Source: Leptolyngbyaceae cyanobacterium (GTDB lineage Bacteria > Cyanobacteriota > Cyanobacteriia > Cyanobacteriales > Coleofasciculaceae). From it: a stretch of DNA of 32,000 nucleotides. Within the stretch, counting starts at the first letter, position 1, and every line of letters begins with the position of its first letter. Below the pieces are notes generated by a model. The model saw nothing but the letters and a program-made list of their open reading frames with translations. It ran no database searches and was not told the DNA's origin. Shown here piece after piece: positions 1 through 32,000 of the stretch. The position numbers were made by a program, and so were the translations under genes. The stretch is from positions 2,247 through 34,246 of the forward strand of contig DATNQP010000442.1 of assembly GCA_036703965.1 (NCBI GenBank), in the 5' to 3' direction.

Positions 1-925
1 GGACGCTAGGCGATCGCTTTTCGTCCCCTTCAATAAATGCCTCAACCAGCGCTCCCAACTCTGAAATGCGAGTAGAAAAATTCTCCCAAGTCTCACTATG
101 TGCCTGAAAGCTCAAATGCTCCATGCGATCTATCAACGCCGCTACTCGTTCAGCATGGGAGGCTTGCCCTGGCGCTACTTCTGATATGGGTCTCAAATCC
201 AGGATGGCATTGCCCTCTCCAGAAAAACCTTCGTTGAGTTTAACCACCATCCGCTTTAATTGGGGTTGGCGTTCCCACAACTCGGCGGCGGCTACTACTA
301 AATCGTCAGCATTGCGGATACTCTCGCTACCATCGGGACAAGGCACACCACTTTCGGCAAAAATTTCCCGACTCCCGCTCTTTGTACCCCAATACAGTAA
401 ATCTGGAGCTGGGGCAAGTAGAGGAATATCGAGTTGGACGGATAATTCTTGCTCCAACTGCGTTGAGTTATAACAAACCATGTAAGACTTTTGAGGCCGC
501 AGGGCTTGACGAATTCGCTCTATTAAGCGGGGGCGCTCTAAAATCTTTTGGGTTAGGGGTTTGAGAGAGCCATCATACGTCGAAAGCAGCAGCAGGCGAT
601 CGCGGGCATGAGAGAAGGGAATTCCAGGCAACAGCTGCAAATAGTACTCAATCACAATCGGCGACAAAGGCTGTGCCGTAATGTAAATCAACCGGGTGCG
701 GGGATTGCGTAGACGAATCAACGAAAATAAAAGCCGTTCTTCGTAGTGTAGAAAGCCTTCAATCTTCTTGAGTTCTCGCTGATCAACACTGACCGAAGGC
801 ACAACTAAAATGTCCCGATCGTCCTGGTCAAATAAATCAACGCTATTCCAGCGATCGCGCAACTGGCTCTGAAGCTGCCGAAATTGCTCTGCGCTAACAG
901 AGGAAGAAGAATTCAAAGTATGCAT
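1..925 (-). CDS. ATP-grasp family protein (PGM1-like peptide-ligase type), N-terminal part; C-terminus runs off the window
   Basis: Absent from the ORF track because it has no stop inside the window. The reverse-strand ATG at 925-923 opens a stop-free frame to position 1. Translation: MHTLNSSSSVSAEQFRQLQSQLRDRWNSVDLFDQDDRDILVVPSVSVDQRELKKIEGFLHYEERLLFSLIRLRNPRTRLIYITAQP...MVVKLNEGFSGEGNAI. I recognise this pattern from cyanobacterial ATP-grasp ligases. Confidence 0.55.
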   Translation of the reverse strand, partial: MHTLNSSSSVSAEQFRQLQSQLRDRWNSVDLFDQDDRDILVVPSVSVDQRELKKIEGFLHYEERLLFSLIRLRNPRTRLIYITAQPLSPIVIEYYLQLLPGIPFSHARDRLLLLSTYDGSLKPLTQKILERPRLIERIRQALRPQKSYMVCYNSTQLEQELSVQLDIPLLAPAPDLLYWGTKSGSREIFAESGVPCPDGSESIRNADDLVVAAAELWERQPQLKRMVVKLNEGFSGEGNAILDLRPISEVAPGQASHAERVAALIDRMEHLSFQAHSETWENFSTRISELGALVEAFIEGDEKRSPSV

Positions 926-1009
926 CGCCCCAGACCCGCCTTAATGCTGATAAATGCCATATTAACGGTTGCTAGAGCTAGTGGTTAATAAACGGTTATC
1001 AAGTTGAAA

Positions 1010-1852
1010 TTATTCTTCCTGTGCCAATTGAGCTTTAGCTTGCTGCCAGAGATGCTCTAATTCTGCCAAGGTGTAGTCCGAAAGGGAACGGTCCGCGATC
1101 GCCTCCATTGCTGCTAAACGTTGAATAAACCGCAGGTTAGTTCCCTGTAAGGCCTCCGTTGGGTCAAGCTCGTACCAACGCGCAATGTTAATCAGGGTAA
1201 ACAACAAATCTCCCAATTCTGCCTGCTGGTGGGTTTTGTCTTCCTGCTCAACAGCCTGCTGGAATTCCGCTAATTCTTCGTCAAATTTTGCCCAGACACC
1301 TTCAACATTATCCCATTCAAAACCTGCCGCAGCGGCTTTTTGAGAAATCTTCATTCCCGCCATCAGGGGTGGCAGGGTGCGGGCATAACGCTCCAGTTTA
1401 CGACTAAGTCGCTGAGCCTGTGCCGTCGTCTCTCCTTTTTCCGCCGCTTTAATTTGCTCCCAGTTCTTATGGACTTCCTCAGCATCTTGAACTTCGACCT
1501 CTCCAAAGACATGAGGATGACGCCGAATTAGTTTTTGGGTAATGCCTTGAGCGACATCTGTCAAGGTAAACTGTCCCTCCTCACCCGCAATCTGAGCTTG
1601 GAGTACCACCTGCAACAGCAAGTCTCCCAATTCTTCAGCGATCGCATTTTTATCGCCACTCCGAATTGCATCCACTACCTCATACGCTTCCTCAATTACA
1701 TAAGGTGTCAGTGTCTGGGGCGTCTGGGCAAGATCCCAGGGACAGCCACCATCAGGCGATCGCAACTGGGCAACTACATCAATCAGCTGTTGCAGGGCTT
1801 CTAATGCAGAAGCTTGGATACTCAGCTGAGTTGGCTCCTGGGAACTAGACAT
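1010..1852 (-). CDS. mazG: Nucleoside triphosphate pyrophosphohydrolase MazG
   Basis: Tandem MazG-type motifs: EEAYEVVDAI...ELGDLLLQVV and a second EELAEF...ELGDLLFTLINIARW. The track ORF starts at a TTG (1876); the ATG at 1852 (MSSSQEP...) is the more likely start. Confidence 0.85.
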   Translation of the reverse strand: MSSSQEPTQLSIQASALEALQQLIDVVAQLRSPDGGCPWDLAQTPQTLTPYVIEEAYEVVDAIRSGDKNAIAEELGDLLLQVVLQAQIAGEEGQFTLTDVAQGITQKLIRRHPHVFGEVEVQDAEEVHKNWEQIKAAEKGETTAQAQRLSRKLERYARTLPPLMAGMKISQKAAAAGFEWDNVEGVWAKFDEELAEFQQAVEQEDKTHQQAELGDLLFTLINIARWYELDPTEALQGTNLRFIQRLAAMEAIADRSLSDYTLAELEHLWQQAKAQLAQEE

Positions 1853-1918
1853 GAAGAAAAACTCAAAACCACTCAACTATTCTTATCGAGATTTTCAACA
1901 ATGGCTAATTGGAGCAGA

Positions 1919-1946
1919 ATTACCCATTACCCATTACCCATTACCC
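1919..1946. repeat. Heptanucleotide tandem repeat (ATTACCC x4), STRR-like cyanobacterial short tandem repeat
   Basis: Four perfect consecutive ATTACCC copies in the intergenic region between mazG and the next gene. Confidence 0.8.
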
Positions 1947-1981
1947 TCTCACCTTTGTAGCTAGCATTTAGTGAAATAGTA

Positions 1982-2599
1982 TTACCTCTGTGTCCTCTGC
2001 GTCTTTGCGGTTCGTTTTTGTGAAGTAAGCCTGCGATTAATAGATTTGCGCTTAGGCTTCTTCTTCGCCAATTGAGGCATCAAGCCCTTCACCCCCGTTC
2101 TTTTAAAACGCTTGTAGGCAGAATTAGTCCAGTCACTCAAAGAATGGCTCATTGCTCCCACCTCTAAACCCACAAACAGAGCAATCCACTCGGTTCGATA
2201 ACGGATGAGCGAATGCCCAACATCTTTAGTAAACCCCTGCCAACGAGCAGGTTCATCTCCCAACAAGTGGAAAACCGCTAAAATTAGCACCCCAAAGACA
2301 ACTATCCAGCTAGCCAGATAAAGCACTCGCAACGTTGTCCCGATTAGCGGTCCGTGAGAAAAAACCGACCGATGGCGCATTGCCTTTTGGTAGGGTATCC
2401 AAATCCAGCGCAGCCAGCCCCAACGCTTGAAGGGTCGCGAGTGAAGATCCAAGTCAGGACTCAACACCAACCCACTGAAAAGAAACCCTCCTGAAACGAG
2501 CAACGTCAGATTGCTACTCCTAGTCAGTACAGCGCTCAAACCCGTTACTATTGGCAAGCTCCATAGAGTTATGCGATCATGTGTTGAACCAGAGGGCAT
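1982..2599 (-). CDS. Small membrane protein, DUF2227-like putative metal-binding protein with a highly basic C-terminal tail
   Basis: 205-aa ORF. The N-terminus MPSGSTHDRITLWSLP resembles the conserved cyanobacterial DUF2227 family. It has several hydrophobic segments and a K/R-rich tail (KKKPKRKSINRRLTSQKRTAKTQRTQR). Confidence 0.5.
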   Translation of the reverse strand: MPSGSTHDRITLWSLPIVTGLSAVLTRSSNLTLLVSGGFLFSGLVLSPDLDLHSRPFKRWGWLRWIWIPYQKAMRHRSVFSHGPLIGTTLRVLYLASWIVVFGVLILAVFHLLGDEPARWQGFTKDVGHSLIRYRTEWIALFVGLEVGAMSHSLSDWTNSAYKRFKRTGVKGLMPQLAKKKPKRKSINRRLTSQKRTAKTQRTQR

Positions 2600-2603
2600 T
2601 TCT

Positions 2604-2632
2604 TTGTCATCTCGTGCTAACCTAAGTATGAT
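2604..2632 (+). promoter_or_regulatory. Possible sigma70-type promoter of tRNA-Val
   Basis: TTGTCA (2604-2609), 17-nt spacer, TATGAT (2627-2632). The -10 box sits only 3 nt before the mature tRNA 5' end, which is tight, so this is tentative. Confidence 0.3.
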
Positions 2633-2635
2633 ACC

Positions 2636-2707
2636 GGGCGATTAGCTCAACGGTAGAGCGCCTGCCTTACAAGCAGGATGTTACTGGTTCGAATCCAGTA
2701 TTGCCCA
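2636..2707 (+). tRNA. tRNA-Val: tRNA-Val, anticodon UAC
   Basis: 72-nt cloverleaf. Acceptor stem GGGCGAT/ATTGCCC, anticodon arm CCTGC-CTTACAA-GCAGG with TAC at 2668-2670, T-arm CTGGTTCGAATCCAG, discriminator A. No encoded CCA. Confidence 0.93.
2652..2672 (+). other. CAST homing target: GGTA PAM (2652-2655) plus 17-nt protospacer (2656-2672) inside tRNA-Val
   Basis: GAGCGCCTGCCTTACAA at 2656-2672 is identical to the reverse complement of 2945-2961, the guide of the short crRNA. It is preceded by GTA, which fits the GTN PAM known for Cas12k. Confidence 0.85.
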
Positions 2708-2714
2708 TTGTGCC

Positions 2715-2838
2715 TGTCGAATAACACTTTATTTGTCGTCGTTAACAGATTCGTGTCGCTGTTAACACTTTAGTGTCGTCATTAACAAATTATTGTCATC
2801 TAATTCGTTCCAATGGCTGATAACAAATTATTGTCGTC
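2715..2838. repeat. CAST transposon end with five 20-bp TnsB-binding-type repeats
   Basis: Terminus TGTCGA at 2715. Units: ATAACACTTTATTTGTCGTC (2721-2740), GTTAACAGATTCGTGTCGCT (2741-2760), GTTAACACTTTAGTGTCGTC (2761-2780), ATTAACAAATTATTGTCATC (2781-2800) and, after an 18-bp gap, GATAACAAATTATTGTCGTC (2819-2838). From memory, the layout and consensus closely resemble the ShCAST end used as LE (GTGACAAATTATCTGTCGTC units). Confidence 0.85.
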
Positions 2839-2944
2839 CAGATGACCCCCAACCAGTAGAACGATATGACCGACACTAAAGTATGACCTCATCATAACTT
2901 GCTCCAACCACAAGGATGAGCTACTATCCATGCCTAGTCTTGTG

Positions 2945-2975
2945 TTGTAAGGCAGGCGCTCCTTTCAACCCTTCC
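2945..2975 (-). ncRNA. Delocalized short crRNA (truncated repeat plus 17-nt tRNA-Val homing guide)
   Basis: The minus strand reads GGAAGGGTTGAAAG then GAGCGCCTGCCTTACAA. The 10 nt GGGTTGAAAG equal the 3' end of the array repeat. The guide matches tRNA-Val 2656-2672 and diverges at the next base. This matches the published behaviour of V-K CAST homing crRNAs. Confidence 0.8.
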
Positions 2976-3072
2976 TAAAAATATTGTCAATTCTCAAATT
3001 TTTAAATCGTTTGCTTACATTAAGCAGCGTTAACATACCTTGCATGGCAAGCAGGCACAAGTCTTTTCTGGG

Positions 3073-3327
3073 CTTTCAACCCACCCTACTGCGGGAGGGT
3101 TGATGAAACTTTTGCAAATTCCGGTTCGACCGGAATCTGCAAATCTTTCAACCCACCCTACTGCAGTAGGGTGGGTTGATGAAACCCCTTTGTGCCTCGT
3201 TAATCAACCTCTGTGTCGTCTTTCAACCCACCCTACTGCGGGAGGGTTGATGAAACGTTCTCTAACTGACTTATAACGTTATCAGTCAGTCTTTCAACCC
3301 ACCCTACTGCGGGAGGGTTGATGAAAC
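3073..3327 (-). CRISPR. Type V-K CRISPR array, 4 repeats and 3 spacers, transcribed on the minus strand
   Basis: 37-nt repeats at 3073-3109, 3220-3256 and 3291-3327 (minus strand GTTTCATCAACCCTCCCGCAGTAGGGTGGGTTGAAAG), plus a 41-nt variant at 3145-3185. Spacers at 3110-3144 (35 nt), 3186-3219 (34 nt) and 3257-3290 (34 nt). The GGTTGAAAG 3' end of the repeat is as in ShCAST. Confidence 0.95.
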
Positions 3328-3400
3328 CGCGCCCGCTGAAACCCTTGTCTACACAAGCTGACAAATGCATTTTTGTCGGCTGATTTTAAATTACTCATTT

Positions 3401-3429
3401 CAGCTCTTTCCCAAGCCGGGAAAGAGCTG
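3401..3429. other. Perfect 12-bp stem / 5-nt loop hairpin between the tracrRNA and the CRISPR leader
   Basis: CAGCTCTTTCCC-AAGCC-GGGAAAGAGCTG. There is no flanking T-run on either strand, so it is not a canonical terminator. Function unknown. Confidence 0.6.
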
Positions 3430-3526
3430 ATGTGAATCTCTAAAATCAAGAGTGGACAAGAGTTTTGAACTACTGACGGCAACTCAGGGATTTTGCCCCC
3501 GCTTTGAGCCGTCAGAAAAATATTTA

Positions 3527-3836
3527 GGGAGGGTTCCCCCGAAGGGGATGAGTTCGGAACTATGCGGATTACCGCACCCTTGTAAACAAGGGCTAAGCTT
3601 TGGGAAAAATTACCTTCTCCCTCAGCCGTACCACATTTTGCTGGGAGCGCACCTATCCCGTACTATATACTTCAGTATTCAGACACGGAAATTTTCCCAT
3701 CGATGAAGAAGGTGTCATCGAGGCAGCATCCTGGGCGAGGTTCCAGGGTTCAGAAAGTAGGACTGCCTTCCGAGCAGTCAAACAGACCCTAAATTATCGC
3801 AGTACAGAGGCAATAAGCATGTACTAGTGGCGCTGT
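3527..3836 (-). ncRNA. Cas12k tracrRNA (ends approximate)
   Basis: The minus strand carries, in order, the blocks I recall from the ShCAST tracrRNA: AGCGCC, GCCTCTG, AGGGTCTGTTTGACTG, CTTTCTGAACCCTGG, GATGCTGC, GGATAGGTGCGCTCCCAGCAA and CCCCTTCGGGGGAACCCTCCC. The last block is complementary to the repeat segment GGGTGGGTT. It lies between cas12k and the array, as expected. Confidence 0.85.
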
Positions 3837-3840
3837 TAAT

Positions 3841-3869
3841 TGAATAACATTGTTTATTTATATTGTCAA
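3841..3869 (-). promoter_or_regulatory. Probable tracrRNA promoter
   Basis: On the minus strand: TTGACA (3869-3864), 17-nt spacer, TATTCA (3846-3841). This predicts a start near 3834, just before the conserved AGCGCC block. Confidence 0.45.
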
Positions 3870-3887
3870 GGTTCAGGAAAGGTTTAC

Positions 3888-5816
3888 CTAGCTAGCTGAT
3901 ACTTTACGGTTTTCATAGGCAGCTAGCACTAAATTCCTTGCTTTCTCTTGAGGGGTGTCTCCATGCGGTTGGTGTACTTTTTCTGTGGCAATCCCGGCTC
4001 TTTGGGCTTTAAGCTGAATAGACTCCGCTAACCTGTTGTAACTCCAACGGTGAATGCTGGCACGATAATCCTTGGCGTAGGAATCTTGAAGCTCTTTATA
4101 GCCCGGAAATTTTTGTTCGGCTCTGGCTCGCACTTCACTCTCAACCGCTTCCTCTATATTTCTCAAGTCAGGTAGGACAATACTGCTAGCTCGATACTGT
4201 GAAGCCACTTCCACAATCGCTTTTGCCAGCAGTCTATCCACATACTCCCCTTGTTTTGATTCTCCAAAGTTACAACGAGCACCTTTTTTTTGAGCGTTGT
4301 GGCGTTTGTGGCTATTGAGACATTCTTGCTCTCGCCAATGCTTGAGTTGCTCATACTGAGTCTTTTTCTTCTTAGTTTTCCCCTCTTTAATTGGCTTGCT
4401 CAGTAATTGCTTAACATCACGGTATGCCAAAACTGCGCCAGTTTCGATGTTGACCACCGCAACCGTTGCTGGTTTAGCTCGACCGAAGCTTACCCCAATG
4501 ACAATTGAGGGATTGCCCTTGTAGCCTGCTCGACTGGGACGAGAGAACCCCCGAAACGTTTGAAGTCGCTCTAGAGAAGATTCGTAATCTTTCAGCTTAG
4601 GACTCCGGCTACCTTTTGCTTTCATGCTGTCGATAATCTTTTGCGTTTTCGCAATTTTCTCTGCACGTACTTCCTCTGTTCCCTCAGCCGTCCACAAACG
4701 AGTTTCAACAGAGCAGTGAAGCAACAGCCGATGCACTTGCCAGGGTTCGCCTTCGCCTTCACTTTCTTGCCAAACTAGTCGAGCAGAACGTAAGCTTAAC
4801 AATCCAGCAGGAGCCTGCACCTTGTTGTGCGTAAAAATTTTGTAGTCTTCATCAAAGCGTTCAAACCAGTGTAGTTGGCGCTGGTCGCAAAAGACCTCAA
4901 AGGTATGCTGGCTAATGCCTTTGCCATTGAAGCTAACACAGATGCGCCCCTGTTCATTTCTCGACCATCGCAAGTCAGCGTTGGTTCCGTAAGATATCGA
5001 GAAGGGAACAGGGCTTTGTTTTCTAGTCAGACTGGCTTGCACTTGTCTCGATTTTTCTTCCTCAATGATTCGACCTTGCTCTTGTTCCACGGCTTCCACG
5101 CACTGTTGCTTAGATAAGTTTCTTCCTTTGGGAAGACGGCTTTTGAGTTGTTTTTTTAGGCGTTCGATTTGAATTTCCTTCTTGCGCCGCCGCTGTTTAT
5201 AGGCTTTGGGGTCTTCTTCTACTTCGCTAACCTGGCAGCGATTTTTCAATAAATAAGCAATAGCGCAGCGTTGCTGGGGAGCTTTAGCTTTATCGTAGGC
5301 TTGGAAGAGGCTGTTGAATAAGGCTTTTGAATTATCCTTGGGAGCTGGGTCTGGTTTTTCTTCTTGGTTGTGCTCTAACTCAGCCTTTTTCTTGGTGAGG
5401 ATTTTCGTAGCTTGAACACGTAGCGTTTCTAAACTACAACCGCTTTCTAGTTCTAGTTCCAAATCGCTTTTAAGCATATCGAGCCAGTGTTGTTTTCTCT
5501 GGAGACGAAACCTCCGTTTTTCTTGTAGAGCAAACCAGGACTTGTAAATGTCTTTGACTAAGTTCTCAGCAGCGTTCGCGAAACGTCCTGGCATATCCTG
5601 GAAGCGAAACTCACCTCTGAGGTTTTTGCAGAGTCCTTCGATGACTTGGGCTGTAATGTTTCCTTCTTCCAACCACTTATCAAAATCCGGGTGAGTATTA
5701 ATCTGGTTTAGCAGTTCATTGACCAAAAGTGTATGTTTCTCCACCATTAGGCTCCAGAGATGACGCAGCGAGTCTAATGGTGCTTTGAGTTGGCATTGAA
5801 CTGTAATGACGCTCAT
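3888..5816 (-). CDS. cas12k: Cas12k (type V-K effector)
   Basis: The 642-aa product is collinear with ShCas12k as I recall it. Examples: MSVITVQCQL.., HPDFDKWLEEG, LHWFERF, GEGEPWQVHRLLLHC, KPATVAVVNIETGAVLAYRDVKQLL, EQKFPGYKE, IHRWSYNRLAESIQLKAQRAGI. It is followed by the tracrRNA and array. Confidence 0.95.
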   Translation of the reverse strand: MSVITVQCQLKAPLDSLRHLWSLMVEKHTLLVNELLNQINTHPDFDKWLEEGNITAQVIEGLCKNLRGEFRFQDMPGRFANAAENLVKDIYKSWFALQEKRRFRLQRKQHWLDMLKSDLELELESGCSLETLRVQATKILTKKKAELEHNQEEKPDPAPKDNSKALFNSLFQAYDKAKAPQQRCAIAYLLKNRCQVSEVEEDPKAYKQRRRKKEIQIERLKKQLKSRLPKGRNLSKQQCVEAVEQEQGRIIEEEKSRQVQASLTRKQSPVPFSISYGTNADLRWSRNEQGRICVSFNGKGISQHTFEVFCDQRQLHWFERFDEDYKIFTHNKVQAPAGLLSLRSARLVWQESEGEGEPWQVHRLLLHCSVETRLWTAEGTEEVRAEKIAKTQKIIDSMKAKGSRSPKLKDYESSLERLQTFRGFSRPSRAGYKGNPSIVIGVSFGRAKPATVAVVNIETGAVLAYRDVKQLLSKPIKEGKTKKKKTQYEQLKHWREQECLNSHKRHNAQKKGARCNFGESKQGEYVDRLLAKAIVEVASQYRASSIVLPDLRNIEEAVESEVRARAEQKFPGYKELQDSYAKDYRASIHRWSYNRLAESIQLKAQRAGIATEKVHQPHGDTPQEKARNLVLAAYENRKVSAS

Positions 5817-5955
5817 GACTTGGGAAAACTAAGAGAGTAAAATTCGAGAAGGTGAATGAAAACAGGTGTACTACATAACCCCAGACAAAAACAGTTGTTC
5901 TAATTACAGGGAAAGCGATTGCCTCTGGCACCGCCCTTTGGGGCGATCGCGGTTT

Positions 5956-7797
5956 TTACTTGGGAGCGTGATAATCGATAAACCTCTTTGGATGGAACCT
6001 TTTACCATTGCCATTTTCCGGCAACGACTCTCCAGCCAAATCCTTACCCATCGCCCTATTAATTCTTGCTACCAGCGCCTGCGTTCTCGCTTCAAAAAAT
6101 GCGTCAAAATCATCGTTGTGCAAAGTTGTCGGCTCAATTAGGTGCGATCGCAAAATCTCATCAATCCTCTGCCTTGACATCCCTTGTTCTTCTAACTTTG
6201 CCAGATACTCTGATGGTGCTTTCCCCCCTAAAAACTTATTTGTCTTCGCCGTTAGGGGTGTCTTGTTAATAATGCTGTTGTAGCGTGAGCGGGGAATTCC
6301 CTGTCGCTTGCACCACTCTTGAGGGAAGATGTGGTGGTTCTCAATCTTCTCGTCGAAGTAACGAGCTGCCGTAATCGGTTCGCCACTGACAAAATCTAAT
6401 GCCCCATCACGTCTAAGTAAAGCAGCGATCGCTCTATAAGTCGCCCCACCAGAATTAACTAAACTCTGCAACCGTTCTGCCGACAGATGCGCTTCTTTTA
6501 CGGTTGATGGCACTTCGCCACCATTAAGCCATTGAGAAACTTCGATCAAATCCTTGGCGGCAGTCCCTTCCCGTGATCGCGAATAAATCCCCGATGCTGC
6601 CCCACAGTAAAACCACTGTTGTAAGAATTGCCGCACCCAGTCCAGCTTCGTTCCCTCTTGTAAAATCGCAAACAAAGGAGCCATGACCACAAGCTGCATC
6701 GCATAAGGAAGATCATTAGCATCGAAGATGGCTTGAGTATGGAGAAAACGAGCCACTTCCTCAAAGGCGGCACCGATCGGTTCCATCCAGTGCTGATATT
6801 GCGCCAACTCTAAACCCAGCACATCCTGACGATTACATGCTACTCCCGGTAGCCGTTCGGGATGACAACCCTGCTGTTGAGCTTGCACTCGTCGCGCATA
6901 GTTGGCCATCAAAGCGATCGCCTGTAAGAAATCTGTTGGCTTTAACAGGCGCAAAACTTGATGAGAACTAAAGCGCTTCTCTCTGACTATCCAGTCTGAG
7001 CGCAAGTCAAAATCAGTGGCAGCGAAAGAGGACGTTAACAAGTCAAATTGTGTCAGTTCGCACTGTCGTTTGTTGTTTTCCTCGAAAATGTAACAGACAG
7101 CTTCTTTAGGCAGTTCGGCTCTCAAGACGAACAATCCCATCTGATAATGCTCGAATTTCTTGATGACGGTTGCTTCAAATTCGTCAATCAAGGCTAACTT
7201 TTGTGGGTCGTAATGCCAGTATTTGCAGTATTGAGAGCGCCACTGGGGGAAATTGAAGACTTGGGAAATGGGAAATAAATCGAGTTCAAATTCTTTTTTC
7301 GGCGTCGAACAGTCCAGTACAGGTTGTTCGTGCCGATAGAGCTTTTTATCAACCGTTAAGCCCCAGATAGCATCTCGGCGGTCGGTGTGAGGGTAGTCGA
7401 GGGCTTGGGCAATGTCGATATAGTACCAGCGTTGCTCCGCTGGGTAGCGTTTGCCTCGATCGATCCGCACGGGTTGGTCGGATAGCAGGGACATGAACAG
7501 ACTGGTGAGGCGTTGCTGTCCGTCAAGAATCAAAGCTGTCGGCACGGGAGGATTAGCGAGGCTCAAACTTTCGACAAGGCGGGGCTTGAATTTGACATCC
7601 GGGTTGCCTTGCTGAAGGAGCATTACCGCTCCCACTGGGAAACCAAGGGAGACGCTAGCAATTACCCGTTCGATGCGCTCTTCATCCCAGCACCAGGAAC
7701 GCTGAAAGTCCACAAGCTGTATTTTGCCCTGTTGGATATCCCGTAGCAGGTCGAGCAGGGGTTCTTTGGTGATATCGAAGGTGGAAATGGAAGTCAT
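5956..7797 (-). CDS. GmrSD-family DUF262/DUF1524 protein (putative modification-dependent type IV restriction enzyme)
   Basis: The N-terminal DUF262 signature includes QRSWCWDEERIERVIASVSLGFPVG and LILDGQQRLTSL. The C-terminal His-Me/HNH-like DUF1524 signature includes ENHHIFPQEW...NSIINKTPLTAKTNKFLG. The track ORF extends to 7899; the ATG at 7797 (MTSISTFDIT) is the more likely start. Confidence 0.8.
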   Translation of the reverse strand: MTSISTFDITKEPLLDLLRDIQQGKIQLVDFQRSWCWDEERIERVIASVSLGFPVGAVMLLQQGNPDVKFKPRLVESLSLANPPVPTALILDGQQRLTSLFMSLLSDQPVRIDRGKRYPAEQRWYYIDIAQALDYPHTDRRDAIWGLTVDKKLYRHEQPVLDCSTPKKEFELDLFPISQVFNFPQWRSQYCKYWHYDPQKLALIDEFEATVIKKFEHYQMGLFVLRAELPKEAVCYIFEENNKRQCELTQFDLLTSSFAATDFDLRSDWIVREKRFSSHQVLRLLKPTDFLQAIALMANYARRVQAQQQGCHPERLPGVACNRQDVLGLELAQYQHWMEPIGAAFEEVARFLHTQAIFDANDLPYAMQLVVMAPLFAILQEGTKLDWVRQFLQQWFYCGAASGIYSRSREGTAAKDLIEVSQWLNGGEVPSTVKEAHLSAERLQSLVNSGGATYRAIAALLRRDGALDFVSGEPITAARYFDEKIENHHIFPQEWCKRQGIPRSRYNSIINKTPLTAKTNKFLGGKAPSEYLAKLEEQGMSRQRIDEILRSHLIEPTTLHNDDFDAFFEARTQALVARINRAMGKDLAGESLPENGNGKRFHPKRFIDYHAPK

Positions 7798-7929
7798 GCC
7801 CTTGTTCGTGCTAAAGGTTGGCAGCAGCAACGGAGTACTTCTAACTACCCTAAAACGTTCTTGTGTGACCAAGTGAGGCATGAATCGAATTCCTCTCAAT
7901 CTGATAGGTTTTTGTTAAGTTTGTTTAAA

Positions 7930-8238
7930 TTACTCTTGACTATTGGATACAGGGCATAAACGGGTTTTCAGTCCATCGGGAATTTCTTCAAAATGCTCGA
8001 TAAACAAATCTGCGAGTGCTAGATAGCGCAAGTGGTATCTAGTCGGTGGCGAAAAGTTTGTTCCTCGCTCAAACCAGCGTTGGACTGTGGCGAGGGAGCA
8101 TTGACAGATAGCTGCCATCTGCGATCGCGTTACGCTCCATTTGGCTTCAAAGGCACGGGGAGACATCCCTAACTGGCAGTTGGCGTAGAGACGAATCAAC
8201 TCCAGTTCTTGTTGTCCAAGGGGACGAGGATAGGTCAT
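7930..8238 (-). CDS. Small helix-turn-helix protein (putative transcriptional regulator)
   Basis: 102 aa. The segment TRSQMAAICQCSLATVQRWFERG looks like a classic HTH. Its ATG overlaps the stop of the upstream gene (ATGA at 8235-8238). Confidence 0.55.
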   Translation of the reverse strand: MTYPRPLGQQELELIRLYANCQLGMSPRAFEAKWSVTRSQMAAICQCSLATVQRWFERGTNFSPPTRYHLRYLALADLFIEHFEEIPDGLKTRLCPVSNSQE

Positions 8239-8837
8239 GAGTTTGTCTCCAAGGGCAGAGGTTCAAGGTGTTCTTCCCAACAGGTATCAGCGACACAGAA
8301 CTGAGCGCTGGGAGAAGAGGGAGCGAGGAGAATCAGGTATTTCCACCCCCACTGGCAGCGATGAGGAGCAAAGGCGTAGAACCGCCCAATGGCGATGCCC
8401 CTGTCGGTTTCGTCTGTATGAGATAACGGTTTCCATCGGAGGCGATCGCCATACAAAAACTTGGGCGTTTCGGCACTATCCGGGAAATTCGCTGGCAGGC
8501 TAATACCCGGAACTGAAGGATGGAAACTCAGCGAGGGTAAGCCAGAAAGTGAACTATCTAACTGGAAAGCTTGCAGGAGATTGGAGAGCTGTTGGCGATT
8601 CAGGTTGTTAGTGACTTGGCGGATGAGTAAGGCAGTGAGCGAGTCGAGTTCTCCTTGGCTAAGTGGGTTTGTTTGGCTGTTTTCGATGGGTTGGCTGAGG
8701 GACGTTATGCGTTCTGCGCCAAGTGCAGTGCCTATGGCATCGCGCAACTCCAACACGCCAAAGTCCTGTAAGGCTTGCAGGTAGGCAGGGTCAGGTTGAG
8801 TTTGGTGGAAGCGCTGTTGCTTTTCGGTTGGCTTCAT
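8235..8837 (-). CDS. Hypothetical protein
   Basis: The ORF is translationally coupled to the HTH gene. The track start at 8891 is a TTG; the first ATG is at 8837 (MKPTEKQQRF). I recognise no family. The C-terminal segment is Trp/Gly-rich (RLRWKPL..GIAIGRFYAF..QWGWKYLILL). Confidence 0.45.
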   Translation of the reverse strand: MKPTEKQQRFHQTQPDPAYLQALQDFGVLELRDAIGTALGAERITSLSQPIENSQTNPLSQGELDSLTALLIRQVTNNLNRQQLSNLLQAFQLDSSLSGLPSLSFHPSVPGISLPANFPDSAETPKFLYGDRLRWKPLSHTDETDRGIAIGRFYAFAPHRCQWGWKYLILLAPSSPSAQFCVADTCWEEHLEPLPLETNS

Positions 8838-8869
8838 AGGGATTTTTTCTGGGAGTACCCTGATTTTAG

Positions 8870-8969
8870 GCACATAGTCACAAAAAGGCAATAAGAGGGA
8901 CTATGTGCTTATTTTGCCTAGCGCTGATACAATCCAGAGATAATTAAGCACAAGGTTATTTGTGCTTAA
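8870..8969. promoter_or_regulatory. Divergent promoter region with reiterated operator-like half-sites (TGTGCTTA / TAAGCACA)
   Basis: Inverted repeat GCACATAGTC (8870-8879) / GACTATGTGC (8899-8908). Inverted repeat TTAAGCACA (8944-8952) / TGTGCTTAA (8961-8969). The 8-mer TGTGCTTA or its complement occurs three times within 70 bp, just upstream of the RHH gene. Confidence 0.55.
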
Positions 8970-8975
8970 CGAGGA

Positions 8976-9440
8976 TTGGCTGAGGATAAATACGTTTCTG
9001 TAAGGCTCTACTTACCAGACCAAGAATTTAAGCGGCGCTTTCAGGCGGCTTGCGCGATGCATGGGCGCAAGATGAGTGATGTGGCGGTAGAGCTGATTGA
9101 TGCGTGGCTAGGTGAAAATGAATCGCTAGAGCAGTTGCGACAAACAGAGACTGCTCGCCGCACTGATGCAGTGAGTCGCGTACCAACGATCGCGTCTTTG
9201 ATTGAAGAAACGCTAAGTAACCGCGACTGGGTACTTGGGAAGCTTGCGGCGGATGCTGAAATTTCTGTGGAACGGATTAATAAGTTACTAGAAGGAGAGC
9301 GCCCCTCTGATGTAGAACTCCAAAAGCTCGCCCTACGGTTGGTTAAACCCGATGGTGAAGCGTGGGAGGAGGGGGAACTGGTGGATATTCGACTGGCTGA
9401 GGATTTGAAGCGGAGACGGCAGCAGAAGCGATCGCGTTAG
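8976..9440 (+). CDS. Ribbon-helix-helix (CopG/Arc-like) plus XRE-like HTH DNA-binding protein
   Basis: TTG start. The N-terminal VSVRLYLPDQEFKRRFQAACAMHGRKMSDVAVELIDAWL fits an RHH beta-alpha-alpha pattern. The C-terminal LAADAEISVERINKLLEGERPSDVELQKLALRL fits an XRE-type HTH. Confidence 0.6.
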   Translation: MAEDKYVSVRLYLPDQEFKRRFQAACAMHGRKMSDVAVELIDAWLGENESLEQLRQTETARRTDAVSRVPTIASLIEETLSNRDWVLGKLAADAEISVERINKLLEGERPSDVELQKLALRLVKPDGEAWEEGELVDIRLAEDLKRRRQQKRSR

Positions 9441-9486
9441 GGTTCTATACGGAAATGTAATTTATGGGAAGATGCTGAGGTAGCCG

Positions 9487-9795
9487 ATGAGCATTGATGA
9501 TGAACTTCGCAAAACTCGCACAAATACCTATGTATCTGCCCTGGATATCCATATCCTTAATGCTGGCACTGATACTGAGCGCGATCGCCAAATTGCAGCA
9601 GGCTCGCTTGCATGGAATCTCCCCAAGTTAGAGTTTGGATTGGATGCGATCGCTAAGTACGTCACGGTTGATGAAGCGGGTGCTGACTTTATGAAGGGGT
9701 TTTACGCTTGGTCAGAGCGCATCCTCAAAGAGGGATACAGTATTCTCGAAAGATTCCAAATTCCTCCTCAACCGTTTGAGCATCCTTTGGTGTAG
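9487..9795 (+). CDS. Hypothetical protein
   Basis: 102-aa ORF, 46 nt downstream of the RHH gene on the same strand. No recognisable motif. Confidence 0.4.
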   Translation: MSIDDELRKTRTNTYVSALDIHILNAGTDTERDRQIAAGSLAWNLPKLEFGLDAIAKYVTVDEAGADFMKGFYAWSERILKEGYSILERFQIPPQPFEHPLV

Positions 9796-9902
9796 CAGGA
9801 ATTCGGTTCACTAGGCTAAAAGTAGGGTCACATCAGTTGCCTGAGAATAGACGGATGTTTGAGTTCCTCGTTGTGGCAAGCTAGGGTTGTGGTAAGTGAT
9901 GG

Positions 9903-10169
9903 TTATTCAGCTTTCTTGGGAAATTCACACTTGACGGTGATTTCCATGTTGCAGCCACCTTTAGCGTTGGCAATGTAGGGCACTCCAGCTTCGCTGCTGA
10001 TGTTGACTCCAAATTTCAGGGTGACTTCACTGACTTCCGCGATCGCGACATTCTTAAAGGTATTCAGGGTATAGGTGGTATATGCCCGAATAGTTTGTTC
10101 GATCGCTCGAAATGTTTGCGGGACTTGCTTGTGTGGATCGCCGATAAATACCCCACCTCGTTTTACAAT
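9903..10169 (-). pseudogene. trypco2 / CU044_2847-like small protein remnant lacking a start codon
   Basis: An 88-codon open frame not in the track: IVKRGGVFIGDPHKQVPQTFRAIEQTIRAYTTYTLNTFKNVAIAEVSEVTLKFGVNISSEAGVPYIANAKGGCNMEITVKCEFPKKAE. The C-terminal pattern (EV.L.FGV....EAG...A......N..ITV) matches what I recall for the trypco2 family. The frame is closed upstream by TAA TGA and has no ATG/GTG/TTG until the final 14 codons (first is an ATG). Confidence 0.35.
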
Positions 10170-10510
10170 TCATTACCCTTGGGCAGATTTCAGCAGCCTC
10201 ACTCGATATCGAAGGCGCGATGCGATCGCACAAGTGATAGAACCTGCCCAAATTTGGAGTAAGTTACCAAATCGTAAATACTGGTTAGATGCCAGCCACT
10301 TAAGCGGTTCATCCGACTTGGTTGTTCAGGGGAAAGCAGTAATTAAACTCTGCCGAAAATAGAAGCCGACTGTTTTTGACCGCTAGGACAACAAGTGTAA
10401 AGTGACTGAGGCGATCGCCTGCTCACACTTCATCAACTCTTTATCAATATGGGGTCACACCCCTCACGCCAAACACCATAATAAGACTAATAGATGCACC
10501 CTGATGATCG

Positions 10511-10542
10511 AGAGAGTCGCATTCGTGACTCTCTATTTTTTT
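10511..10542 (+). terminator. Rho-independent terminator with no annotated gene upstream
   Basis: 10-bp stem AGAGAGTCGC / GTGACTCTCT (one G-T pair), 4-nt loop ATTC, followed by A and seven Ts (10536-10542). Confidence 0.6.
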
Positions 10543-10758
10543 AGGAAGCTTTCAAAATCAGTAGATATACCATGTACCCGGTAGTGCCTCTAGAGTTAGC
10601 CTCGATAAAGACCATCTGGGACGCACCCTTGTCATGCCCGTGACTGAATCGCCATTAACTGCTGTACTTGCGAAGGAAACATAGAGAAAGTTACAAGTGC
10701 GATACCCTGGCAAGGGAACAGCAAGCATGGACAGGGCTAGAGAGGAGGAAGAGGAAAA

Positions 10759-11340
10759 ATGGCTACCGATCGCGTTTCTCAGAGCGCACTCGATACTATC
10801 CTTGCGCTACAGATAACGGTAGCTTGGGCGGGTGAAGCATTGTCTGAACCTAAGCGCGTTGGCTGGTGGCGGACTGACCTTGTTGATGAGTTAGGGGGTG
10901 GGGACTTATTCAAGCGCCTCTTCCCTCATACGCATCGGTGGGCATCCCTTGAAGCAGTGCGTCAGGTGGCGATTCAGGTGGACAAGCAGGCAAGACTAGG
11001 AATGGCAAAGCCTGACGAGGTTCGCACGCTGTTCTTCTGGGGTTTTGCAGTGGATGAAAAGCTAGCAGAACGGTTCAACTTTCACAAACGCAGTGGTAAG
11101 GAACCAGTTGAAGTTCTCGACTTTCCTTTAGAACTCGACGAAGACTTTGTTAAGGTTGACTTTGAGGATGCACTCCGGATTCCCAACCACAACGTCAGTC
11201 ATAAGGTCGTTCCTGGGGGTCGCGAAATTGCGGAGGCGATGCCTGAAGCTTTAGAGTTAAGGGCTAAGAAGCTGGCGGCTGGACTTCTTCCTCTTGCAGA
11301 TGACTACCCGATGCCATTTTACCGCGTAGAGGGTAGATAA
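10759..11340 (+). CDS. brxE: BREX type 6 protein BrxE
   Basis: 193-aa first gene of the operon, preceded by a purine-rich GAGGAGGAAGAGGA. Called from its position directly upstream of brxA in a locus that also has brxD and brxHI, which is the type 6 layout of Goldfarb et al. 2015. I do not hold an independent sequence signature for BrxE. Confidence 0.6.
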   Translation: MATDRVSQSALDTILALQITVAWAGEALSEPKRVGWWRTDLVDELGGGDLFKRLFPHTHRWASLEAVRQVAIQVDKQARLGMAKPDEVRTLFFWGFAVDEKLAERFNFHKRSGKEPVEVLDFPLELDEDFVKVDFEDALRIPNHNVSHKVVPGGREIAEAMPEALELRAKKLAAGLLPLADDYPMPFYRVEGR

Positions 11341-11345
11341 CCTGG

Positions 11346-12176
11346 ATGACAATTGAATGTATCCAAAACCAGTTCCCGGAGCAAGATGCACGCTTAGCAC
11401 CGTCATACGGTGTAGAGGTCAATCAATTTCATACCCGACTGCTTCGTATGTCTCTGGCTACGGAGGAAAGCCGTGCTTATTGGGAAAACCTCCAGGTGGA
11501 GATTCCTAAAGATAAGCGGGTGGTTGTGGCTTTTGAGGAGCGCTGGTTTGGTAACAAAAGCATGGCTCGCGTTGAGACTATTCTTAAGAACTTTGCCTAC
11601 AGATTTGATGCGTACCCAGTAGCATTAGAGGTTTTGCAACGTTGGTGTCCGAGCAACCCAACGACCCGCCAAAATATTTGTCACTGGCATCTACAATTAT
11701 CCGATCCTATTTACCGCAGCTTTTCAGGTATCTTTTTGGAGCAAAGACGGCTGCACCCCGAACCCACGCTCGATCGGGATGTAGTCGTTCGCTGGGTATC
11801 TGGACAACTTAATAACCAATGGTCATCAGCTACAACAATTCGCATGGCTACCGCTTTGATGACCTGTGCTACTACGGCTGGACTTTGTTCTGATAACCCT
11901 GGCACGCGCCGTCTGGCGTATCCCAAAGTTACGGATGAGGCACTGGCTTACTGGCTCTATTTTCTCCGCTATTTATCGTTTGAAGGGTCGTTATTAAACA
12001 ATCCTTATTTGGCTTCTGTGGGCTTAAGTGAGAGTTTCCTCGAACAGCGCCTGCTTCGTTTACCCGGACTGTCTTTTAAACGCATGGGCGACTTGCAAGA
12101 TATGGGGTGGCAATACCCCGATTTGAAGTCTTGGGCAATTCACTGTCTTGGACTCAATTGGGAGGATGGGAAATGA
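11346..12176 (+). CDS. brxA: BREX protein BrxA (DUF1819 family)
   Basis: 276 aa, in the conserved position before brxB and brxC. Its stop overlaps the brxB start. Confidence 0.65.
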   Translation: MTIECIQNQFPEQDARLAPSYGVEVNQFHTRLLRMSLATEESRAYWENLQVEIPKDKRVVVAFEERWFGNKSMARVETILKNFAYRFDAYPVALEVLQRWCPSNPTTRQNICHWHLQLSDPIYRSFSGIFLEQRRLHPEPTLDRDVVVRWVSGQLNNQWSSATTIRMATALMTCATTAGLCSDNPGTRRLAYPKVTDEALAYWLYFLRYLSFEGSLLNNPYLASVGLSESFLEQRLLRLPGLSFKRMGDLQDMGWQYPDLKSWAIHCLGLNWEDGK

Positions 12177-12814
12177 CCACTTCTCTGGGACCGTTGTTTG
12201 ACAAAACCTTTCCGGTAGTGCAGGCACTCCGCAATGACCTGTTAGCTGAGGGGGGTCCCCAGATCAGTACCATGCGAAACTATCGTTTTGCCATCTTACT
12301 CTACGATCCGGGGGCTGAGTTTAAACTGCGATCGCAGATTCGCCGTCTGAGTGATGAACTCAAAGGACTAGGATGGAACATTTTATCCATTTCACTCCAA
12401 TCCCTGTTGCTGGAGCGACTCAAGAAGGAAGATCGGCGCGTCATTGATAGCATTATCCGTACTGAACGCCGTTTCTATGACCGAAATCCAGACCGTGCCT
12501 TAAACCATTTAAAAGACAAAATTGCACCCCACATTGAAGGCGCTGGCGGCATTGCTAAGGACGTTATTGCTCTGATTGATGAGTTTGCCGACAAACATCC
12601 TGCTGATATCAATCGAACTGTAATTTTTGTGGGGCGGACAGGTGCTTTATATCCATTCTTTCACTCGTCATCGCTGCTGAAGCATATTGACGGGAAAACC
12701 CGCAATCTGCCTGTTGTTTTGCTCTATCCAGGCAAGCGACATGATGGCAATGCGCTTTCGTTTATGGGAGAAATTCCCCCAGACCGAGACTACCGACCGA
12801 GGATTTATTCGTGA
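12173..12814 (+). CDS. brxB: BREX protein BrxB (DUF1788 family)
   Basis: The ATG at 12173 overlaps the brxA stop (ATGA). The track ORF starting at 12107 is an upstream extension inside brxA. Called from size and position before brxC. Confidence 0.65.
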   Translation: MTTSLGPLFDKTFPVVQALRNDLLAEGGPQISTMRNYRFAILLYDPGAEFKLRSQIRRLSDELKGLGWNILSISLQSLLLERLKKEDRRVIDSIIRTERRFYDRNPDRALNHLKDKIAPHIEGAGGIAKDVIALIDEFADKHPADINRTVIFVGRTGALYPFFHSSSLLKHIDGKTRNLPVVLLYPGKRHDGNALSFMGEIPPDRDYRPRIYS

Positions 12815-12851
12815 ACCACTATTCTATTGATTTCGTAAGGAAGCTGAGGAA

Positions 12852-15800
12852 ATGCTAGTCAAAGAGGTCTTTGCTGCGGATGTCACCCGCGACATTGCTC
12901 CTGTAATTTACTTCCACGAGCAGGAGCCTGCCAAGGTTCTAGCAGAGGTCTCTGAGTATATCATCACAGGGGGATATCCAGAAACAGACCCGCGCCATCG
13001 TCGTATTCAATCGGGAATCCACGAGCAGTTTGTGAGATTGCTTTTGTCGTTGGCAGCAGAATTGCGAAAACCACAAGGGACTGAGCTTCCGGCTGTGTGG
13101 ATTTCTGGCTTTTATGGATCGGGGAAGTCTAGTTTCGCCAAGCTGTTAGGTTTGGCACTCGATGGCGTAACTTTACCCGATCGCCGCACGGTTGCCGAAG
13201 CTCTTCTCGCTAGAGATGACTCGCCAAAGGCAAAGGAATTCAGAGAAGCGTGGGAGGAAGTCCGCCGTCAAATCGATCCGATCGCAGTCGTTTTCGATAT
13301 TGGCGCAGTCGCTAGGGATGACGAACATATTCACTCCGCCGTGAAGCGGCAAGTGCAAGCGCGTCTGGGGTACTGTCCCAACAGCTATGTGGCTAACTTC
13401 GAGTTGAAGTTGGAACTTGACGGTAAGTGGGATGAATTTTTGGCTCAGGCTCAAAAAACGCTCTCGCAACCTTGGTTAGAACTCAAAGACAGCCAACTGG
13501 CGGACGAAGATTTTTCTCTAGTCATGCACGAAATGTACCCAGATCGGTACACCGATCCGATGACTTGGTATGACAGCCATATTGCTTCCCAAGACCAAAG
13601 TGGTTCCTCGGTGGCAGAAACAACCAAAGCGATCGCGGCAATGCTGCGACATCGCGCTGCTGGCAAAACCTTATTTTTGGTGGTCGATGAGGTGAGCCAG
13701 TATATCTATCAAAATGACAACCGAATGCTCAAGTTACAGTCCTTTGTAGCTGACCTCGGTCAAAAGCTCAAGAGTACAGTTTGGCTGTTTGCTACCGGAC
13801 AACAAAAGCTTGAAGACAGCGACGATGAGAGCAATATTGGCAAACTGAAAGACCGCTTTCCTCCCAAACTTCGCGTTCACCTCGACCCTGCCAATATCCG
13901 AGATGTCGTTCACAAACGGCTGTTGAAAAAGTCAGCGACTAAAGAACCCCAACTGCGATCGCTTTTTGGTCAGCACCGCAGCGACCTCAAACTCTACGGC
14001 TATTCCTGCGATTCCATCACGGAAGAAGACTTCCTTGAAGTTTACCCGATGCTGCCAGGGTATGTTGATCTGCTGATGCAAATTACGTCTAATTTGCGAG
14101 TCCGTTCGACGCGCACTAAGGGTGATGATTATGCGATTCGAGGATTGTTACAACTGTTGGGGGAACTGTTCAGAACCCAGAATTTGGGAGAGCAGGAACT
14201 GGGAGCATTAGTGACTTTAGATAGCATCTTTGAGGTGCAACAATCGGCATTAGATGCCGATATGCAAAATACCCTCTCTCGTGTCTTTTCTCATCCAGAG
14301 GTTGCCAGTGACGACATGGCAATCAAGGTAACTAAGGTTGTATCGCTGTTGGAATTAATTCAAGAACAGCAACCCACTACAACTAAGTTCATCAGTCAGT
14401 GCCTCTACGAGCAGTTAGGGAGGGGGAATAATGAAGCCATTGTTCAGCAGGCATTAGATAAACTGCGCGATTTAGGATTTATTTCTTATTCAGACAAGCT
14501 CGGCTATAAAATTCAAAGTTCCGCAGGGCAAGAATGGCAACGCGAACGAGAAGAGCATAGTGTACCCGATGATGACATTAGTCTAATTGTTAGCGAAAAA
14601 GTTAAGGACTTATTGGGAACTGTAGAGAACCCCTCTTATAAAGGCAAAAAGTTTAGGTGGACTGCTTTTTACACTGACAACCGTCAGCGCAAGGATGAAC
14701 GGTTACAGAAAGTCACCGATCTAGATGTGATTGCAGTTGATTTCCGTTATTTAACCAAAACTGAAGATCGCGATACAACAACCTGGGTGCAAACCAGCGA
14801 CAGCCCACTGCTGCGAAATCGCCTACTTTGGGTTGTAGGGACGCCTGCTGAAGTGAAATCCCTTGTTAGAGAATTGGCGCGTTCCCGGCACATTCTTAAT
14901 CGCTATGGCTCGCGCTTACAGTCCATTTCTAAAGATAAACAACGCCTGTATTTCGAGGAACAAAGTCGCTGTGAGGAGCTAGAAAAACAAGCCAAAGATG
15001 CGATTACTAAAGCATTTATGGATGGGGAACTTTACTTCCGAGGTAGGCAAATTGACAAGCGAGAACACGGGACATCCTTTGCTACTGTGCTGCATCGCGT
15101 TGGTGAGAGTATTCTTCCCGACCTTTACAACCAATATGTCGATATTGCGATTACACCTACTGAATTGGCGCAATTGCTCGAACCCACGTTATCGGGACCC
15201 TCTTCTAAGTTCATGCAGCAAGGATTGGGGATTCTTGAACTCGATGCAGGTAAGTACGTCCCCACTTGCAACGGTCAAGTTCCCAGCCGGATTTTGCAAT
15301 ACATTACGGATTACAATGGAGCATCGACGGTCAGTATAGTAAACGATTTCGGTGGTCCCCCTTATGGCTATTCCGCAGACGCAATTAAGGCGTGTTTAGT
15401 GGGACTACTTCGGGCTAGTAAAATTCGCATTCGACCGGAGTCTGGAGCAGAAATTACCTCGATCCGCGATCCGGGGACTAAAGATATTTTCCAGAAAGAC
15501 CGCGATTTCAAGCGTTCTGATATTCTCCCAGAAAGCGGTCAAGGAATTAGTGCGCGAGACCGAAATAAAATCTGTAAGTTCTTCAAAGACTATTTACAGG
15601 TTGACCTCGATCGCGAGAACGATGCGATCGCAGATGAGGTGTTCAACTGGTTCCCAGGTCGGGCTAAAGTGCTGCAAGAATTGGAGAAGCAGTATAGTCG
15701 GCTGCCCAATCGTCCCGAACTGCCCGATTCGCTCCTTAAGCTGCGAACTGCCTTAGAAGACTGTATGCGATCGCGCCAAGTCGAGGCTACAGTGCTAGCG

Positions 15801-16481
15801 GTCAAGAAAAATTTGGATGCCCTTAGTGATGGACTTGAAAAAATGGGCATTTTCTCTTCAGAACTAACGGAGGAAACGGTTCAAGCGGTGAGGAAGGCTG
15901 GGGAGATTCAAGATCATCAAGTGGCACAACTCAAGGAAATTGGGCGAGTCGCTGAAGTTAGTGAGGCTGTGAATGCTCTAGAAGAACAGCTTAATCTGGA
16001 ACGCCCTTGGCGCGATATCAGCAGTATTGAGACGCATCTGCAAGCCATCTGCGAACACTATAAAGCCGTGCGTCTGGAACTGATAAACCGTCAAGAGAAG
16101 CAAGCTGAGGAAGTTCAGGAACAGATTAAGCGGCGACAAGGCTTTAACAGAGTGAGTGCAGATAAAGCACTGTATGTTGTTCGTCCCATTCAAAAGGCAC
16201 GCTATGACACAACTGAGGATTCGTTGTATCCCTCTTTAATTCAGTTGCGAGATACAGCGTTGCTCAAGCTTCAAGAAGCAGCACAGGAGGCAAATGACAA
16301 TCTTGACAACCTGCTATCCCAGGATGAGCAGGTACAGGTACAGGTGGTGCAACTGGCACTCATCGACAGTTTGAGAAACCGCGAGGTGAGTACGGAACAA
16401 GAGGTGGAGGCGTTGGTGAACGAGTTACGCGATCGCTTGCTGGCACAGCTTAAGGAAAATACTCGCATCCGTATTATTTAA
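12852..16481 (+). CDS. brxC: BREX ATPase BrxC/PglY
   Basis: 1209 aa. Walker A GFYGSGKSSFAKLLG and Walker B-like LFLVVDEVSQY. Size, N-terminal region and a long coiled C-terminal part are typical of BrxC. Confidence 0.85.
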   Translation: MLVKEVFAADVTRDIAPVIYFHEQEPAKVLAEVSEYIITGGYPETDPRHRRIQSGIHEQFVRLLLSLAAELRKPQGTELPAVWISGFYGSGKSSFAKLLGLALDGVTLPDRRTVAEALLARDDSPKAKEFREAWEEVRRQIDPIAVVFDIGAVARDDEHIHSAVKRQVQARLGYCPNSYVANFELKLELDGKWDEFLAQAQKTLSQPWLELKDSQLADEDFSLVMHEMYPDRYTDPMTWYDSHIASQDQSGSSVAETTKAIAAMLRHRAAGKTLFLVVDEVSQYIYQNDNRMLKLQSFVADLGQKLKSTVWLFATGQQKLEDSDDESNIGKLKDRFPPKLRVHLDPANIRDVVHKRLLKKSATKEPQLRSLFGQHRSDLKLYGYSCDSITEEDFLEVYPMLPGYVDLLMQITSNLRVRSTRTKGDDYAIRGLLQLLGELFRTQNLGEQELGALVTLDSIFEVQQSALDADMQNTLSRVFSHPEVASDDMAIKVTKVVSLLELIQEQQPTTTKFISQCLYEQLGRGNNEAIVQQALDKLRDLGFISYSDKLGYKIQSSAGQEWQREREEHSVPDDDISLIVSEKVKDLLGTVENPSYKGKKFRWTAFYTDNRQRKDERLQKVTDLDVIAVDFRYLTKTEDRDTTTWVQTSDSPLLRNRLLWVVGTPAEVKSLVRELARSRHILNRYGSRLQSISKDKQRLYFEEQSRCEELEKQAKDAITKAFMDGELYFRGRQIDKREHGTSFATVLHRVGESILPDLYNQYVDIAITPTELAQLLEPTLSGPSSKFMQQGLGILELDAGKYVPTCNGQVPSRILQYITDYNGASTVSIVNDFGGPPYGYSADAIKACLVGLLRASKIRIRPESGAEITSIRDPGTKDIFQKDRDFKRSDILPESGQGISARDRNKICKFFKDYLQVDLDRENDAIADEVFNWFPGRAKVLQELEKQYSRLPNRPELPDSLLKLRTALEDCMRSRQVEATVLAVKKNLDALSDGLEKMGIFSSELTEETVQAVRKAGEIQDHQVAQLKEIGRVAEVSEAVNALEEQLNLERPWRDISSIETHLQAICEHYKAVRLELINRQEKQAEEVQEQIKRRQGFNRVSADKALYVVRPIQKARYDTTEDSLYPSLIQLRDTALLKLQEAAQEANDNLDNLLSQDEQVQVQVVQLALIDSLRNREVSTEQEVEALVNELRDRLLAQLKENTRIRII

Positions 16482-16506
16482 CCCGATCGCCATTACTTTT
16501 GATTTG

Positions 16507-19500
16507 ATGAAAACGAACTACCTAACTCCAGAAGCCAAATTTAAACTCTCCAATACAGTTCGGGAACTGTGCGTTAGCCTGCTTAGGGATATTCACAATG
16601 CGGCAGATAGCGTCTATCGCCTGTCTATTCCCTTGAGTAAGGCGGGGTTGGCTGAGGAGCAACGGATTAAACGGGAGCGTTTGGAAAAATGGCTCGACGA
16701 GCAGGCGCGGAGTGAGGCGAGGGGGAAAAAGGAAACTAGAGAACAGGCAAATGCTCGTTATCGCTTGCAGGCGGAGAAGTTGGCGGCGGCAACGTTTTTA
16801 AACCGGATTGTCGTCATCAAGCAGATGGAAGCAATGGGGTTAATTAAACCTGCGGTGTTGACGGGAGGTTGGCAGAGTCCAGCTTATCGGGAGTTTCGGG
16901 AGTTTGCCCCGGATTTGCTTAAGGATGAAACCGAAGGGTTTGGGACGCTGTTGCAGTTACTCTATGACGAATTGGCGCTGGATTTGCCGGGGTTGTTTGG
17001 GGATGTGGGGGTAACGTCGCTGTTTCCCATTCCAGCGAGTACGTTACGGGCAACGATTGAGGTATTGGACAATCCAGAGCTAAAAACGGCTTGGTTGGAT
17101 GATACGACATTGGGGTGGGTGTATCAGTATTGGAATGACCCGGAACGGGAAGAACTGGATAAAAAGCTGAATGCTGGGGGCAAGGTGGAACCTCATGAGG
17201 TTGCCAGCAAGACGCAGATGTTTACCGAACGCTACATGGTGGAGTGGTTGCTGCACAACAGCTTAGGGCAGATGTGGCTGGCAATTTGTGAGAAGCAGGG
17301 ATGGACGGCGGAAGTACAGGCAGACGGAACGCTCGATCGCTTGGAAGAACGACGCAAAGTTTGGCGAGAGAAGCGGGAGAAGGGGGAGGTTGCCCTTGAT
17401 GCATTGATGCCGATCAAGTCGGAGGCTGAGGAACGCTGGAAATATTGGGTGCCACAACCGTTAACCGATGCCGCAGTTGCCCATGCACCCAAAAGTATTT
17501 GGGATATAAAGCTCCTCGATCCGGCGTGTGGGTCGGGGCATTTTCTAGTGATTGCATTTGGGTTATTGTTTGCGCTGTATCAGGAGGAAGCGCGGCATCG
17601 GGGTGAGGAGTGGAGCGACAAGGAAATTGTTGAATCTATTCTGTCTAACAACTTGTACGGGGTGGATATTGATGCGCGATCGGTTCAGATAGCAGCAGCA
17701 GCGTTGTTGTTGAAGGCGAAGTCGCTGTGTCGGGATGCAGAACTAAAGGCTGTAAATTTGGTTGCGTCTGACCTCAATTTGTCGGCGTTACCAGAGAATG
17801 ACCCGGCATTGGTAGAGCTTCGACAGCAAGTGACAGAAGCAACGGGTATCCCGGAAGAGTTGACGAATCAGATTGTGCAGGCATTGAAGGGGGCAGATCA
17901 GTGGGGTAGTCTGCTGAAGATCGATCGCGAAGTGGAGAAAGCGATCGCCTACTACGAGCAGACCCTTGCCCGTCCGGTTCAAGGGAATTTGTTTGCCCAG
18001 GAGTCCGCTCTCAATCCTCGACCTCCCATACCTGCCTCCCCTAACCGCAAAGACATTCTTCTCGAAAAACTAGAACAGTTTCTCAGCCGTCGTACCAGTG
18101 GGGATGATTTGGGTTTGCGCTTGCGGGGAGAACAGTTAACGGCTGGAGTCCGGTTTATTCGGCTGATTCGAGAGAATGCCTATGATGTTGTGGTTGGAAA
18201 TCCGCCCTATCAAGGTGCTAGCAAAATGGATGATGCGAAATATTTGGTTAGGCATTACTCCAAAGGCAAAGCAGATCTATTTGCAGCCTTCTTGGAAAGA
18301 GGTTTAGAACTGGTCAAGCCAGGAGGCAACTCGGCGCTGTTAACCATGCGAAACTGGATGTTTCTTAACCAGTATTCAGAGATTCGGGAGTATTTGCTTG
18401 ATAATTTTGATTTGCGCGTATTAGGAGATTTAGATCAAGCTGCTTTTGAGGATGTGACAAACTCAGAAGTTTTGACCGTTGTTATGAGTGTGTTTGTAAA
18501 AAATCGACCAATTGAAAAAATCAGTGTAGCTCTACGATGGGTTCAAGTTGATGAGGGGGTCTATGACAGAGGACGGACGAGACGTAAGATAGCAGCCTTT
18601 CTAACACAAGCAAAGCGATTTGAATTTCATAGCGATCGCTTTGATGTGATTAAGGAGAAGCCGCTCATTTATTGGTGGGATGATGAATTTCTCAATACTT
18701 ATAGTGATACTCCTAAACTAGGTGAATTATCGGAAGTAAGAGCGGGTTTGAATACCAGCAGTAATGAGCGGTATATTCGCTTAATTTGGGAAGTAGATCC
18801 CAAAAATGTCTTCTTAAACAAAGAATTTACGTTAAATCGCTGGAATTCATTCTTTTCCTGGGTACCAACTGTTATGGGTGCAAAGGGAAAAAGATGGCTA
18901 GCTCCCCTACTTAATGTTGTTCTTTGGAAGTTTAACGGACTCGAAATGAAAGTGATGCATGAAAACCGATGGGGAAGCCATAGTAAGCGAGTCCAAAACG
19001 AATCAAAGTACTTCGTCCGGGGTGTTGCCTTCCCAAAAATTAGTTCTGAATTCGTTGCTAGAGCATATACATTCACAAGCATCTTTAATGATGCTGCACC
19101 ATCAGTATTTCCAAATGATATAGCTGGTGTTACTTGTTTGCTTAATAGCACTCTGGCACGCGATGTAATGAGAGCGCTAAATCCGACCGTAAATTTCCAA
19201 GTCGGAGACGTAAACCGTCTCCCCCTCTTCCCTATCGAATCTGCTGATGAAATCTTCACCAAACTAGACGTAGCATTTACCGAACACGAAGCCGCCCGTG
19301 AAACCTCAGTCGAATTCAAAAAACCCGGACGTTCCGCTTGGAACTATGCCCAAGACTGGGCGCAACGTGCCGTAGATCGAGAACCCGGAACCCCCCTCCC
19401 CGACTATCAACCCATCTACGAAGATCCACCCCCTACTAACTTTGTCTCCTATGCAATCGGCGTTGCCCTTGGGCGCTTTGGTGCAAATGGTGGAGGCATC

Positions 19501-20523
19501 CTCAACGAAGCACCCAAGAATGCCCTCCCCAACGGCATCCTCTACCTCTCCACCTACTCCGAAAAAGACAGCCTCCAACACCCCGCCTACCAAATCATTA
19601 AAGACGCATGGACAGAACACAGCAACGCTATTACCAAAAACACCCCCTTGAAAAAATGGCTGCGCGAGTCCTTCTTCAAAGACGTACACCTGGGAATGTA
19701 TGAAAGCCGCCCCATCTACTTCCCTCTCTCCTCCGCCAAGAAAAACTTTGTTGCCTTCGTCAGCATTCATCGCTGGCAAGACAACACCCTGCAAACTCTC
19801 CTCGCTGACTACCTCTACCCCGAACTCAACACCATTGAAGGCGAACTCAGCGACTTAATAGACGCCCGCCACCAGGGTGATAAAAAGGACAGAGCAAAAG
19901 CTGAAAAATGCTACAGCGAAGTCCAGAAACTCTACGAAGAACTCAAAACTTTTTGCGATAAAGTCAGTCAGTGCGCCGAACAGGGACCGCCCCCCGCTAA
20001 CCCCAAAGATACCCGCCGAGAAGCTGATGCCCGTTTCCAAATGGATCTCGATGACGGCGTAATGATAAATAGTGCCGCCCTCTGGTCACTCCTCGAACCC
20101 CAGTGGACAAAACCAAAAACTTGGTGGTCAGAACTGTGCAACGCCCAAGGCAAAAAAGACTACGACTGGGCGCACCTCGCCGCCCGTTACTTCCCCAAAC
20201 GGGTCGATGAAAAATGTCAAAAAGATCCCTCCCTCGCTGTTGCCCACGGCTGTTTTTGGAAATACCATCCCGCCAAAGCCTATGCCTGGGAACTGCGCCT
20301 GCAAGACGAAATTAGTCCCGACTTTACCATTGAAGAAAACTCCGATGCACTCCGCCAGGAATTTGAAGAAAAGCATCCTCAACTGGTAGAGGACTTAATT
20401 GAAGCGGAAGACAAGCGCCGAGAACGCAAGCGCAAGAAAGAAGAGGACTCAGAAGCTTATGGTCCTCTCTTTGATTCTGAAAGCACTGATGAAAGTATTA
20501 CACAGGAAATTCTTGAGGATTAG
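16507..20523 (+). CDS. pglX: BREX N6-adenine DNA methyltransferase PglX
   Basis: SAM-binding motif I LLDPACGSGHFL and catalytic motif IV VVGNPPYQG. About 1338 aa. The ATG at 16507 is preferred over the TTG at 16504. Confidence 0.9.
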   Translation: MKTNYLTPEAKFKLSNTVRELCVSLLRDIHNAADSVYRLSIPLSKAGLAEEQRIKRERLEKWLDEQARSEARGKKETREQANARYRLQAEKLAAATFLNRIVVIKQMEAMGLIKPAVLTGGWQSPAYREFREFAPDLLKDETEGFGTLLQLLYDELALDLPGLFGDVGVTSLFPIPASTLRATIEVLDNPELKTAWLDDTTLGWVYQYWNDPEREELDKKLNAGGKVEPHEVASKTQMFTERYMVEWLLHNSLGQMWLAICEKQGWTAEVQADGTLDRLEERRKVWREKREKGEVALDALMPIKSEAEERWKYWVPQPLTDAAVAHAPKSIWDIKLLDPACGSGHFLVIAFGLLFALYQEEARHRGEEWSDKEIVESILSNNLYGVDIDARSVQIAAAALLLKAKSLCRDAELKAVNLVASDLNLSALPENDPALVELRQQVTEATGIPEELTNQIVQALKGADQWGSLLKIDREVEKAIAYYEQTLARPVQGNLFAQESALNPRPPIPASPNRKDILLEKLEQFLSRRTSGDDLGLRLRGEQLTAGVRFIRLIRENAYDVVVGNPPYQGASKMDDAKYLVRHYSKGKADLFAAFLERGLELVKPGGNSALLTMRNWMFLNQYSEIREYLLDNFDLRVLGDLDQAAFEDVTNSEVLTVVMSVFVKNRPIEKISVALRWVQVDEGVYDRGRTRRKIAAFLTQAKRFEFHSDRFDVIKEKPLIYWWDDEFLNTYSDTPKLGELSEVRAGLNTSSNERYIRLIWEVDPKNVFLNKEFTLNRWNSFFSWVPTVMGAKGKRWLAPLLNVVLWKFNGLEMKVMHENRWGSHSKRVQNESKYFVRGVAFPKISSEFVARAYTFTSIFNDAAPSVFPNDIAGVTCLLNSTLARDVMRALNPTVNFQVGDVNRLPLFPIESADEIFTKLDVAFTEHEAARETSVEFKKPGRSAWNYAQDWAQRAVDREPGTPLPDYQPIYEDPPPTNFVSYAIGVALGRFGANGGGILNEAPKNALPNGILYLSTYSEKDSLQHPAYQIIKDAWTEHSNAITKNTPLKKWLRESFFKDVHLGMYESRPIYFPLSSAKKNFVAFVSIHRWQDNTLQTLLADYLYPELNTIEGELSDLIDARHQGDKKDRAKAEKCYSEVQKLYEELKTFCDKVSQCAEQGPPPANPKDTRREADARFQMDLDDGVMINSAALWSLLEPQWTKPKTWWSELCNAQGKKDYDWAHLAARYFPKRVDEKCQKDPSLAVAHGCFWKYHPAKAYAWELRLQDEISPDFTIEENSDALRQEFEEKHPQLVEDLIEAEDKRRERKRKKEEDSEAYGPLFDSESTDESITQEILED

Positions 20524-20525
20524 AT

Positions 20526-21656
20526 ATGAGTCCGATGATAGGTGAAGACGACCTTCTTGAGAGACGCTACATCAATAAATTTCGTGCATTAATTGAACCA
20601 TTTGGTGAATTTATTAAATATGAATACGATCGAGCTGCTATAGATCTTGGATTACACCTTACTGAATCTTCCACAACAAAAGAAGGGACAGAAATAGAAA
20701 ATGTTTCTAATACGAGAGTATGGTTTCAATTAAAAGGGTTACATAAAAATACATTAAGCAGAGAGCAGTACGAAAAGAAAGAATTCGTTAGTTATCCAAT
20801 AAGAGTAGACCAAGTTAAGTTTTGGTATGCCTCGCCTGAACCAATCTATTTTACTATTTATATTGAATCAGTAGATGTATTTTTGTCCGAGGACATTAGA
20901 GATATTGTTGATAAAAACTGGGGAGAAGCAATTCTAAATCCAGCAACCCTTGGTGAGCAGGAAAAGGTAAGTCTAAGATTAGAGAAAGATTCGGTACTTA
21001 CGGAAGAACGTGTCAGAGACATGATCAGACATCGCTCTCTACGAATTGATGGACCATCTTTTCGTGGACGACCGTTAGGGCATAGATTAGACCCTTTAAG
21101 ATGTTCTCTAGAGCAAATGGAACCAGCAGTATTCCATGCGGTAGTAATGCGACTTTTAGAGGAGCATGGATATGAAATTGAAGAAACCATTGCTCCGAAG
21201 AGTCTTTTTCCAGATGGCTCAGATGATGTTGCTGTTCTTTTGTATGGAACTTTACATTTTACTTACGAATGGGTTTATCAACTGACAACACAATTTGCAC
21301 CTGATAGCAGTGGCTTCAGTATAGAAGGTTCTCCTTGCACTGCTCAAGGTAAATGTGCGGTTTTGATACATAGTAAAGTTTCAAATTATCCTCATCTAGA
21401 AGCTAGTAAAGAGATGATTGAGGTAATAAAAAATAAAGGGATAGAGCATTTTCTGGTTTTCACAAACTTGGAAATTCTGGATAAAGTAGAGTATGTTTCT
21501 CCTTTTGTTTCAGCTCAAAACGCAACCAATTTCAATGTAGGTATATTACCACAAGGATTAAGTGAATTAGCTTTTTCTATTTTAGTAGCAACGCTTGTTT
21601 ATTTGGATTTTAGAGACAAGATTTCATTCAAAATAGTTAATTATTTATGGTCGTGA
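20526..21656 (+). CDS. DUF4365-like (PD-(D/E)xK nuclease fold) protein with an uncharacterised C-terminal domain, embedded in the BREX operon
   Basis: 376 aa. The N-terminal part fits the DUF4365 pattern: LLERRY..., AIDLGLHL, then about 29 residues later VWFQLKGL, then VKFWYASPEPIYFTIYIE. The ATG is 2 nt after the pglX stop, with GAGGA 8 nt upstream. Composition is strongly AT-shifted and there are no HIP1 sites. Confidence 0.5.
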   Translation: MSPMIGEDDLLERRYINKFRALIEPFGEFIKYEYDRAAIDLGLHLTESSTTKEGTEIENVSNTRVWFQLKGLHKNTLSREQYEKKEFVSYPIRVDQVKFWYASPEPIYFTIYIESVDVFLSEDIRDIVDKNWGEAILNPATLGEQEKVSLRLEKDSVLTEERVRDMIRHRSLRIDGPSFRGRPLGHRLDPLRCSLEQMEPAVFHAVVMRLLEEHGYEIEETIAPKSLFPDGSDDVAVLLYGTLHFTYEWVYQLTTQFAPDSSGFSIEGSPCTAQGKCAVLIHSKVSNYPHLEASKEMIEVIKNKGIEHFLVFTNLEILDKVEYVSPFVSAQNATNFNVGILPQGLSELAFSILVATLVYLDFRDKISFKIVNYLWS

Positions 21657-21717
21657 CTCTTCAACTTAAACTCAAATACTATTCTTCAACATTTAACTAG
21701 CCTTTCCAAGTCAAGCC

Positions 21718-24615
21718 ATGAATCAACTAGGTTCCATCACTAATGTTTTAGAAGAAGAACTGAAGCGGGAACTGCGCCACCACGGAACTGTCATCTGGCT
21801 GGATAAAGACGGGCATTACACCCCCTACGTTGACCAACTGGCGGAACGTCACGCCCAAGGGGATTTCTTTGCCCCTGTCATTCCCTTCCGAGGCAGTTAC
21901 CTGGAGATGATGCTTGCCCTAGAGAACTACGGTAATGGACTCGATCCCGAACGTCTCCTCATCCACATGCCGGGTCATACCGATAAGACAATCCATAAAA
22001 CCCCGATGCTGGAACTCTATCAGGCAGGCAAGCGCTTTCGCAAAGCACTGACAACCCTCATCCGCGAAGCTGCCAGCGGTCGCGTGGGACCAGCAGAAAT
22101 CGAAAATTATCTCAGTCGTGAAGTATCCGACCTTGCCAGTGCCGAAGAATGGCTGCAAGGGGCAATGTCCCAGCCTAAAGAAGGACTGGCAGGCGAACTA
22201 AAAAACTTTAAACCTGAAGAACTCCTGAATAGACTGCTAATTCAAGATAAAGACTTAGAATCTAAGGTTATTGACGAAGCGGCTCTCAACACCCTGATAG
22301 ACTATTTCTACCGCCACACGGGAATAGACCGTGCCTTTGTTGACTTTTTCCTCAGTGGCGAACGCTTATCCTACCAAAATCTCGGCAATGCCTTAGTTGG
22401 GTGGCTGATGTGCGTCGAATACGTCCACGACCTCCATCGCCCTCCTCATCTCGACGAACTAAAACCCCTCTCTCGTCTCTCCAAACCTCTACAGGACACT
22501 TGCGATCGCCTCATCGCATACCTGCGCCAACAACACGAGCAAACCTATATTGAACAGTCAGATTATACCGAGTCCCGCCTGCAACGGGAACTCGACGCCA
22601 TGACTCCGGAAGACTTAGGACAGCTCGACACGTTCCGATGGGAAGAGATTAGAGTTTTAGAAAGTGCAGTCCAAGCACTCCTTGCCGCTAACTGGGAAAA
22701 AGCCCTCAACTGGGCAACCTCGCGCACCGAAACCGAATCATTTTGGTTGCAACGCGATCGCGCCCGTCAGTTAGTTTGGTCGTTGGTACGCGACGGGGCA
22801 ACCCTCGGTCAGGCATTGAAAAATGCAGGTCGTCCTCTGAAAAACCTGCACAGCCTCAGAGAAGTACTTGACTATTACACCGAAATAGGCTACCAAATCG
22901 ATAAACTTCACCGCCACTTCGAGCAGCAACGGTTTAAGCTTCTAGAAACTACCCTACCCCACTATGCCGAGCTTCGAGAAGCGGCTACCCAACTTCGCAA
23001 ACACTACCGCGTATGGGCAGATACCCTCGCTGAAGACTTTGCCAAAATCTGTACTTCAGAGGGGTTTCTTCCCGATAAAGACTTACAGCAGCGCACCCTC
23101 TACGACCAAGTGGTGCATCCTCTAACTCAGGGGAATCACCAAGTTGCCTACTTTATCATCGATGCCTTCCGCTACGAAATGGCAACCGAACTGTTACCGG
23201 AATTTGCCGGAACGGGAACAACCGTTCACTTACAAGCTCGTTACTGCGAACTTCCCACTATTACTGCCATTGGCATGAACGCCCTAGCTCCCGTTCACCA
23301 GTCTGGGCGACTCGTCCTCGCAGGCAGTAAAGATTTTAATGGCTTTAAAACAGGGGAATACACCGTGCGAACCCCCGCTGAGCGCGTTCGGGCAATGGAA
23401 GAAAAAAGCGTTAATAATCGCAGTAAAGGACGCCAGAAGCCACGACCCGTTAAACTATCTGAGGTTTGTAATTGGTCAACCACCAGCCTAAAAAAAAGCT
23501 GCGCTGGGGCAGAGCTAATTGTCGTTCACAGCCAAGAAATTGACGATGCGGGGGAAGCCAATATCGGACTGGCAACCTTTGAAACCTGGCTGCAACAAAT
23601 CAAATCCGCTTGGAATCATCTTAAGAGTATTGGCATTAAAGAGTTTGTGTTTACTGCCGATCACGGCTTTTTACTTCAAGACGAAACAACCAAAGAAATT
23701 TCGTATGGCACTAACCCCAAACGCCGCTACGTCCGGAGGGACGAACAACGCCTAGAGGACGGTATGGTGGCAGTCTCCCTGAGTGCCCTCAACTATGAGG
23801 GACAAGACGGCTACCTGCTCTTTCGTAAAGACACAGCCGTTTTTGACACGGGCAATCGTGGCGCAACCTTTGTCCACGGTGGCAATAGCCTGCAAGAGCG
23901 GGTGATTCCCGTGTTAACCGTTTCCCAGCGCCTGCCAACCAGTACAGGGGTAGCCAAGTACATTATTGAAGCCGAGGTCAAATCAGAGGTACTGACCTAT
24001 AGCCGCATTGCGTTGCGAGTTAAACCCGCTCCTATGGCGCTCGGTGGGTTAACCTTTGTCGGAGCCGATACCGTGACTCTGGCATTGCGCGTCCGCGATC
24101 TGCGCTTCGCAGCAGCGCTTCGCTATCGCTCTGATATCCAAGTTACGATTAGAGACGCACCGGGGATAGAGGTGAAAAATCAGCAACTTCTCCTCAAGGT
24201 CGAAGGAGACTGGGCTGAAGTCTTCTTCGATTTGAAAGGCGATCGCGATGAGCGGGTACGTGTCGAGGTTTTTCATCCTGACGCGATCGAGGATATTGAC
24301 CCCATTACCCTGCCTGCCTACTTCAACGTCTCTGGCTCGTCCGCAGGCGAGACGACTCCAACCAAAGAAGCGGCAACGGAAGCAGTACGCGAGACAGACT
24401 GGAAGGAAAGTTTTGAAGACCCTGCTATCATGAATGTCTTCTTACACCTGCAACAGCACGGTTCTCTCACTGAGGAGGAGTTGAGCCAAATGCTCGGAAA
24501 TCCCCGACAGGCAAGGCGTTTTTCCAGAGATTTCGAGCAATACGTCGAAAAAGTTCCCTTCTCCGTCAGGATTGAAACAACGAGCAGTGGTAAACGTTAT
24601 GTGAAACAAAACTAG
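21718..24615 (+). CDS. pglZ: BREX alkaline-phosphatase-superfamily protein PglZ
   Basis: 965 aa. It has a PglZ-type core (YFIIDAFRYEMATEL ... FVFTADHGF ... HGGNSLQERVIP). It sits after pglX and before brxD. Confidence 0.85.
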   Translation: MNQLGSITNVLEEELKRELRHHGTVIWLDKDGHYTPYVDQLAERHAQGDFFAPVIPFRGSYLEMMLALENYGNGLDPERLLIHMPGHTDKTIHKTPMLELYQAGKRFRKALTTLIREAASGRVGPAEIENYLSREVSDLASAEEWLQGAMSQPKEGLAGELKNFKPEELLNRLLIQDKDLESKVIDEAALNTLIDYFYRHTGIDRAFVDFFLSGERLSYQNLGNALVGWLMCVEYVHDLHRPPHLDELKPLSRLSKPLQDTCDRLIAYLRQQHEQTYIEQSDYTESRLQRELDAMTPEDLGQLDTFRWEEIRVLESAVQALLAANWEKALNWATSRTETESFWLQRDRARQLVWSLVRDGATLGQALKNAGRPLKNLHSLREVLDYYTEIGYQIDKLHRHFEQQRFKLLETTLPHYAELREAATQLRKHYRVWADTLAEDFAKICTSEGFLPDKDLQQRTLYDQVVHPLTQGNHQVAYFIIDAFRYEMATELLPEFAGTGTTVHLQARYCELPTITAIGMNALAPVHQSGRLVLAGSKDFNGFKTGEYTVRTPAERVRAMEEKSVNNRSKGRQKPRPVKLSEVCNWSTTSLKKSCAGAELIVVHSQEIDDAGEANIGLATFETWLQQIKSAWNHLKSIGIKEFVFTADHGFLLQDETTKEISYGTNPKRRYVRRDEQRLEDGMVAVSLSALNYEGQDGYLLFRKDTAVFDTGNRGATFVHGGNSLQERVIPVLTVSQRLPTSTGVAKYIIEAEVKSEVLTYSRIALRVKPAPMALGGLTFVGADTVTLALRVRDLRFAAALRYRSDIQVTIRDAPGIEVKNQQLLLKVEGDWAEVFFDLKGDRDERVRVEVFHPDAIEDIDPITLPAYFNVSGSSAGETTPTKEAATEAVRETDWKESFEDPAIMNVFLHLQQHGSLTEEELSQMLGNPRQARRFSRDFEQYVEKVPFSVRIETTSSGKRYVKQN

Positions 24616-24646
24616 AGAAGGCAGAGCGGCAAAACAACTAGAAATT

Positions 24647-25966
24647 ATGGGCATGAGTGAGCGAGACCTCGATCATATTTTTGAGCGTTTGCGATCGGGG
24701 GTAGTCCCCGAACGGGGTTTGGAAACATTTGCTGTTGGAATTGAGAAACAACGAGCAGAAATTCACCGACAACTCAAACTCGCTACTAATGGAGAAGGGG
24801 TATTTAAGTTCCTCCGGGGCGGTTACGGCTGCGGTAAAACCTTCATGTGCCGACTTGCGCTCAGTGATGCCCAAGCTCAAGGATTTGCTACCAGCTTTGT
24901 CGTCGTTTCCGAGAATGACCTCTACTTCCACAAGTTTGATGATGTTTACCGCAAAGTTGTGCAAGAACTTGCCACCAGTTCCTGTCCCAGAGGCGCTCTA
25001 GCAGATATTCTCGACCGTTGGATTGCCAAAGTTGAAGATGCCCTAATTGCCGCAGGCGCTGATGAAGACAGTGCTGAGTTTGATGACAAAGTGGCAAAGC
25101 GCATGGAAGAAGAACTCGCCTCTTTGACTGGAGGAAAAGCGCCTGAAGATATGGCTCGCGTTCTTCGTACTATTTTTGACCTCAAGCAAAAAGGTCAATT
25201 TGCAGAAGCCAGCGCTCTACTCTCCTGGCTCTCCGGCAGTGAAAATGTCGCCGCCAGCGCTAAGAAAGTCGCCGGAATTAAAGGGGATATCGGCAGCCGC
25301 GAAGCTCTAGACTATCTCCAAGGCATTGTCGAAATCATCAAAGCGGCTGGCTATGAAGGCTTAGTGATTGTGATCGATGAAGTCGAGACAATCCTGCGAA
25401 TGCGCCGAGATATCCGCGAGAAATCCCTCAACGGGATTCGCCAAATCTGCGATGCTGCCGATCGCTACAAGGGACTGCTCTGGATTTTCACGGGAACCCC
25501 AGACTTTTTCGACACTAAGCGCGGTGTTGCCGGACTACAGCCTCTGCACGATCGCATCCAGTTCTTAACACACGGCGGTTTCGCTAACCCGCGCCAATCG
25601 CAGCTAGAACTCAAACCATTTGATGCCCCACGTCTCAAAGAAGTTGCGCTCAAGTTATTGGACAGATATCCTACCACTGACCCAGTTCGGCTAGCGAGTA
25701 AACTCAGTTCAAAATTTATCGAGCGACTGATTGCTAAAGTCACGGCAGGTTTTAAGGGTGATGTAGGCGTCGTGCCACGGCAGTTCCTACGCCATTTTGT
25801 TGATGTCCTCGATCTGGCTGACGAAAACGATGATTTCGATCCGATGAAAGCTGAGGGGTTTGAGCCAGACAAGCTCACTGAAGACGAGCGGCGCATTTGG
25901 GAAGGTCGCGAACCCTTCGATCCAGAACCCGAAGATATTAAAGGTTACGAAGCCGTCGTATTCTAA
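24647..25966 (+). CDS. brxD: BREX ATPase BrxD
   Basis: 439 aa. Walker A GGYGCGKTF and Walker B LVIVIDEVE. It sits between pglZ and the Lhr-like helicase, as in BREX types 2 and 6. Confidence 0.8.
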   Translation: MGMSERDLDHIFERLRSGVVPERGLETFAVGIEKQRAEIHRQLKLATNGEGVFKFLRGGYGCGKTFMCRLALSDAQAQGFATSFVVVSENDLYFHKFDDVYRKVVQELATSSCPRGALADILDRWIAKVEDALIAAGADEDSAEFDDKVAKRMEEELASLTGGKAPEDMARVLRTIFDLKQKGQFAEASALLSWLSGSENVAASAKKVAGIKGDIGSREALDYLQGIVEIIKAAGYEGLVIVIDEVETILRMRRDIREKSLNGIRQICDAADRYKGLLWIFTGTPDFFDTKRGVAGLQPLHDRIQFLTHGGFANPRQSQLELKPFDAPRLKEVALKLLDRYPTTDPVRLASKLSSKFIERLIAKVTAGFKGDVGVVPRQFLRHFVDVLDLADENDDFDPMKAEGFEPDKLTEDERRIWEGREPFDPEPEDIKGYEAVVF

Positions 25967-25968
25967 CC

Positions 25969-28077
25969 ATGACATCTGCCTTTGCTCGGTTCCCCCCGCG
26001 CCTCCAGGAAGCGATCGTCTCCCGCTTGGGATGGTCGTCACTACGTCTTGTTCAAGAGTTTGCAAGCCATGCGCTGTTAGATGGGAAGAATGCGGTCATT
26101 TTAGCCCCTACTGCTGGAGGGAAAACGGAGGCAGCAATCTTTCCCCTGCTAGCAAGGTTAATGGAGAAGGAACCAGAGGGAGTCGGACTCATCTACATCG
26201 CTCCAATTAAGGCACTGTTGAACAACCAGGCAGAACGCTTGGCTACCTACACGGAAATGGTAGGACTCAGGCGTTTTGTATGGCATGGAGACATTAAAGA
26301 CTCCCAGAAGCGTTCTTTTATCAAAGAACCCGCTCAGGTTTTAATGACTACGCCGGAGTCGCTGGAGGTGATGCTGCTCTCTCCAAAAGTCCCCCACACC
26401 GAACTTTTTGGAGACGTTCGCGCCCTAATTATTGATGAAATTCACGCACTGGCTGGCACAGACCGAGGCGCACACCTGATGTCTGTTTTTGAACGACTGA
26501 TTCGTTATACCAAGAATGACATTCAGCGCATCGGACTGAGTGCCACGGTTGGGAACCCCATCGATATTCTCCGCTGGCTTCAGGGAACCTCACGGCGCGA
26601 TGGGTGTGTGGTAGACCCGCCAAAAGTTCCTTCAAAAAAAGACTTGCGAATTTACCTGCGGGACACTGTGGGTGCGATCGCTGGTGATGCGAGCAAGATG
26701 GCGTTTGGTCGAAAAAGTCTGTTCTTCTGCCAAAGCCGTTCGCTGACCGAAAGTATCGCCGAGCGTATTCGCGATCGCGGAACGGACGTATTTGTACATC
26801 ACAGTTCCGTATCCTTTGAAGAACGCGCTGCGGCAGAGGAGCGCTTTCACAGAGGCACCAATGTCAGCATTATCTGCACTTCCACGCTAGAACTGGGAAT
26901 TGATGTCGGCGACCTCGACCTTGTATTTCAGGCTAATGCGCCTTCTACTGTCTCATCATTTCTACAGCGCTTGGGTCGAACGGGTCGCCGCGAAGGTCAG
27001 CAGGCTAACACTACATTCTTCTGCGAGAACCTTGAAGTTGTACTGCAAGCGATCGCGATTATCGAGCTAGCCAGAAAAGGTTGGGTAGAATCAGTTCCCC
27101 CTCAAAATCGAGTGTGGTCAGTACTCGTACACCAGCTTTTTGCGCTCACACTACAGTTCGGTGCAATTAGCCCGGAGCGCTGCTGGGAGCAATTATCCGT
27201 TGTCCCTGATTTTTCAGGTATCAACTCGACTGAATTTGAGAGACTGCTCGAACACCTGATTGCAGAGAACTTCCTCTTCATCTCAGGGGGTCTGTTATCA
27301 ATGGGAGAAAAGGCTGAAAAAATTTTCGGTCGCAAGAATTTCATGGAACTCTACGCCGTCTTCAGCAGCCCACTACTCTACAAGGTCATGACTGAAGCTG
27401 GCTACGTCGTCGGCTCTTTAGAGCAGACGTTTGTGGATAAACTCGTAACAGAAATGAGTTCCTTCCTCCTTGGCGGTAGAGCTTGGACGGTCATTCACAT
27501 CAATTACAAAGAGCGCATCGTCCGTGTTGTTCCAGCACCGGGAGGTAAGAAGCCAACCTGGGGTGGCTTTGCCCCACAGCTATTGAGCTTCGAGATTTGT
27601 CAGCAAATTGCCAATATCCTTAAATCTGACAATCCCATCCCTTATATCGACACAACGGCACAAACAGCTCTTGACGAATACAGAACAGACCTCGGTTCAT
27701 TACTCAGCCGTTCCGATCGCAGTATTAAAATAGAGCCTGACCGCGCACTGTGGTGGACGTTTGCAGGTGGACAAATTAATCACACCCTCAAGTACGGAAT
27801 TCAGTTCCAGGAAGATTGGAAAATCGTTTGTGATAACTTCGGACTAAAAATAGAGGGAAGCAAACTCAACCCGAAATCTCTGTATGCAGCGATCGCGAAA
27901 ATGAGTACTGATGACTTCTGGAGCGATTCGTCGTCAAAGCACTTCATTAGGGCACAACTACCAGAGTATCGGCTTTCCAAGTTCCAGATAGCGCTGCCAG
28001 ACGACTATTGTTCGGAGATGATTAGCGACTACCTACTAGACATTCCAGGGGCAGTCCGATTTTTACAGAGAGCCTAA
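25969..28077 (+). CDS. brxHI: BREX Lhr-like DEAH helicase BrxHI
   Basis: 702 aa. Helicase motifs I (APTAGGKTEAA), II (LIIDEIH), III (SAT) and VI (QRLGRTGRR). The start is 2 nt after the brxD stop. Confidence 0.85.
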   Translation: MTSAFARFPPRLQEAIVSRLGWSSLRLVQEFASHALLDGKNAVILAPTAGGKTEAAIFPLLARLMEKEPEGVGLIYIAPIKALLNNQAERLATYTEMVGLRRFVWHGDIKDSQKRSFIKEPAQVLMTTPESLEVMLLSPKVPHTELFGDVRALIIDEIHALAGTDRGAHLMSVFERLIRYTKNDIQRIGLSATVGNPIDILRWLQGTSRRDGCVVDPPKVPSKKDLRIYLRDTVGAIAGDASKMAFGRKSLFFCQSRSLTESIAERIRDRGTDVFVHHSSVSFEERAAAEERFHRGTNVSIICTSTLELGIDVGDLDLVFQANAPSTVSSFLQRLGRTGRREGQQANTTFFCENLEVVLQAIAIIELARKGWVESVPPQNRVWSVLVHQLFALTLQFGAISPERCWEQLSVVPDFSGINSTEFERLLEHLIAENFLFISGGLLSMGEKAEKIFGRKNFMELYAVFSSPLLYKVMTEAGYVVGSLEQTFVDKLVTEMSSFLLGGRAWTVIHINYKERIVRVVPAPGGKKPTWGGFAPQLLSFEICQQIANILKSDNPIPYIDTTAQTALDEYRTDLGSLLSRSDRSIKIEPDRALWWTFAGGQINHTLKYGIQFQEDWKIVCDNFGLKIEGSKLNPKSLYAAIAKMSTDDFWSDSSSKHFIRAQLPEYRLSKFQIALPDDYCSEMISDYLLDIPGAVRFLQRA

Positions 28078-28164
28078 ATAGTCCTGAAGTTTAATAGTGC
28101 AGCCTTATTAGACACTCTCGCCTGATAGTATGACTAACATTCCATCCAAAACTCCTCTGCTAAC

Positions 28165-28593
28165 ATGGCATACTGGCTGTTTCAAGGCAATCCCAAATAC
28201 TACCGCGTCCTTGATGGCATCCGAGACTTTGAACAGATGCCTTGGTTGGTGACTCGCTACGGAAAAGACATTGCTCCTGGTGATGGTGTTCTGGTGTGGG
28301 TTTCTGGGAAAGAAGCAGGGATTTATGCGATCGCAAAAGTCACAGAACCCGCTCAGGTTATCACCAAGCTACCAGACGGCAAATACTGGGCAGACCCCAA
28401 CCGCACTACAGGGAAACAGCAAGCCATCATTGAATTTACCAGCAAACTTCTAGACAAGCCCCTGCTGAAAACAGATTTAGTCAAAGACCCTATTCTCAAC
28501 AACTTGCTAGTCATTCGCGCTCCCAATAGCACCAACTTCAAAATCACAGCAGAACAGTGGAAACGGGTACAGGAGTTATTAGATGTTGAATAG
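28165..28593 (+). CDS. Stand-alone EVE (PUA-like) domain protein
   Basis: 142 aa. The N-terminal segment reads YWLFQGNPKYY...W...GDGVLVWVSGKEAGIYAIAKVTEPA, which is the typical EVE signature. It is on the same strand, 87 nt after brxHI. Confidence 0.75.
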   Translation: MAYWLFQGNPKYYRVLDGIRDFEQMPWLVTRYGKDIAPGDGVLVWVSGKEAGIYAIAKVTEPAQVITKLPDGKYWADPNRTTGKQQAIIEFTSKLLDKPLLKTDLVKDPILNNLLVIRAPNSTNFKITAEQWKRVQELLDVE

Positions 28594-28753
28594 GCTGAGG
28601 TTGTGCGATCGCATAAATGGAAGGGAGCGATCGCACTTAACCAAGTGCCATTCGGTGTTAGACCGATATGTGCGGTTTAGTTAATAGTTATGCTGCCTCA
28701 CCTTATGGGTAGGGACGCGATCGCTTCCCCTTTTGAGACGCTTGCAGTTACCT

Positions 28754-31700
28754 TTATTGCTTGTGAGCAACTAACTCAGGATAGACAGGAATGAAAGGCA
28801 GTCTTTCTTTGCTTAATGAAGCGCGAACAGCCAATGTCCTTGCTAAGGGAAATATGTGATCGCGATAAATGTCTATTTCAGGGAGTTGGATCAGCTTTTT
28901 CAAAACTTCTGAAGTACCAATCTTACCCAAAGCCTCTGCCACCTGCCTTCTCACCTCACTGTCTAGGTCGTTGAGGGCAGCGATTAATACCTCCACCGCT
29001 TGAGCATTGCCAATCTTACCCAAAGCCTCTGCCGCCACCTCTCTCACCTCACTGTCTGAGTCGTTGAGGGCAGCAATTAGGGCGTTCACCGCTTGAGCAT
29101 TACCAATCTTACCCAAAGCCTCTGCCGCCTGCCTTCTCACGTTACTTTTGGAGTCGTTGAGAGCATAGATTAAGGCTGCCACTGCTTGAGCATTGCCCAT
29201 CTTACCCAAAGCATTTGCCGCCACCTCTCTCACGAAACTGTCTGAGTCATTGAGGGTAGCGATTAATGCCTCCACTGCTTGAGCATTGCCCATCTCACCC
29301 AAAGCATTTGCCGCTGTCGCTCTCCCGAAACTGTCTGAGTCATTGAGGGTAGCGATTAATGCCTCCACCGCTTGAGCATTGCCCATCTCACCCAAAACCG
29401 ATGCTGCCCGACTTCTCACGAAACTGTCTGAGTCGTTGAGGGTAGCGATTAATGCCTCTACCGCTTGAGCATTGCCAATCTTACCCAAAGCCCATGCTGC
29501 CCGACTTCTCACGTCACTGTCGGAGTCGTTGAGGGCAGCGATTAAGGGTTCCACCGCTTGAGCATTGCCAATCTCACCCAAAACCCATGCCGTCCGCCCT
29601 CTCACGTCACAGTCAAAGTGGTTGAGGGCAGCGATTAGGGCGTCCACCGCTTGAGCATTGCCAATCTTACCCAAAGCCTCTGCCGCCACCTCTCTCACGT
29701 TACAGTCAAAGTGGTTGAGGGCAGCGATTAATGCCTCCACCGCTTGAGCATTGTCCATCTCACCCAAAACCCATACTGCCGTACTTCTCACGTCACAGTC
29801 AAAGTGGTTGAGGGCAGCGATTAGGGCGTCCACCGCTTGAGCATTGCCAATCTTACCCAAAGCCTCTGCCGCCTGCCTTCTCACGTTACTTTTGGAGTCG
29901 TTGAGGGCAGCGATTAGGGCGTCCACCGCTTGAGCATTGCCAATCTTACCCAAAGCCCATGCTGCCCGACTTCTCACGTCACTTTTGGAGTGGTTGAGAG
30001 ATTTTTGCAACCTCTGGGACATCAGAGAGTTTACTTGACCGCTCGCTACAACAATTGATTTGATGAAACTAGCACGTAGGTAAGACTGCCAAAACTTGTA
30101 GATTCTGTCGATTATATCTACCATCAACGGGTGATAGTTTTCTTGACATTCTGCAATGCATTGACCTGCTAATAACAACAGCGTCGAGAAGATATCATCC
30201 TTTTGGGCAGTGATGGCTTGGAGCAATGGGACTGGATTTTCCATCAATCCCGCCATTAAACTCAACGTTTCATGCCACTCATATTCCCAGAAATGTTCTC
30301 TTGCTAAAGCAATGCTATCTCTCGCTCTGTTCAAATAAGAAGCTGTAAAATATTCCTGAAACGTCCGGTGCAGAAACAGGTATTGGTCGCTATCGTTATG
30401 TAACGTTTGTAAAATCCCATCCTGTTTAGACAGTTCGGAAATCAGGTGAGAAGCATTCAGATTGTGGAAATCGGTTGAAGCGTTTCCACTGCGTAAGTAT
30501 TCATCAATCGTTTTGCGGAGTTCGCGCAGAGTAAAAATCTCTTTGCCATCACAACTAAATTGATAGGCAAGTTCCTCAAGTAACTCAGTTTTGGCATCTA
30601 TCCAGGCATCATTTAATTCTGGATTGCGATTCTTGCTCCACTTGCCCAGCATATAGCGTACTGCTTGCTCATACACCTGGCAGCGTCGGGCTGGTAGCGT
30701 TAATCCTTGTTCTTGATACAAGCTGCAAATCAACGACAACAGCAAAGGATTCTGCGCTAATCCGCGAATCTGGGGTTTATTCCGCAATTCTCGAATTAAG
30801 GACGAAGCGGAAACGGTATCATTATTCAGACATTCCGCCGCATTTCTAAACCAAGTTTCAATATACTGCTCTGTCTGCTTCTGACTGAAGGGAACAATTT
30901 CCACTTCTTTCACCCCCTGCACAAATGCCCCACTATAGCCAACAATCCGCGAGGTGCAGATGATGGGGCAGGGAGGTTTTCGTTGGGCAAATCGGTTCAG
31001 CTTCTCAAACAAACGCTGCCGTTGCCGATGTTCTGTGGGTACTTCATCAAGCGCATCCAACAGCAGGAGACACTTACCAACTTTTAACTTCTCCCGCAAC
31101 AGTTCCATCACTTGGGTTGCCGTTTCTGAATAGTCCCGTTGAATCAGCACTGGAATAGCATCGATGATTTCTTCGGGTGTTTCGGCTAAATCCGATAGTC
31201 GCAGAAATAGCGGAAAAACCACGTCTTCGAGTTTTTTAGTGTTATTTTTCAAACTCTGCCGTTCTTCTTGGGCAGTTAAGCAAGCTTCCCTCCTCAACAG
31301 CGTAGATTTTCCCATCCCTGGATCGGCAAGCACCATGATTCGCTGATGCCGTTTCTTTGCCTCTTTCCAATCCACTTGGCTTGGCTGGGATTCCTCCAAT
31401 CCCTTGAGAGCATAAGCCCGCTTGAGTTCCGCGTCTGATTCCGCATAGCCCCAAGTGGTTTCAACAGCATGAGTATATTTCCTCTCCAGCGTCACCTGGA
31501 TGGGAATGTATTGGTCTTTCAGAATAATCGGTTGCTCTGGGATATGAAGTAGCTTGTCGTACTTGAAGTTGTTTTCAATTTCTTTGAGAAAGCGACAGAC
31601 GGCATTTTTTTGAGCCTGTTCGCTTAAAGACGGGTCAGGGGCAACAAGATTTTGCCTTTGCTGCCATTGAGGAAATTTTTCTTCCCACAACCATTTGAAT

Positions 31701-31951
31701 GCTTGCTCCCAAGGACTCTTACCTTTACGCTGTCGCCCTCGCTTCGATTGGCTGATGGGACATTCATCTTTCGCCAAAACCTGACAGATTTTCTTCAACT
31801 CATCTTGGAGTTTTTGCGGCTTATCCTCTGCCTGTCTACTCCAAGCGATAAATCCTACCAACACAGAATTTTCTTTATTCGCTTTCACCTCATCAAAGCG
31901 ACTGAGGAACACAGTCCGGGTATCGCCCGTGAAATTGTAGTGCGTCGCCAT
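28754..31951 (-). CDS. NACHT-family STAND NTPase with 12 C-terminal PBS-lyase-type HEAT repeats (bacterial NLR-like)
   Basis: Walker A LADPGMGKSTLL and Walker B CLLLLDALDEV, then a helical region, then 12 x 31-aa units with consensus D..VR..AA.ALGKIGNAQAV.ALIAALN. The frame stays open upstream of the ATG at 31951 to the window edge (..NSSANLAEQQRQFLEE-M), so the true N-terminus may lie outside the window. Confidence 0.85.
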   Translation of the reverse strand: MATHYNFTGDTRTVFLSRFDEVKANKENSVLVGFIAWSRQAEDKPQKLQDELKKICQVLAKDECPISQSKRGRQRKGKSPWEQAFKWLWEEKFPQWQQRQNLVAPDPSLSEQAQKNAVCRFLKEIENNFKYDKLLHIPEQPIILKDQYIPIQVTLERKYTHAVETTWGYAESDAELKRAYALKGLEESQPSQVDWKEAKKRHQRIMVLADPGMGKSTLLRREACLTAQEERQSLKNNTKKLEDVVFPLFLRLSDLAETPEEIIDAIPVLIQRDYSETATQVMELLREKLKVGKCLLLLDALDEVPTEHRQRQRLFEKLNRFAQRKPPCPIICTSRIVGYSGAFVQGVKEVEIVPFSQKQTEQYIETWFRNAAECLNNDTVSASSLIRELRNKPQIRGLAQNPLLLSLICSLYQEQGLTLPARRCQVYEQAVRYMLGKWSKNRNPELNDAWIDAKTELLEELAYQFSCDGKEIFTLRELRKTIDEYLRSGNASTDFHNLNASHLISELSKQDGILQTLHNDSDQYLFLHRTFQEYFTASYLNRARDSIALAREHFWEYEWHETLSLMAGLMENPVPLLQAITAQKDDIFSTLLLLAGQCIAECQENYHPLMVDIIDRIYKFWQSYLRASFIKSIVVASGQVNSLMSQRLQKSLNHSKSDVRSRAAWALGKIGNAQAVDALIAALNDSKSNVRRQAAEALGKIGNAQAVDALIAALNHFDCDVRSTAVWVLGEMDNAQAVEALIAALNHFDCNVREVAAEALGKIGNAQAVDALIAALNHFDCDVRGRTAWVLGEIGNAQAVEPLIAALNDSDSDVRSRAAWALGKIGNAQAVEALIATLNDSDSFVRSRAASVLGEMGNAQAVEALIATLNDSDSFGRATAANALGEMGNAQAVEALIATLNDSDSFVREVAANALGKMGNAQAVAALIYALNDSKSNVRRQAAEALGKIGNAQAVNALIAALNDSDSEVREVAAEALGKIGNAQAVEVLIAALNDLDSEVRRQVAEALGKIGTSEVLKKLIQLPEIDIYRDHIFPLARTLAVRASLSKERLPFIPVYPELVAHKQ
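28918..29998. repeat. 93-bp tandem DNA repeat array (about 11.6 units) encoding the HEAT repeats
   Basis: The string TGAGCATTGCCAATCTTACCCAAAGCC recurs with a 93-nt period (for example at 29001 and 29094). Long stretches are identical between units. Confidence 0.9.
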
Positions 31952-32000
31952 TTCTTCTAAGAACTGGCGCTGCTGTTCTGCAAGATTGGCTGAAGAATTC

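What the first reader, a model, noticed from the sequence alone, without database searches (positions are those of the whole stretch)
2652..2838. A CAST caught at its homing site: PAM, guide match and 60-bp spacing are all readable in cis
tRNA-Val carries GGTA followed by GAGCGCCTGCCTTACAA (2656-2672). The transposon terminus TGT starts at 2715, exactly 60 nt after the last PAM base. That falls in the 60-66 bp window reported for Cas12k-directed insertion. The end facing the target is the one with four contiguous TnsB-type sites plus one separated site. The tRNA itself stays intact, since the insertion is 8 bp past its 3' end. GTGCC (2710-2714) would be the 5-bp target-site duplication. The locus therefore documents its own insertion event and gives a PAM, guide length and spacing for an uncharacterised Cas12k orthologue.
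Basis: partly seen in the sequence, partly recalled or inferred. Interest (0 to 1): 0.7.

Follow-up and report, generated by a model that had tools for sequence, protein, structure and literature searches.

The report
Cas12k transposon at its tRNA-Val site
This is the tRNA-proximal end of a CRISPR-guided (Cas12k, type V-K) transposon in a cyanobacterium, sitting where its own short 17-nt guide RNA directs it; the reading is correct, but this homing arrangement is already well documented.

Summary
Every coordinate in the finding checks out. tRNA-Val(TAC) lies at 2636-2707. GGTA is at 2652-2655 and GAGCGCCTGCCTTACAA at 2656-2672. The transposon terminus TGT is at 2715, 60 nt after the PAM. Inside the element, the exact reverse complement of that 17-mer (2945-2961) follows a truncated CRISPR repeat (2962-2977). 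A 4-repeat array, a conserved structured tracrRNA and an intact cas12k (3888-5816) come next. Elements with the same terminus show the same pattern at tRNA-Ala, tRNA-Pro and a second host's tRNA-Val: GGTA, a 16/17- or 17/17-nt match, and 57-62 nt spacing. This is the canonical type V-K CAST homing layout, already catalogued in 118-219 elements, so it is a new member of a known kind.

Caveats:
- No tnsB, tnsC, tniQ or right end lies in the window, and the twin JGI contig ends about 1 kb past the window end.
- The same MAG has a TnsB N-terminal fragment on another contig that I could not retrieve.
- The GTGCC duplication is therefore untested here.
- An intact relative (Microcoleus FACHB-SPT15) has a perfect 5-bp duplication, whereas a tniQ-less sister element has none.

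The sister sits at tRNA-Ala, and its guide differs at only 2 of 17 positions.

The parts
2636..2707 (+). tRNA-Val(TAC), the attachment (homing) site. It is intact.
   Evidence: ARAGORN; Rfam RF00005 at 75.6 bits; identical sequence in L002, L003, L032 and L033.
2652..2655 (+). PAM GGTA (GTA fits the Cas12k GTN PAM).
   Evidence: Read directly. The same GGTA precedes the protospacer in L004-6, L014/L018, L015/L031, L023, L027, L029 and L034. The GTN PAM is stated in PMC9938897.
2656..2672 (+). 17-nt protospacer GAGCGCCTGCCTTACAA, running from the tRNA D-arm/anticodon arm through the anticodon.
   Evidence: 100% complementary to 2945-2961 (I5).
2710..2714 (+). GTGCC, the 5 bp abutting the terminus and the candidate target-site duplication. 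This is inferred, not verified.
   Evidence: Position read directly. The right end was not recovered. A 5-bp duplication is present in the intact relative and absent in the sister.
2715..2838 (+). Transposon left end (LE). It has a terminal TGT and five TnsB-type sites: 2722-2740, 2743-2760, 2763-2780, 2783-2800 and 2821-2838.
   Evidence: (D3). The same sequence occurs in four different flanks.
2945..2961 (-). 17-nt att-targeting ('anchor' or 'delocalized') spacer, GAGCGCCTGCCTTACAA in crRNA sense.
   Evidence: It is unchanged in L015, where the nearest difference is at 2944, guide position 18.
2962..2977 (-). Truncated solo repeat R* (TAGGAAGGGTTGAAAG in crRNA sense).
   Evidence: D2 (88% identical to the 3' end of the array repeats).
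3038..3327 (-). CRISPR array. Four repeats (three of 37 nt at 3073-3109, 3220-3256 and 3291-3327; one 40-nt variant at 3145-3184), each followed by a 34-35-nt spacer.
   Evidence: (D1). The repeats end in GGGTTGAAAG.
3517..3845 (-). tracrRNA (boundaries approximate).
   Evidence: Conserved in close and distant relatives. The consensus fold has an invariant long-range helix and 10 compensatory pairs. It pairs with the repeat at -27.2 kcal/mol. The 3' hairpin GGGGGAACCCTCCC is followed by a T-run. No Rfam family matches.
3888..5816 (-). cas12k (642 aa, full length).
   Evidence: NCBIfam NF038191 at 813 bits, E 1e-244. ShCas12k structures such as 7n3o match at E 3e-157 over residues 1-637.
5956..7899 (-). 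GmrSD-family (DUF262) gene directly upstream of cas12k and co-oriented with it. This linkage is conserved in the clade.
   Evidence: Pfam PF03235, E 2e-22. The same position is occupied in L004/L007, L005 and L034. In L015 a collinear 647-aa ORF lies within the 88%-identity block.
7930..32000 (.). Cargo. It comprises a small HTH ORF (7930-8238), a 218-aa ORF (8235-8891), an RHH/ParG-like ORF (8976-9440), a BREX type 6 system (10759-28077), an EVE protein (28165-28593) and a NACHT-HEAT protein (28754 to beyond 32000). No tnsB, tnsC or tniQ is present.

Best explanation
The window holds the left (tRNA-proximal) half of a type V-K CRISPR-associated transposon (CAST) inserted at its chromosomal homing site.

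The proposed mechanism runs as follows. A solo transcription unit just inside the left end encodes a truncated repeat plus a 17-nt spacer. Paired with the tracrRNA and loaded into the nuclease-dead Cas12k, this guide recognises GTA plus GAGCGCCTGCCTTACAA in the anticodon arm of tRNA-Val(TAC). Cas12k-TniQ then nucleates a TnsC filament, and TnsB joins the element's left end about 60 nt downstream of the PAM, just past the tRNA 3' end. The tRNA stays intact and the element lands in a safe site.

Shown here: the tRNA, PAM, protospacer, exact guide match, spacing, left-end architecture, array, tracrRNA and intact cas12k; the exact mobile-unit boundary at 2715; and reproducibility of the geometry in relatives.

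Inferred from established V-K biology: the order of protein recruitment, expression of the solo crRNA, and the 5-bp duplication GTGCC.

Not shown: that this copy still has a functional tnsB-tnsC-tniQ module and a right end.
For: Components:
- Cas12k: NF038191 at 813 bits; ShCas12k structures at E 3e-157, full length.
- Guide: 17/17 inverted match next to a truncated repeat.
- tracrRNA: conserved, with a consensus fold carrying compensatory pairs.
- Left end: TnsB-site motif 4 times versus 0.1 expected, found only here.

Replication in elements sharing the same 24-nt terminus:
- tRNA-Ala(TGC): GGTA, 17 nt, 61 nt (L004-6).
- tRNA-Val(TAC) in an Aphanothece MAG: GGTA, 17 nt, 62 nt (L015/L031).
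- tRNA-Pro(CGG): 57, 60, 61 and 62 nt (L027, L029, L023, L014/L018).
- A non-tRNA site: GGTT, 13 nt, 61 nt (L020).
- A closely related end at tRNA-Pro(TGG) in Microcoleus FACHB-SPT15: GGTA, 16/17, 60 nt.

Guide length: versus L015 the 17-mer is invariant and the nearest substitution is at guide position 18. Versus the tRNA-Ala sister, 5 of 8 substitutions in 358 nt fall in the guide block (binomial about 6e-5, my calculation).

Family gene order: the intact relative has RE-tnsB-tnsC-tniQ-cargo-GmrSD-cas12k-tracr-array-solo guide-LE-tRNA with a perfect 5-bp duplication, ATTTA.

Transposase in the same MAG: a TnsB N-terminal fragment (HEY9794539.1) is 355/358 identical to the sister's TnsB.

Literature: the same architecture is reported in 118 systems with PAM-to-LE distances of 46-82 nt (PMC9938897). 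219 elements carry a truncated repeat plus 17-bp att spacer. ShCAST inserts 60-66 bp from the PAM (PMC9798831).
Against: - No tnsB, tnsC, tniQ or right end lies in the 29 kb following the left end. The twin JGI contig stops about 1.07 kb beyond the window without them.
- The GTGCC duplication is unverified.
- The 96%-identical sister element has lost tniQ and shows no matching 5-bp duplication.
- Literature reports only 152 of 282 cas12k genes with a proximal tnsBCQ operon, so this copy could be immobile.
- Assigning the TnsB fragment to this element rests on MAG binning.
- No virgin empty site was found to confirm the pre-insertion sequence.
- There are no expression data for the solo crRNA.
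Confidence: 0.92

Rival explanations
1. This is a decayed, immobile remnant. Only the cas12k-side half of a former CAST remains at the att site. The transposase module and right end are lost or relocated, so the locus is a fossil of a past homing event rather than a functional element.
For: - No tns genes or right end lie within 29 kb, and the contig ends in cargo.
- The sister element lost tniQ and has no duplication.
- Other strains carry only a fragment of the RHH cargo gene next to the same tRNA-Val.
- 130 of 282 cas12k genes lack a proximal tnsBCQ operon and were interpreted as degraded.
Against: - cas12k is full length.
- The guide is 17/17, and the left end differs by at most 1 nt from copies in other contexts.
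- The same MAG has a TnsB N-terminus 99% identical to the sister's.
- A copy of this left end interrupts a kinase gene elsewhere, which indicates recent mobility of the family.
- Large cargo between cas12k and tniQ is normal for these elements.
Confidence: 0.3
2. The 17-nt identity between the tRNA and 2945-2961 is a by-product of a tRNA-targeting integrase island (att duplication) or of chance, not a guide RNA.
For: tRNA genes are common integration sites for integrase-type islands, and short tRNA-derived repeats flank such islands (general knowledge).
Against: - The copy is inverted, comes from the anticodon arm rather than the tRNA 3' end, and directly abuts a CRISPR repeat 3' end.
- No integrase is present.
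- The chance expectation is about 1e-5.
- In the sister element the copy changes in step with the neighbouring tRNA, from Val to Ala.
Confidence: 0.01
3. The element arrived here by a route other than simple RNA-guided insertion, for example intramolecular replicative transposition or recombination between CAST copies. In that case the two ends would not share a GTGCC duplication even if the element is intact.
For: - V-K elements lack TnsA and transpose replicatively through cointegrates.
- The sister has both ends on one contig with non-matching flanks, GTTTG versus TCATC.
- Several tandem or nested ends were seen in metagenomes (L012, L013, L026).
- The att site shows three different downstream configurations in near-identical hosts.
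Against: - The PAM, guide and 60-nt geometry at the left end is exactly as expected for a guided event.
- The intact relative shows a clean 5-bp duplication.
Confidence: 0.2

Closest known systems
ShCAST (Scytonema hofmanni UTEX B 2349, Tn7747), the experimentally characterised type V-K CAST
   Same: - Cas12k effector: full-length match at E 3e-157 to the solved structures.
- The tracrRNA sits between cas12k and the array, and the repeats end in GGGTTGAAAG.
- GTN PAM.
- Insertion about 60 nt from the PAM, against 60-66 bp for ShCAST.
- The left end is made of roughly 20-bp TGTCG...AACA units.
   Different: - The Cas12k is only distantly related. The window's clade is at most 51% identical to all Nostocales Cas12k listed, and 47% identical to S. 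hofmannii PCC 7110.
- The host is Leptolyngbyaceae-like.
- The tracrRNA carries an extra variable insert.
- No member of this clade has been tested experimentally, as far as the literature I searched shows.
General cyanobacterial V-K CAST architecture with 'anchor spacer' (Ziemann et al. 2023, PMC9938897; AnCAST of Anabaena 7120)
   Same: The order is tRNA, LE, 17-nt spacer plus roughly 12-16-nt truncated repeat, array, tracrRNA, cas12k, cargo, then tniQ-tnsC-tnsB at the RE. The PAM is GTN and the PAM-to-LE distance falls within 46-82 nt.
   Different: - No CvkR/MerR or small Arc repressor gene lies divergently next to the cas12k start.
- A GmrSD gene sits directly upstream instead, co-oriented with cas12k.
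- A larger RHH/ParG-like ORF (154 aa) lies about 3.2 kb away in the opposite orientation.
- It is not the V-K_V2 subgroup.
Truncated repeat-spacer att-guides of Tn7-CRISPR-Cas12K elements (Hsieh & Peters 2021 preprint; Saito et al. 2021 'delocalized crRNA')
   Same: A partial repeat and 17-bp spacer sit outside the array, the spacer matches a tRNA perfectly, and att sites differ between close relatives.
   Different: Nothing in kind. This locus adds a sister pair (about 96% nucleotide identity) whose guides differ at 2 of 17 positions and sit at tRNA-Val(TAC) and tRNA-Ala(TGC) respectively.
Tn7 homing to attTn7 (TnsD/glmS) and type I-F3 CAST atypical-repeat homing guides
   Same: The logic is the same: a dedicated selector directs insertion at a fixed distance downstream of a conserved gene without disrupting it.
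   Different: - Here the selector is an RNA guide in Cas12k, not TnsD or Cascade.
- The att site adjoins the end distal to the transposase genes.
- There is no TnsA, so transposition is replicative.

Membership tests
Type V-K CAST (Tn7-CRISPR-Cas12k element) | Cas12k effector gene | tested here: met
   NF038191 at 813 bits against a cutoff of 150; ShCas12k PDB chains at E 3e-157, full length.
Type V-K CAST (Tn7-CRISPR-Cas12k element) | tracrRNA downstream of cas12k, on the same strand, upstream of the array | tested here: met
   Conserved block; consensus structure with 10 compensatory pairs; repeat pairing at -27.2 kcal/mol. No Rfam model exists to score it.
Type V-K CAST (Tn7-CRISPR-Cas12k element) | CRISPR array of about 37-nt repeats with a conserved 3' GTTGAAAG and about 35-nt spacers, reading toward the left end | tested here: met
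   Four repeats and 34-35-nt spacers.
Type V-K CAST (Tn7-CRISPR-Cas12k element) | Solo truncated repeat plus 17-nt spacer matching a protospacer with GTN PAM just outside the left end, usually in a tRNA | tested here: met
   2945-2977 versus 2652-2672, a 17/17 match with GGTA.
Type V-K CAST (Tn7-CRISPR-Cas12k element) | Left end beginning with TGT and carrying multiple TnsB-binding repeats, 46-82 nt from the PAM | tested here: met
   TGT at 2715, five sites, 60 nt from the PAM. The boundary is confirmed by four independent flanks.
Type V-K CAST (Tn7-CRISPR-Cas12k element) | tnsB-tnsC-tniQ operon next to the right end | tested here: inconclusive
   Absent from the window and from the twin JGI contig. 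A TnsB N-terminal fragment, 355/358 identical to the sister's, exists in the same MAG on a 4,336-bp contig, but its DNA could not be retrieved. The operon is present in relatives L016 and L036.
Type V-K CAST (Tn7-CRISPR-Cas12k element) | Right end in inverted orientation and a 5-bp target-site duplication | not testable with these tools
   The right end of this copy was not recovered. In relatives, the Microcoleus FACHB-SPT15 element has a perfect ATTTA duplication, while the sister has none (GTTTG versus TCATC).
Type V-K CAST (Tn7-CRISPR-Cas12k element) | Cyanobacterial host | tested here: met
   The window's proteins are deposited as a Leptolyngbyaceae cyanobacterium MAG. All relatives found are in cyanobacteria.
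V-K CAST with an adjacent divergent regulator (CvkR/Arc_1/Arc_2; 86 of 118 systems) | [quoted passage not shown] | tested here: not met
   The gene directly upstream is a co-oriented GmrSD gene. The only reverse-oriented RHH ORF (8976-9440, 154 aa, ParG hit at E 8e-7) lies about 3.2 kb away.
V-K_V2 subgroup | Alternative tracrRNA, Arc_2 regulator, Nostocales host | tested here: not met
   The tracrRNA shares conserved blocks and a common fold with the other V-K loci aligned here and resembles the ShCAST tracrRNA as I recall it (from memory). The host is not Nostocales. Definition taken.

The most novel reading that the evidence does not exclude
The window element and its roughly 96%-identical sister capture an att-site switch in progress. 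Their solo guides differ at only 2 of the 17 matching positions (11 C/T and 14 A/G), and each matches its own neighbouring tRNA perfectly: Val-TAC here and Ala-TGC in the sister. Substitutions between the two elements are strongly concentrated in the 24-nt guide block.

This would mean V-K CASTs can hop between tRNA att sites by point mutation of a short, mismatch-tolerant guide rather than by acquiring a new spacer. That would give a concrete explanation for the unexplained 'dynamic' att-site usage of V-K elements. The pair would also be a natural test set for the mismatch tolerance of 17-nt Cas12k guides.
Probability: 0.3. Interest if true: 0.45.

Novelty: new member of a known kind. Interest (0 to 1): 0.25.

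Why it matters
As a phenomenon it adds nothing new. RNA-guided homing of V-K CASTs to tRNA genes by a truncated 17-nt guide has been catalogued in hundreds of elements.

Its modest value lies in three points:
- It documents PAM (GTA), homing-guide length (17 nt) and spacing (60 nt) for a non-Nostocales Cas12k clade that is at most 51% identical to any Nostocales Cas12k found, including that of Scytonema hofmannii PCC 7110. This could interest people mining CAST orthologues.
- With its relatives, it gives a natural series of the same transposon end at five different tRNA genes, with 57-62 nt spacing.
- It includes a Val/Ala sister pair whose guides differ by two bases.

It also shows a large defence cargo (BREX type 6, GmrSD, NACHT) riding on the element.

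Tried and rejected
- **Source contig beyond 32000.** Exact look-ups of Cas12k and the NACHT ORF failed. The EVE protein gave the twin JGI contig, which ends about 1.07 kb past the window with no tns genes or end.
- **Empty site.** Four closely related contigs carry the same MazG-DUF2227-tRNA-Val flank but no cas12k (L002, L003, L032, L033). None is a virgin site. They diverge from the window 1 nt after the tRNA, and three carry a fragment of the RHH cargo gene.
- **Scar as decayed left end.** I suspected the 80-bp stretch after the tRNA in L002 and L003 was a decayed CAST left end. BLAST against all held ends found nothing, so I dropped that claim.
- **Scans for the right end.** Metagenome and genome scans with the 24-nt terminus, looking for GGCAC|TGTCG, recovered no such end. 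The window's own sample is not in those collections.
- **The MAG's TnsB contig.** The contig carrying the TnsB fragment HEY9794539.1 could not be retrieved.
- **Host flanks.** Flanks outside the relatives' right ends were compared with sequence beyond the tRNA-Val. No informative homology was found.
- **Array spacers.** Searched against everything held; no protospacer was found.
- **Rfam.** There is no tracrRNA family, and only the tRNA matched.
- **Rejected readings.** Membership of V-K_V2, an integrase-type tRNA island (no integrase; the copy is inverted and comes from the anticodon arm), and a right end hidden inside the window.
- **Papers not held.** Saito 2021 and Strecker 2019 could not be read. 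Their content is cited only through papers that quote them.

Full report
**1. Observation**

- tRNA-Val(TAC) lies at 2636-2707. It is called by ARAGORN and by Rfam at 75.6 bits.
- GGTA is at 2652-2655 and GAGCGCCTGCCTTACAA at 2656-2672.
- GTGCC is at 2710-2714, and a TGT terminus starts at 2715, exactly 60 nt after the last PAM base.
- Seven base pairs (2708-2714) separate the tRNA from the TGT.

The terminal region carries five TnsB-type sites of the form TAACA-N6/7-TGTCNNC. Four are contiguous at roughly 20-bp spacing (2722-2800) and one is separate (2821-2838). The motif is found nowhere else in the 32 kb, with 0.1 matches expected by chance.

**2. What sits inside the end**

At 2945-2961 the minus strand reads GAGCGCCTGCCTTACAA, a 17/17 match to the tRNA segment. 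It is immediately preceded by a truncated CRISPR repeat, TAGGAAGGGTTGAAAG, at 2977-2962 (I5 and D2).

Further in on the minus strand lie:
- a four-repeat array at 3073-3327 with 34-35-nt spacers;
- a roughly 330-nt conserved non-coding region, about 3845-3517;
- a 642-aa ORF at 3888-5816.

The non-coding region pairs with the repeat. It is conserved in close and distant relatives in two blocks. It folds into a consensus structure with an invariant long-range helix and 10 compensatory pairs. It ends in a GGGGGAACCCTCCC hairpin followed by a T-run. I assign it as the tracrRNA.

The ORF is Cas12k. NCBIfam NF038191 scores 813 bits, and it aligns end to end with the solved ShCas12k structures at E 3e-157.

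**3. What is not in the window**

There is no tnsB, tnsC or tniQ, and no second end. Beyond cas12k lies defence cargo:
- a GmrSD gene and small HTH and RHH ORFs;
- a BREX type 6 system (BrxE, BrxB, BrxC, PglX, PglZ, BrxD, helicase);
- an EVE protein and a NACHT-HEAT protein.

The window's proteins are deposited as a Leptolyngbyaceae cyanobacterium MAG. A twin JGI contig ends about 1.07 kb beyond the window, still in cargo.

The same MAG encodes the N-terminal 358 aa of a TnsB, cut at a contig edge (HEY9794539.1). It is 355/358 identical to the TnsB of the sister element described below. The transposase module and right end therefore probably exist on that 4.3-kb contig. I could not retrieve its DNA.

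**4. Related loci**

*The sister element.* A 45-kb JGI contig (L004/L007) holds an element about 96% identical in DNA. Its left end differs by 1 nt. It sits next to tRNA-Ala(TGC), and its solo guide reads GAGCGCCTGCTTTGCAA. That matches the tRNA-Ala perfectly, with PAM GGTA and 61-nt spacing.

The two guides differ at only 2 of 17 positions. Of the 8 substitutions between the two elements across 2715-3072, 5 lie in the 24-nt guide block (binomial about 6e-5, my calculation).

*Other elements with the same terminus.* Scans of metagenome and genome collections with the 24-nt terminus found the following.

| Locus | Att site | PAM | Guide match | PAM-to-TGT spacing |
|---|---|---|---|---|
| window | tRNA-Val(TAC) | GGTA | 17 nt | 60 |
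| L004-6 (sister) | tRNA-Ala(TGC) | GGTA | 17 nt | 61 |
| L015/L031 (Aphanothece MAG) | tRNA-Val(TAC) | GGTA | 17 nt | 62 |
| L014/L018 | tRNA-Pro(CGG) | GGTA | 17 nt | 62 |
| L023 | tRNA-Pro(CGG) | GGTA | 17 nt | 61 |
| L029 | tRNA-Pro(CGG) | GGTA | 17 nt | 60 |
| L027 | tRNA-Pro(CGG) | GGTA | 17 nt | 57 |
| L020 | non-tRNA site | GGTT | 13 nt | 61 |

In the Aphanothece copy the 17-mer is unchanged, and the nearest substitution is at guide position 18. That is a neat natural indication of the functional guide length.

One further copy of the left end truncates a Ser/Thr kinase ORF (L011), which is a non-homing insertion.

Four unrelated flanks (GTGCC, GTTTG, AAAAA, GACGG) all break at the same TGT. 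This fixes the mobile-unit boundary at 2715.

**5. The duplication claim**

The claim cannot be tested on this copy. Evidence from the family is mixed in an informative way.
- The sister has both ends on one contig. Its flanks do not match (GTTTG at the LE, TCATC at the RE on the same strand), and it has lost tniQ. Its homology to the canonical RE-tnsB-tnsC-tniQ module of L016 stops at the end of tnsC.
- An intact relative from an isolate genome, Microcoleus sp. FACHB-SPT15, is about 19 kb long. Its order is RE-tnsB-tnsC-tniQ-cargo-GmrSD-cas12k-…-LE-tRNA-Pro(TGG). It has a perfect 5-bp duplication (ATTTA), GGTA, a 16/17 guide match and 60-nt spacing.

GTGCC is therefore a reasonable prediction for a simple insertion, but it stays unverified.

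**6. The empty site**

Four contigs from near-identical hosts (flanks 96-98% identical) lack cas12k at this tRNA-Val. None is a clean empty site. They diverge from the window one base after the tRNA. Three of them carry, about 80 bp on, an 87-89%-identical fragment of the RHH cargo gene found at window 8976-9440. The fourth has yet another sequence.

This att site evidently turns over repeatedly. The 80-bp stretch has no detectable similarity to CAST ends, so I do not call it a decayed end.

**7. Comparison with what is known**

The layout is exactly the general V-K CAST architecture described for 118 systems. That is tRNA, LE, 17-nt 'anchor' spacer plus truncated repeat, array, tracrRNA, cas12k, cargo, then tniQ-tnsC-tnsB at the RE, with a GTN PAM and a PAM-to-LE distance of 46-82 nt (PMC9938897).

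It also matches the truncated repeat-spacer att-guides found in 219 elements (bioRxiv 10.1101/2021.02.06.429022; review PMC11406308). The 60-nt spacing agrees with the 60-66 bp reported for ShCAST (PMC9798831).

The differences are minor.
- No CvkR or Arc regulator lies next to cas12k. A GmrSD gene is there instead, and this is conserved across the clade.
- The Cas12k belongs to a non-Nostocales clade. Members are 73-93% identical to each other and at most 51% identical to all other Cas12k proteins listed, including 47% to that of Scytonema hofmannii PCC 7110.
- It is not the V-K_V2 subgroup.

**8. Verdict**

The system is a new member of a well-known kind, so interest is low to moderate.

The most novel reading left open is that the Val/Ala sister pair records att-site switching by two point mutations in a 17-nt guide.

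Noticed in passing
L004 12660-12995 and L007 (JGI contig Ga0456421_06681); compare window 2938-2961: A sister CAST, about 96% identical, sits at tRNA-Ala(TGC). Its solo guide differs from the window's at only 2 of 17 positions (11 C/T, 14 A/G). Substitutions between the two elements cluster in the guide block (5 of 8 in 358 nt).
   Followed up: yes
L007 5414 (RE), 7700-8560 (tnsC), 8482-9957 (HsdM); L004 12913 (LE): The sister element has no tniQ, because type I R-M cargo starts right after tnsC. Its two ends, on one contig, have non-matching 5-bp flanks (GTTTG versus TCATC). It is probably a rearranged, immobilised copy.
   Followed up: partly
L002 5480-5673, L003 5589-5796, L033, L032 (tRNA-Val flanks); window 9304-9431: Near-identical hosts without cas12k show three different sequences starting 1-2 nt after the same tRNA-Val. 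Three contigs carry an 87-89%-identical fragment of the RHH/ParG-like cargo gene about 80 bp from the tRNA. One (L032) has a different TGTCGG... start 6 nt after the tRNA. No virgin att site was found.
   Followed up: partly
L011 102-911, LE at 853: The same left end truncates a Ser/Thr protein kinase ORF, with GGTG lying 61 nt upstream of the TGT. This is a non-homing insertion, either array-guided or untargeted. None of the window's spacers matches the flank.
   Followed up: partly
L013 ~250-345; L012 1-40; L026 (outside flank of the end at 4875): There are tandem or nested elements. In L013 a right-end-type terminus abuts CRISPR repeats of another V-K array. In L012 and L026 an end is preceded by another Tn7-like end.
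   Followed up: no
window 3110-3144, 3257-3290 and 3145-3184: Two of the array spacers are near-perfect palindromes (ATTTGCAGATTCCGGTCGAACCGGAATTTGCAAAA and ACTGACTGATAACGTTATAAGTCAGT...). One repeat is a 40-nt variant containing a perfect 32-nt palindrome (3148-3179). This is unusual for spacers, and the origin is unknown.
   Followed up: no
window 3038-3072: The 35 nt after the last repeat (CCCAGAAAAGACTTGTGCCTGCTTGCCATGCAAGG) are identical in the window, L004-6 and L015/L031, although the rest of the arrays differ. It is either an ancient fixed spacer or not a spacer at all.
   Followed up: no
window 5956-7899 and 8976-9440; L034 2078-3919; L015 8569-10512; L004 7936-9861: A GmrSD (DUF262) gene lies immediately upstream of cas12k and is co-oriented with it, in the window, the sister and Microcoleus FACHB-SPT15. 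In L015 a collinear 647-aa ORF occupies the same position. It takes the place where other V-K CASTs carry a divergent CvkR/Arc repressor. A 154-aa RHH ORF is divergent from this GmrSD-cas12k block and could be the regulator.
   Followed up: partly
window 10759-28077, 28165-28593, 28754-32000: The cargo is a complete-looking BREX type 6 system (BrxE, BrxB, BrxC, PglX, DUF4365 protein, PglZ, BrxD, Lhr-like helicase), plus an EVE-domain protein and a NACHT-HEAT STAND protein. Relatives carry different cargo: type I R-M in L004 and L036, and BREX genes (BrxA, BrxC) in L016.
   Followed up: partly
window 7959-8337: The 102-aa HTH gene is an indel relative to the sister element. Its protein cluster has 75 members across Coleofasciculus, Trichocoleus and related MAGs.
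   Followed up: no
window 28915-30000: The NACHT-HEAT gene contains a long run of 93-nt (31-aa) tandem HEAT/PBS-lyase-type repeats, seen as a ladder of self-matches. The true ORF is 1113 aa and runs past the window end to about 32095.
   Followed up: no
window 2715-3072 versus L015 5413-5770: The left end plus solo-guide region is about 98.5% identical between the window and the Aphanothece element. The rest of the element is about 88% identical and the host flank about 78%. The end and guide module is therefore under much stronger constraint, or was exchanged more recently, than the rest.
   Followed up: partly

Follow-up and report, generated by a model that had tools for sequence, protein, structure and literature searches.

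A type V-K CAST at tRNA-Val(TAC) with a BREX type 6 operon in its probable cargo, in a Leptolyngbyaceae cyanobacterium

The window, a stretch of 32,000 nucleotides analysed over its whole length, probably holds the greater part of a single type V-K CAST with a minimum length of about 35 kb, which would have inserted fairly recently behind tRNA-Val(TAC) and whose right end is found on a second contig, C78. The window's own contig (C442, 35,236 bp) is broken inside the cargo by an IS4-type element present in several copies. In agreement with an earlier note on this DNA, which had proposed that an RNA-guided transposon mobilised a BREX type 6 operon into a tRNA site, both the right end and part of tnsB are present on C78, together with a matching copy of the target duplication. 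The features of the left side are as follows.

2636–2707, + strand: tRNA-Val(TAC), the homing site (ARAGORN and Rfam)
2653–2672, + strand: PAM GTA (2653–2655), then the 17-nt anchor protospacer (2656–2672), an exact match to the anchor spacer
2710–2714, + strand: 5-bp target duplication GTGCC, with its other copy after the right end on C78
2715–2838, + strand: left end of TGTCGA type, five TnsB sites at 2722, 2742, 2762, 2782 and 2820
2945–2971, − strand: delocalised 17-nt anchor spacer (2945–2961) and truncated repeat (2962–2971)
3073–3327, − strand: CRISPR array, four repeats and three spacers
3328–3887, − strand: predicted tracrRNA region, placed by position, ends not mapped
3888–5816, − strand: cas12k, 642 aa, uninterrupted (PADLOC Cas12k, E 4e-244)

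As is characteristic of V-K CASTs, the left end with its TnsB sites lies directly downstream of the tRNA gene. The anchor spacer has the 17-nt length and the exact tRNA match of its class, the PAM is of the GTN type, and the 60 nt between the last PAM base and the start of the left end fall inside the published range of 46–82 nt. The left end is 99% identical over 186 bp to that found at tRNA-Val(TAC) in a related genome, G042. The predicted tracrRNA region has no match in an Rfam search and shares 79% identity over 201 nt with the equivalent region of a second V-K locus on contig C253. No interruption is seen in the guides, the ends, cas12k or any of the BREX genes. By analogy with known V-K biology, Cas12k with the anchor guide would bind the tRNA gene, TniQ and TnsC would recruit TnsB, and TnsB would join the two ends some 60 bp beyond the PAM, thereby moving everything between them, the BREX operon included.

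To locate the transposase genes, Pfam TniQ, TniB and Mu-transpos_C were searched for in the whole genome. As the earlier note had stated, the window has no tnsB, tnsC or tniQ; its contig gives no transposase match, and the single TniB match there (E 1e-4) belongs to the NACHT ATPase. A scoring matrix derived from the TnsB sites of the element itself, scanned along all 35,236 bp of the contig, revealed no site cluster other than that at 2722–2838, the best lone site (17.5 bits, at 6229) being oriented as a left end. The window thus holds no cryptic second end, likewise as the note had it. The terminal 26-mer occurs twice in the assembly, at the left end on C442 and on C78, where it is inverted and accompanied by five inward-facing TnsB sites. 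GTGCC, a pentamer with a genome frequency of 0.0008, stands on the outer side of both ends. Adjoining the right end and facing inward is the 5′ part of tnsB (first 371 codons, stop-free, with rve/HTH matches), in which C78 starts at its contig edge. The two ends are paired by sequence identity and duplication, no contig bridging C442 and C78. The follow-up search advised by the earlier note recovered the second end and the 5′ part of tnsB, but the cognate tnsC, tniQ and tnsB 3′ part of the C78 clade are not in the assembly (79.9% complete, N50 9 kb), even at E 0.01. These genes would lie in the gap left by the assembly. That the window has no tns genes is explained by the standard V-K layout, in which they occupy the far end from cas12k (PMC9938897), together with the assembly break.

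The break itself falls 990 bp past the window, inside a repeated IS of the DDE_Tnp_1 family (IS4-type, full copy 1.33 kb) whose left end is common to five contig ends. Linking contigs by the IS target site failed, the flanks showing only TT/AA, and the four contigs that start with the IS right end (C81, C395, C319 and C675) contain no tns genes. Tns genes on C615, C191 and C296 belong to other Tn7/Tn5053-like elements, those on C615 being 25–28% identical to V-K proteins, and a match on C582 is a CHAT-like coding region, not an end.

With cognate tnsC and tniQ absent from an assembly of this completeness, the element may or may not be autonomous. It is possible, if rather unlikely, that a single insertion with both ends has become non-autonomous through deletion or interruption of the tnsB 3′ part, tnsC or tniQ, the island being fixed or mobilised in trans. 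Besides that absence, the IS in the cargo and two 5-kb deletions already present would fit such a course, as would G042, whose left end is almost identical and whose assembly, 92% complete, gives no TnsB match. Several V-K loci of this genome are decayed (C125, C635, C490, C253 and C583), so decay is common here. Against this, no defect is seen in either end, the duplication, the anchor guide, cas12k or what is assembled of tnsB; the assembly lacks 20% of the genome, and the start of C78 inside tnsB is a contig edge.

An improbable alternative is that the ends of one insertion were later separated by an IS- or repeat-mediated rearrangement, so that the distal cargo no longer lies in line with the right end and the element has no defined true size. 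At least five copies exist of the IS in which the contig stops, and these could have served such an event. Beyond the duplication, the C78 flank is odd, with 8 nt followed by the 3′ tip of a gene that is present in full on C125 (99% identical over 134 bp) and has no counterpart among the genes found behind tRNA-Val; in two relatives this gene natively faces citrate synthase, which never adjoins tRNA-Val(TAC) in 16 relatives. However, many relatives retain end remnants at tRNA-Val(TAC), which marks it as a hot spot whose old flank need not be conserved. The locus comparison recommended by the earlier note yielded no empty site, a point against the preferred reading, with a different gene lying downstream of tRNA-Val(TAC) in each of the 16. 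Exact-protein look-ups turned up no other assembly of this locus. End-to-end tandem junctions also occur in the clade (Coleofasciculus S288) and would explain the TGTC after the duplication, and nothing positive shows a break. In a control on Allocoleopsis franciscana PCC 7113_(2), the duplication copies did not match, which implies that older elements do not always retain them.

Very improbable is a continuation of the C78 tnsB into C583, at whose start lie a tnsB tail and the only V-K tnsC–tniQ pair in the assembly; the C78 end would then be that of the small element located at tRNA-Val(CAC), leaving the window's CAST with no known right end. This candidate was rejected as largely refuted: all eight relatives in the TnsB clade of C78 (support 98) have TnsC only 42–44% identical to that of C583, their TnsC clade (support 100) excludes C583, the C583 left end is of TGTACA type with a different flank, and the C78 duplication matches the window. 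The single large CAST with its right end on C78 remains the preferred reading, and its cargo is dominated by the BREX operon.

10759–28077, + strand: BREX type 6 operon (PADLOC, NCBIfam)
10759–11340, + strand: brxE
11346–12176, + strand: brxA
12107–12814, + strand: brxB
12852–16481, + strand: brxC
16504–20523, + strand: pglX
20526–21656, + strand: 376-aa DUF4365-like gene between pglX and pglZ
21718–24615, + strand: pglZ
24647–25966, + strand: brxD
25969–28077, + strand: brxHI

The eight-gene operon named in the earlier note is real and, from its sequence, looks intact. All eight genes match PADLOC in the canonical order brxE-brxA-brxB-brxC-pglX-pglZ-brxD-brxHI, and the type-specific NCBIfam models for BREX type 6 (NF033448, NF033455, NF033443) are passed (bits/cut-off of 227/80 for BrxE, 2113/900 for PglX and 1060/400 for PglZ). 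The proteins are full length relative to those of other BREX-6 operons, with Walker A motifs in BrxC and BrxD, GSGHF and NPPY in PglX and DEIH in BrxHI. The operon differs from the type in carrying the DUF4365-like gene. The note had called this gene nuclease-like; the gene is present, but its DUF4365 match is sub-threshold only. Unrelated inserts occupy the pglX–pglZ junction in three other cyanobacterial BREX-6 operons. Among 400 other genomes of the order, brxE occurs in six, three of which, all of one family, have it beside type I-B CAST genes. BREX-6 without any CAST was found in G432 and G274, so the same cargo does occur outside CASTs, as the note had asked.

9474–10285: cargo deletion remnant with a fused 102-aa ORF, a Trypco1 fragment (9903–10169, − strand) and an EVE-like scrap
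28165–28593, + strand: stand-alone EVE gene (Pfam EVE, E 5e-17)
28754–31951, − strand: NACHT NTPase with HEAT repeats, in a frame that stays open slightly beyond the window

The remaining cargo points to a mosaic with turnover, in which a fixed regulator/HTH/DUF262 block would be followed by an eroded older block and then by BREX-6, EVE and NACHT-HEAT. The remnant at 9474–10285, just upstream of brxE, is what deletion has left of a 12-kb block of cargo that another V-K CAST (G313:C4) retains in full, its three pieces being 93–95% identical to that block and joined across deletions of about 5.4 and 5.6 kb. The fragment at 9903–10169, previously read as trypco2, is Trypco1 (PF19493, E 3e-18), and Trypco2 (PF19631) has no match anywhere in the genome at E 0.1. 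The EVE and NACHT-HEAT assignments both hold. BREX-6 has an EVE gene beside it in G083 as well, and the window's NACHT gene has a chromosomal paralog on C167 (63% identity, same upstream gene). Neither HIP1 density nor GC separates the cargo from the genome. It is scarcely credible that the element ended by decay somewhere beyond cas12k, with BREX-6 and the NACHT gene belonging to the ordinary chromosome or to a separate island, as the CAST-free BREX-6 operons and the C167 paralog might suggest, given that a cognate right end exists elsewhere, the DNA up to 10285 is demonstrably CAST cargo and no housekeeping gene occurs from 2715 to the contig end. From their families, BREX-6, EVE and NACHT-HEAT probably pay the element's way by phage defence. 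Defence-type coding DNA makes up 79% of 2715–32000, the eight BREX genes alone accounting for 61% of the DNA beyond cas12k. The GmrSD-like gene, listed in the note as part of the cargo, belongs to a block travelling with cas12k.

5956–7797, − strand: DUF262 GmrSD/BrxU-like gene, frame open to 7899
7930–8891, − strand: two small conserved genes in tandem with the DUF262 gene (102-aa HTH-like gene, 7930–8238; ORF, 8235–8891)
8976–9440, + strand: divergent ribbon-helix-helix (RHH) and HTH gene, candidate regulator (Pfam ParG/RHH)

The DUF262 protein has an N-terminal NTPase domain (Pfam GmrSD_N, E 2e-22) with invariant or nearly invariant QR and DGQQR motifs, which supports the earlier GmrSD-like label. 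Its C-terminal part has no Pfam GmrSD_C match, contains an invariant HHxFP and N511/N520, and gives fold matches to BrxU and HNH domains. BrxU (PDB 7p9k, 7p9m), a type IV restriction enzyme of the GmrSD family, is the best sequence-profile and fold match along the whole protein (Foldseek E 2e-13), including a putative HNH-like C-terminal part. In contrast to BrxU, to which it is only 16% identical, the DUF262 protein is encoded by a gene tied to cas12k, 3 kb from the BREX operon on the opposite strand, and is also found in sibling elements without BREX. This gene adjoins cas12k in six of six members of the clade and is a fixed neighbour of cas12k there, not random cargo. Beside cas12k in five relatives, the two small genes show 89–93% and 69–85% identity, and the RHH-HTH gene adjoins the same block in G086, G062, G012 and G313. 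No small divergent regulator (CvkR, Arc_1 or Arc_2) lies directly beside cas12k, where the DUF262 block stands; the RHH-HTH gene is 3.2 kb away. Such a regulator is usual and not universal in V-K CASTs, the part of the catalogue consulted including elements without one (PMC9938897). A literature search found no paper on a linkage between cas12k and a BrxU-like gene, and this linkage, a more useful by-product of the analysis, is its only lead with some novelty. A doubtful extension is that the three-gene block ending in the BrxU-like gene may have a role in the working of one V-K subgroup, and of further Tn7-like elements of cyanobacteria, instead of being defence cargo, serving control, target immunity or rival exclusion in the usual place of CvkR, and that BREX-6 may have passed between V-K and I-B CASTs that share tRNA-Val.

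The element follows the general plan of the V-K CASTs of Ziemann et al. 2023 (PMC9938897), which runs from the tRNA and the left end through the 17-nt anchor spacer, the array, the tracrRNA (predicted here), cas12k and the cargo to tniQ-tnsC-tnsB (tniQ and tnsC presumed here) and the right end. The cargo had been described as unusually large. With a minimum of about 35 kb, the element is in the upper tail and not a record among the 21 V-K sizes taken from part of the table in that work (median 19 kb, maximum 60 kb), a sample that makes any percentile rough. In Tn7-like elements at large, median lengths are 14–29 kb and the longest is 140 kb (PMC8649781). The notable defence vehicle seen by the earlier note stands insofar as BREX-6 lies inside a CAST, but BREX (as BrxC) had already been reported in 40 Tn7-like transposons, cyanobacterial ones included (Benler et al. 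2021, PMC8649781), a count that gives neither the BREX type nor which elements are V-K CASTs. No paper naming the combination of BREX-6 and CAST was found in the literature search. The element is a clean example from nature of an RNA-guided transposon with a content of more than 30 kb, a 17-kb operon among it, and supports the view that CASTs carry BREX type 6, which is rare, in cyanobacteria. Although large, it is an ordinary representative of a known kind, and it extends a published pattern and overturns nothing.

In the part of the catalogue consulted (PMC9938897), the closest entry is PCC 7113_(2), whose coordinates G012 matches. Its Cas12k and DUF262 protein are 81% and 93% identical to those of the window, and no CvkR/Arc regulator is listed for it there. 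That element is 19.8 kb long and located at tRNA-Pro, whereas the window's is about 35 kb or more and located at tRNA-Val, with a TnsB of a different clade (61%) and with BREX-6 cargo. The closest complete sibling, on contig C67 of G086, has the same end type and the same regulator/HTH/DUF262 block, with Cas12k 84% identical to that of the window and TnsB 76% identical to that of C78. At no less than 35 kb, it too includes a BREX operon, whose BrxC scores above the NCBIfam cut-off, as well as a large STAND-like gene. This operon is of a type other than 6 (23–27% identity), and its BrxL-like last gene suggests type 1.

The left part of the window is a textbook V-K CAST, an RNA-guided Cas12k Tn7-like transposon. 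A 17-nt anchor spacer matches tRNA-Val(TAC) exactly, with a GTA PAM located 60 nt from the element end, and this part also contains a CRISPR array with four repeats and an intact cas12k. The features referred to below, in window positions, are:

2636-2707: tRNA-Val(TAC)
2715 (start): left end of the element, with five TnsB sites
5956-9440: block of a divergent RHH-HTH gene, two small genes and a DUF262 gene
9474-10285: eroded cargo in three pieces, 93-95% identical to V-K CAST cargo of a relative (G313:C4)

As stated in the earlier note, neither tnsB, tnsC nor tniQ is present from 2715 to the window edge; the entire contig (C442, 35,236 bp, of which the window is bases 2247-34246) lacks tns genes. 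A matrix built from the element's own TnsB sites likewise detected no second cluster on C442, in agreement with the reported absence of an inverted end. V-K elements keep tnsB, tnsC and tniQ at their right end, and cargo fills the stretch from cas12k to tniQ (PMC9938897). C442 stops 990 bp past the window, where it has entered the left end of an IS. Four other contigs also terminate in this IS (related full copies are 1.33 kb and encode a DDE_Tnp_1 transposase), and the stop thus belongs to the assembly rather than to the element. A member of the same family as the source cyanobacterium, G012, has two V-K elements whose coordinates agree with the Allocoleopsis franciscana PCC 7113 entries of Ziemann et al. 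2023 (PMC9938897).

An inverted copy of the element end was located on contig C78. Its first 26 bp are identical and absent elsewhere in the assembly, its five TnsB sites face inward, and the five bases after it, GTGCC (genome frequency of 0.0008), are also those directly before the left end. Inside this end, tnsB is stop-free for 371 codons before the contig edge cuts it off. Independent support for joining C442 and C78 comes from the closest complete sibling element (G086), which pairs a Cas12k 84% identical to that of the window with a TnsB 76% identical to that of C78 and the same end type. On C78, the duplication is followed by 8 nt, then a gene's 3' tip and then citrate synthase, a gene that lies beside tRNA-Val(TAC) in none of the relatives read. 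This odd flank could reflect an older insertion or a later rearrangement. The tip faces citrate synthase in the relative G005, with a homolog at the same place in G003, which is in line with a rearrangement that later separated the ends of one insertion; this explanation is considered improbable. Each of the 16 relatives read has different DNA behind tRNA-Val(TAC), many of them with end remnants, and none provided an empty site to confirm the boundaries. A full copy of the tip gene is found in a decayed CAST at tRNA-Thr on C125.

With C442 and C78 taken as joined, the cognate tnsC, tniQ and 3' portion of tnsB were not found in the source assembly (5.2 Mb, 718 contigs, N50 of 9 kb, 79.9% complete). 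Their absence is expected from a gap in an 80% bin, and is also compatible with a real deletion. The sole V-K tnsC-tniQ pair of the assembly, on C583, was considered as the partner of the C78 tnsB and rejected. Based on congruent TnsB and TnsC trees (quick trees with SH-aLRT support only) and the TnsC proteins of eight members of the C78 TnsB clade, which are just 42-44% identical to that of C583, this pair belongs to another element. C583 (L016:1-7214) holds a second, small V-K element, which sits at tRNA-Val(CAC) and falls in another clade. It comprises tnsC, tniQ, a PLD gene, a kinase-helicase fusion and a cas12k/TnpB-like scrap, and the assembly does not reach its right end. Between the two readings of the earlier note, a CAST-carried BREX-6 and a decayed element, the former is favored by both ends, the duplication, the guide, the PAM geometry, cas12k, part of tnsB and an intact BREX-6 operon, with tnsC and tniQ presumably outside the assembled sequence. 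By analogy with known V-K biology, Cas12k would guide insertion to the site behind tRNA-Val, TniQ and TnsC would bridge Cas12k to TnsB, and TnsB would catalyze insertion, bringing in the whole unit.

The assembled element comprises 30,276 bp on C442 and 1,491 bp on C78. Once about 1.2 kb for the remainder of the IS and 2.2 kb (the G086 figure) for the missing tns DNA are counted, the minimum is about 35 kb. The element is a large addition to known V-K CASTs, although its proposed unusual size is not exceptional. The 21 V-K sizes taken from the Ziemann table have a median of 19.1 kb; four of them reach 30 kb, and the largest, in Geitlerinema PCC 7407, is 59.7 kb (PMC9938897). The same catalogue gives the V-K CAST of Nostoc punctiforme a span of 27.9 kb. 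The elements of close relatives measure at least 35 kb (G086), about 32 kb (G313:C4) and about 55 kb (G062), and Tn7-like elements reach 140 kb (PMC8649781).

The BREX type 6 operon is complete by PADLOC and type-specific NCBIfam models, and its catalytic motifs are present. It contains a DUF4365-like insert between pglX and pglZ, a junction at which inserts unrelated to this one are seen in three further BREX-6 operons. The EVE and NACHT-HEAT genes were also confirmed, whereas the "trypco2" remnant is Trypco1. Defense-type genes occupy 79% of 2715-32000, but BREX-6 alone is a recognized whole system; the other cargo genes are putatively defensive by family resemblance. In G313:C4, the three pieces at 9474-10285 are spread over 12 kb that holds a radical SAM cluster, Trypco1, a WD40 repeat gene and a CHAT-AAA gene. 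Here they have been joined by two deletions, and CASTs of this family therefore share cargo that erodes in place. The NACHT-HEAT gene has a chromosomal paralog on C167. In its HEAT region (28813-30042), a 93-bp unit is repeated in tandem about 12 times. HIP1 sites average 0.9 per kb across the genome, and none falls in the 3.2 kb of the NACHT gene. An EVE-like scrap (10220-10297) preceding BREX-6 is 72% identical to the full EVE gene that follows the operon (corresponding stretch 28325-28402), such that EVE-related DNA lies on either side of it; both copies begin at a HIP1 site.

The GmrSD-like gene proposed earlier was confirmed as DUF262. The Cas12k of the window belongs to a clade with full support, and in each of its five other members cas12k adjoins a DUF262 gene 79-93% identical to that of the window. 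The block matches Cas12k in its degree of conservation; more distant copies adjoin cas12k in other clades and on C490 of the source genome (there a frameshifted cas12k). Among the best 29 DUF262 loci of other genomes (one per genome, the genomes being related and the counts thus not independent), cas12k lies within 1.5 kb in 15 and TniQ in two more. Homologs on C296 and C191 are in or near other Tn7-like elements. BrxU is the best match to the predicted fold (pLDDT 87), which suggests that the protein works like a GmrSD-type nuclease, although by its distribution the gene looks like a constant component of the cas12k neighborhood. No published report was found of the cas12k-DUF262 link or of its recurrence beside TniQ in other cyanobacterial Tn7-like elements.

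V-K elements are described as often carrying RM systems. BREX in Tn7-like elements, including those of cyanobacteria, has been published (PMC8649781). The G086 sibling carries a different BREX type. brxE occurs in 6 of 400 other genomes of the order, and type-6 pglZ in 2 of 400 genomes of the phylum. In three genomes of one family, BREX-6 brxE/brxA lies directly beside TniQ: G325 (L116:285-8524), G383 (L115) and G275 (L118). The first two also show the cas6-8-7-5 genes of a type I-B CAST, and the G325 locus sits at tRNA-Val(TAC); tRNA-Val is the known target of I-B2 CAST TnsD (PMC11837452). As these loci end at contig edges and no type-6 pglZ was found in G325, they may be remnants. Two BREX-6 operons lie outside CASTs. 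That of G432, on a closed chromosome without TniQ, stands as a bare island next to tRNA-Gly, and that of G274 resides on a 446-kb replicon.

At least seven relatives (L043-L062) have a CAST left end, decayed or whole, directly behind tRNA-Val(TAC), and in G012 and G018 the gene pair upstream of this tRNA is additionally split by inversion. In Coleofasciculus sp. S288 (L078:5795-5850), of the C78 TnsB clade, two ends stand back to back with five T between them, which can be read as a tandem insertion or a circle-type junction. In the source genome, decayed V-K left ends are found at tRNA-Thr(CGT) (C125, L018:3075-5700) and tRNA-Leu(TAG) (C635, L017:2841-3050), a cas12k-tracr-array without a clear left end lies at tRNA-Gly(CCC) (C253, L020:1-1833), and the frameshifted cas12k of C490 accompanies a DUF262 block. 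The palindromic spacer nearest the left end (3110-3144) matches C9:6441-6473 and C9:15000-15032 over 32 of 33 nt; these sites, with no directly adjacent GTN PAM, lie on either side of an 8.6-kb unit whose genes include integrase-like and replication-like ones. A second palindromic spacer (3257-3290) weakly resembles (20 of 22 nt, E 0.34) a palindrome at C56:5045-5066, a possible parS site inside a parB-like gene beside parA. The contig CALRKB020000020.1 (L089), labeled a Rhizobium MAG, carries a V-K-like tnsB-tnsC-tniQ operon that has a TGTCGA end, through either a binning error or transfer outside cyanobacteria. Finally, a multi-gene cluster at C191:21039-31610 looks like another defense cargo; it includes large unnamed ORFs and a cysteine desulfurase-like gene, and a Tn7-like element that has two TniQ/TnsD genes is nearby.

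What the first reader, a model, noticed from the sequence alone, without database searches (positions are those of the whole stretch)
2945..3006. Delocalized short crRNA with a minimal 10-nt repeat remnant and its own candidate promoter
About 100 bp outside the array, the minus strand reads GGAAGGGTTGAAAG followed by a 17-nt guide to tRNA-Val. Only GGGTTGAAAG is shared with the array repeat. That is the part that should pair with the tracrRNA tail GGGGGAACCCTCCC. Upstream on the minus strand there is a plausible promoter: TTTAAA (3006-3001), 17 nt, TATTTT (2983-2978). It would start transcription about 10-12 nt before the guide. This suggests the homing guide is expressed independently of the array. 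A 17-nt guide is short enough that it may tune activity, as discussed for V-K homing.
Basis: partly seen in the sequence, partly recalled or inferred. Interest (0 to 1): 0.65.

Follow-up and report, generated by a model that had tools for sequence, protein, structure and literature searches.

The report
Homing guide RNA of Cas12k transposon
This is the short "homing" guide RNA gene that a cyanobacterial CRISPR-guided (Cas12k) transposon uses to insert next to a tRNA-Val gene; that kind of guide is already well described, and the one possibly new detail is a candidate promoter of its own that resembles the tracrRNA promoter.

Summary
On the minus strand, GGAAGGGTTGAAAG (2975-2962) is followed by a 17-nt spacer (2961-2945). 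The spacer matches tRNA-Val 2656-2672 exactly, has a GTA PAM, and the transposon left end starts 60 bp past the PAM. It lies 95 nt beyond a 4-repeat array, downstream of a tracrRNA and an intact cas12k.

This is the known type V-K CAST "delocalized crRNA", also called the truncated repeat-spacer unit or anchor spacer. The same spacer-to-tRNA-Val pair is already catalogued in related elements.

The repeat remnant is about 14 nt (16 by similarity), not 10.

The promoter claim is partly supported. The proposed -10 (TATTTT) sits in a block, TTGACAATATTTT. That block is the second-best match in the whole window to a matrix built from tracrRNA promoters of other loci. It is unchanged in nine related loci whose homing spacers differ.

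The proposed -35 is not conserved. No promoter signal exists across the wider family. No terminator separates the array from the unit, so read-through from the tracrRNA/array transcript remains an equally good route.

Verdict: a new member of a known kind. I put the chance of an own promoter at about 0.4. Interest is low to moderate.

The parts
2636..2707 (+). tRNA-Val(TAC) gene, the attachment site
   Evidence: ARAGORN; Rfam tRNA, 75.6 bits
2653..2655 (+). PAM GTA (GTN type), immediately 5' of the protospacer
   Evidence: Read from the sequence. GTN is the V-K PAM according to Hsieh & Peters and PMC9938897
2656..2672 (+). Protospacer in the tRNA (D-stem 3' strand, anticodon stem and loop)
   Evidence: 17/17 complementarity with 2945-2961 (pair I5)
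2715..2838 (.). Transposon left end. The terminus TGTCGAATAAC starts at 2715 and is followed by repeated TGTCG..TTAACA units, which I take to be TnsB-binding sites
   Evidence: The point where WIN, L084, L081 and L090 become alike, although they sit next to different tRNAs or junction sequences. Repeats are (D3, D10). The TnsB-binding role is inferred from the known structure of Tn7-like ends, not tested here
2945..2961 (-). 17-nt homing (anchor) spacer GAGCGCCTGCCTTACAA
   Evidence: The same spacer is listed for tRNA-Val in Hsieh & Peters Table S1
2962..2977 (-). Truncated repeat TAGGAAGGGTTGAAAG. The 14-nt tag is 2975-2962: -1..-5 GAAAG, and -6..-14 GGAAGGGTT
   Evidence: 14/16 identical to the array repeat's 3' end (D2). 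The family-wide conserved block is -13..-1. It forms 8 of 9 pairs with the tracrRNA tail
2978..2990 (-). TTGACAATATTTT, a tracrRNA-promoter-like element. The candidate -10 TATTTT is 2983-2978, with a predicted start near 2972-2970
   Evidence: Second-best hit in the window (8.6 bits) to a matrix of tracrRNA promoters from other loci. Shuffle p about 0.01. Unchanged in nine sub-clade loci
3001..3006 (-). Probably not a functional element
   Evidence: 4/6 match. Spacing changed by a 2-nt deletion in L084, and the hexamer changed to ATTAAA in L092
2978..3072 (-). 95-nt trailer between the last repeat and the unit, conserved in the sub-clade
   Evidence: No significant RNA structure (z = -0.05) and no terminator-like site
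3073..3327 (-). CRISPR array: four repeats (3327-3291, 3256-3220, 3184-3145 variant, 3109-3073) and three spacers
   Evidence: (D1)
3527..3851 (-). tracrRNA (predicted). The 3' anti-repeat tail AACCCTCCC is at 3535-3527 and the internal anti-repeat CTTTC at 3757-3753
   Evidence: Family-conserved start ..ACAGCGCC.. and tail. Pairing. The 5' end is inferred from the -10 position and from the mapped AnCAST start site, 35 nt after the cas12k stop (PMC9938897)
3857..3873 (-). tracrRNA promoter TGAACCTTGACAATATAAA (-10 TATAAA at 3862-3857)
   Evidence: Matches the family consensus GAACCTTGAMAATAnAAT. Best hit in the window, 11.3 bits
3888..5816 (-). cas12k, 642 aa, full length
   Evidence: 100% coverage; hits named type V CRISPR-associated protein Cas12k; 93-73% identity to a close clade

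Best explanation
The segment is the homing-guide gene of a type V-K CRISPR-associated transposon (CAST) that is inserted next to tRNA-Val.

Shown from the sequence:
- A 14-nt 3' remnant of the CRISPR repeat (16 nt by similarity) is fused to a 17-nt spacer.
- It lies on the strand of cas12k, the tracrRNA and the array, 95 nt beyond the last repeat and about 230 bp inside the left end.
- The spacer matches the tRNA exactly, next to a GTA PAM, and the transposon end lies 60 bp past the PAM.

Inferred from the solved Cas12k-sgRNA structure and from the literature on these guides:
- GAAAG (-1..-5) pairs with an internal CUUUC of the tracrRNA.
- GGAAGGGUU (-6..-14) pairs with the tracrRNA 3' tail AACCCUCCC.
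- Cas12k loaded with this pair binds the tRNA-Val protospacer and directs TniQ, TnsC and TnsB to insert the element about 60 bp downstream, left end first.
- The unit is encoded at the size of a mature crRNA, so it needs little or no processing.

Expression route (inferred, with my estimates):
- The unit is very probably reached by read-through of the tracrRNA/array transcript. I estimate about 0.7 that this contributes.
- In this Cas12k sub-clade it may also have its own promoter, at about 0.4. That promoter would be a tracrRNA-promoter-like block, TTGACAATATTTT, whose -10 (TATTTT, 2983-2978) would start transcription at about -10 to -12, inside the repeat remnant.
For: Anatomy: (I5, D2). Cas12k identity.

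Family comparison: 65 of 81 V-K loci carry GAAAG plus a 17-nt spacer whose complement lies within 900 nt downstream. The conserved block is -13..-1.

Pairing with the tracrRNA: (-13.4 kcal/mol for the unit, -15.9 for an array repeat). The structural basis is in bioRxiv 10.1101/2021.07.07.451486.

The kind is described in bioRxiv 10.1101/2021.02.06.429022, PMC9938897, PMC8730458 and PMC9798831. The same spacer and target are already catalogued.

Promoter sub-claim:
- The tracrRNA promoter consensus is GAACCTTGAMAATAnAAT.
- The window's tracrRNA promoter and the sequence upstream of the unit share TGAnnnTTGACAATAT, with the two -10 boxes in register.
- A matrix trained on other loci gives only four hits of 7 bits or more in 64 kb scanned. 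The top two are the tracrRNA promoter (11.3) and this site (8.6). Shuffle p is about 0.01.
- The block is unchanged in nine loci with Cas12k down to about 74% identity and with five different homing spacers.
- Positions -50..-17 are 94-100% identical to the window, against 84-95% for the leader, trailer and tracrRNA.
- The standard scan also misses the true tracrRNA promoter, so its silence here means little.
Against: For identity as a homing guide: nothing substantial. tnsB, tnsC and tniQ are not within the 32-kb window, so I cannot show that the element is still mobile.

For the own promoter:
- TATTTT departs from the family's TAnAAT at the two conserved A positions. Its 8.6 bits is below 40 of 42 real tracrRNA promoters.
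- There is no positional -10 signal upstream of units across 43 non-redundant loci.
- Close relatives L087, L088, L093 and L095 carry other unit modules without the motif.
- Background conservation in the sub-clade is already high, about 85-90%.
- A start at -10 would leave the family-conserved positions -11..-14 out of the RNA.
- In AnCAST, one start site drives tracrRNA plus array (PMC9938897).
- No terminator or stable structure separates the array from the unit.
Confidence: 0.85

Rival explanations
1. The same homing guide, but with no promoter of its own. It is the 3'-most part of the tracrRNA-array precursor and is trimmed to the tracrRNA/Cas12k-protected 14+17 nt. The TTGACAATATTTT block is conserved only because the sub-clade is young, or for another reason.
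For: In AnCAST, tracrRNA and array form one precursor from a single start site and the array has no promoter of its own (PMC9938897). There is no terminator-like site or significant structure between the array and the unit. No upstream motif is conserved across the family (the same conclusion is in Hsieh & Peters). The -10 is sub-optimal. Background identity in the sub-clade is high.
Against: The second-best tracrRNA-promoter-like site in the whole window sits exactly here, on the correct strand. It is unchanged while the spacers and nearby trailer positions vary. The AnCAST data did not address the anchor unit.
Confidence: 0.5
2. The conserved TTGACAATAT block, present here and in the tracrRNA promoter, is a binding site for a shared regulator. 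It would co-regulate the tracrRNA and the homing guide, or block read-through, rather than act as a core promoter. One candidate regulator is the small HTH protein encoded upstream of cas12k in this clade.
For: In tracrRNA promoters the conserved GAACCTTGAMAA abuts the -10. It therefore lies where a -35 cannot be, which suggests a factor site. A 102-aa ORF with a weak HTH match is kept near cas12k across the clade.
Against: No binding data exist. CvkR does not bind the tracrRNA promoter in AnCAST (PMC9938897). The upstream GAACC part of the consensus is not shared with the site at the unit (the full-length matrix scores are negative).
Confidence: 0.12
3. A fossil: the guide is intact in sequence but belongs to an immobilised element and no longer functions.
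For: No tnsB, tnsC or tniQ within 32 kb. Hsieh & Peters found many cas12k genes without a nearby tnsBCQ operon.
Against: cas12k is full length. The tracrRNA promoter, anti-repeats and array are intact. The spacer matches 17/17. V-K CASTs often carry more than 25 kb of cargo, so the transposase genes may simply lie beyond the window.
Confidence: 0.1
4. A chance resemblance, not a guide RNA gene.
For: None beyond the short length of the motifs.
Against: An exact 17-mer lies next to an exact 10-mer of the repeat, on the correct strand, with a PAM and the correct distance to the transposon end. The same architecture is found in 65 of 81 related loci.
Confidence: 0.01

Closest known systems
Type V-K CAST delocalized crRNA (Saito et al. 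2021, Cell 184:2441; ShCAST guide to tRNA-Leu)
   Same: A short crRNA-like unit outside the array, near the left end. It has a partial repeat and a 17-nt spacer that homes to a tRNA gene through Cas12k and the tracrRNA.
   Different: The target here is tRNA-Val. I could not read the Saito paper itself, so its content is taken from citing papers. None of the sources I could read describes a dedicated promoter.
Truncated repeat-spacer units (Hsieh & Peters 2021, bioRxiv 10.1101/2021.02.06.429022)
   Same: About 13 bp of the repeat's 3' end plus a 17-bp spacer, a GTN PAM, and a position at or beyond the end of the array. The identical spacer GAGCGCCTGCCTTACAA targeting tRNA-Val is listed in their Table S1, including for Trichocoleus sp. 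FACHB-6, which has a near-identical array repeat.
   Different: They report no conserved motif outside the unit. Here, one sub-clade keeps a tracrRNA-promoter-like block directly upstream. This exact array repeat is absent from their table, and this remnant appears there only inside array repeats.
Anchor spacer / R* of AnCAST and other cyanobacterial CASTs (Ziemann et al. 2023, PMC9938897)
   Same: Layout tRNA, left end, anchor spacer/R*, array, tracrRNA, cas12k. The PAM-to-left-end distance of 60 falls within their 46-82 nt range. The tracrRNA promoter is conserved just after the cas12k stop codon.
   Different: This clade has a GmrSD-family gene and a small ORF with a weak HTH match upstream of cas12k, on the same strand, instead of a divergent cvkR/MerR gene.
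Type I-F3 CAST att-targeting guide with an atypical repeat and a regulated promoter (Petassi et al. 2020, as summarised)
   Same: A dedicated homing guide kept apart from ordinary array guides. In one I-F3 branch its expression is separately controlled by an Xre-family regulator.
   Different: A different effector (Cascade), a full-length atypical repeat, no tracrRNA, and a different promoter and regulator.

Membership tests
Type V-K CAST homing (delocalized / truncated repeat-spacer) crRNA | Lies inside the element between the CRISPR array and the left end, on the strand of cas12k, tracrRNA and array | tested here: met
   Unit at 2977-2945 (-); array 3327-3073 (-); left end from 2715; cas12k 5816-3888 (-)
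Type V-K CAST homing (delocalized / truncated repeat-spacer) crRNA | Only the 3' ~12-14 nt of the repeat is kept, and that part can still pair with both tracrRNA anti-repeats | tested here: met
   14/16 identity to the repeat's 3' end and none further upstream (D2). It forms 8 of 9 pairs with the tail AACCCUCCC, and GAAAG pairs with CUUUC at 3757-3753.
Type V-K CAST homing (delocalized / truncated repeat-spacer) crRNA | A ~17-nt spacer matching a protospacer just outside the left end, usually in a tRNA gene | tested here: met
   17/17 match to tRNA-Val 2656-2672, with a mismatch at position 18
Type V-K CAST homing (delocalized / truncated repeat-spacer) crRNA | GTN PAM 5' of the protospacer | tested here: met
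   GTA at 2653-2655
Type V-K CAST homing (delocalized / truncated repeat-spacer) crRNA | Distance from PAM to left end in the natural range (46-82 nt; PMC9938897) | tested here: met
   60 bp, from 2655 to 2715. The terminus was placed by comparing junctions
Type V-K CAST homing (delocalized / truncated repeat-spacer) crRNA | Cas12k and tracrRNA are encoded alongside | tested here: met
   Cas12k. tracrRNA promoter, start and tail
Type V-K CAST homing (delocalized / truncated repeat-spacer) crRNA | tnsB-tnsC-tniQ and a right end are present in the same element | tested here: inconclusive
   None among the ORFs of the 32-kb window. Cargo (GmrSD, BREX-like, EVE, NACHT-HEAT) fills it to the edge. 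The rest of the contig is not available
Type V-K CAST homing (delocalized / truncated repeat-spacer) crRNA | The RNA is expressed and directs Cas12k-dependent insertion | not testable with these tools
   Needs small-RNA sequencing and a transposition assay
Sigma-70-type promoter dedicated to the unit | A -10 hexamer of TAnnnT type 5-9 nt upstream of a plausible start | tested here: met
   TATTTT at 2983-2978, in register with the tracrRNA promoter's TATAAA. But a TAnnnT so placed occurs in 28% of shuffles
Sigma-70-type promoter dedicated to the unit | A -35 hexamer at 16-18 nt that is conserved among relatives | tested here: not met
   TTTAAA matches 4/6. L084 has a 2-nt deletion in the gap between the boxes, and L092 reads ATTAAA. 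The tracrRNA promoter of this clade also lacks a -35
Sigma-70-type promoter dedicated to the unit | The motif is conserved beyond the local background and is specific to this place | tested here: inconclusive
   It is the second-best matrix hit in the window, with p about 0.01, and is unchanged in nine loci. But background identity is 84-95% and the motif is absent from all other clades
Sigma-70-type promoter dedicated to the unit | A mapped primary transcription start | not testable with these tools
   I could not obtain transcriptome data for this organism

The most novel reading that the evidence does not exclude
In this Cas12k sub-clade the homing guide is a self-contained mini-gene. A diverged copy of the tracrRNA promoter core (TTGACAATAT plus a -10) is placed so that transcription starts inside the repeat remnant. 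That would yield a nearly mature crRNA without array transcription or processing. Homing to the tRNA site would then be expressed, and perhaps co-regulated with the tracrRNA, separately from array-guided insertion into other mobile elements. The module also seems to be retargeted between tRNA genes by a few point changes in spacer positions 11-17 (Val, Ala and Pro-like variants on otherwise identical flanks).
Probability: 0.35. Interest if true: 0.55.

Novelty: new member of a known kind. Interest (0 to 1): 0.3.

Why it matters
The guide itself adds nothing new. It is one more example of V-K CAST homing, and the spacer-target pair is already catalogued.

The promoter question is open in the literature. 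Hsieh & Peters state that it is unclear whether Cas12k elements regulate the choice between homing and array-guided transposition, and that they found no motif outside the unit.

A dedicated, tracrRNA-like promoter would give a concrete and testable handle on that choice. It would also matter in practice for engineered V-K CASTs. Constructs with an unmodified left end can carry the homing motif, as noted for ShCAST in PMC10949235, so a promoter there could drive unwanted self-homing.

Tried and rejected
1. Family-wide promoter. I anchored 43 non-redundant units at the spacer start and found no positional TAnnnT enrichment. The rate was 0.027 per position at -40..-17 against 0.029 at -60..-41. 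Rejected as a general feature.

2. tracrRNA-promoter matrix in other clades. Only weak hits appeared, and some were artefacts on TTGAAAG repeat ends. Rejected outside the sub-clade.

3. A family-wide hairpin between the homing spacer and its 3' flank. The mean z was -0.78 at the unit, but -0.3 to -0.8 at control offsets and -0.56 on the opposite strand. Rejected as a general feature and kept only as a sub-clade observation.

4. A terminator or structured RNA between the array and the unit. None was found (z = -0.05).

5. TTGACA (2990-2985) as a true -35. No usable -10 lies 16-18 nt downstream (TTGAAA, TGAAAG), so I rejected it.

6. The motif as an extra TnsB-binding site. Similarity to the left-end repeats is limited to TTGTC, so I rejected it.

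7. A protein-coding reading. Only trivial ORFs of 43 aa or fewer overlap the region.

8. A metagenome pattern scan for more sub-clade members gave three hits and nothing new.

9. Saito et al. 2021 could not be retrieved. The supplements of PMC9938897 hold no start-site data for the anchor unit.

Full report
**1. What is there**

The window begins in host DNA. It has a MazG gene at 1010-1876 and a DUF2227 gene at 1982-2599, followed by tRNA-Val(TAC) at 2636-2707. The many GCGATCGC sites are typical of cyanobacteria; that point rests on my own knowledge.

A Tn7-like transposon end follows directly. All the features below lie on the minus strand, listed by falling coordinate:
- cas12k at 5816-3888. 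It encodes 642 aa, is covered in full, and is 93-73% identical to a close clade and about 50% identical to Nostoc-type Cas12k.
- A tracrRNA promoter at 3873-3857.
- A tracrRNA of about 325 nt that ends in CCCCTTCGGGGGAACCCTCCC (3547-3527).
- A four-repeat array at 3327-3073, with the repeat GTTTCATCAACCCTCCCGCAGTAGGGTGGGTTGAAAG.
- A 95-nt trailer.
- The feature under study.

**2. The observation**

The minus strand reads TAGGAAGGGTTGAAAG (2977-2962), then GAGCGCCTGCCTTACAA (2961-2945). This 17-mer is an exact inverted copy of tRNA-Val 2656-2672 (pair I5). Position 18 does not match.

GGGTTGAAAG occurs five times in the window. All five are on the minus strand, between 2962 and 3300.

The protospacer is preceded by GTA (2653-2655). 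I compared junctions in loci that carry the same left end next to different tRNAs or different junction sequences (WIN, L084, L081, L090). This places the left-end terminus at TGTCGAATAAC, window position 2715, which is 60 bp past the PAM. The published natural range is 46-82 nt (PMC9938897).

**3. What it is**

[quoted passage not shown] It has been described under three names:
- delocalized crRNA (Saito et al. 2021, as cited in PMC9798831, PMC11656645 and PMC8730458);
- truncated repeat-spacer unit (Hsieh & Peters, bioRxiv 10.1101/2021.02.06.429022);
- anchor spacer with truncated repeat R* (PMC9938897).

I repeated the Hsieh & Peters search on 80 diverse loci fetched through Cas12k plus the window. 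Of these 81, 65 carry GAAAG followed by a 17-mer whose complement lies within 900 nt downstream.

In 43 non-redundant loci the conserved block is -13..-1, GG[A/T]GGGTTGAAAG, with a purine at -14. This fits the Cas12k-sgRNA structure (bioRxiv 10.1101/2021.07.07.451486). There, a 14-nt repeat tag pairs through -1..-5 with an internal tracrRNA segment and through -6..-14 with the tracrRNA 3' tail.

In the window, GGAAGGGUU forms 8 of 9 pairs with AACCCUCCC, with one A-C mismatch. The array repeat also forms 8 of 9, with one U-U mismatch. The duplex energies are -13.4 and -15.9 kcal/mol. An internal CUUUC lies at 3757-3753.

The "10-nt minimal remnant" undercounts the tag. And GAAAG is not expected to pair with the tail.

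Hsieh & Peters' Table S1 already lists the identical spacer against tRNA-Val in several elements. One of them, from Trichocoleus sp. FACHB-6, has a near-identical array repeat.

Seventeen nucleotides is the length of the processed spacer in mature V-K crRNAs. The length needs no special "tuning" explanation.

**4. The promoter claim**

The two hexamers are present, but together they match only 8 of 12 positions. Sites of that quality occur at 1.5-4 per kb. A comparably placed one appears in 4.5% of shuffles. The standard scan does not list the site. That scan also misses the real tracrRNA promoter, so its silence means little.

Across the family I found no positional -10 signal upstream of units. 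This agrees with Hsieh & Peters.

Three further results do speak for the -10.

First, tracrRNA promoters across the family share GAACCTTGAMAATAnAAT (also reported in PMC9938897). Their -10 (TAnAAT) lies 6-7 nt before the start site mapped in AnCAST. The window's tracrRNA promoter reads TGAACCTTGACAATATAAAT. The sequence upstream of the unit reads TGAGAATTGACAATATTTTT.

Second, I built a matrix from tracrRNA promoters of the other loci and scanned both strands of the window. Only four hits reach 7 bits. The best two are the tracrRNA promoter (11.3 bits) and 2990-2978 (8.6 bits). Shuffle p is about 0.01.

Third, TTGACAATATTTT and the remnant are unchanged in nine loci of a sub-clade: WIN, L001, L081, L084, L085, L086, L090, L092 and L094. 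Their Cas12k proteins go down to about 74% identity, and five different homing spacers are attached. Identity to the window is 94-100% for -50..-17. It is 84-95% for the leader, trailer and tracrRNA.

Several results speak against an own promoter:
- TATTTT lacks the two conserved A positions, and its score is below 40 of 42 real tracrRNA promoters.
L084 has a 2-nt deletion between the boxes, and L092 reads ATTAAA.
- Close relatives L087, L088, L093 and L095 carry other unit modules without the motif.
- A start at about -10 would leave the family-conserved -11..-14 out of the RNA.
- In AnCAST a single start site drives tracrRNA plus array (PMC9938897).
- Nothing resembling a terminator or a stable structure separates the array from the unit.

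I conclude that an own promoter is plausible, at about 0.4, but unproven. Read-through very likely contributes either way.

**5. Mechanism**

Shown here: the anatomy, the match, the PAM, the distance to the left end and the pairing potential.

Inferred from the solved structure and the cited literature: the roughly 31-nt RNA pairs with the tracrRNA, loads Cas12k, recognises the tRNA-Val protospacer and directs insertion about 60 bp downstream, left end first.

Not testable here: expression, the RNA's 5' and 3' ends, and whether the element still has tnsB, tnsC and tniQ. None lies in the window. Its remaining 26 kb holds cargo, including a GmrSD-family gene, a BREX-like cluster, an EVE-domain gene and a NACHT-HEAT gene.

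**6. Novelty and score**

The kind, the architecture and even the spacer-target pair are known. This locus is a new member of a known kind.

The only candidate novelty is a sub-clade-specific, tracrRNA-promoter-like element that could make the homing guide an independent transcription unit. That bears on the open question of pathway choice in Cas12k elements. Interest is 0.3.

Noticed in passing
window 2915-2961 (-); L081, L001, L085, L090, L092, L094 at the matching place: In the sub-clade, spacer positions 5-14 (GCCTGCYTTR) can pair with the 3' flank (..CAAAG..YAGGC). The flank bases differ between loci with different spacers in ways that keep the pairing, including some G-U-only pairs. This could be a 3' hairpin that covers part of the guide. 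Across the wider family, folding of spacer plus flank is no better than at control offsets, so this holds at most for the sub-clade.
   Followed up: partly
window 2945-2961 (-) compared with L081-L083, L092, L090, L085, L001: Homing spacers on otherwise near-identical flanks differ only at position 2 and positions 11-17. Examples are Val GAGCGCCTGCCTTACAA, Ala GAGCGCCTGCTTTGCAA and a Pro-like GCGCGCCTGCTTTGGAA. This suggests retargeting between tRNA genes that share GAGCGCCTGC by point mutation rather than by spacer acquisition.
   Followed up: partly
window 3109-3144 and 3257-3290 (-); repeat at 3145-3184: Two of the three array spacers are near-perfect palindromes, and L085 carries a related palindromic spacer. 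The third repeat is a 40-nt variant that contains a perfect 32-nt palindrome (I4, I6, I8).
   Followed up: no
L087 and L003 (also L097) compared with the window: The unit-plus-upstream module does not follow the Cas12k tree. L087 (Cas12k 85% identical to the window) carries the module of L003 (51%). L092 (about 74%) carries the window's module even though its array repeat differs. This suggests that the array-distal/left-end module is exchanged by recombination.
   Followed up: partly
window 5956-8891 (-); L081-L091 and L094 upstream of cas12k: In most loci of this Cas12k clade (not L092, L093 or L095), a GmrSD_N-family gene, a 102-aa ORF with a weak HTH match and a roughly 200-aa ORF lie directly upstream of cas12k on the same strand. 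Other V-K CASTs carry a divergent MerR-type (cvkR) or Arc regulator gene in that position.
   Followed up: no
window 10759-28593 (+) and 28754-31951 (-): The cargo looks like a defence island. It has a BREX-like cluster (BrxB, a protein with a weak BrxC match, an Eco57I/MmeI-type methylase that I read as PglX-like, PglZ, a BrxC/D-family ATPase and a DEAD-box helicase), an EVE-domain gene, and a NACHT-HEAT protein whose gene contains 11.6 copies of a 93-bp tandem repeat (28917-29998).
   Followed up: no
window 3857-3873 (-) and all related loci: The tracrRNA promoter motif GAACCTTGAMAATAnAAT is strikingly constant across Cas12k proteins that are only 45-50% identical. Its conserved upstream half abuts the -10, where a -35 cannot lie. 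That hints at an unidentified factor-binding site.
   Followed up: partly
window 3527-3851 (-): The predicted tracrRNA of this clade is about 325 nt, roughly 100 nt longer than the 218-nt ShCAST tracrRNA. Members of the sub-clade differ by insertions and deletions in the region before the last hairpin (alignment columns 320-380).
   Followed up: no

Follow-up and report, generated by a model that had tools for sequence, protein, structure and literature searches.

A DUF4365-domain gene between pglX and pglZ of a cyanobacterial BREX-6 operon: a candidate single-protein sensor-effector defence family

ORF376 is a gene for a two-domain protein of 376 aa, found between pglX and pglZ of a BREX-6 operon in a Leptolyngbyaceae cyanobacterium, within a stretch of 32,000 nucleotides that was analysed as a whole and is called the window here. 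The gene is best read as optional cargo at a known insertion hotspot and not as a component of BREX, and an even chance is given to the fuller reading that it is an autonomous single-protein "effector plus sensor" defence gene using the pglX-pglZ hotspot, probably activated by oligomerisation. The protein matches exactly an NCBI entry from a Leptolyngbyaceae cyanobacterium MAG, HEY9797040.1, named "DUF4365 domain-containing protein".

The BREX-6 operon of the window is complete and lies on the + strand. NCBIfam, PADLOC and Pfam models identified BrxE (10759-11340, a match to NF033448), the BREX-6 methyltransferase gene pglX (16504-20523; NF033455, 2113 bits) and the phosphatase gene pglZ (21718-24615, ATG at 21718; NF033443, 1060 bits), together with BrxA (11346-12176), BrxB (12107-12814), BrxC (12852-16481), BrxD (24647-25966) and the Lhr-type helicase BrxHI (25969-28077). 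The BREX context proposed in the sequence-only reading of this DNA is confirmed as BREX-6 by NCBIfam and PADLOC. ORF376 (20526-21656, + strand) starts with an ATG at 20526, 2 nt past the TAG stop codon of pglX (20521-20523), and ends with a stop codon at 21656. A GAGGA Shine-Dalgarno sequence within the 3' end of pglX (20515-20519, + strand) precedes this ATG by 6 nt, as seen in the sequence and in comparison with the empty BREX-6 sites L042, L043 and L059. Downstream, an AT-rich spacer of 61 nt (21657-21717), near-identical in locus L078, separates the stop codon from the ATG of pglZ, and no terminator-like hairpin was found in it on the + strand. Promoter-like matches are at chance level, four being found where 3.7 are expected. 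The geometry described earlier, with its 2-nt gap, its own GAGGA, its 61 nt before pglZ and its lack of a terminator, was confirmed.

The junction occupied by ORF376 is a variable site. A metagenome scan based on PglZ gave 32 BREX-6 loci, in 22 of which the pglX-pglZ junction was resolved. In eight of these junctions pglX abuts pglZ, with stop and ATG 1-10 nt apart and a Shine-Dalgarno sequence in the pglX tail, as exemplified by the empty junction of L042, GGAGAGGATTAAATCATGAGT; the other 14 hold unrelated cargo of 0.4-2.3 kb, including a DUF6119 protein, TPR proteins, an Xre-type pair, PIN with DUF29, DUF29 alone, XisH with XisI, and PIN-type toxin-antitoxin (TA) pairs. In L054, where the pglX end lies off the contig, an AAA_15/AAA_21 ATPase gene was found upstream of pglZ. 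The ORF376 family was present in none of the 22 junction-resolved loci retrieved through PglZ, and no NCBIfam BREX model matched ORF376, so that a role as a BREX-6 core component was rejected and the earlier view of the gene as accessory was borne out. The sequence of the window that is equivalent to the pglX-pglZ junction of empty sites, TTGAGGATTAGATATGAGT, now initiates translation of ORF376; the ancestral coupling signal from pglX to pglZ has been captured by ORF376, and pglZ has been pushed behind the AT-rich spacer.

Genes embedded in this way are a known concept. About 7,000 of 9,000 pglX-pglZ pairs contain intervening genes, mostly unclassified, among which BrxU and PARIS are the commonest known (PMC11341690), and a comparative study of 2026 recorded that the core BREX loci of at least 4,363 taxa include "auxiliary/backup" nucleases, for the most part PD-(D/E)XK REases (PMC12839542). 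The proposal that ORF376 is an undescribed BREX-embedded effector therefore needs to be divided: nucleases embedded between pglX and pglZ were already published in these two studies, while the ORF376 family, its C-terminal module and its effector swapping are absent from PADLOC v2, NCBIfam, PHROGs and the searchable literature.

Residues 1-170 (20526-21035) constitute a DUF4365/DREN-type PD-(D/E)xK nuclease domain, as supported by profile, fold and invariant residues. Against the Pfam profile PF14280 (DUF4365), with a gathering score of 24.3 bits, the full protein stays below the cut-off at 22.9 bits and the N-domain alone exceeds it at 25.5-25.8 bits; the profile was matched by 17 of 20 family N-domains, with a best E of 1.8e-8. 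An AlphaFold2 model built from an alignment of 52 sequences showed two confident domains with a mean pLDDT of 86. In a Foldseek search of the PDB, the best 15 matches were all DREN-APAZ chains of SPARDA, with E down to 3e-7 and probability 1.0, over about 160-170 aligned columns at an rmsd of about 5 A; a weak match to the cyanobacterial PD-(D/E)xK homing endonuclease I-Ssp6803I was also observed. The DUF4365 assignment made earlier from the sequence alone is hence upheld by both profile and fold.

Invariant residues of the N-terminal half in the 52-sequence alignment are E12, Y15, D35, D40, W66, Q68, K70, G71, W100 and E105. The codons of Q68-L69-K70 (CAA TTA AAA, 20727-20735) encode the QxK catalytic motif of DUF4365, and the predicted catalytic Asp, D40 (GAT, 20643-20645), appears to take the canonical PD position at the start of strand beta2. 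Since the Asp pair of ORF376, D35-x4-D40 followed by G42 and then H44, is spaced one residue wider than DxGxD, and no sequence-level alignment of the family N-domain to the SPARDA DREN was obtained, the proposed equivalence of D40 is drawn from the Pfam motif and the strand position in the model and not from superposition. The residue numbers given earlier were right for Q68 and K70; the Asp is D40 and not D39. DUF4365 is the DREN nuclease of SPARDA, of which NbaSPARDA requires D41, Q60 and K62; on its own, DREN is an inactive monomer that requires tetramerisation to turn into a collateral DNase, and those DREN nucleases that have been characterised act non-specifically and in a collateral manner (PMC12205087). 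Furthermore, the DxGxD...QxK residues of the eCIS toxin EAT16 are required for its toxicity (PMC11297309). From these precedents nuclease activity is predicted for the N-domain of ORF376.

The most conserved segment of the family is H169-R192 (HxSxRIDGPxFRGRPLGHRLDPLR, 21030-21101), which has the lowest pLDDT of the model, 51-64, and whose 3' part, FRGxxLGHxxDPxR, belongs to the C-terminal module. Beyond it lies a family-specific alpha/beta domain, residues 193-376 (21102-21653), a putative sensor or oligomerisation module with a further set of invariant positions in the 52-sequence alignment. A separate AlphaFold2 model of residues 190-376 was confident (pLDDT 91, pTM 0.88), and its comparison with PDB and BFVD gave no match at E < 1e-3, in agreement with the earlier remark that the C-terminal 200 or so residues match nothing recognised. 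The best fold matches were an RPB5-type jaw (E 1.8e-3), then a ThrRS editing domain, RNase H-like proteins and EcoT38I, and Mrr_cat was weakly matched by 6 of 29 family C-domains over the first helix and strands (best E 4e-4). From the weak matches to EcoT38I, RPB5 and Mrr_cat, the C-domain is probably a very divergent restriction-endonuclease-like alpha/beta fold in which the canonical catalytic residues are missing. Two other origins were rejected: it has no detectable similarity to the N-domain, of which it might have been a duplicate, and no SPARDA or SPARTA fold match that would make it an APAZ.

The combinations in which the C-module occurs are more informative. An exhaustive HMM search with its profile gave only 152 hits among 1.84 billion cluster representatives, and in all but a few full-length matches the C-domain follows DUF4365, at residues of about 182-370. 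In the exceptions another effector stands ahead of the same module, with the FRGxxLGHxxDPxR linker kept behind TIR and Mrr effectors alike. Two proteins, P0199 (347 aa, complete) and P0173 (541 aa), carry TIR_2 (E about 1e-18) before the same linker and C-domain; the fragment P0186 is of the same TIR_2 type; and in P0191 an Mrr_cat nuclease, above the gathering score, replaces DUF4365. Such variants make up no more than four or five clusters, most of them on short contigs; their effector parts match the PADLOC defence models PDC-S66, ThsB, SPARTA Aga-TIR and Lamassu LmuA. The module residues common to all effector variants are G181, L184-G185-H186, D189-P190-x-R192, L211, G241, G275, H282, N314, T356 and Y359. 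The reverse swap was found in a protein of the Ruegeria pomeroyi megaplasmid, in which the family N-domain (E 1e-50) is joined to an unrelated C-half, in an integrase/AlpA island and adjoining two ATPase genes. Two-way exchange of this kind, between toxic enzymatic heads and non-catalytic tails, is a hallmark of sensor-effector immune proteins. As the C-domain is without a confident structural or sequence relative, it is the logic of these domain swaps that suggests a sensor role for it.

A search of 5.8 billion proteins gave at least 422 family homologues, nearly all of 365-390 aa and alignable end to end, and no PADLOC, NCBIfam or PHROG family matched ORF376. Most members are free-standing single genes. 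They were located in 39 loci from at least five phyla, with Cyanobacteria, Actinomycetota, Acidobacteriota, Chloroflexota, Myxococcota, Alphaproteobacteria and Dormiibacterota represented, and no BREX gene lies within 10 kb in any of the 39. In the 32 free-standing loci tested, no conserved neighbour and no antitoxin candidate was found within 3 kb. One copy (L009) resides in an island with AAA_15/21 ATPases, PIN and an integrase, and another (L076) adjoins an integrase; other free-standing copies were seen between housekeeping genes and beside TA modules. The family was not found in phage and IMG/VR collections.

Only the closest relatives of ORF376 are embedded in BREX, namely L078 (86% identity), L074/L075 (73%) and L001/L002 (67%), each of them lodged at the pglX-pglZ junction of a BREX-6 locus; from 61% identity downwards, relatives lie outside BREX. 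L078 and L074 have the same 2-nt spacing as ORF376 and a downstream spacer of about 62 nt, and the spacing in L001 is wider. Within this clade the gene has diverged along with its neighbours: between L001 and the window ORF376 is 67% identical against 69% for PglX, 63% for PglZ and 67% for BrxC, and for L078 the values are 86% and, for PglX, 88%. A mild incongruence was observed in L074, with 73% for ORF376 versus 57-58% for the neighbours. Comparison of ORF376 with the BREX-embedded orthologues gave dN/dS of 0.08-0.24 at dS of 1.7-2.3 (saturated), so the gene is under purifying selection.

The base composition of ORF376 stands apart from its surroundings. Its GC is 0.360 and its GC3 is 0.241, against a GC3 of 0.47-0.52 in all eight BREX genes; with z = -5.6 relative to all non-overlapping 1131-nt windows, it is the lowest-GC stretch in the whole 32 kb, and earlier hand counts of G+C per 60 nt (19/60 and 19/60 within ORF376, 33/60 in pglX) proved exact on recounting. 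The HIP1 motif, GCGATCGC, is strongly enriched in the window, with 37 sites versus 0.5 expected, and is absent from ORF376 as had been noted; this absence is real but carries no weight, because only 1.31 sites are expected there and P(0) is 0.27. HIP1 is also absent from BrxE, BrxA and BrxD, and a longer HIP1-free gap lies at 1756-5943. The foreign composition had been taken as a sign that the gene was spliced in. This does not hold, because the orthologues at the pglX-pglZ junction, co-diverged down to 67% identity with dS saturated, still have a GC3 of 0.23-0.34 versus 0.43-0.53 in their flanks; low GC3 kept over such divergence makes the AT-richness a maintained property and not the scar of a recent splice-in. 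Across the family, 37 of 40 loci show a lower GC in the gene than around it. Such AT-rich coding might be maintained as a rare-codon throttle on a toxic protein, or by repeated cassette exchange from an AT-rich pool.

Several known systems resemble ORF376 in part. The DREN-APAZ proteins of SPARDA (PDB 9qcc, 9jt2, 9jsz, 9vx6) share its DUF4365/DREN N-domain with the QxK motif, the placement of the effector N-terminal to a regulatory module and a similar overall size (about 380-420 aa), and the alternation of DREN and TIR on one regulatory module runs parallel in SPARDA and SPARTA. The C-module of ORF376, however, is not APAZ, and the match of the TIR variant P0199 to the TIR-APAZ model of PADLOC is confined to the TIR part, positions 14-129 out of 430. 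No Argonaute or PIWI gene was found in the window, among the called genes of L001-L009, or as a conserved neighbour in the 32 free-standing loci. With no APAZ and no Argonaute, ORF376 is not a SPARDA component, and it is probably guide-independent. Closer in organisation is Divona, a single-gene DUF4365 fusion of Vibrio cholerae integron cassettes with validated anti-phage activity, in which an N-terminal DUF4365 nuclease is likewise fused to a further domain in one polypeptide and lies near integrases (bioRxiv 10.1101/2024.07.02.601686). Its partner domain, crr6 (PF08847), was matched neither by ORF376 (E <= 10) nor by 29 family C-domains (E <= 1), and since crr6 is missing ORF376 is not Divona, a separation made by domain content and not by sequence comparison. 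EAT16 also has a DUF4365 N-domain with QxK and shows that the domain is a bona fide toxic nuclease; it differs as a secreted eCIS cargo with another C-domain and with DxGxD in place of D35-x4-D40 (PMC11297309).

With respect to BREX, the nearest likeness is to BrxU (GmrSD) and PARIS (AriAB), which in type 1 BREX are independent defence genes at pglX-pglZ, co-transcribed with BREX, dispensable for methylation and part of a layered defence (PMC11341690). They are unrelated proteins (DUF262/HNH; OLD-ABC ATPase with TOPRIM) of enterobacterial BREX-1, whereas ORF376 belongs to a cyanobacterial BREX-6, and identity with GmrSD/BrxU was rejected as no DUF262 (ParB-like) or DUF1524/HNH match was obtained in Pfam or PADLOC. 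The auxiliary or backup PD-(D/E)XK REases are similar in being standalone or sensory-module-fused REases within the core operon, but the survey makes no mention of DUF4365 or of the ORF376 C-module, and the integration with PglZ proposed there is unsupported for a family that is mostly BREX-independent (PMC12839542). By analogy, ORF376 may work like Divona and other effector-plus-sensor fusions and relate to BREX as BrxU and PARIS do. A place among single-protein sensor-effector defence genes is suggested indirectly, by effector swapping, island contexts and single-gene autonomy.

A mechanism can be proposed in which residues 1-170 act as a DREN PD-(D/E)xK nuclease with E12, D35, D40 and Q68-x-K70, while the LGHxxDPxR linker and the C-domain (residues of about 179-376) serve to sense a trigger or to drive oligomerisation. 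ORF376 would be translated from the BREX polycistronic mRNA via the Shine-Dalgarno/coupling junction that serves pglZ in empty loci, and from this shared mRNA BREX and the ORF376 nuclease would therefore be co-expressed as two layers. The nuclease would be inactive in the resting state; upon an infection cue the C-module would drive self-association, and the assembled nuclease domains would degrade DNA, resulting in abortive infection or direct restriction. TIR effectors require assembly. Because the DREN nuclease also needs tetramerisation (PMC12205087), both alternative heads would be gated by oligomerisation, and their alternation on the same tail gives an indirect but coherent argument that assembly may gate ORF376 as well. 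Gating, trigger and defence function are here predicted from homology and domain architecture. A constitutively encoded non-specific nuclease without an antitoxin would need tight autoinhibition.

Three other explanations have to be weighed against the autonomous sensor-effector. ORF376 could be a type IV-like (modification-dependent) or otherwise DNA-directed restriction enzyme, whose degenerate REase-like C-domain binds a feature of foreign DNA and whose N-domain cuts it directly, complementing BREX like GmrSD/BrxU with no abortive infection. A single autonomous gene with no immunity partner, two REase-like domains (by the weak Mrr_cat, EcoT38I and RPB5-jaw matches), an Arg/Gly-rich linker and the finding that no published pairing of BREX is commoner than that with type IV enzymes (PMC11341690) all agree with it. 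It is nevertheless judged rather unlikely: TIR domains, to which this C-module is also found fused, have no DNA-cutting activity, the C-domain is unlike any known modified-base reader, the island already has a GmrSD_N gene (5956-7899) separate from ORF376, and the characterised DREN nucleases are non-specific and collateral. The third explanation is that of a selfish element, a homing-endonuclease-like gene or addiction toxin that inserts in tight intergenic junctions and is kept there through its own nuclease activity, without host benefit. Precise insertion between coupled genes, the AT-richness relative to the host in 37 of 40 loci, a sporadic distribution and the frequent TA type of neighbouring hotspot cargo could be so explained, as could the weak I-Ssp6803I match, given that the DREN tetramer resembles I-Ssp6803I (PMC12205087). 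Yet no common target sequence or context was seen where free-standing copies are inserted, vertical inheritance under purifying selection extends to saturated dS, an exchange of effectors for TIR or Mrr would be senseless for homing, phage and viral collections lack the family, and no antitoxin candidate exists; this explanation is very improbable.

Between these two in probability stands an effector integrated with BREX in the embedded clade, a second layer whose trigger would be either a BREX event, for instance nicking by PglZ or stalling of the BREX complex, or an anti-BREX protein (an Ocr-like DNA mimic or a SAM lyase, for example). The shared junction, with 2-nt coupling in L078 and L074 and wider spacing in L001, the takeover of the pglX-to-pglZ coupling signal, the co-divergence with PglX, PglZ and BrxC, and the backup nucleases and Ocr-sensing PARIS proposed in the literature (PMC12839542, PMC11341690) point in this direction, and a role that depends on BREX in the embedded clade would likewise be compatible with the stable co-divergence seen with BREX-6 in four loci. 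But the family majority is BREX-free, most BREX-6 loci lack the family, in other loci this site is taken up by unrelated cargo of TA type, and no BREX-specific sequence feature marks the embedded clade in the 52-sequence alignment. A BREX-triggered nuclease, as suggested in the sequence-only reading, is unlikely as an obligate mechanism in view of the 39 free-standing loci, and the integrated second layer is on the whole a distinctly doubtful explanation.

The autonomous sensor-effector thus remains the preferred explanation, and a bolder version of it is put forward tentatively, with confidence well below even: that the LGHxxDPxR linker and the C-domain of about 185 aa form an unrecognised immune sensor or assembly module that gates at least three effectors (DREN, TIR and Mrr) in a single polypeptide, with no NTPase, Argonaute or cyclase partner, and that in the BREX-6 clade it watches for failure or inhibition of BREX. 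If the module reading is true, ORF376 would represent a new minimal single-gene defence family with a new trigger-recognition fold, an immune module of about 1.1 kb in which an undescribed sensor domain has been recombined with three classic suicide or restriction effectors. Defence catalogues would gain a family missed by PADLOC v2, and DREN gating would become accessible in a tractable system without Argonaute filaments. The persistence of AT-rich, rare-codon coding over a long co-residence with BREX suggests that composition itself may throttle the expression of toxic effectors. Finally, if true, ORF376 would provide the first functional handle on cyanobacterial BREX-6 loci and on the cargo hotspot between their pglX and pglZ genes.

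The pglX-pglZ junction of BREX-6 loci is a cargo hotspot. Among the BREX-6 loci found through PglZ (L042-L073), unrelated inserts were present at this junction in 14 of the 22 in which it was resolved. The cargo comprises DUF6119 in L065, TPR in L068 and L070, an Xre-type pair in L052 and L053, PIN plus DUF29 in L050, DUF29 in L046, XisH plus XisI in L055 and L061, and PIN TA pairs in L047 and L048, while an AAA_15/21 ATPase was located 5' of pglZ in L054, where pglX falls off the contig. Additional DNA was also seen in the brxC-pglX interval of L053, and the pglX span was enlarged in L050.

Within the pglX gene of the window, GC content falls to 0.38-0.42 at 18304-19200, a stretch that may represent an exchanged target-recognition segment of the methyltransferase. 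The GC skew switches sign at about 19200, inside the gene. The 3' end of pglX is AT-rich too, with a GC content of 0.39 over the last ~120 nt (20404-20523).

Upstream of the BREX operon, a 647-aa GmrSD_N (DUF262) protein resembling type IV restriction enzymes is encoded on the minus strand (5956-7899), indicating that a GmrSD-type layer is already present in the island. It is adjoined by a 642-aa ORF (3888-5816, minus strand), for which no Pfam match was obtained. The upstream region also contains a tandem MazG pyrophosphohydrolase gene (1010-1876, minus strand) and a small ParG-like ribbon-helix-helix ORF (8976-9440, plus strand), which may serve as a regulator or antitoxin. Directly 3' of brxHI, and on the same plus strand, lies a 142-aa ORF (28165-28593) with an EVE domain, a PUA-like reader of modified bases; this ORF possibly shares an operon with brxHI. 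Directly 3' of the BREX locus, a 1065-aa protein encoded on the minus strand (28754-31951) combines a NACHT NTPase with long HEAT/PBS-lyase repeats, and is a candidate bacterial NLR-like (bNACHT/Avs-like) immune sensor.

Further observations concern relatives of ORF376, the 376-aa ORF between pglX and pglZ. In the homologous protein P0097 (615 aa, cut off by the contig end), the ORF376-family part is preceded by 340 additional N-terminal residues that include an HNH-like Cys/His motif; P0097 is either a genuine triple fusion or a gene-calling read-through. The C-domain of one family member, P0008, weakly matched PDC-M26B, a candidate system protein in PADLOC (residues 238-330 against model positions 439-530 of 857, E 3.8e-4); PDC-M26B, a larger candidate defence protein, thus possibly holds a remote relative of the family's C-module. 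In Ruegeria pomeroyi, WP_011241866.1 (367 aa; L081 5995-7098, DSS-3 megaplasmid NC_006569.1) shares the N-domain subfamily of the ORF376 family and has an unrelated C-terminal half. Since its gene lies within an integrase/AlpA island, ahead of genes for an AAA ATPase and an ATP-binding protein, these genes may constitute a distinct multi-gene system using the ORF376-type nuclease head.
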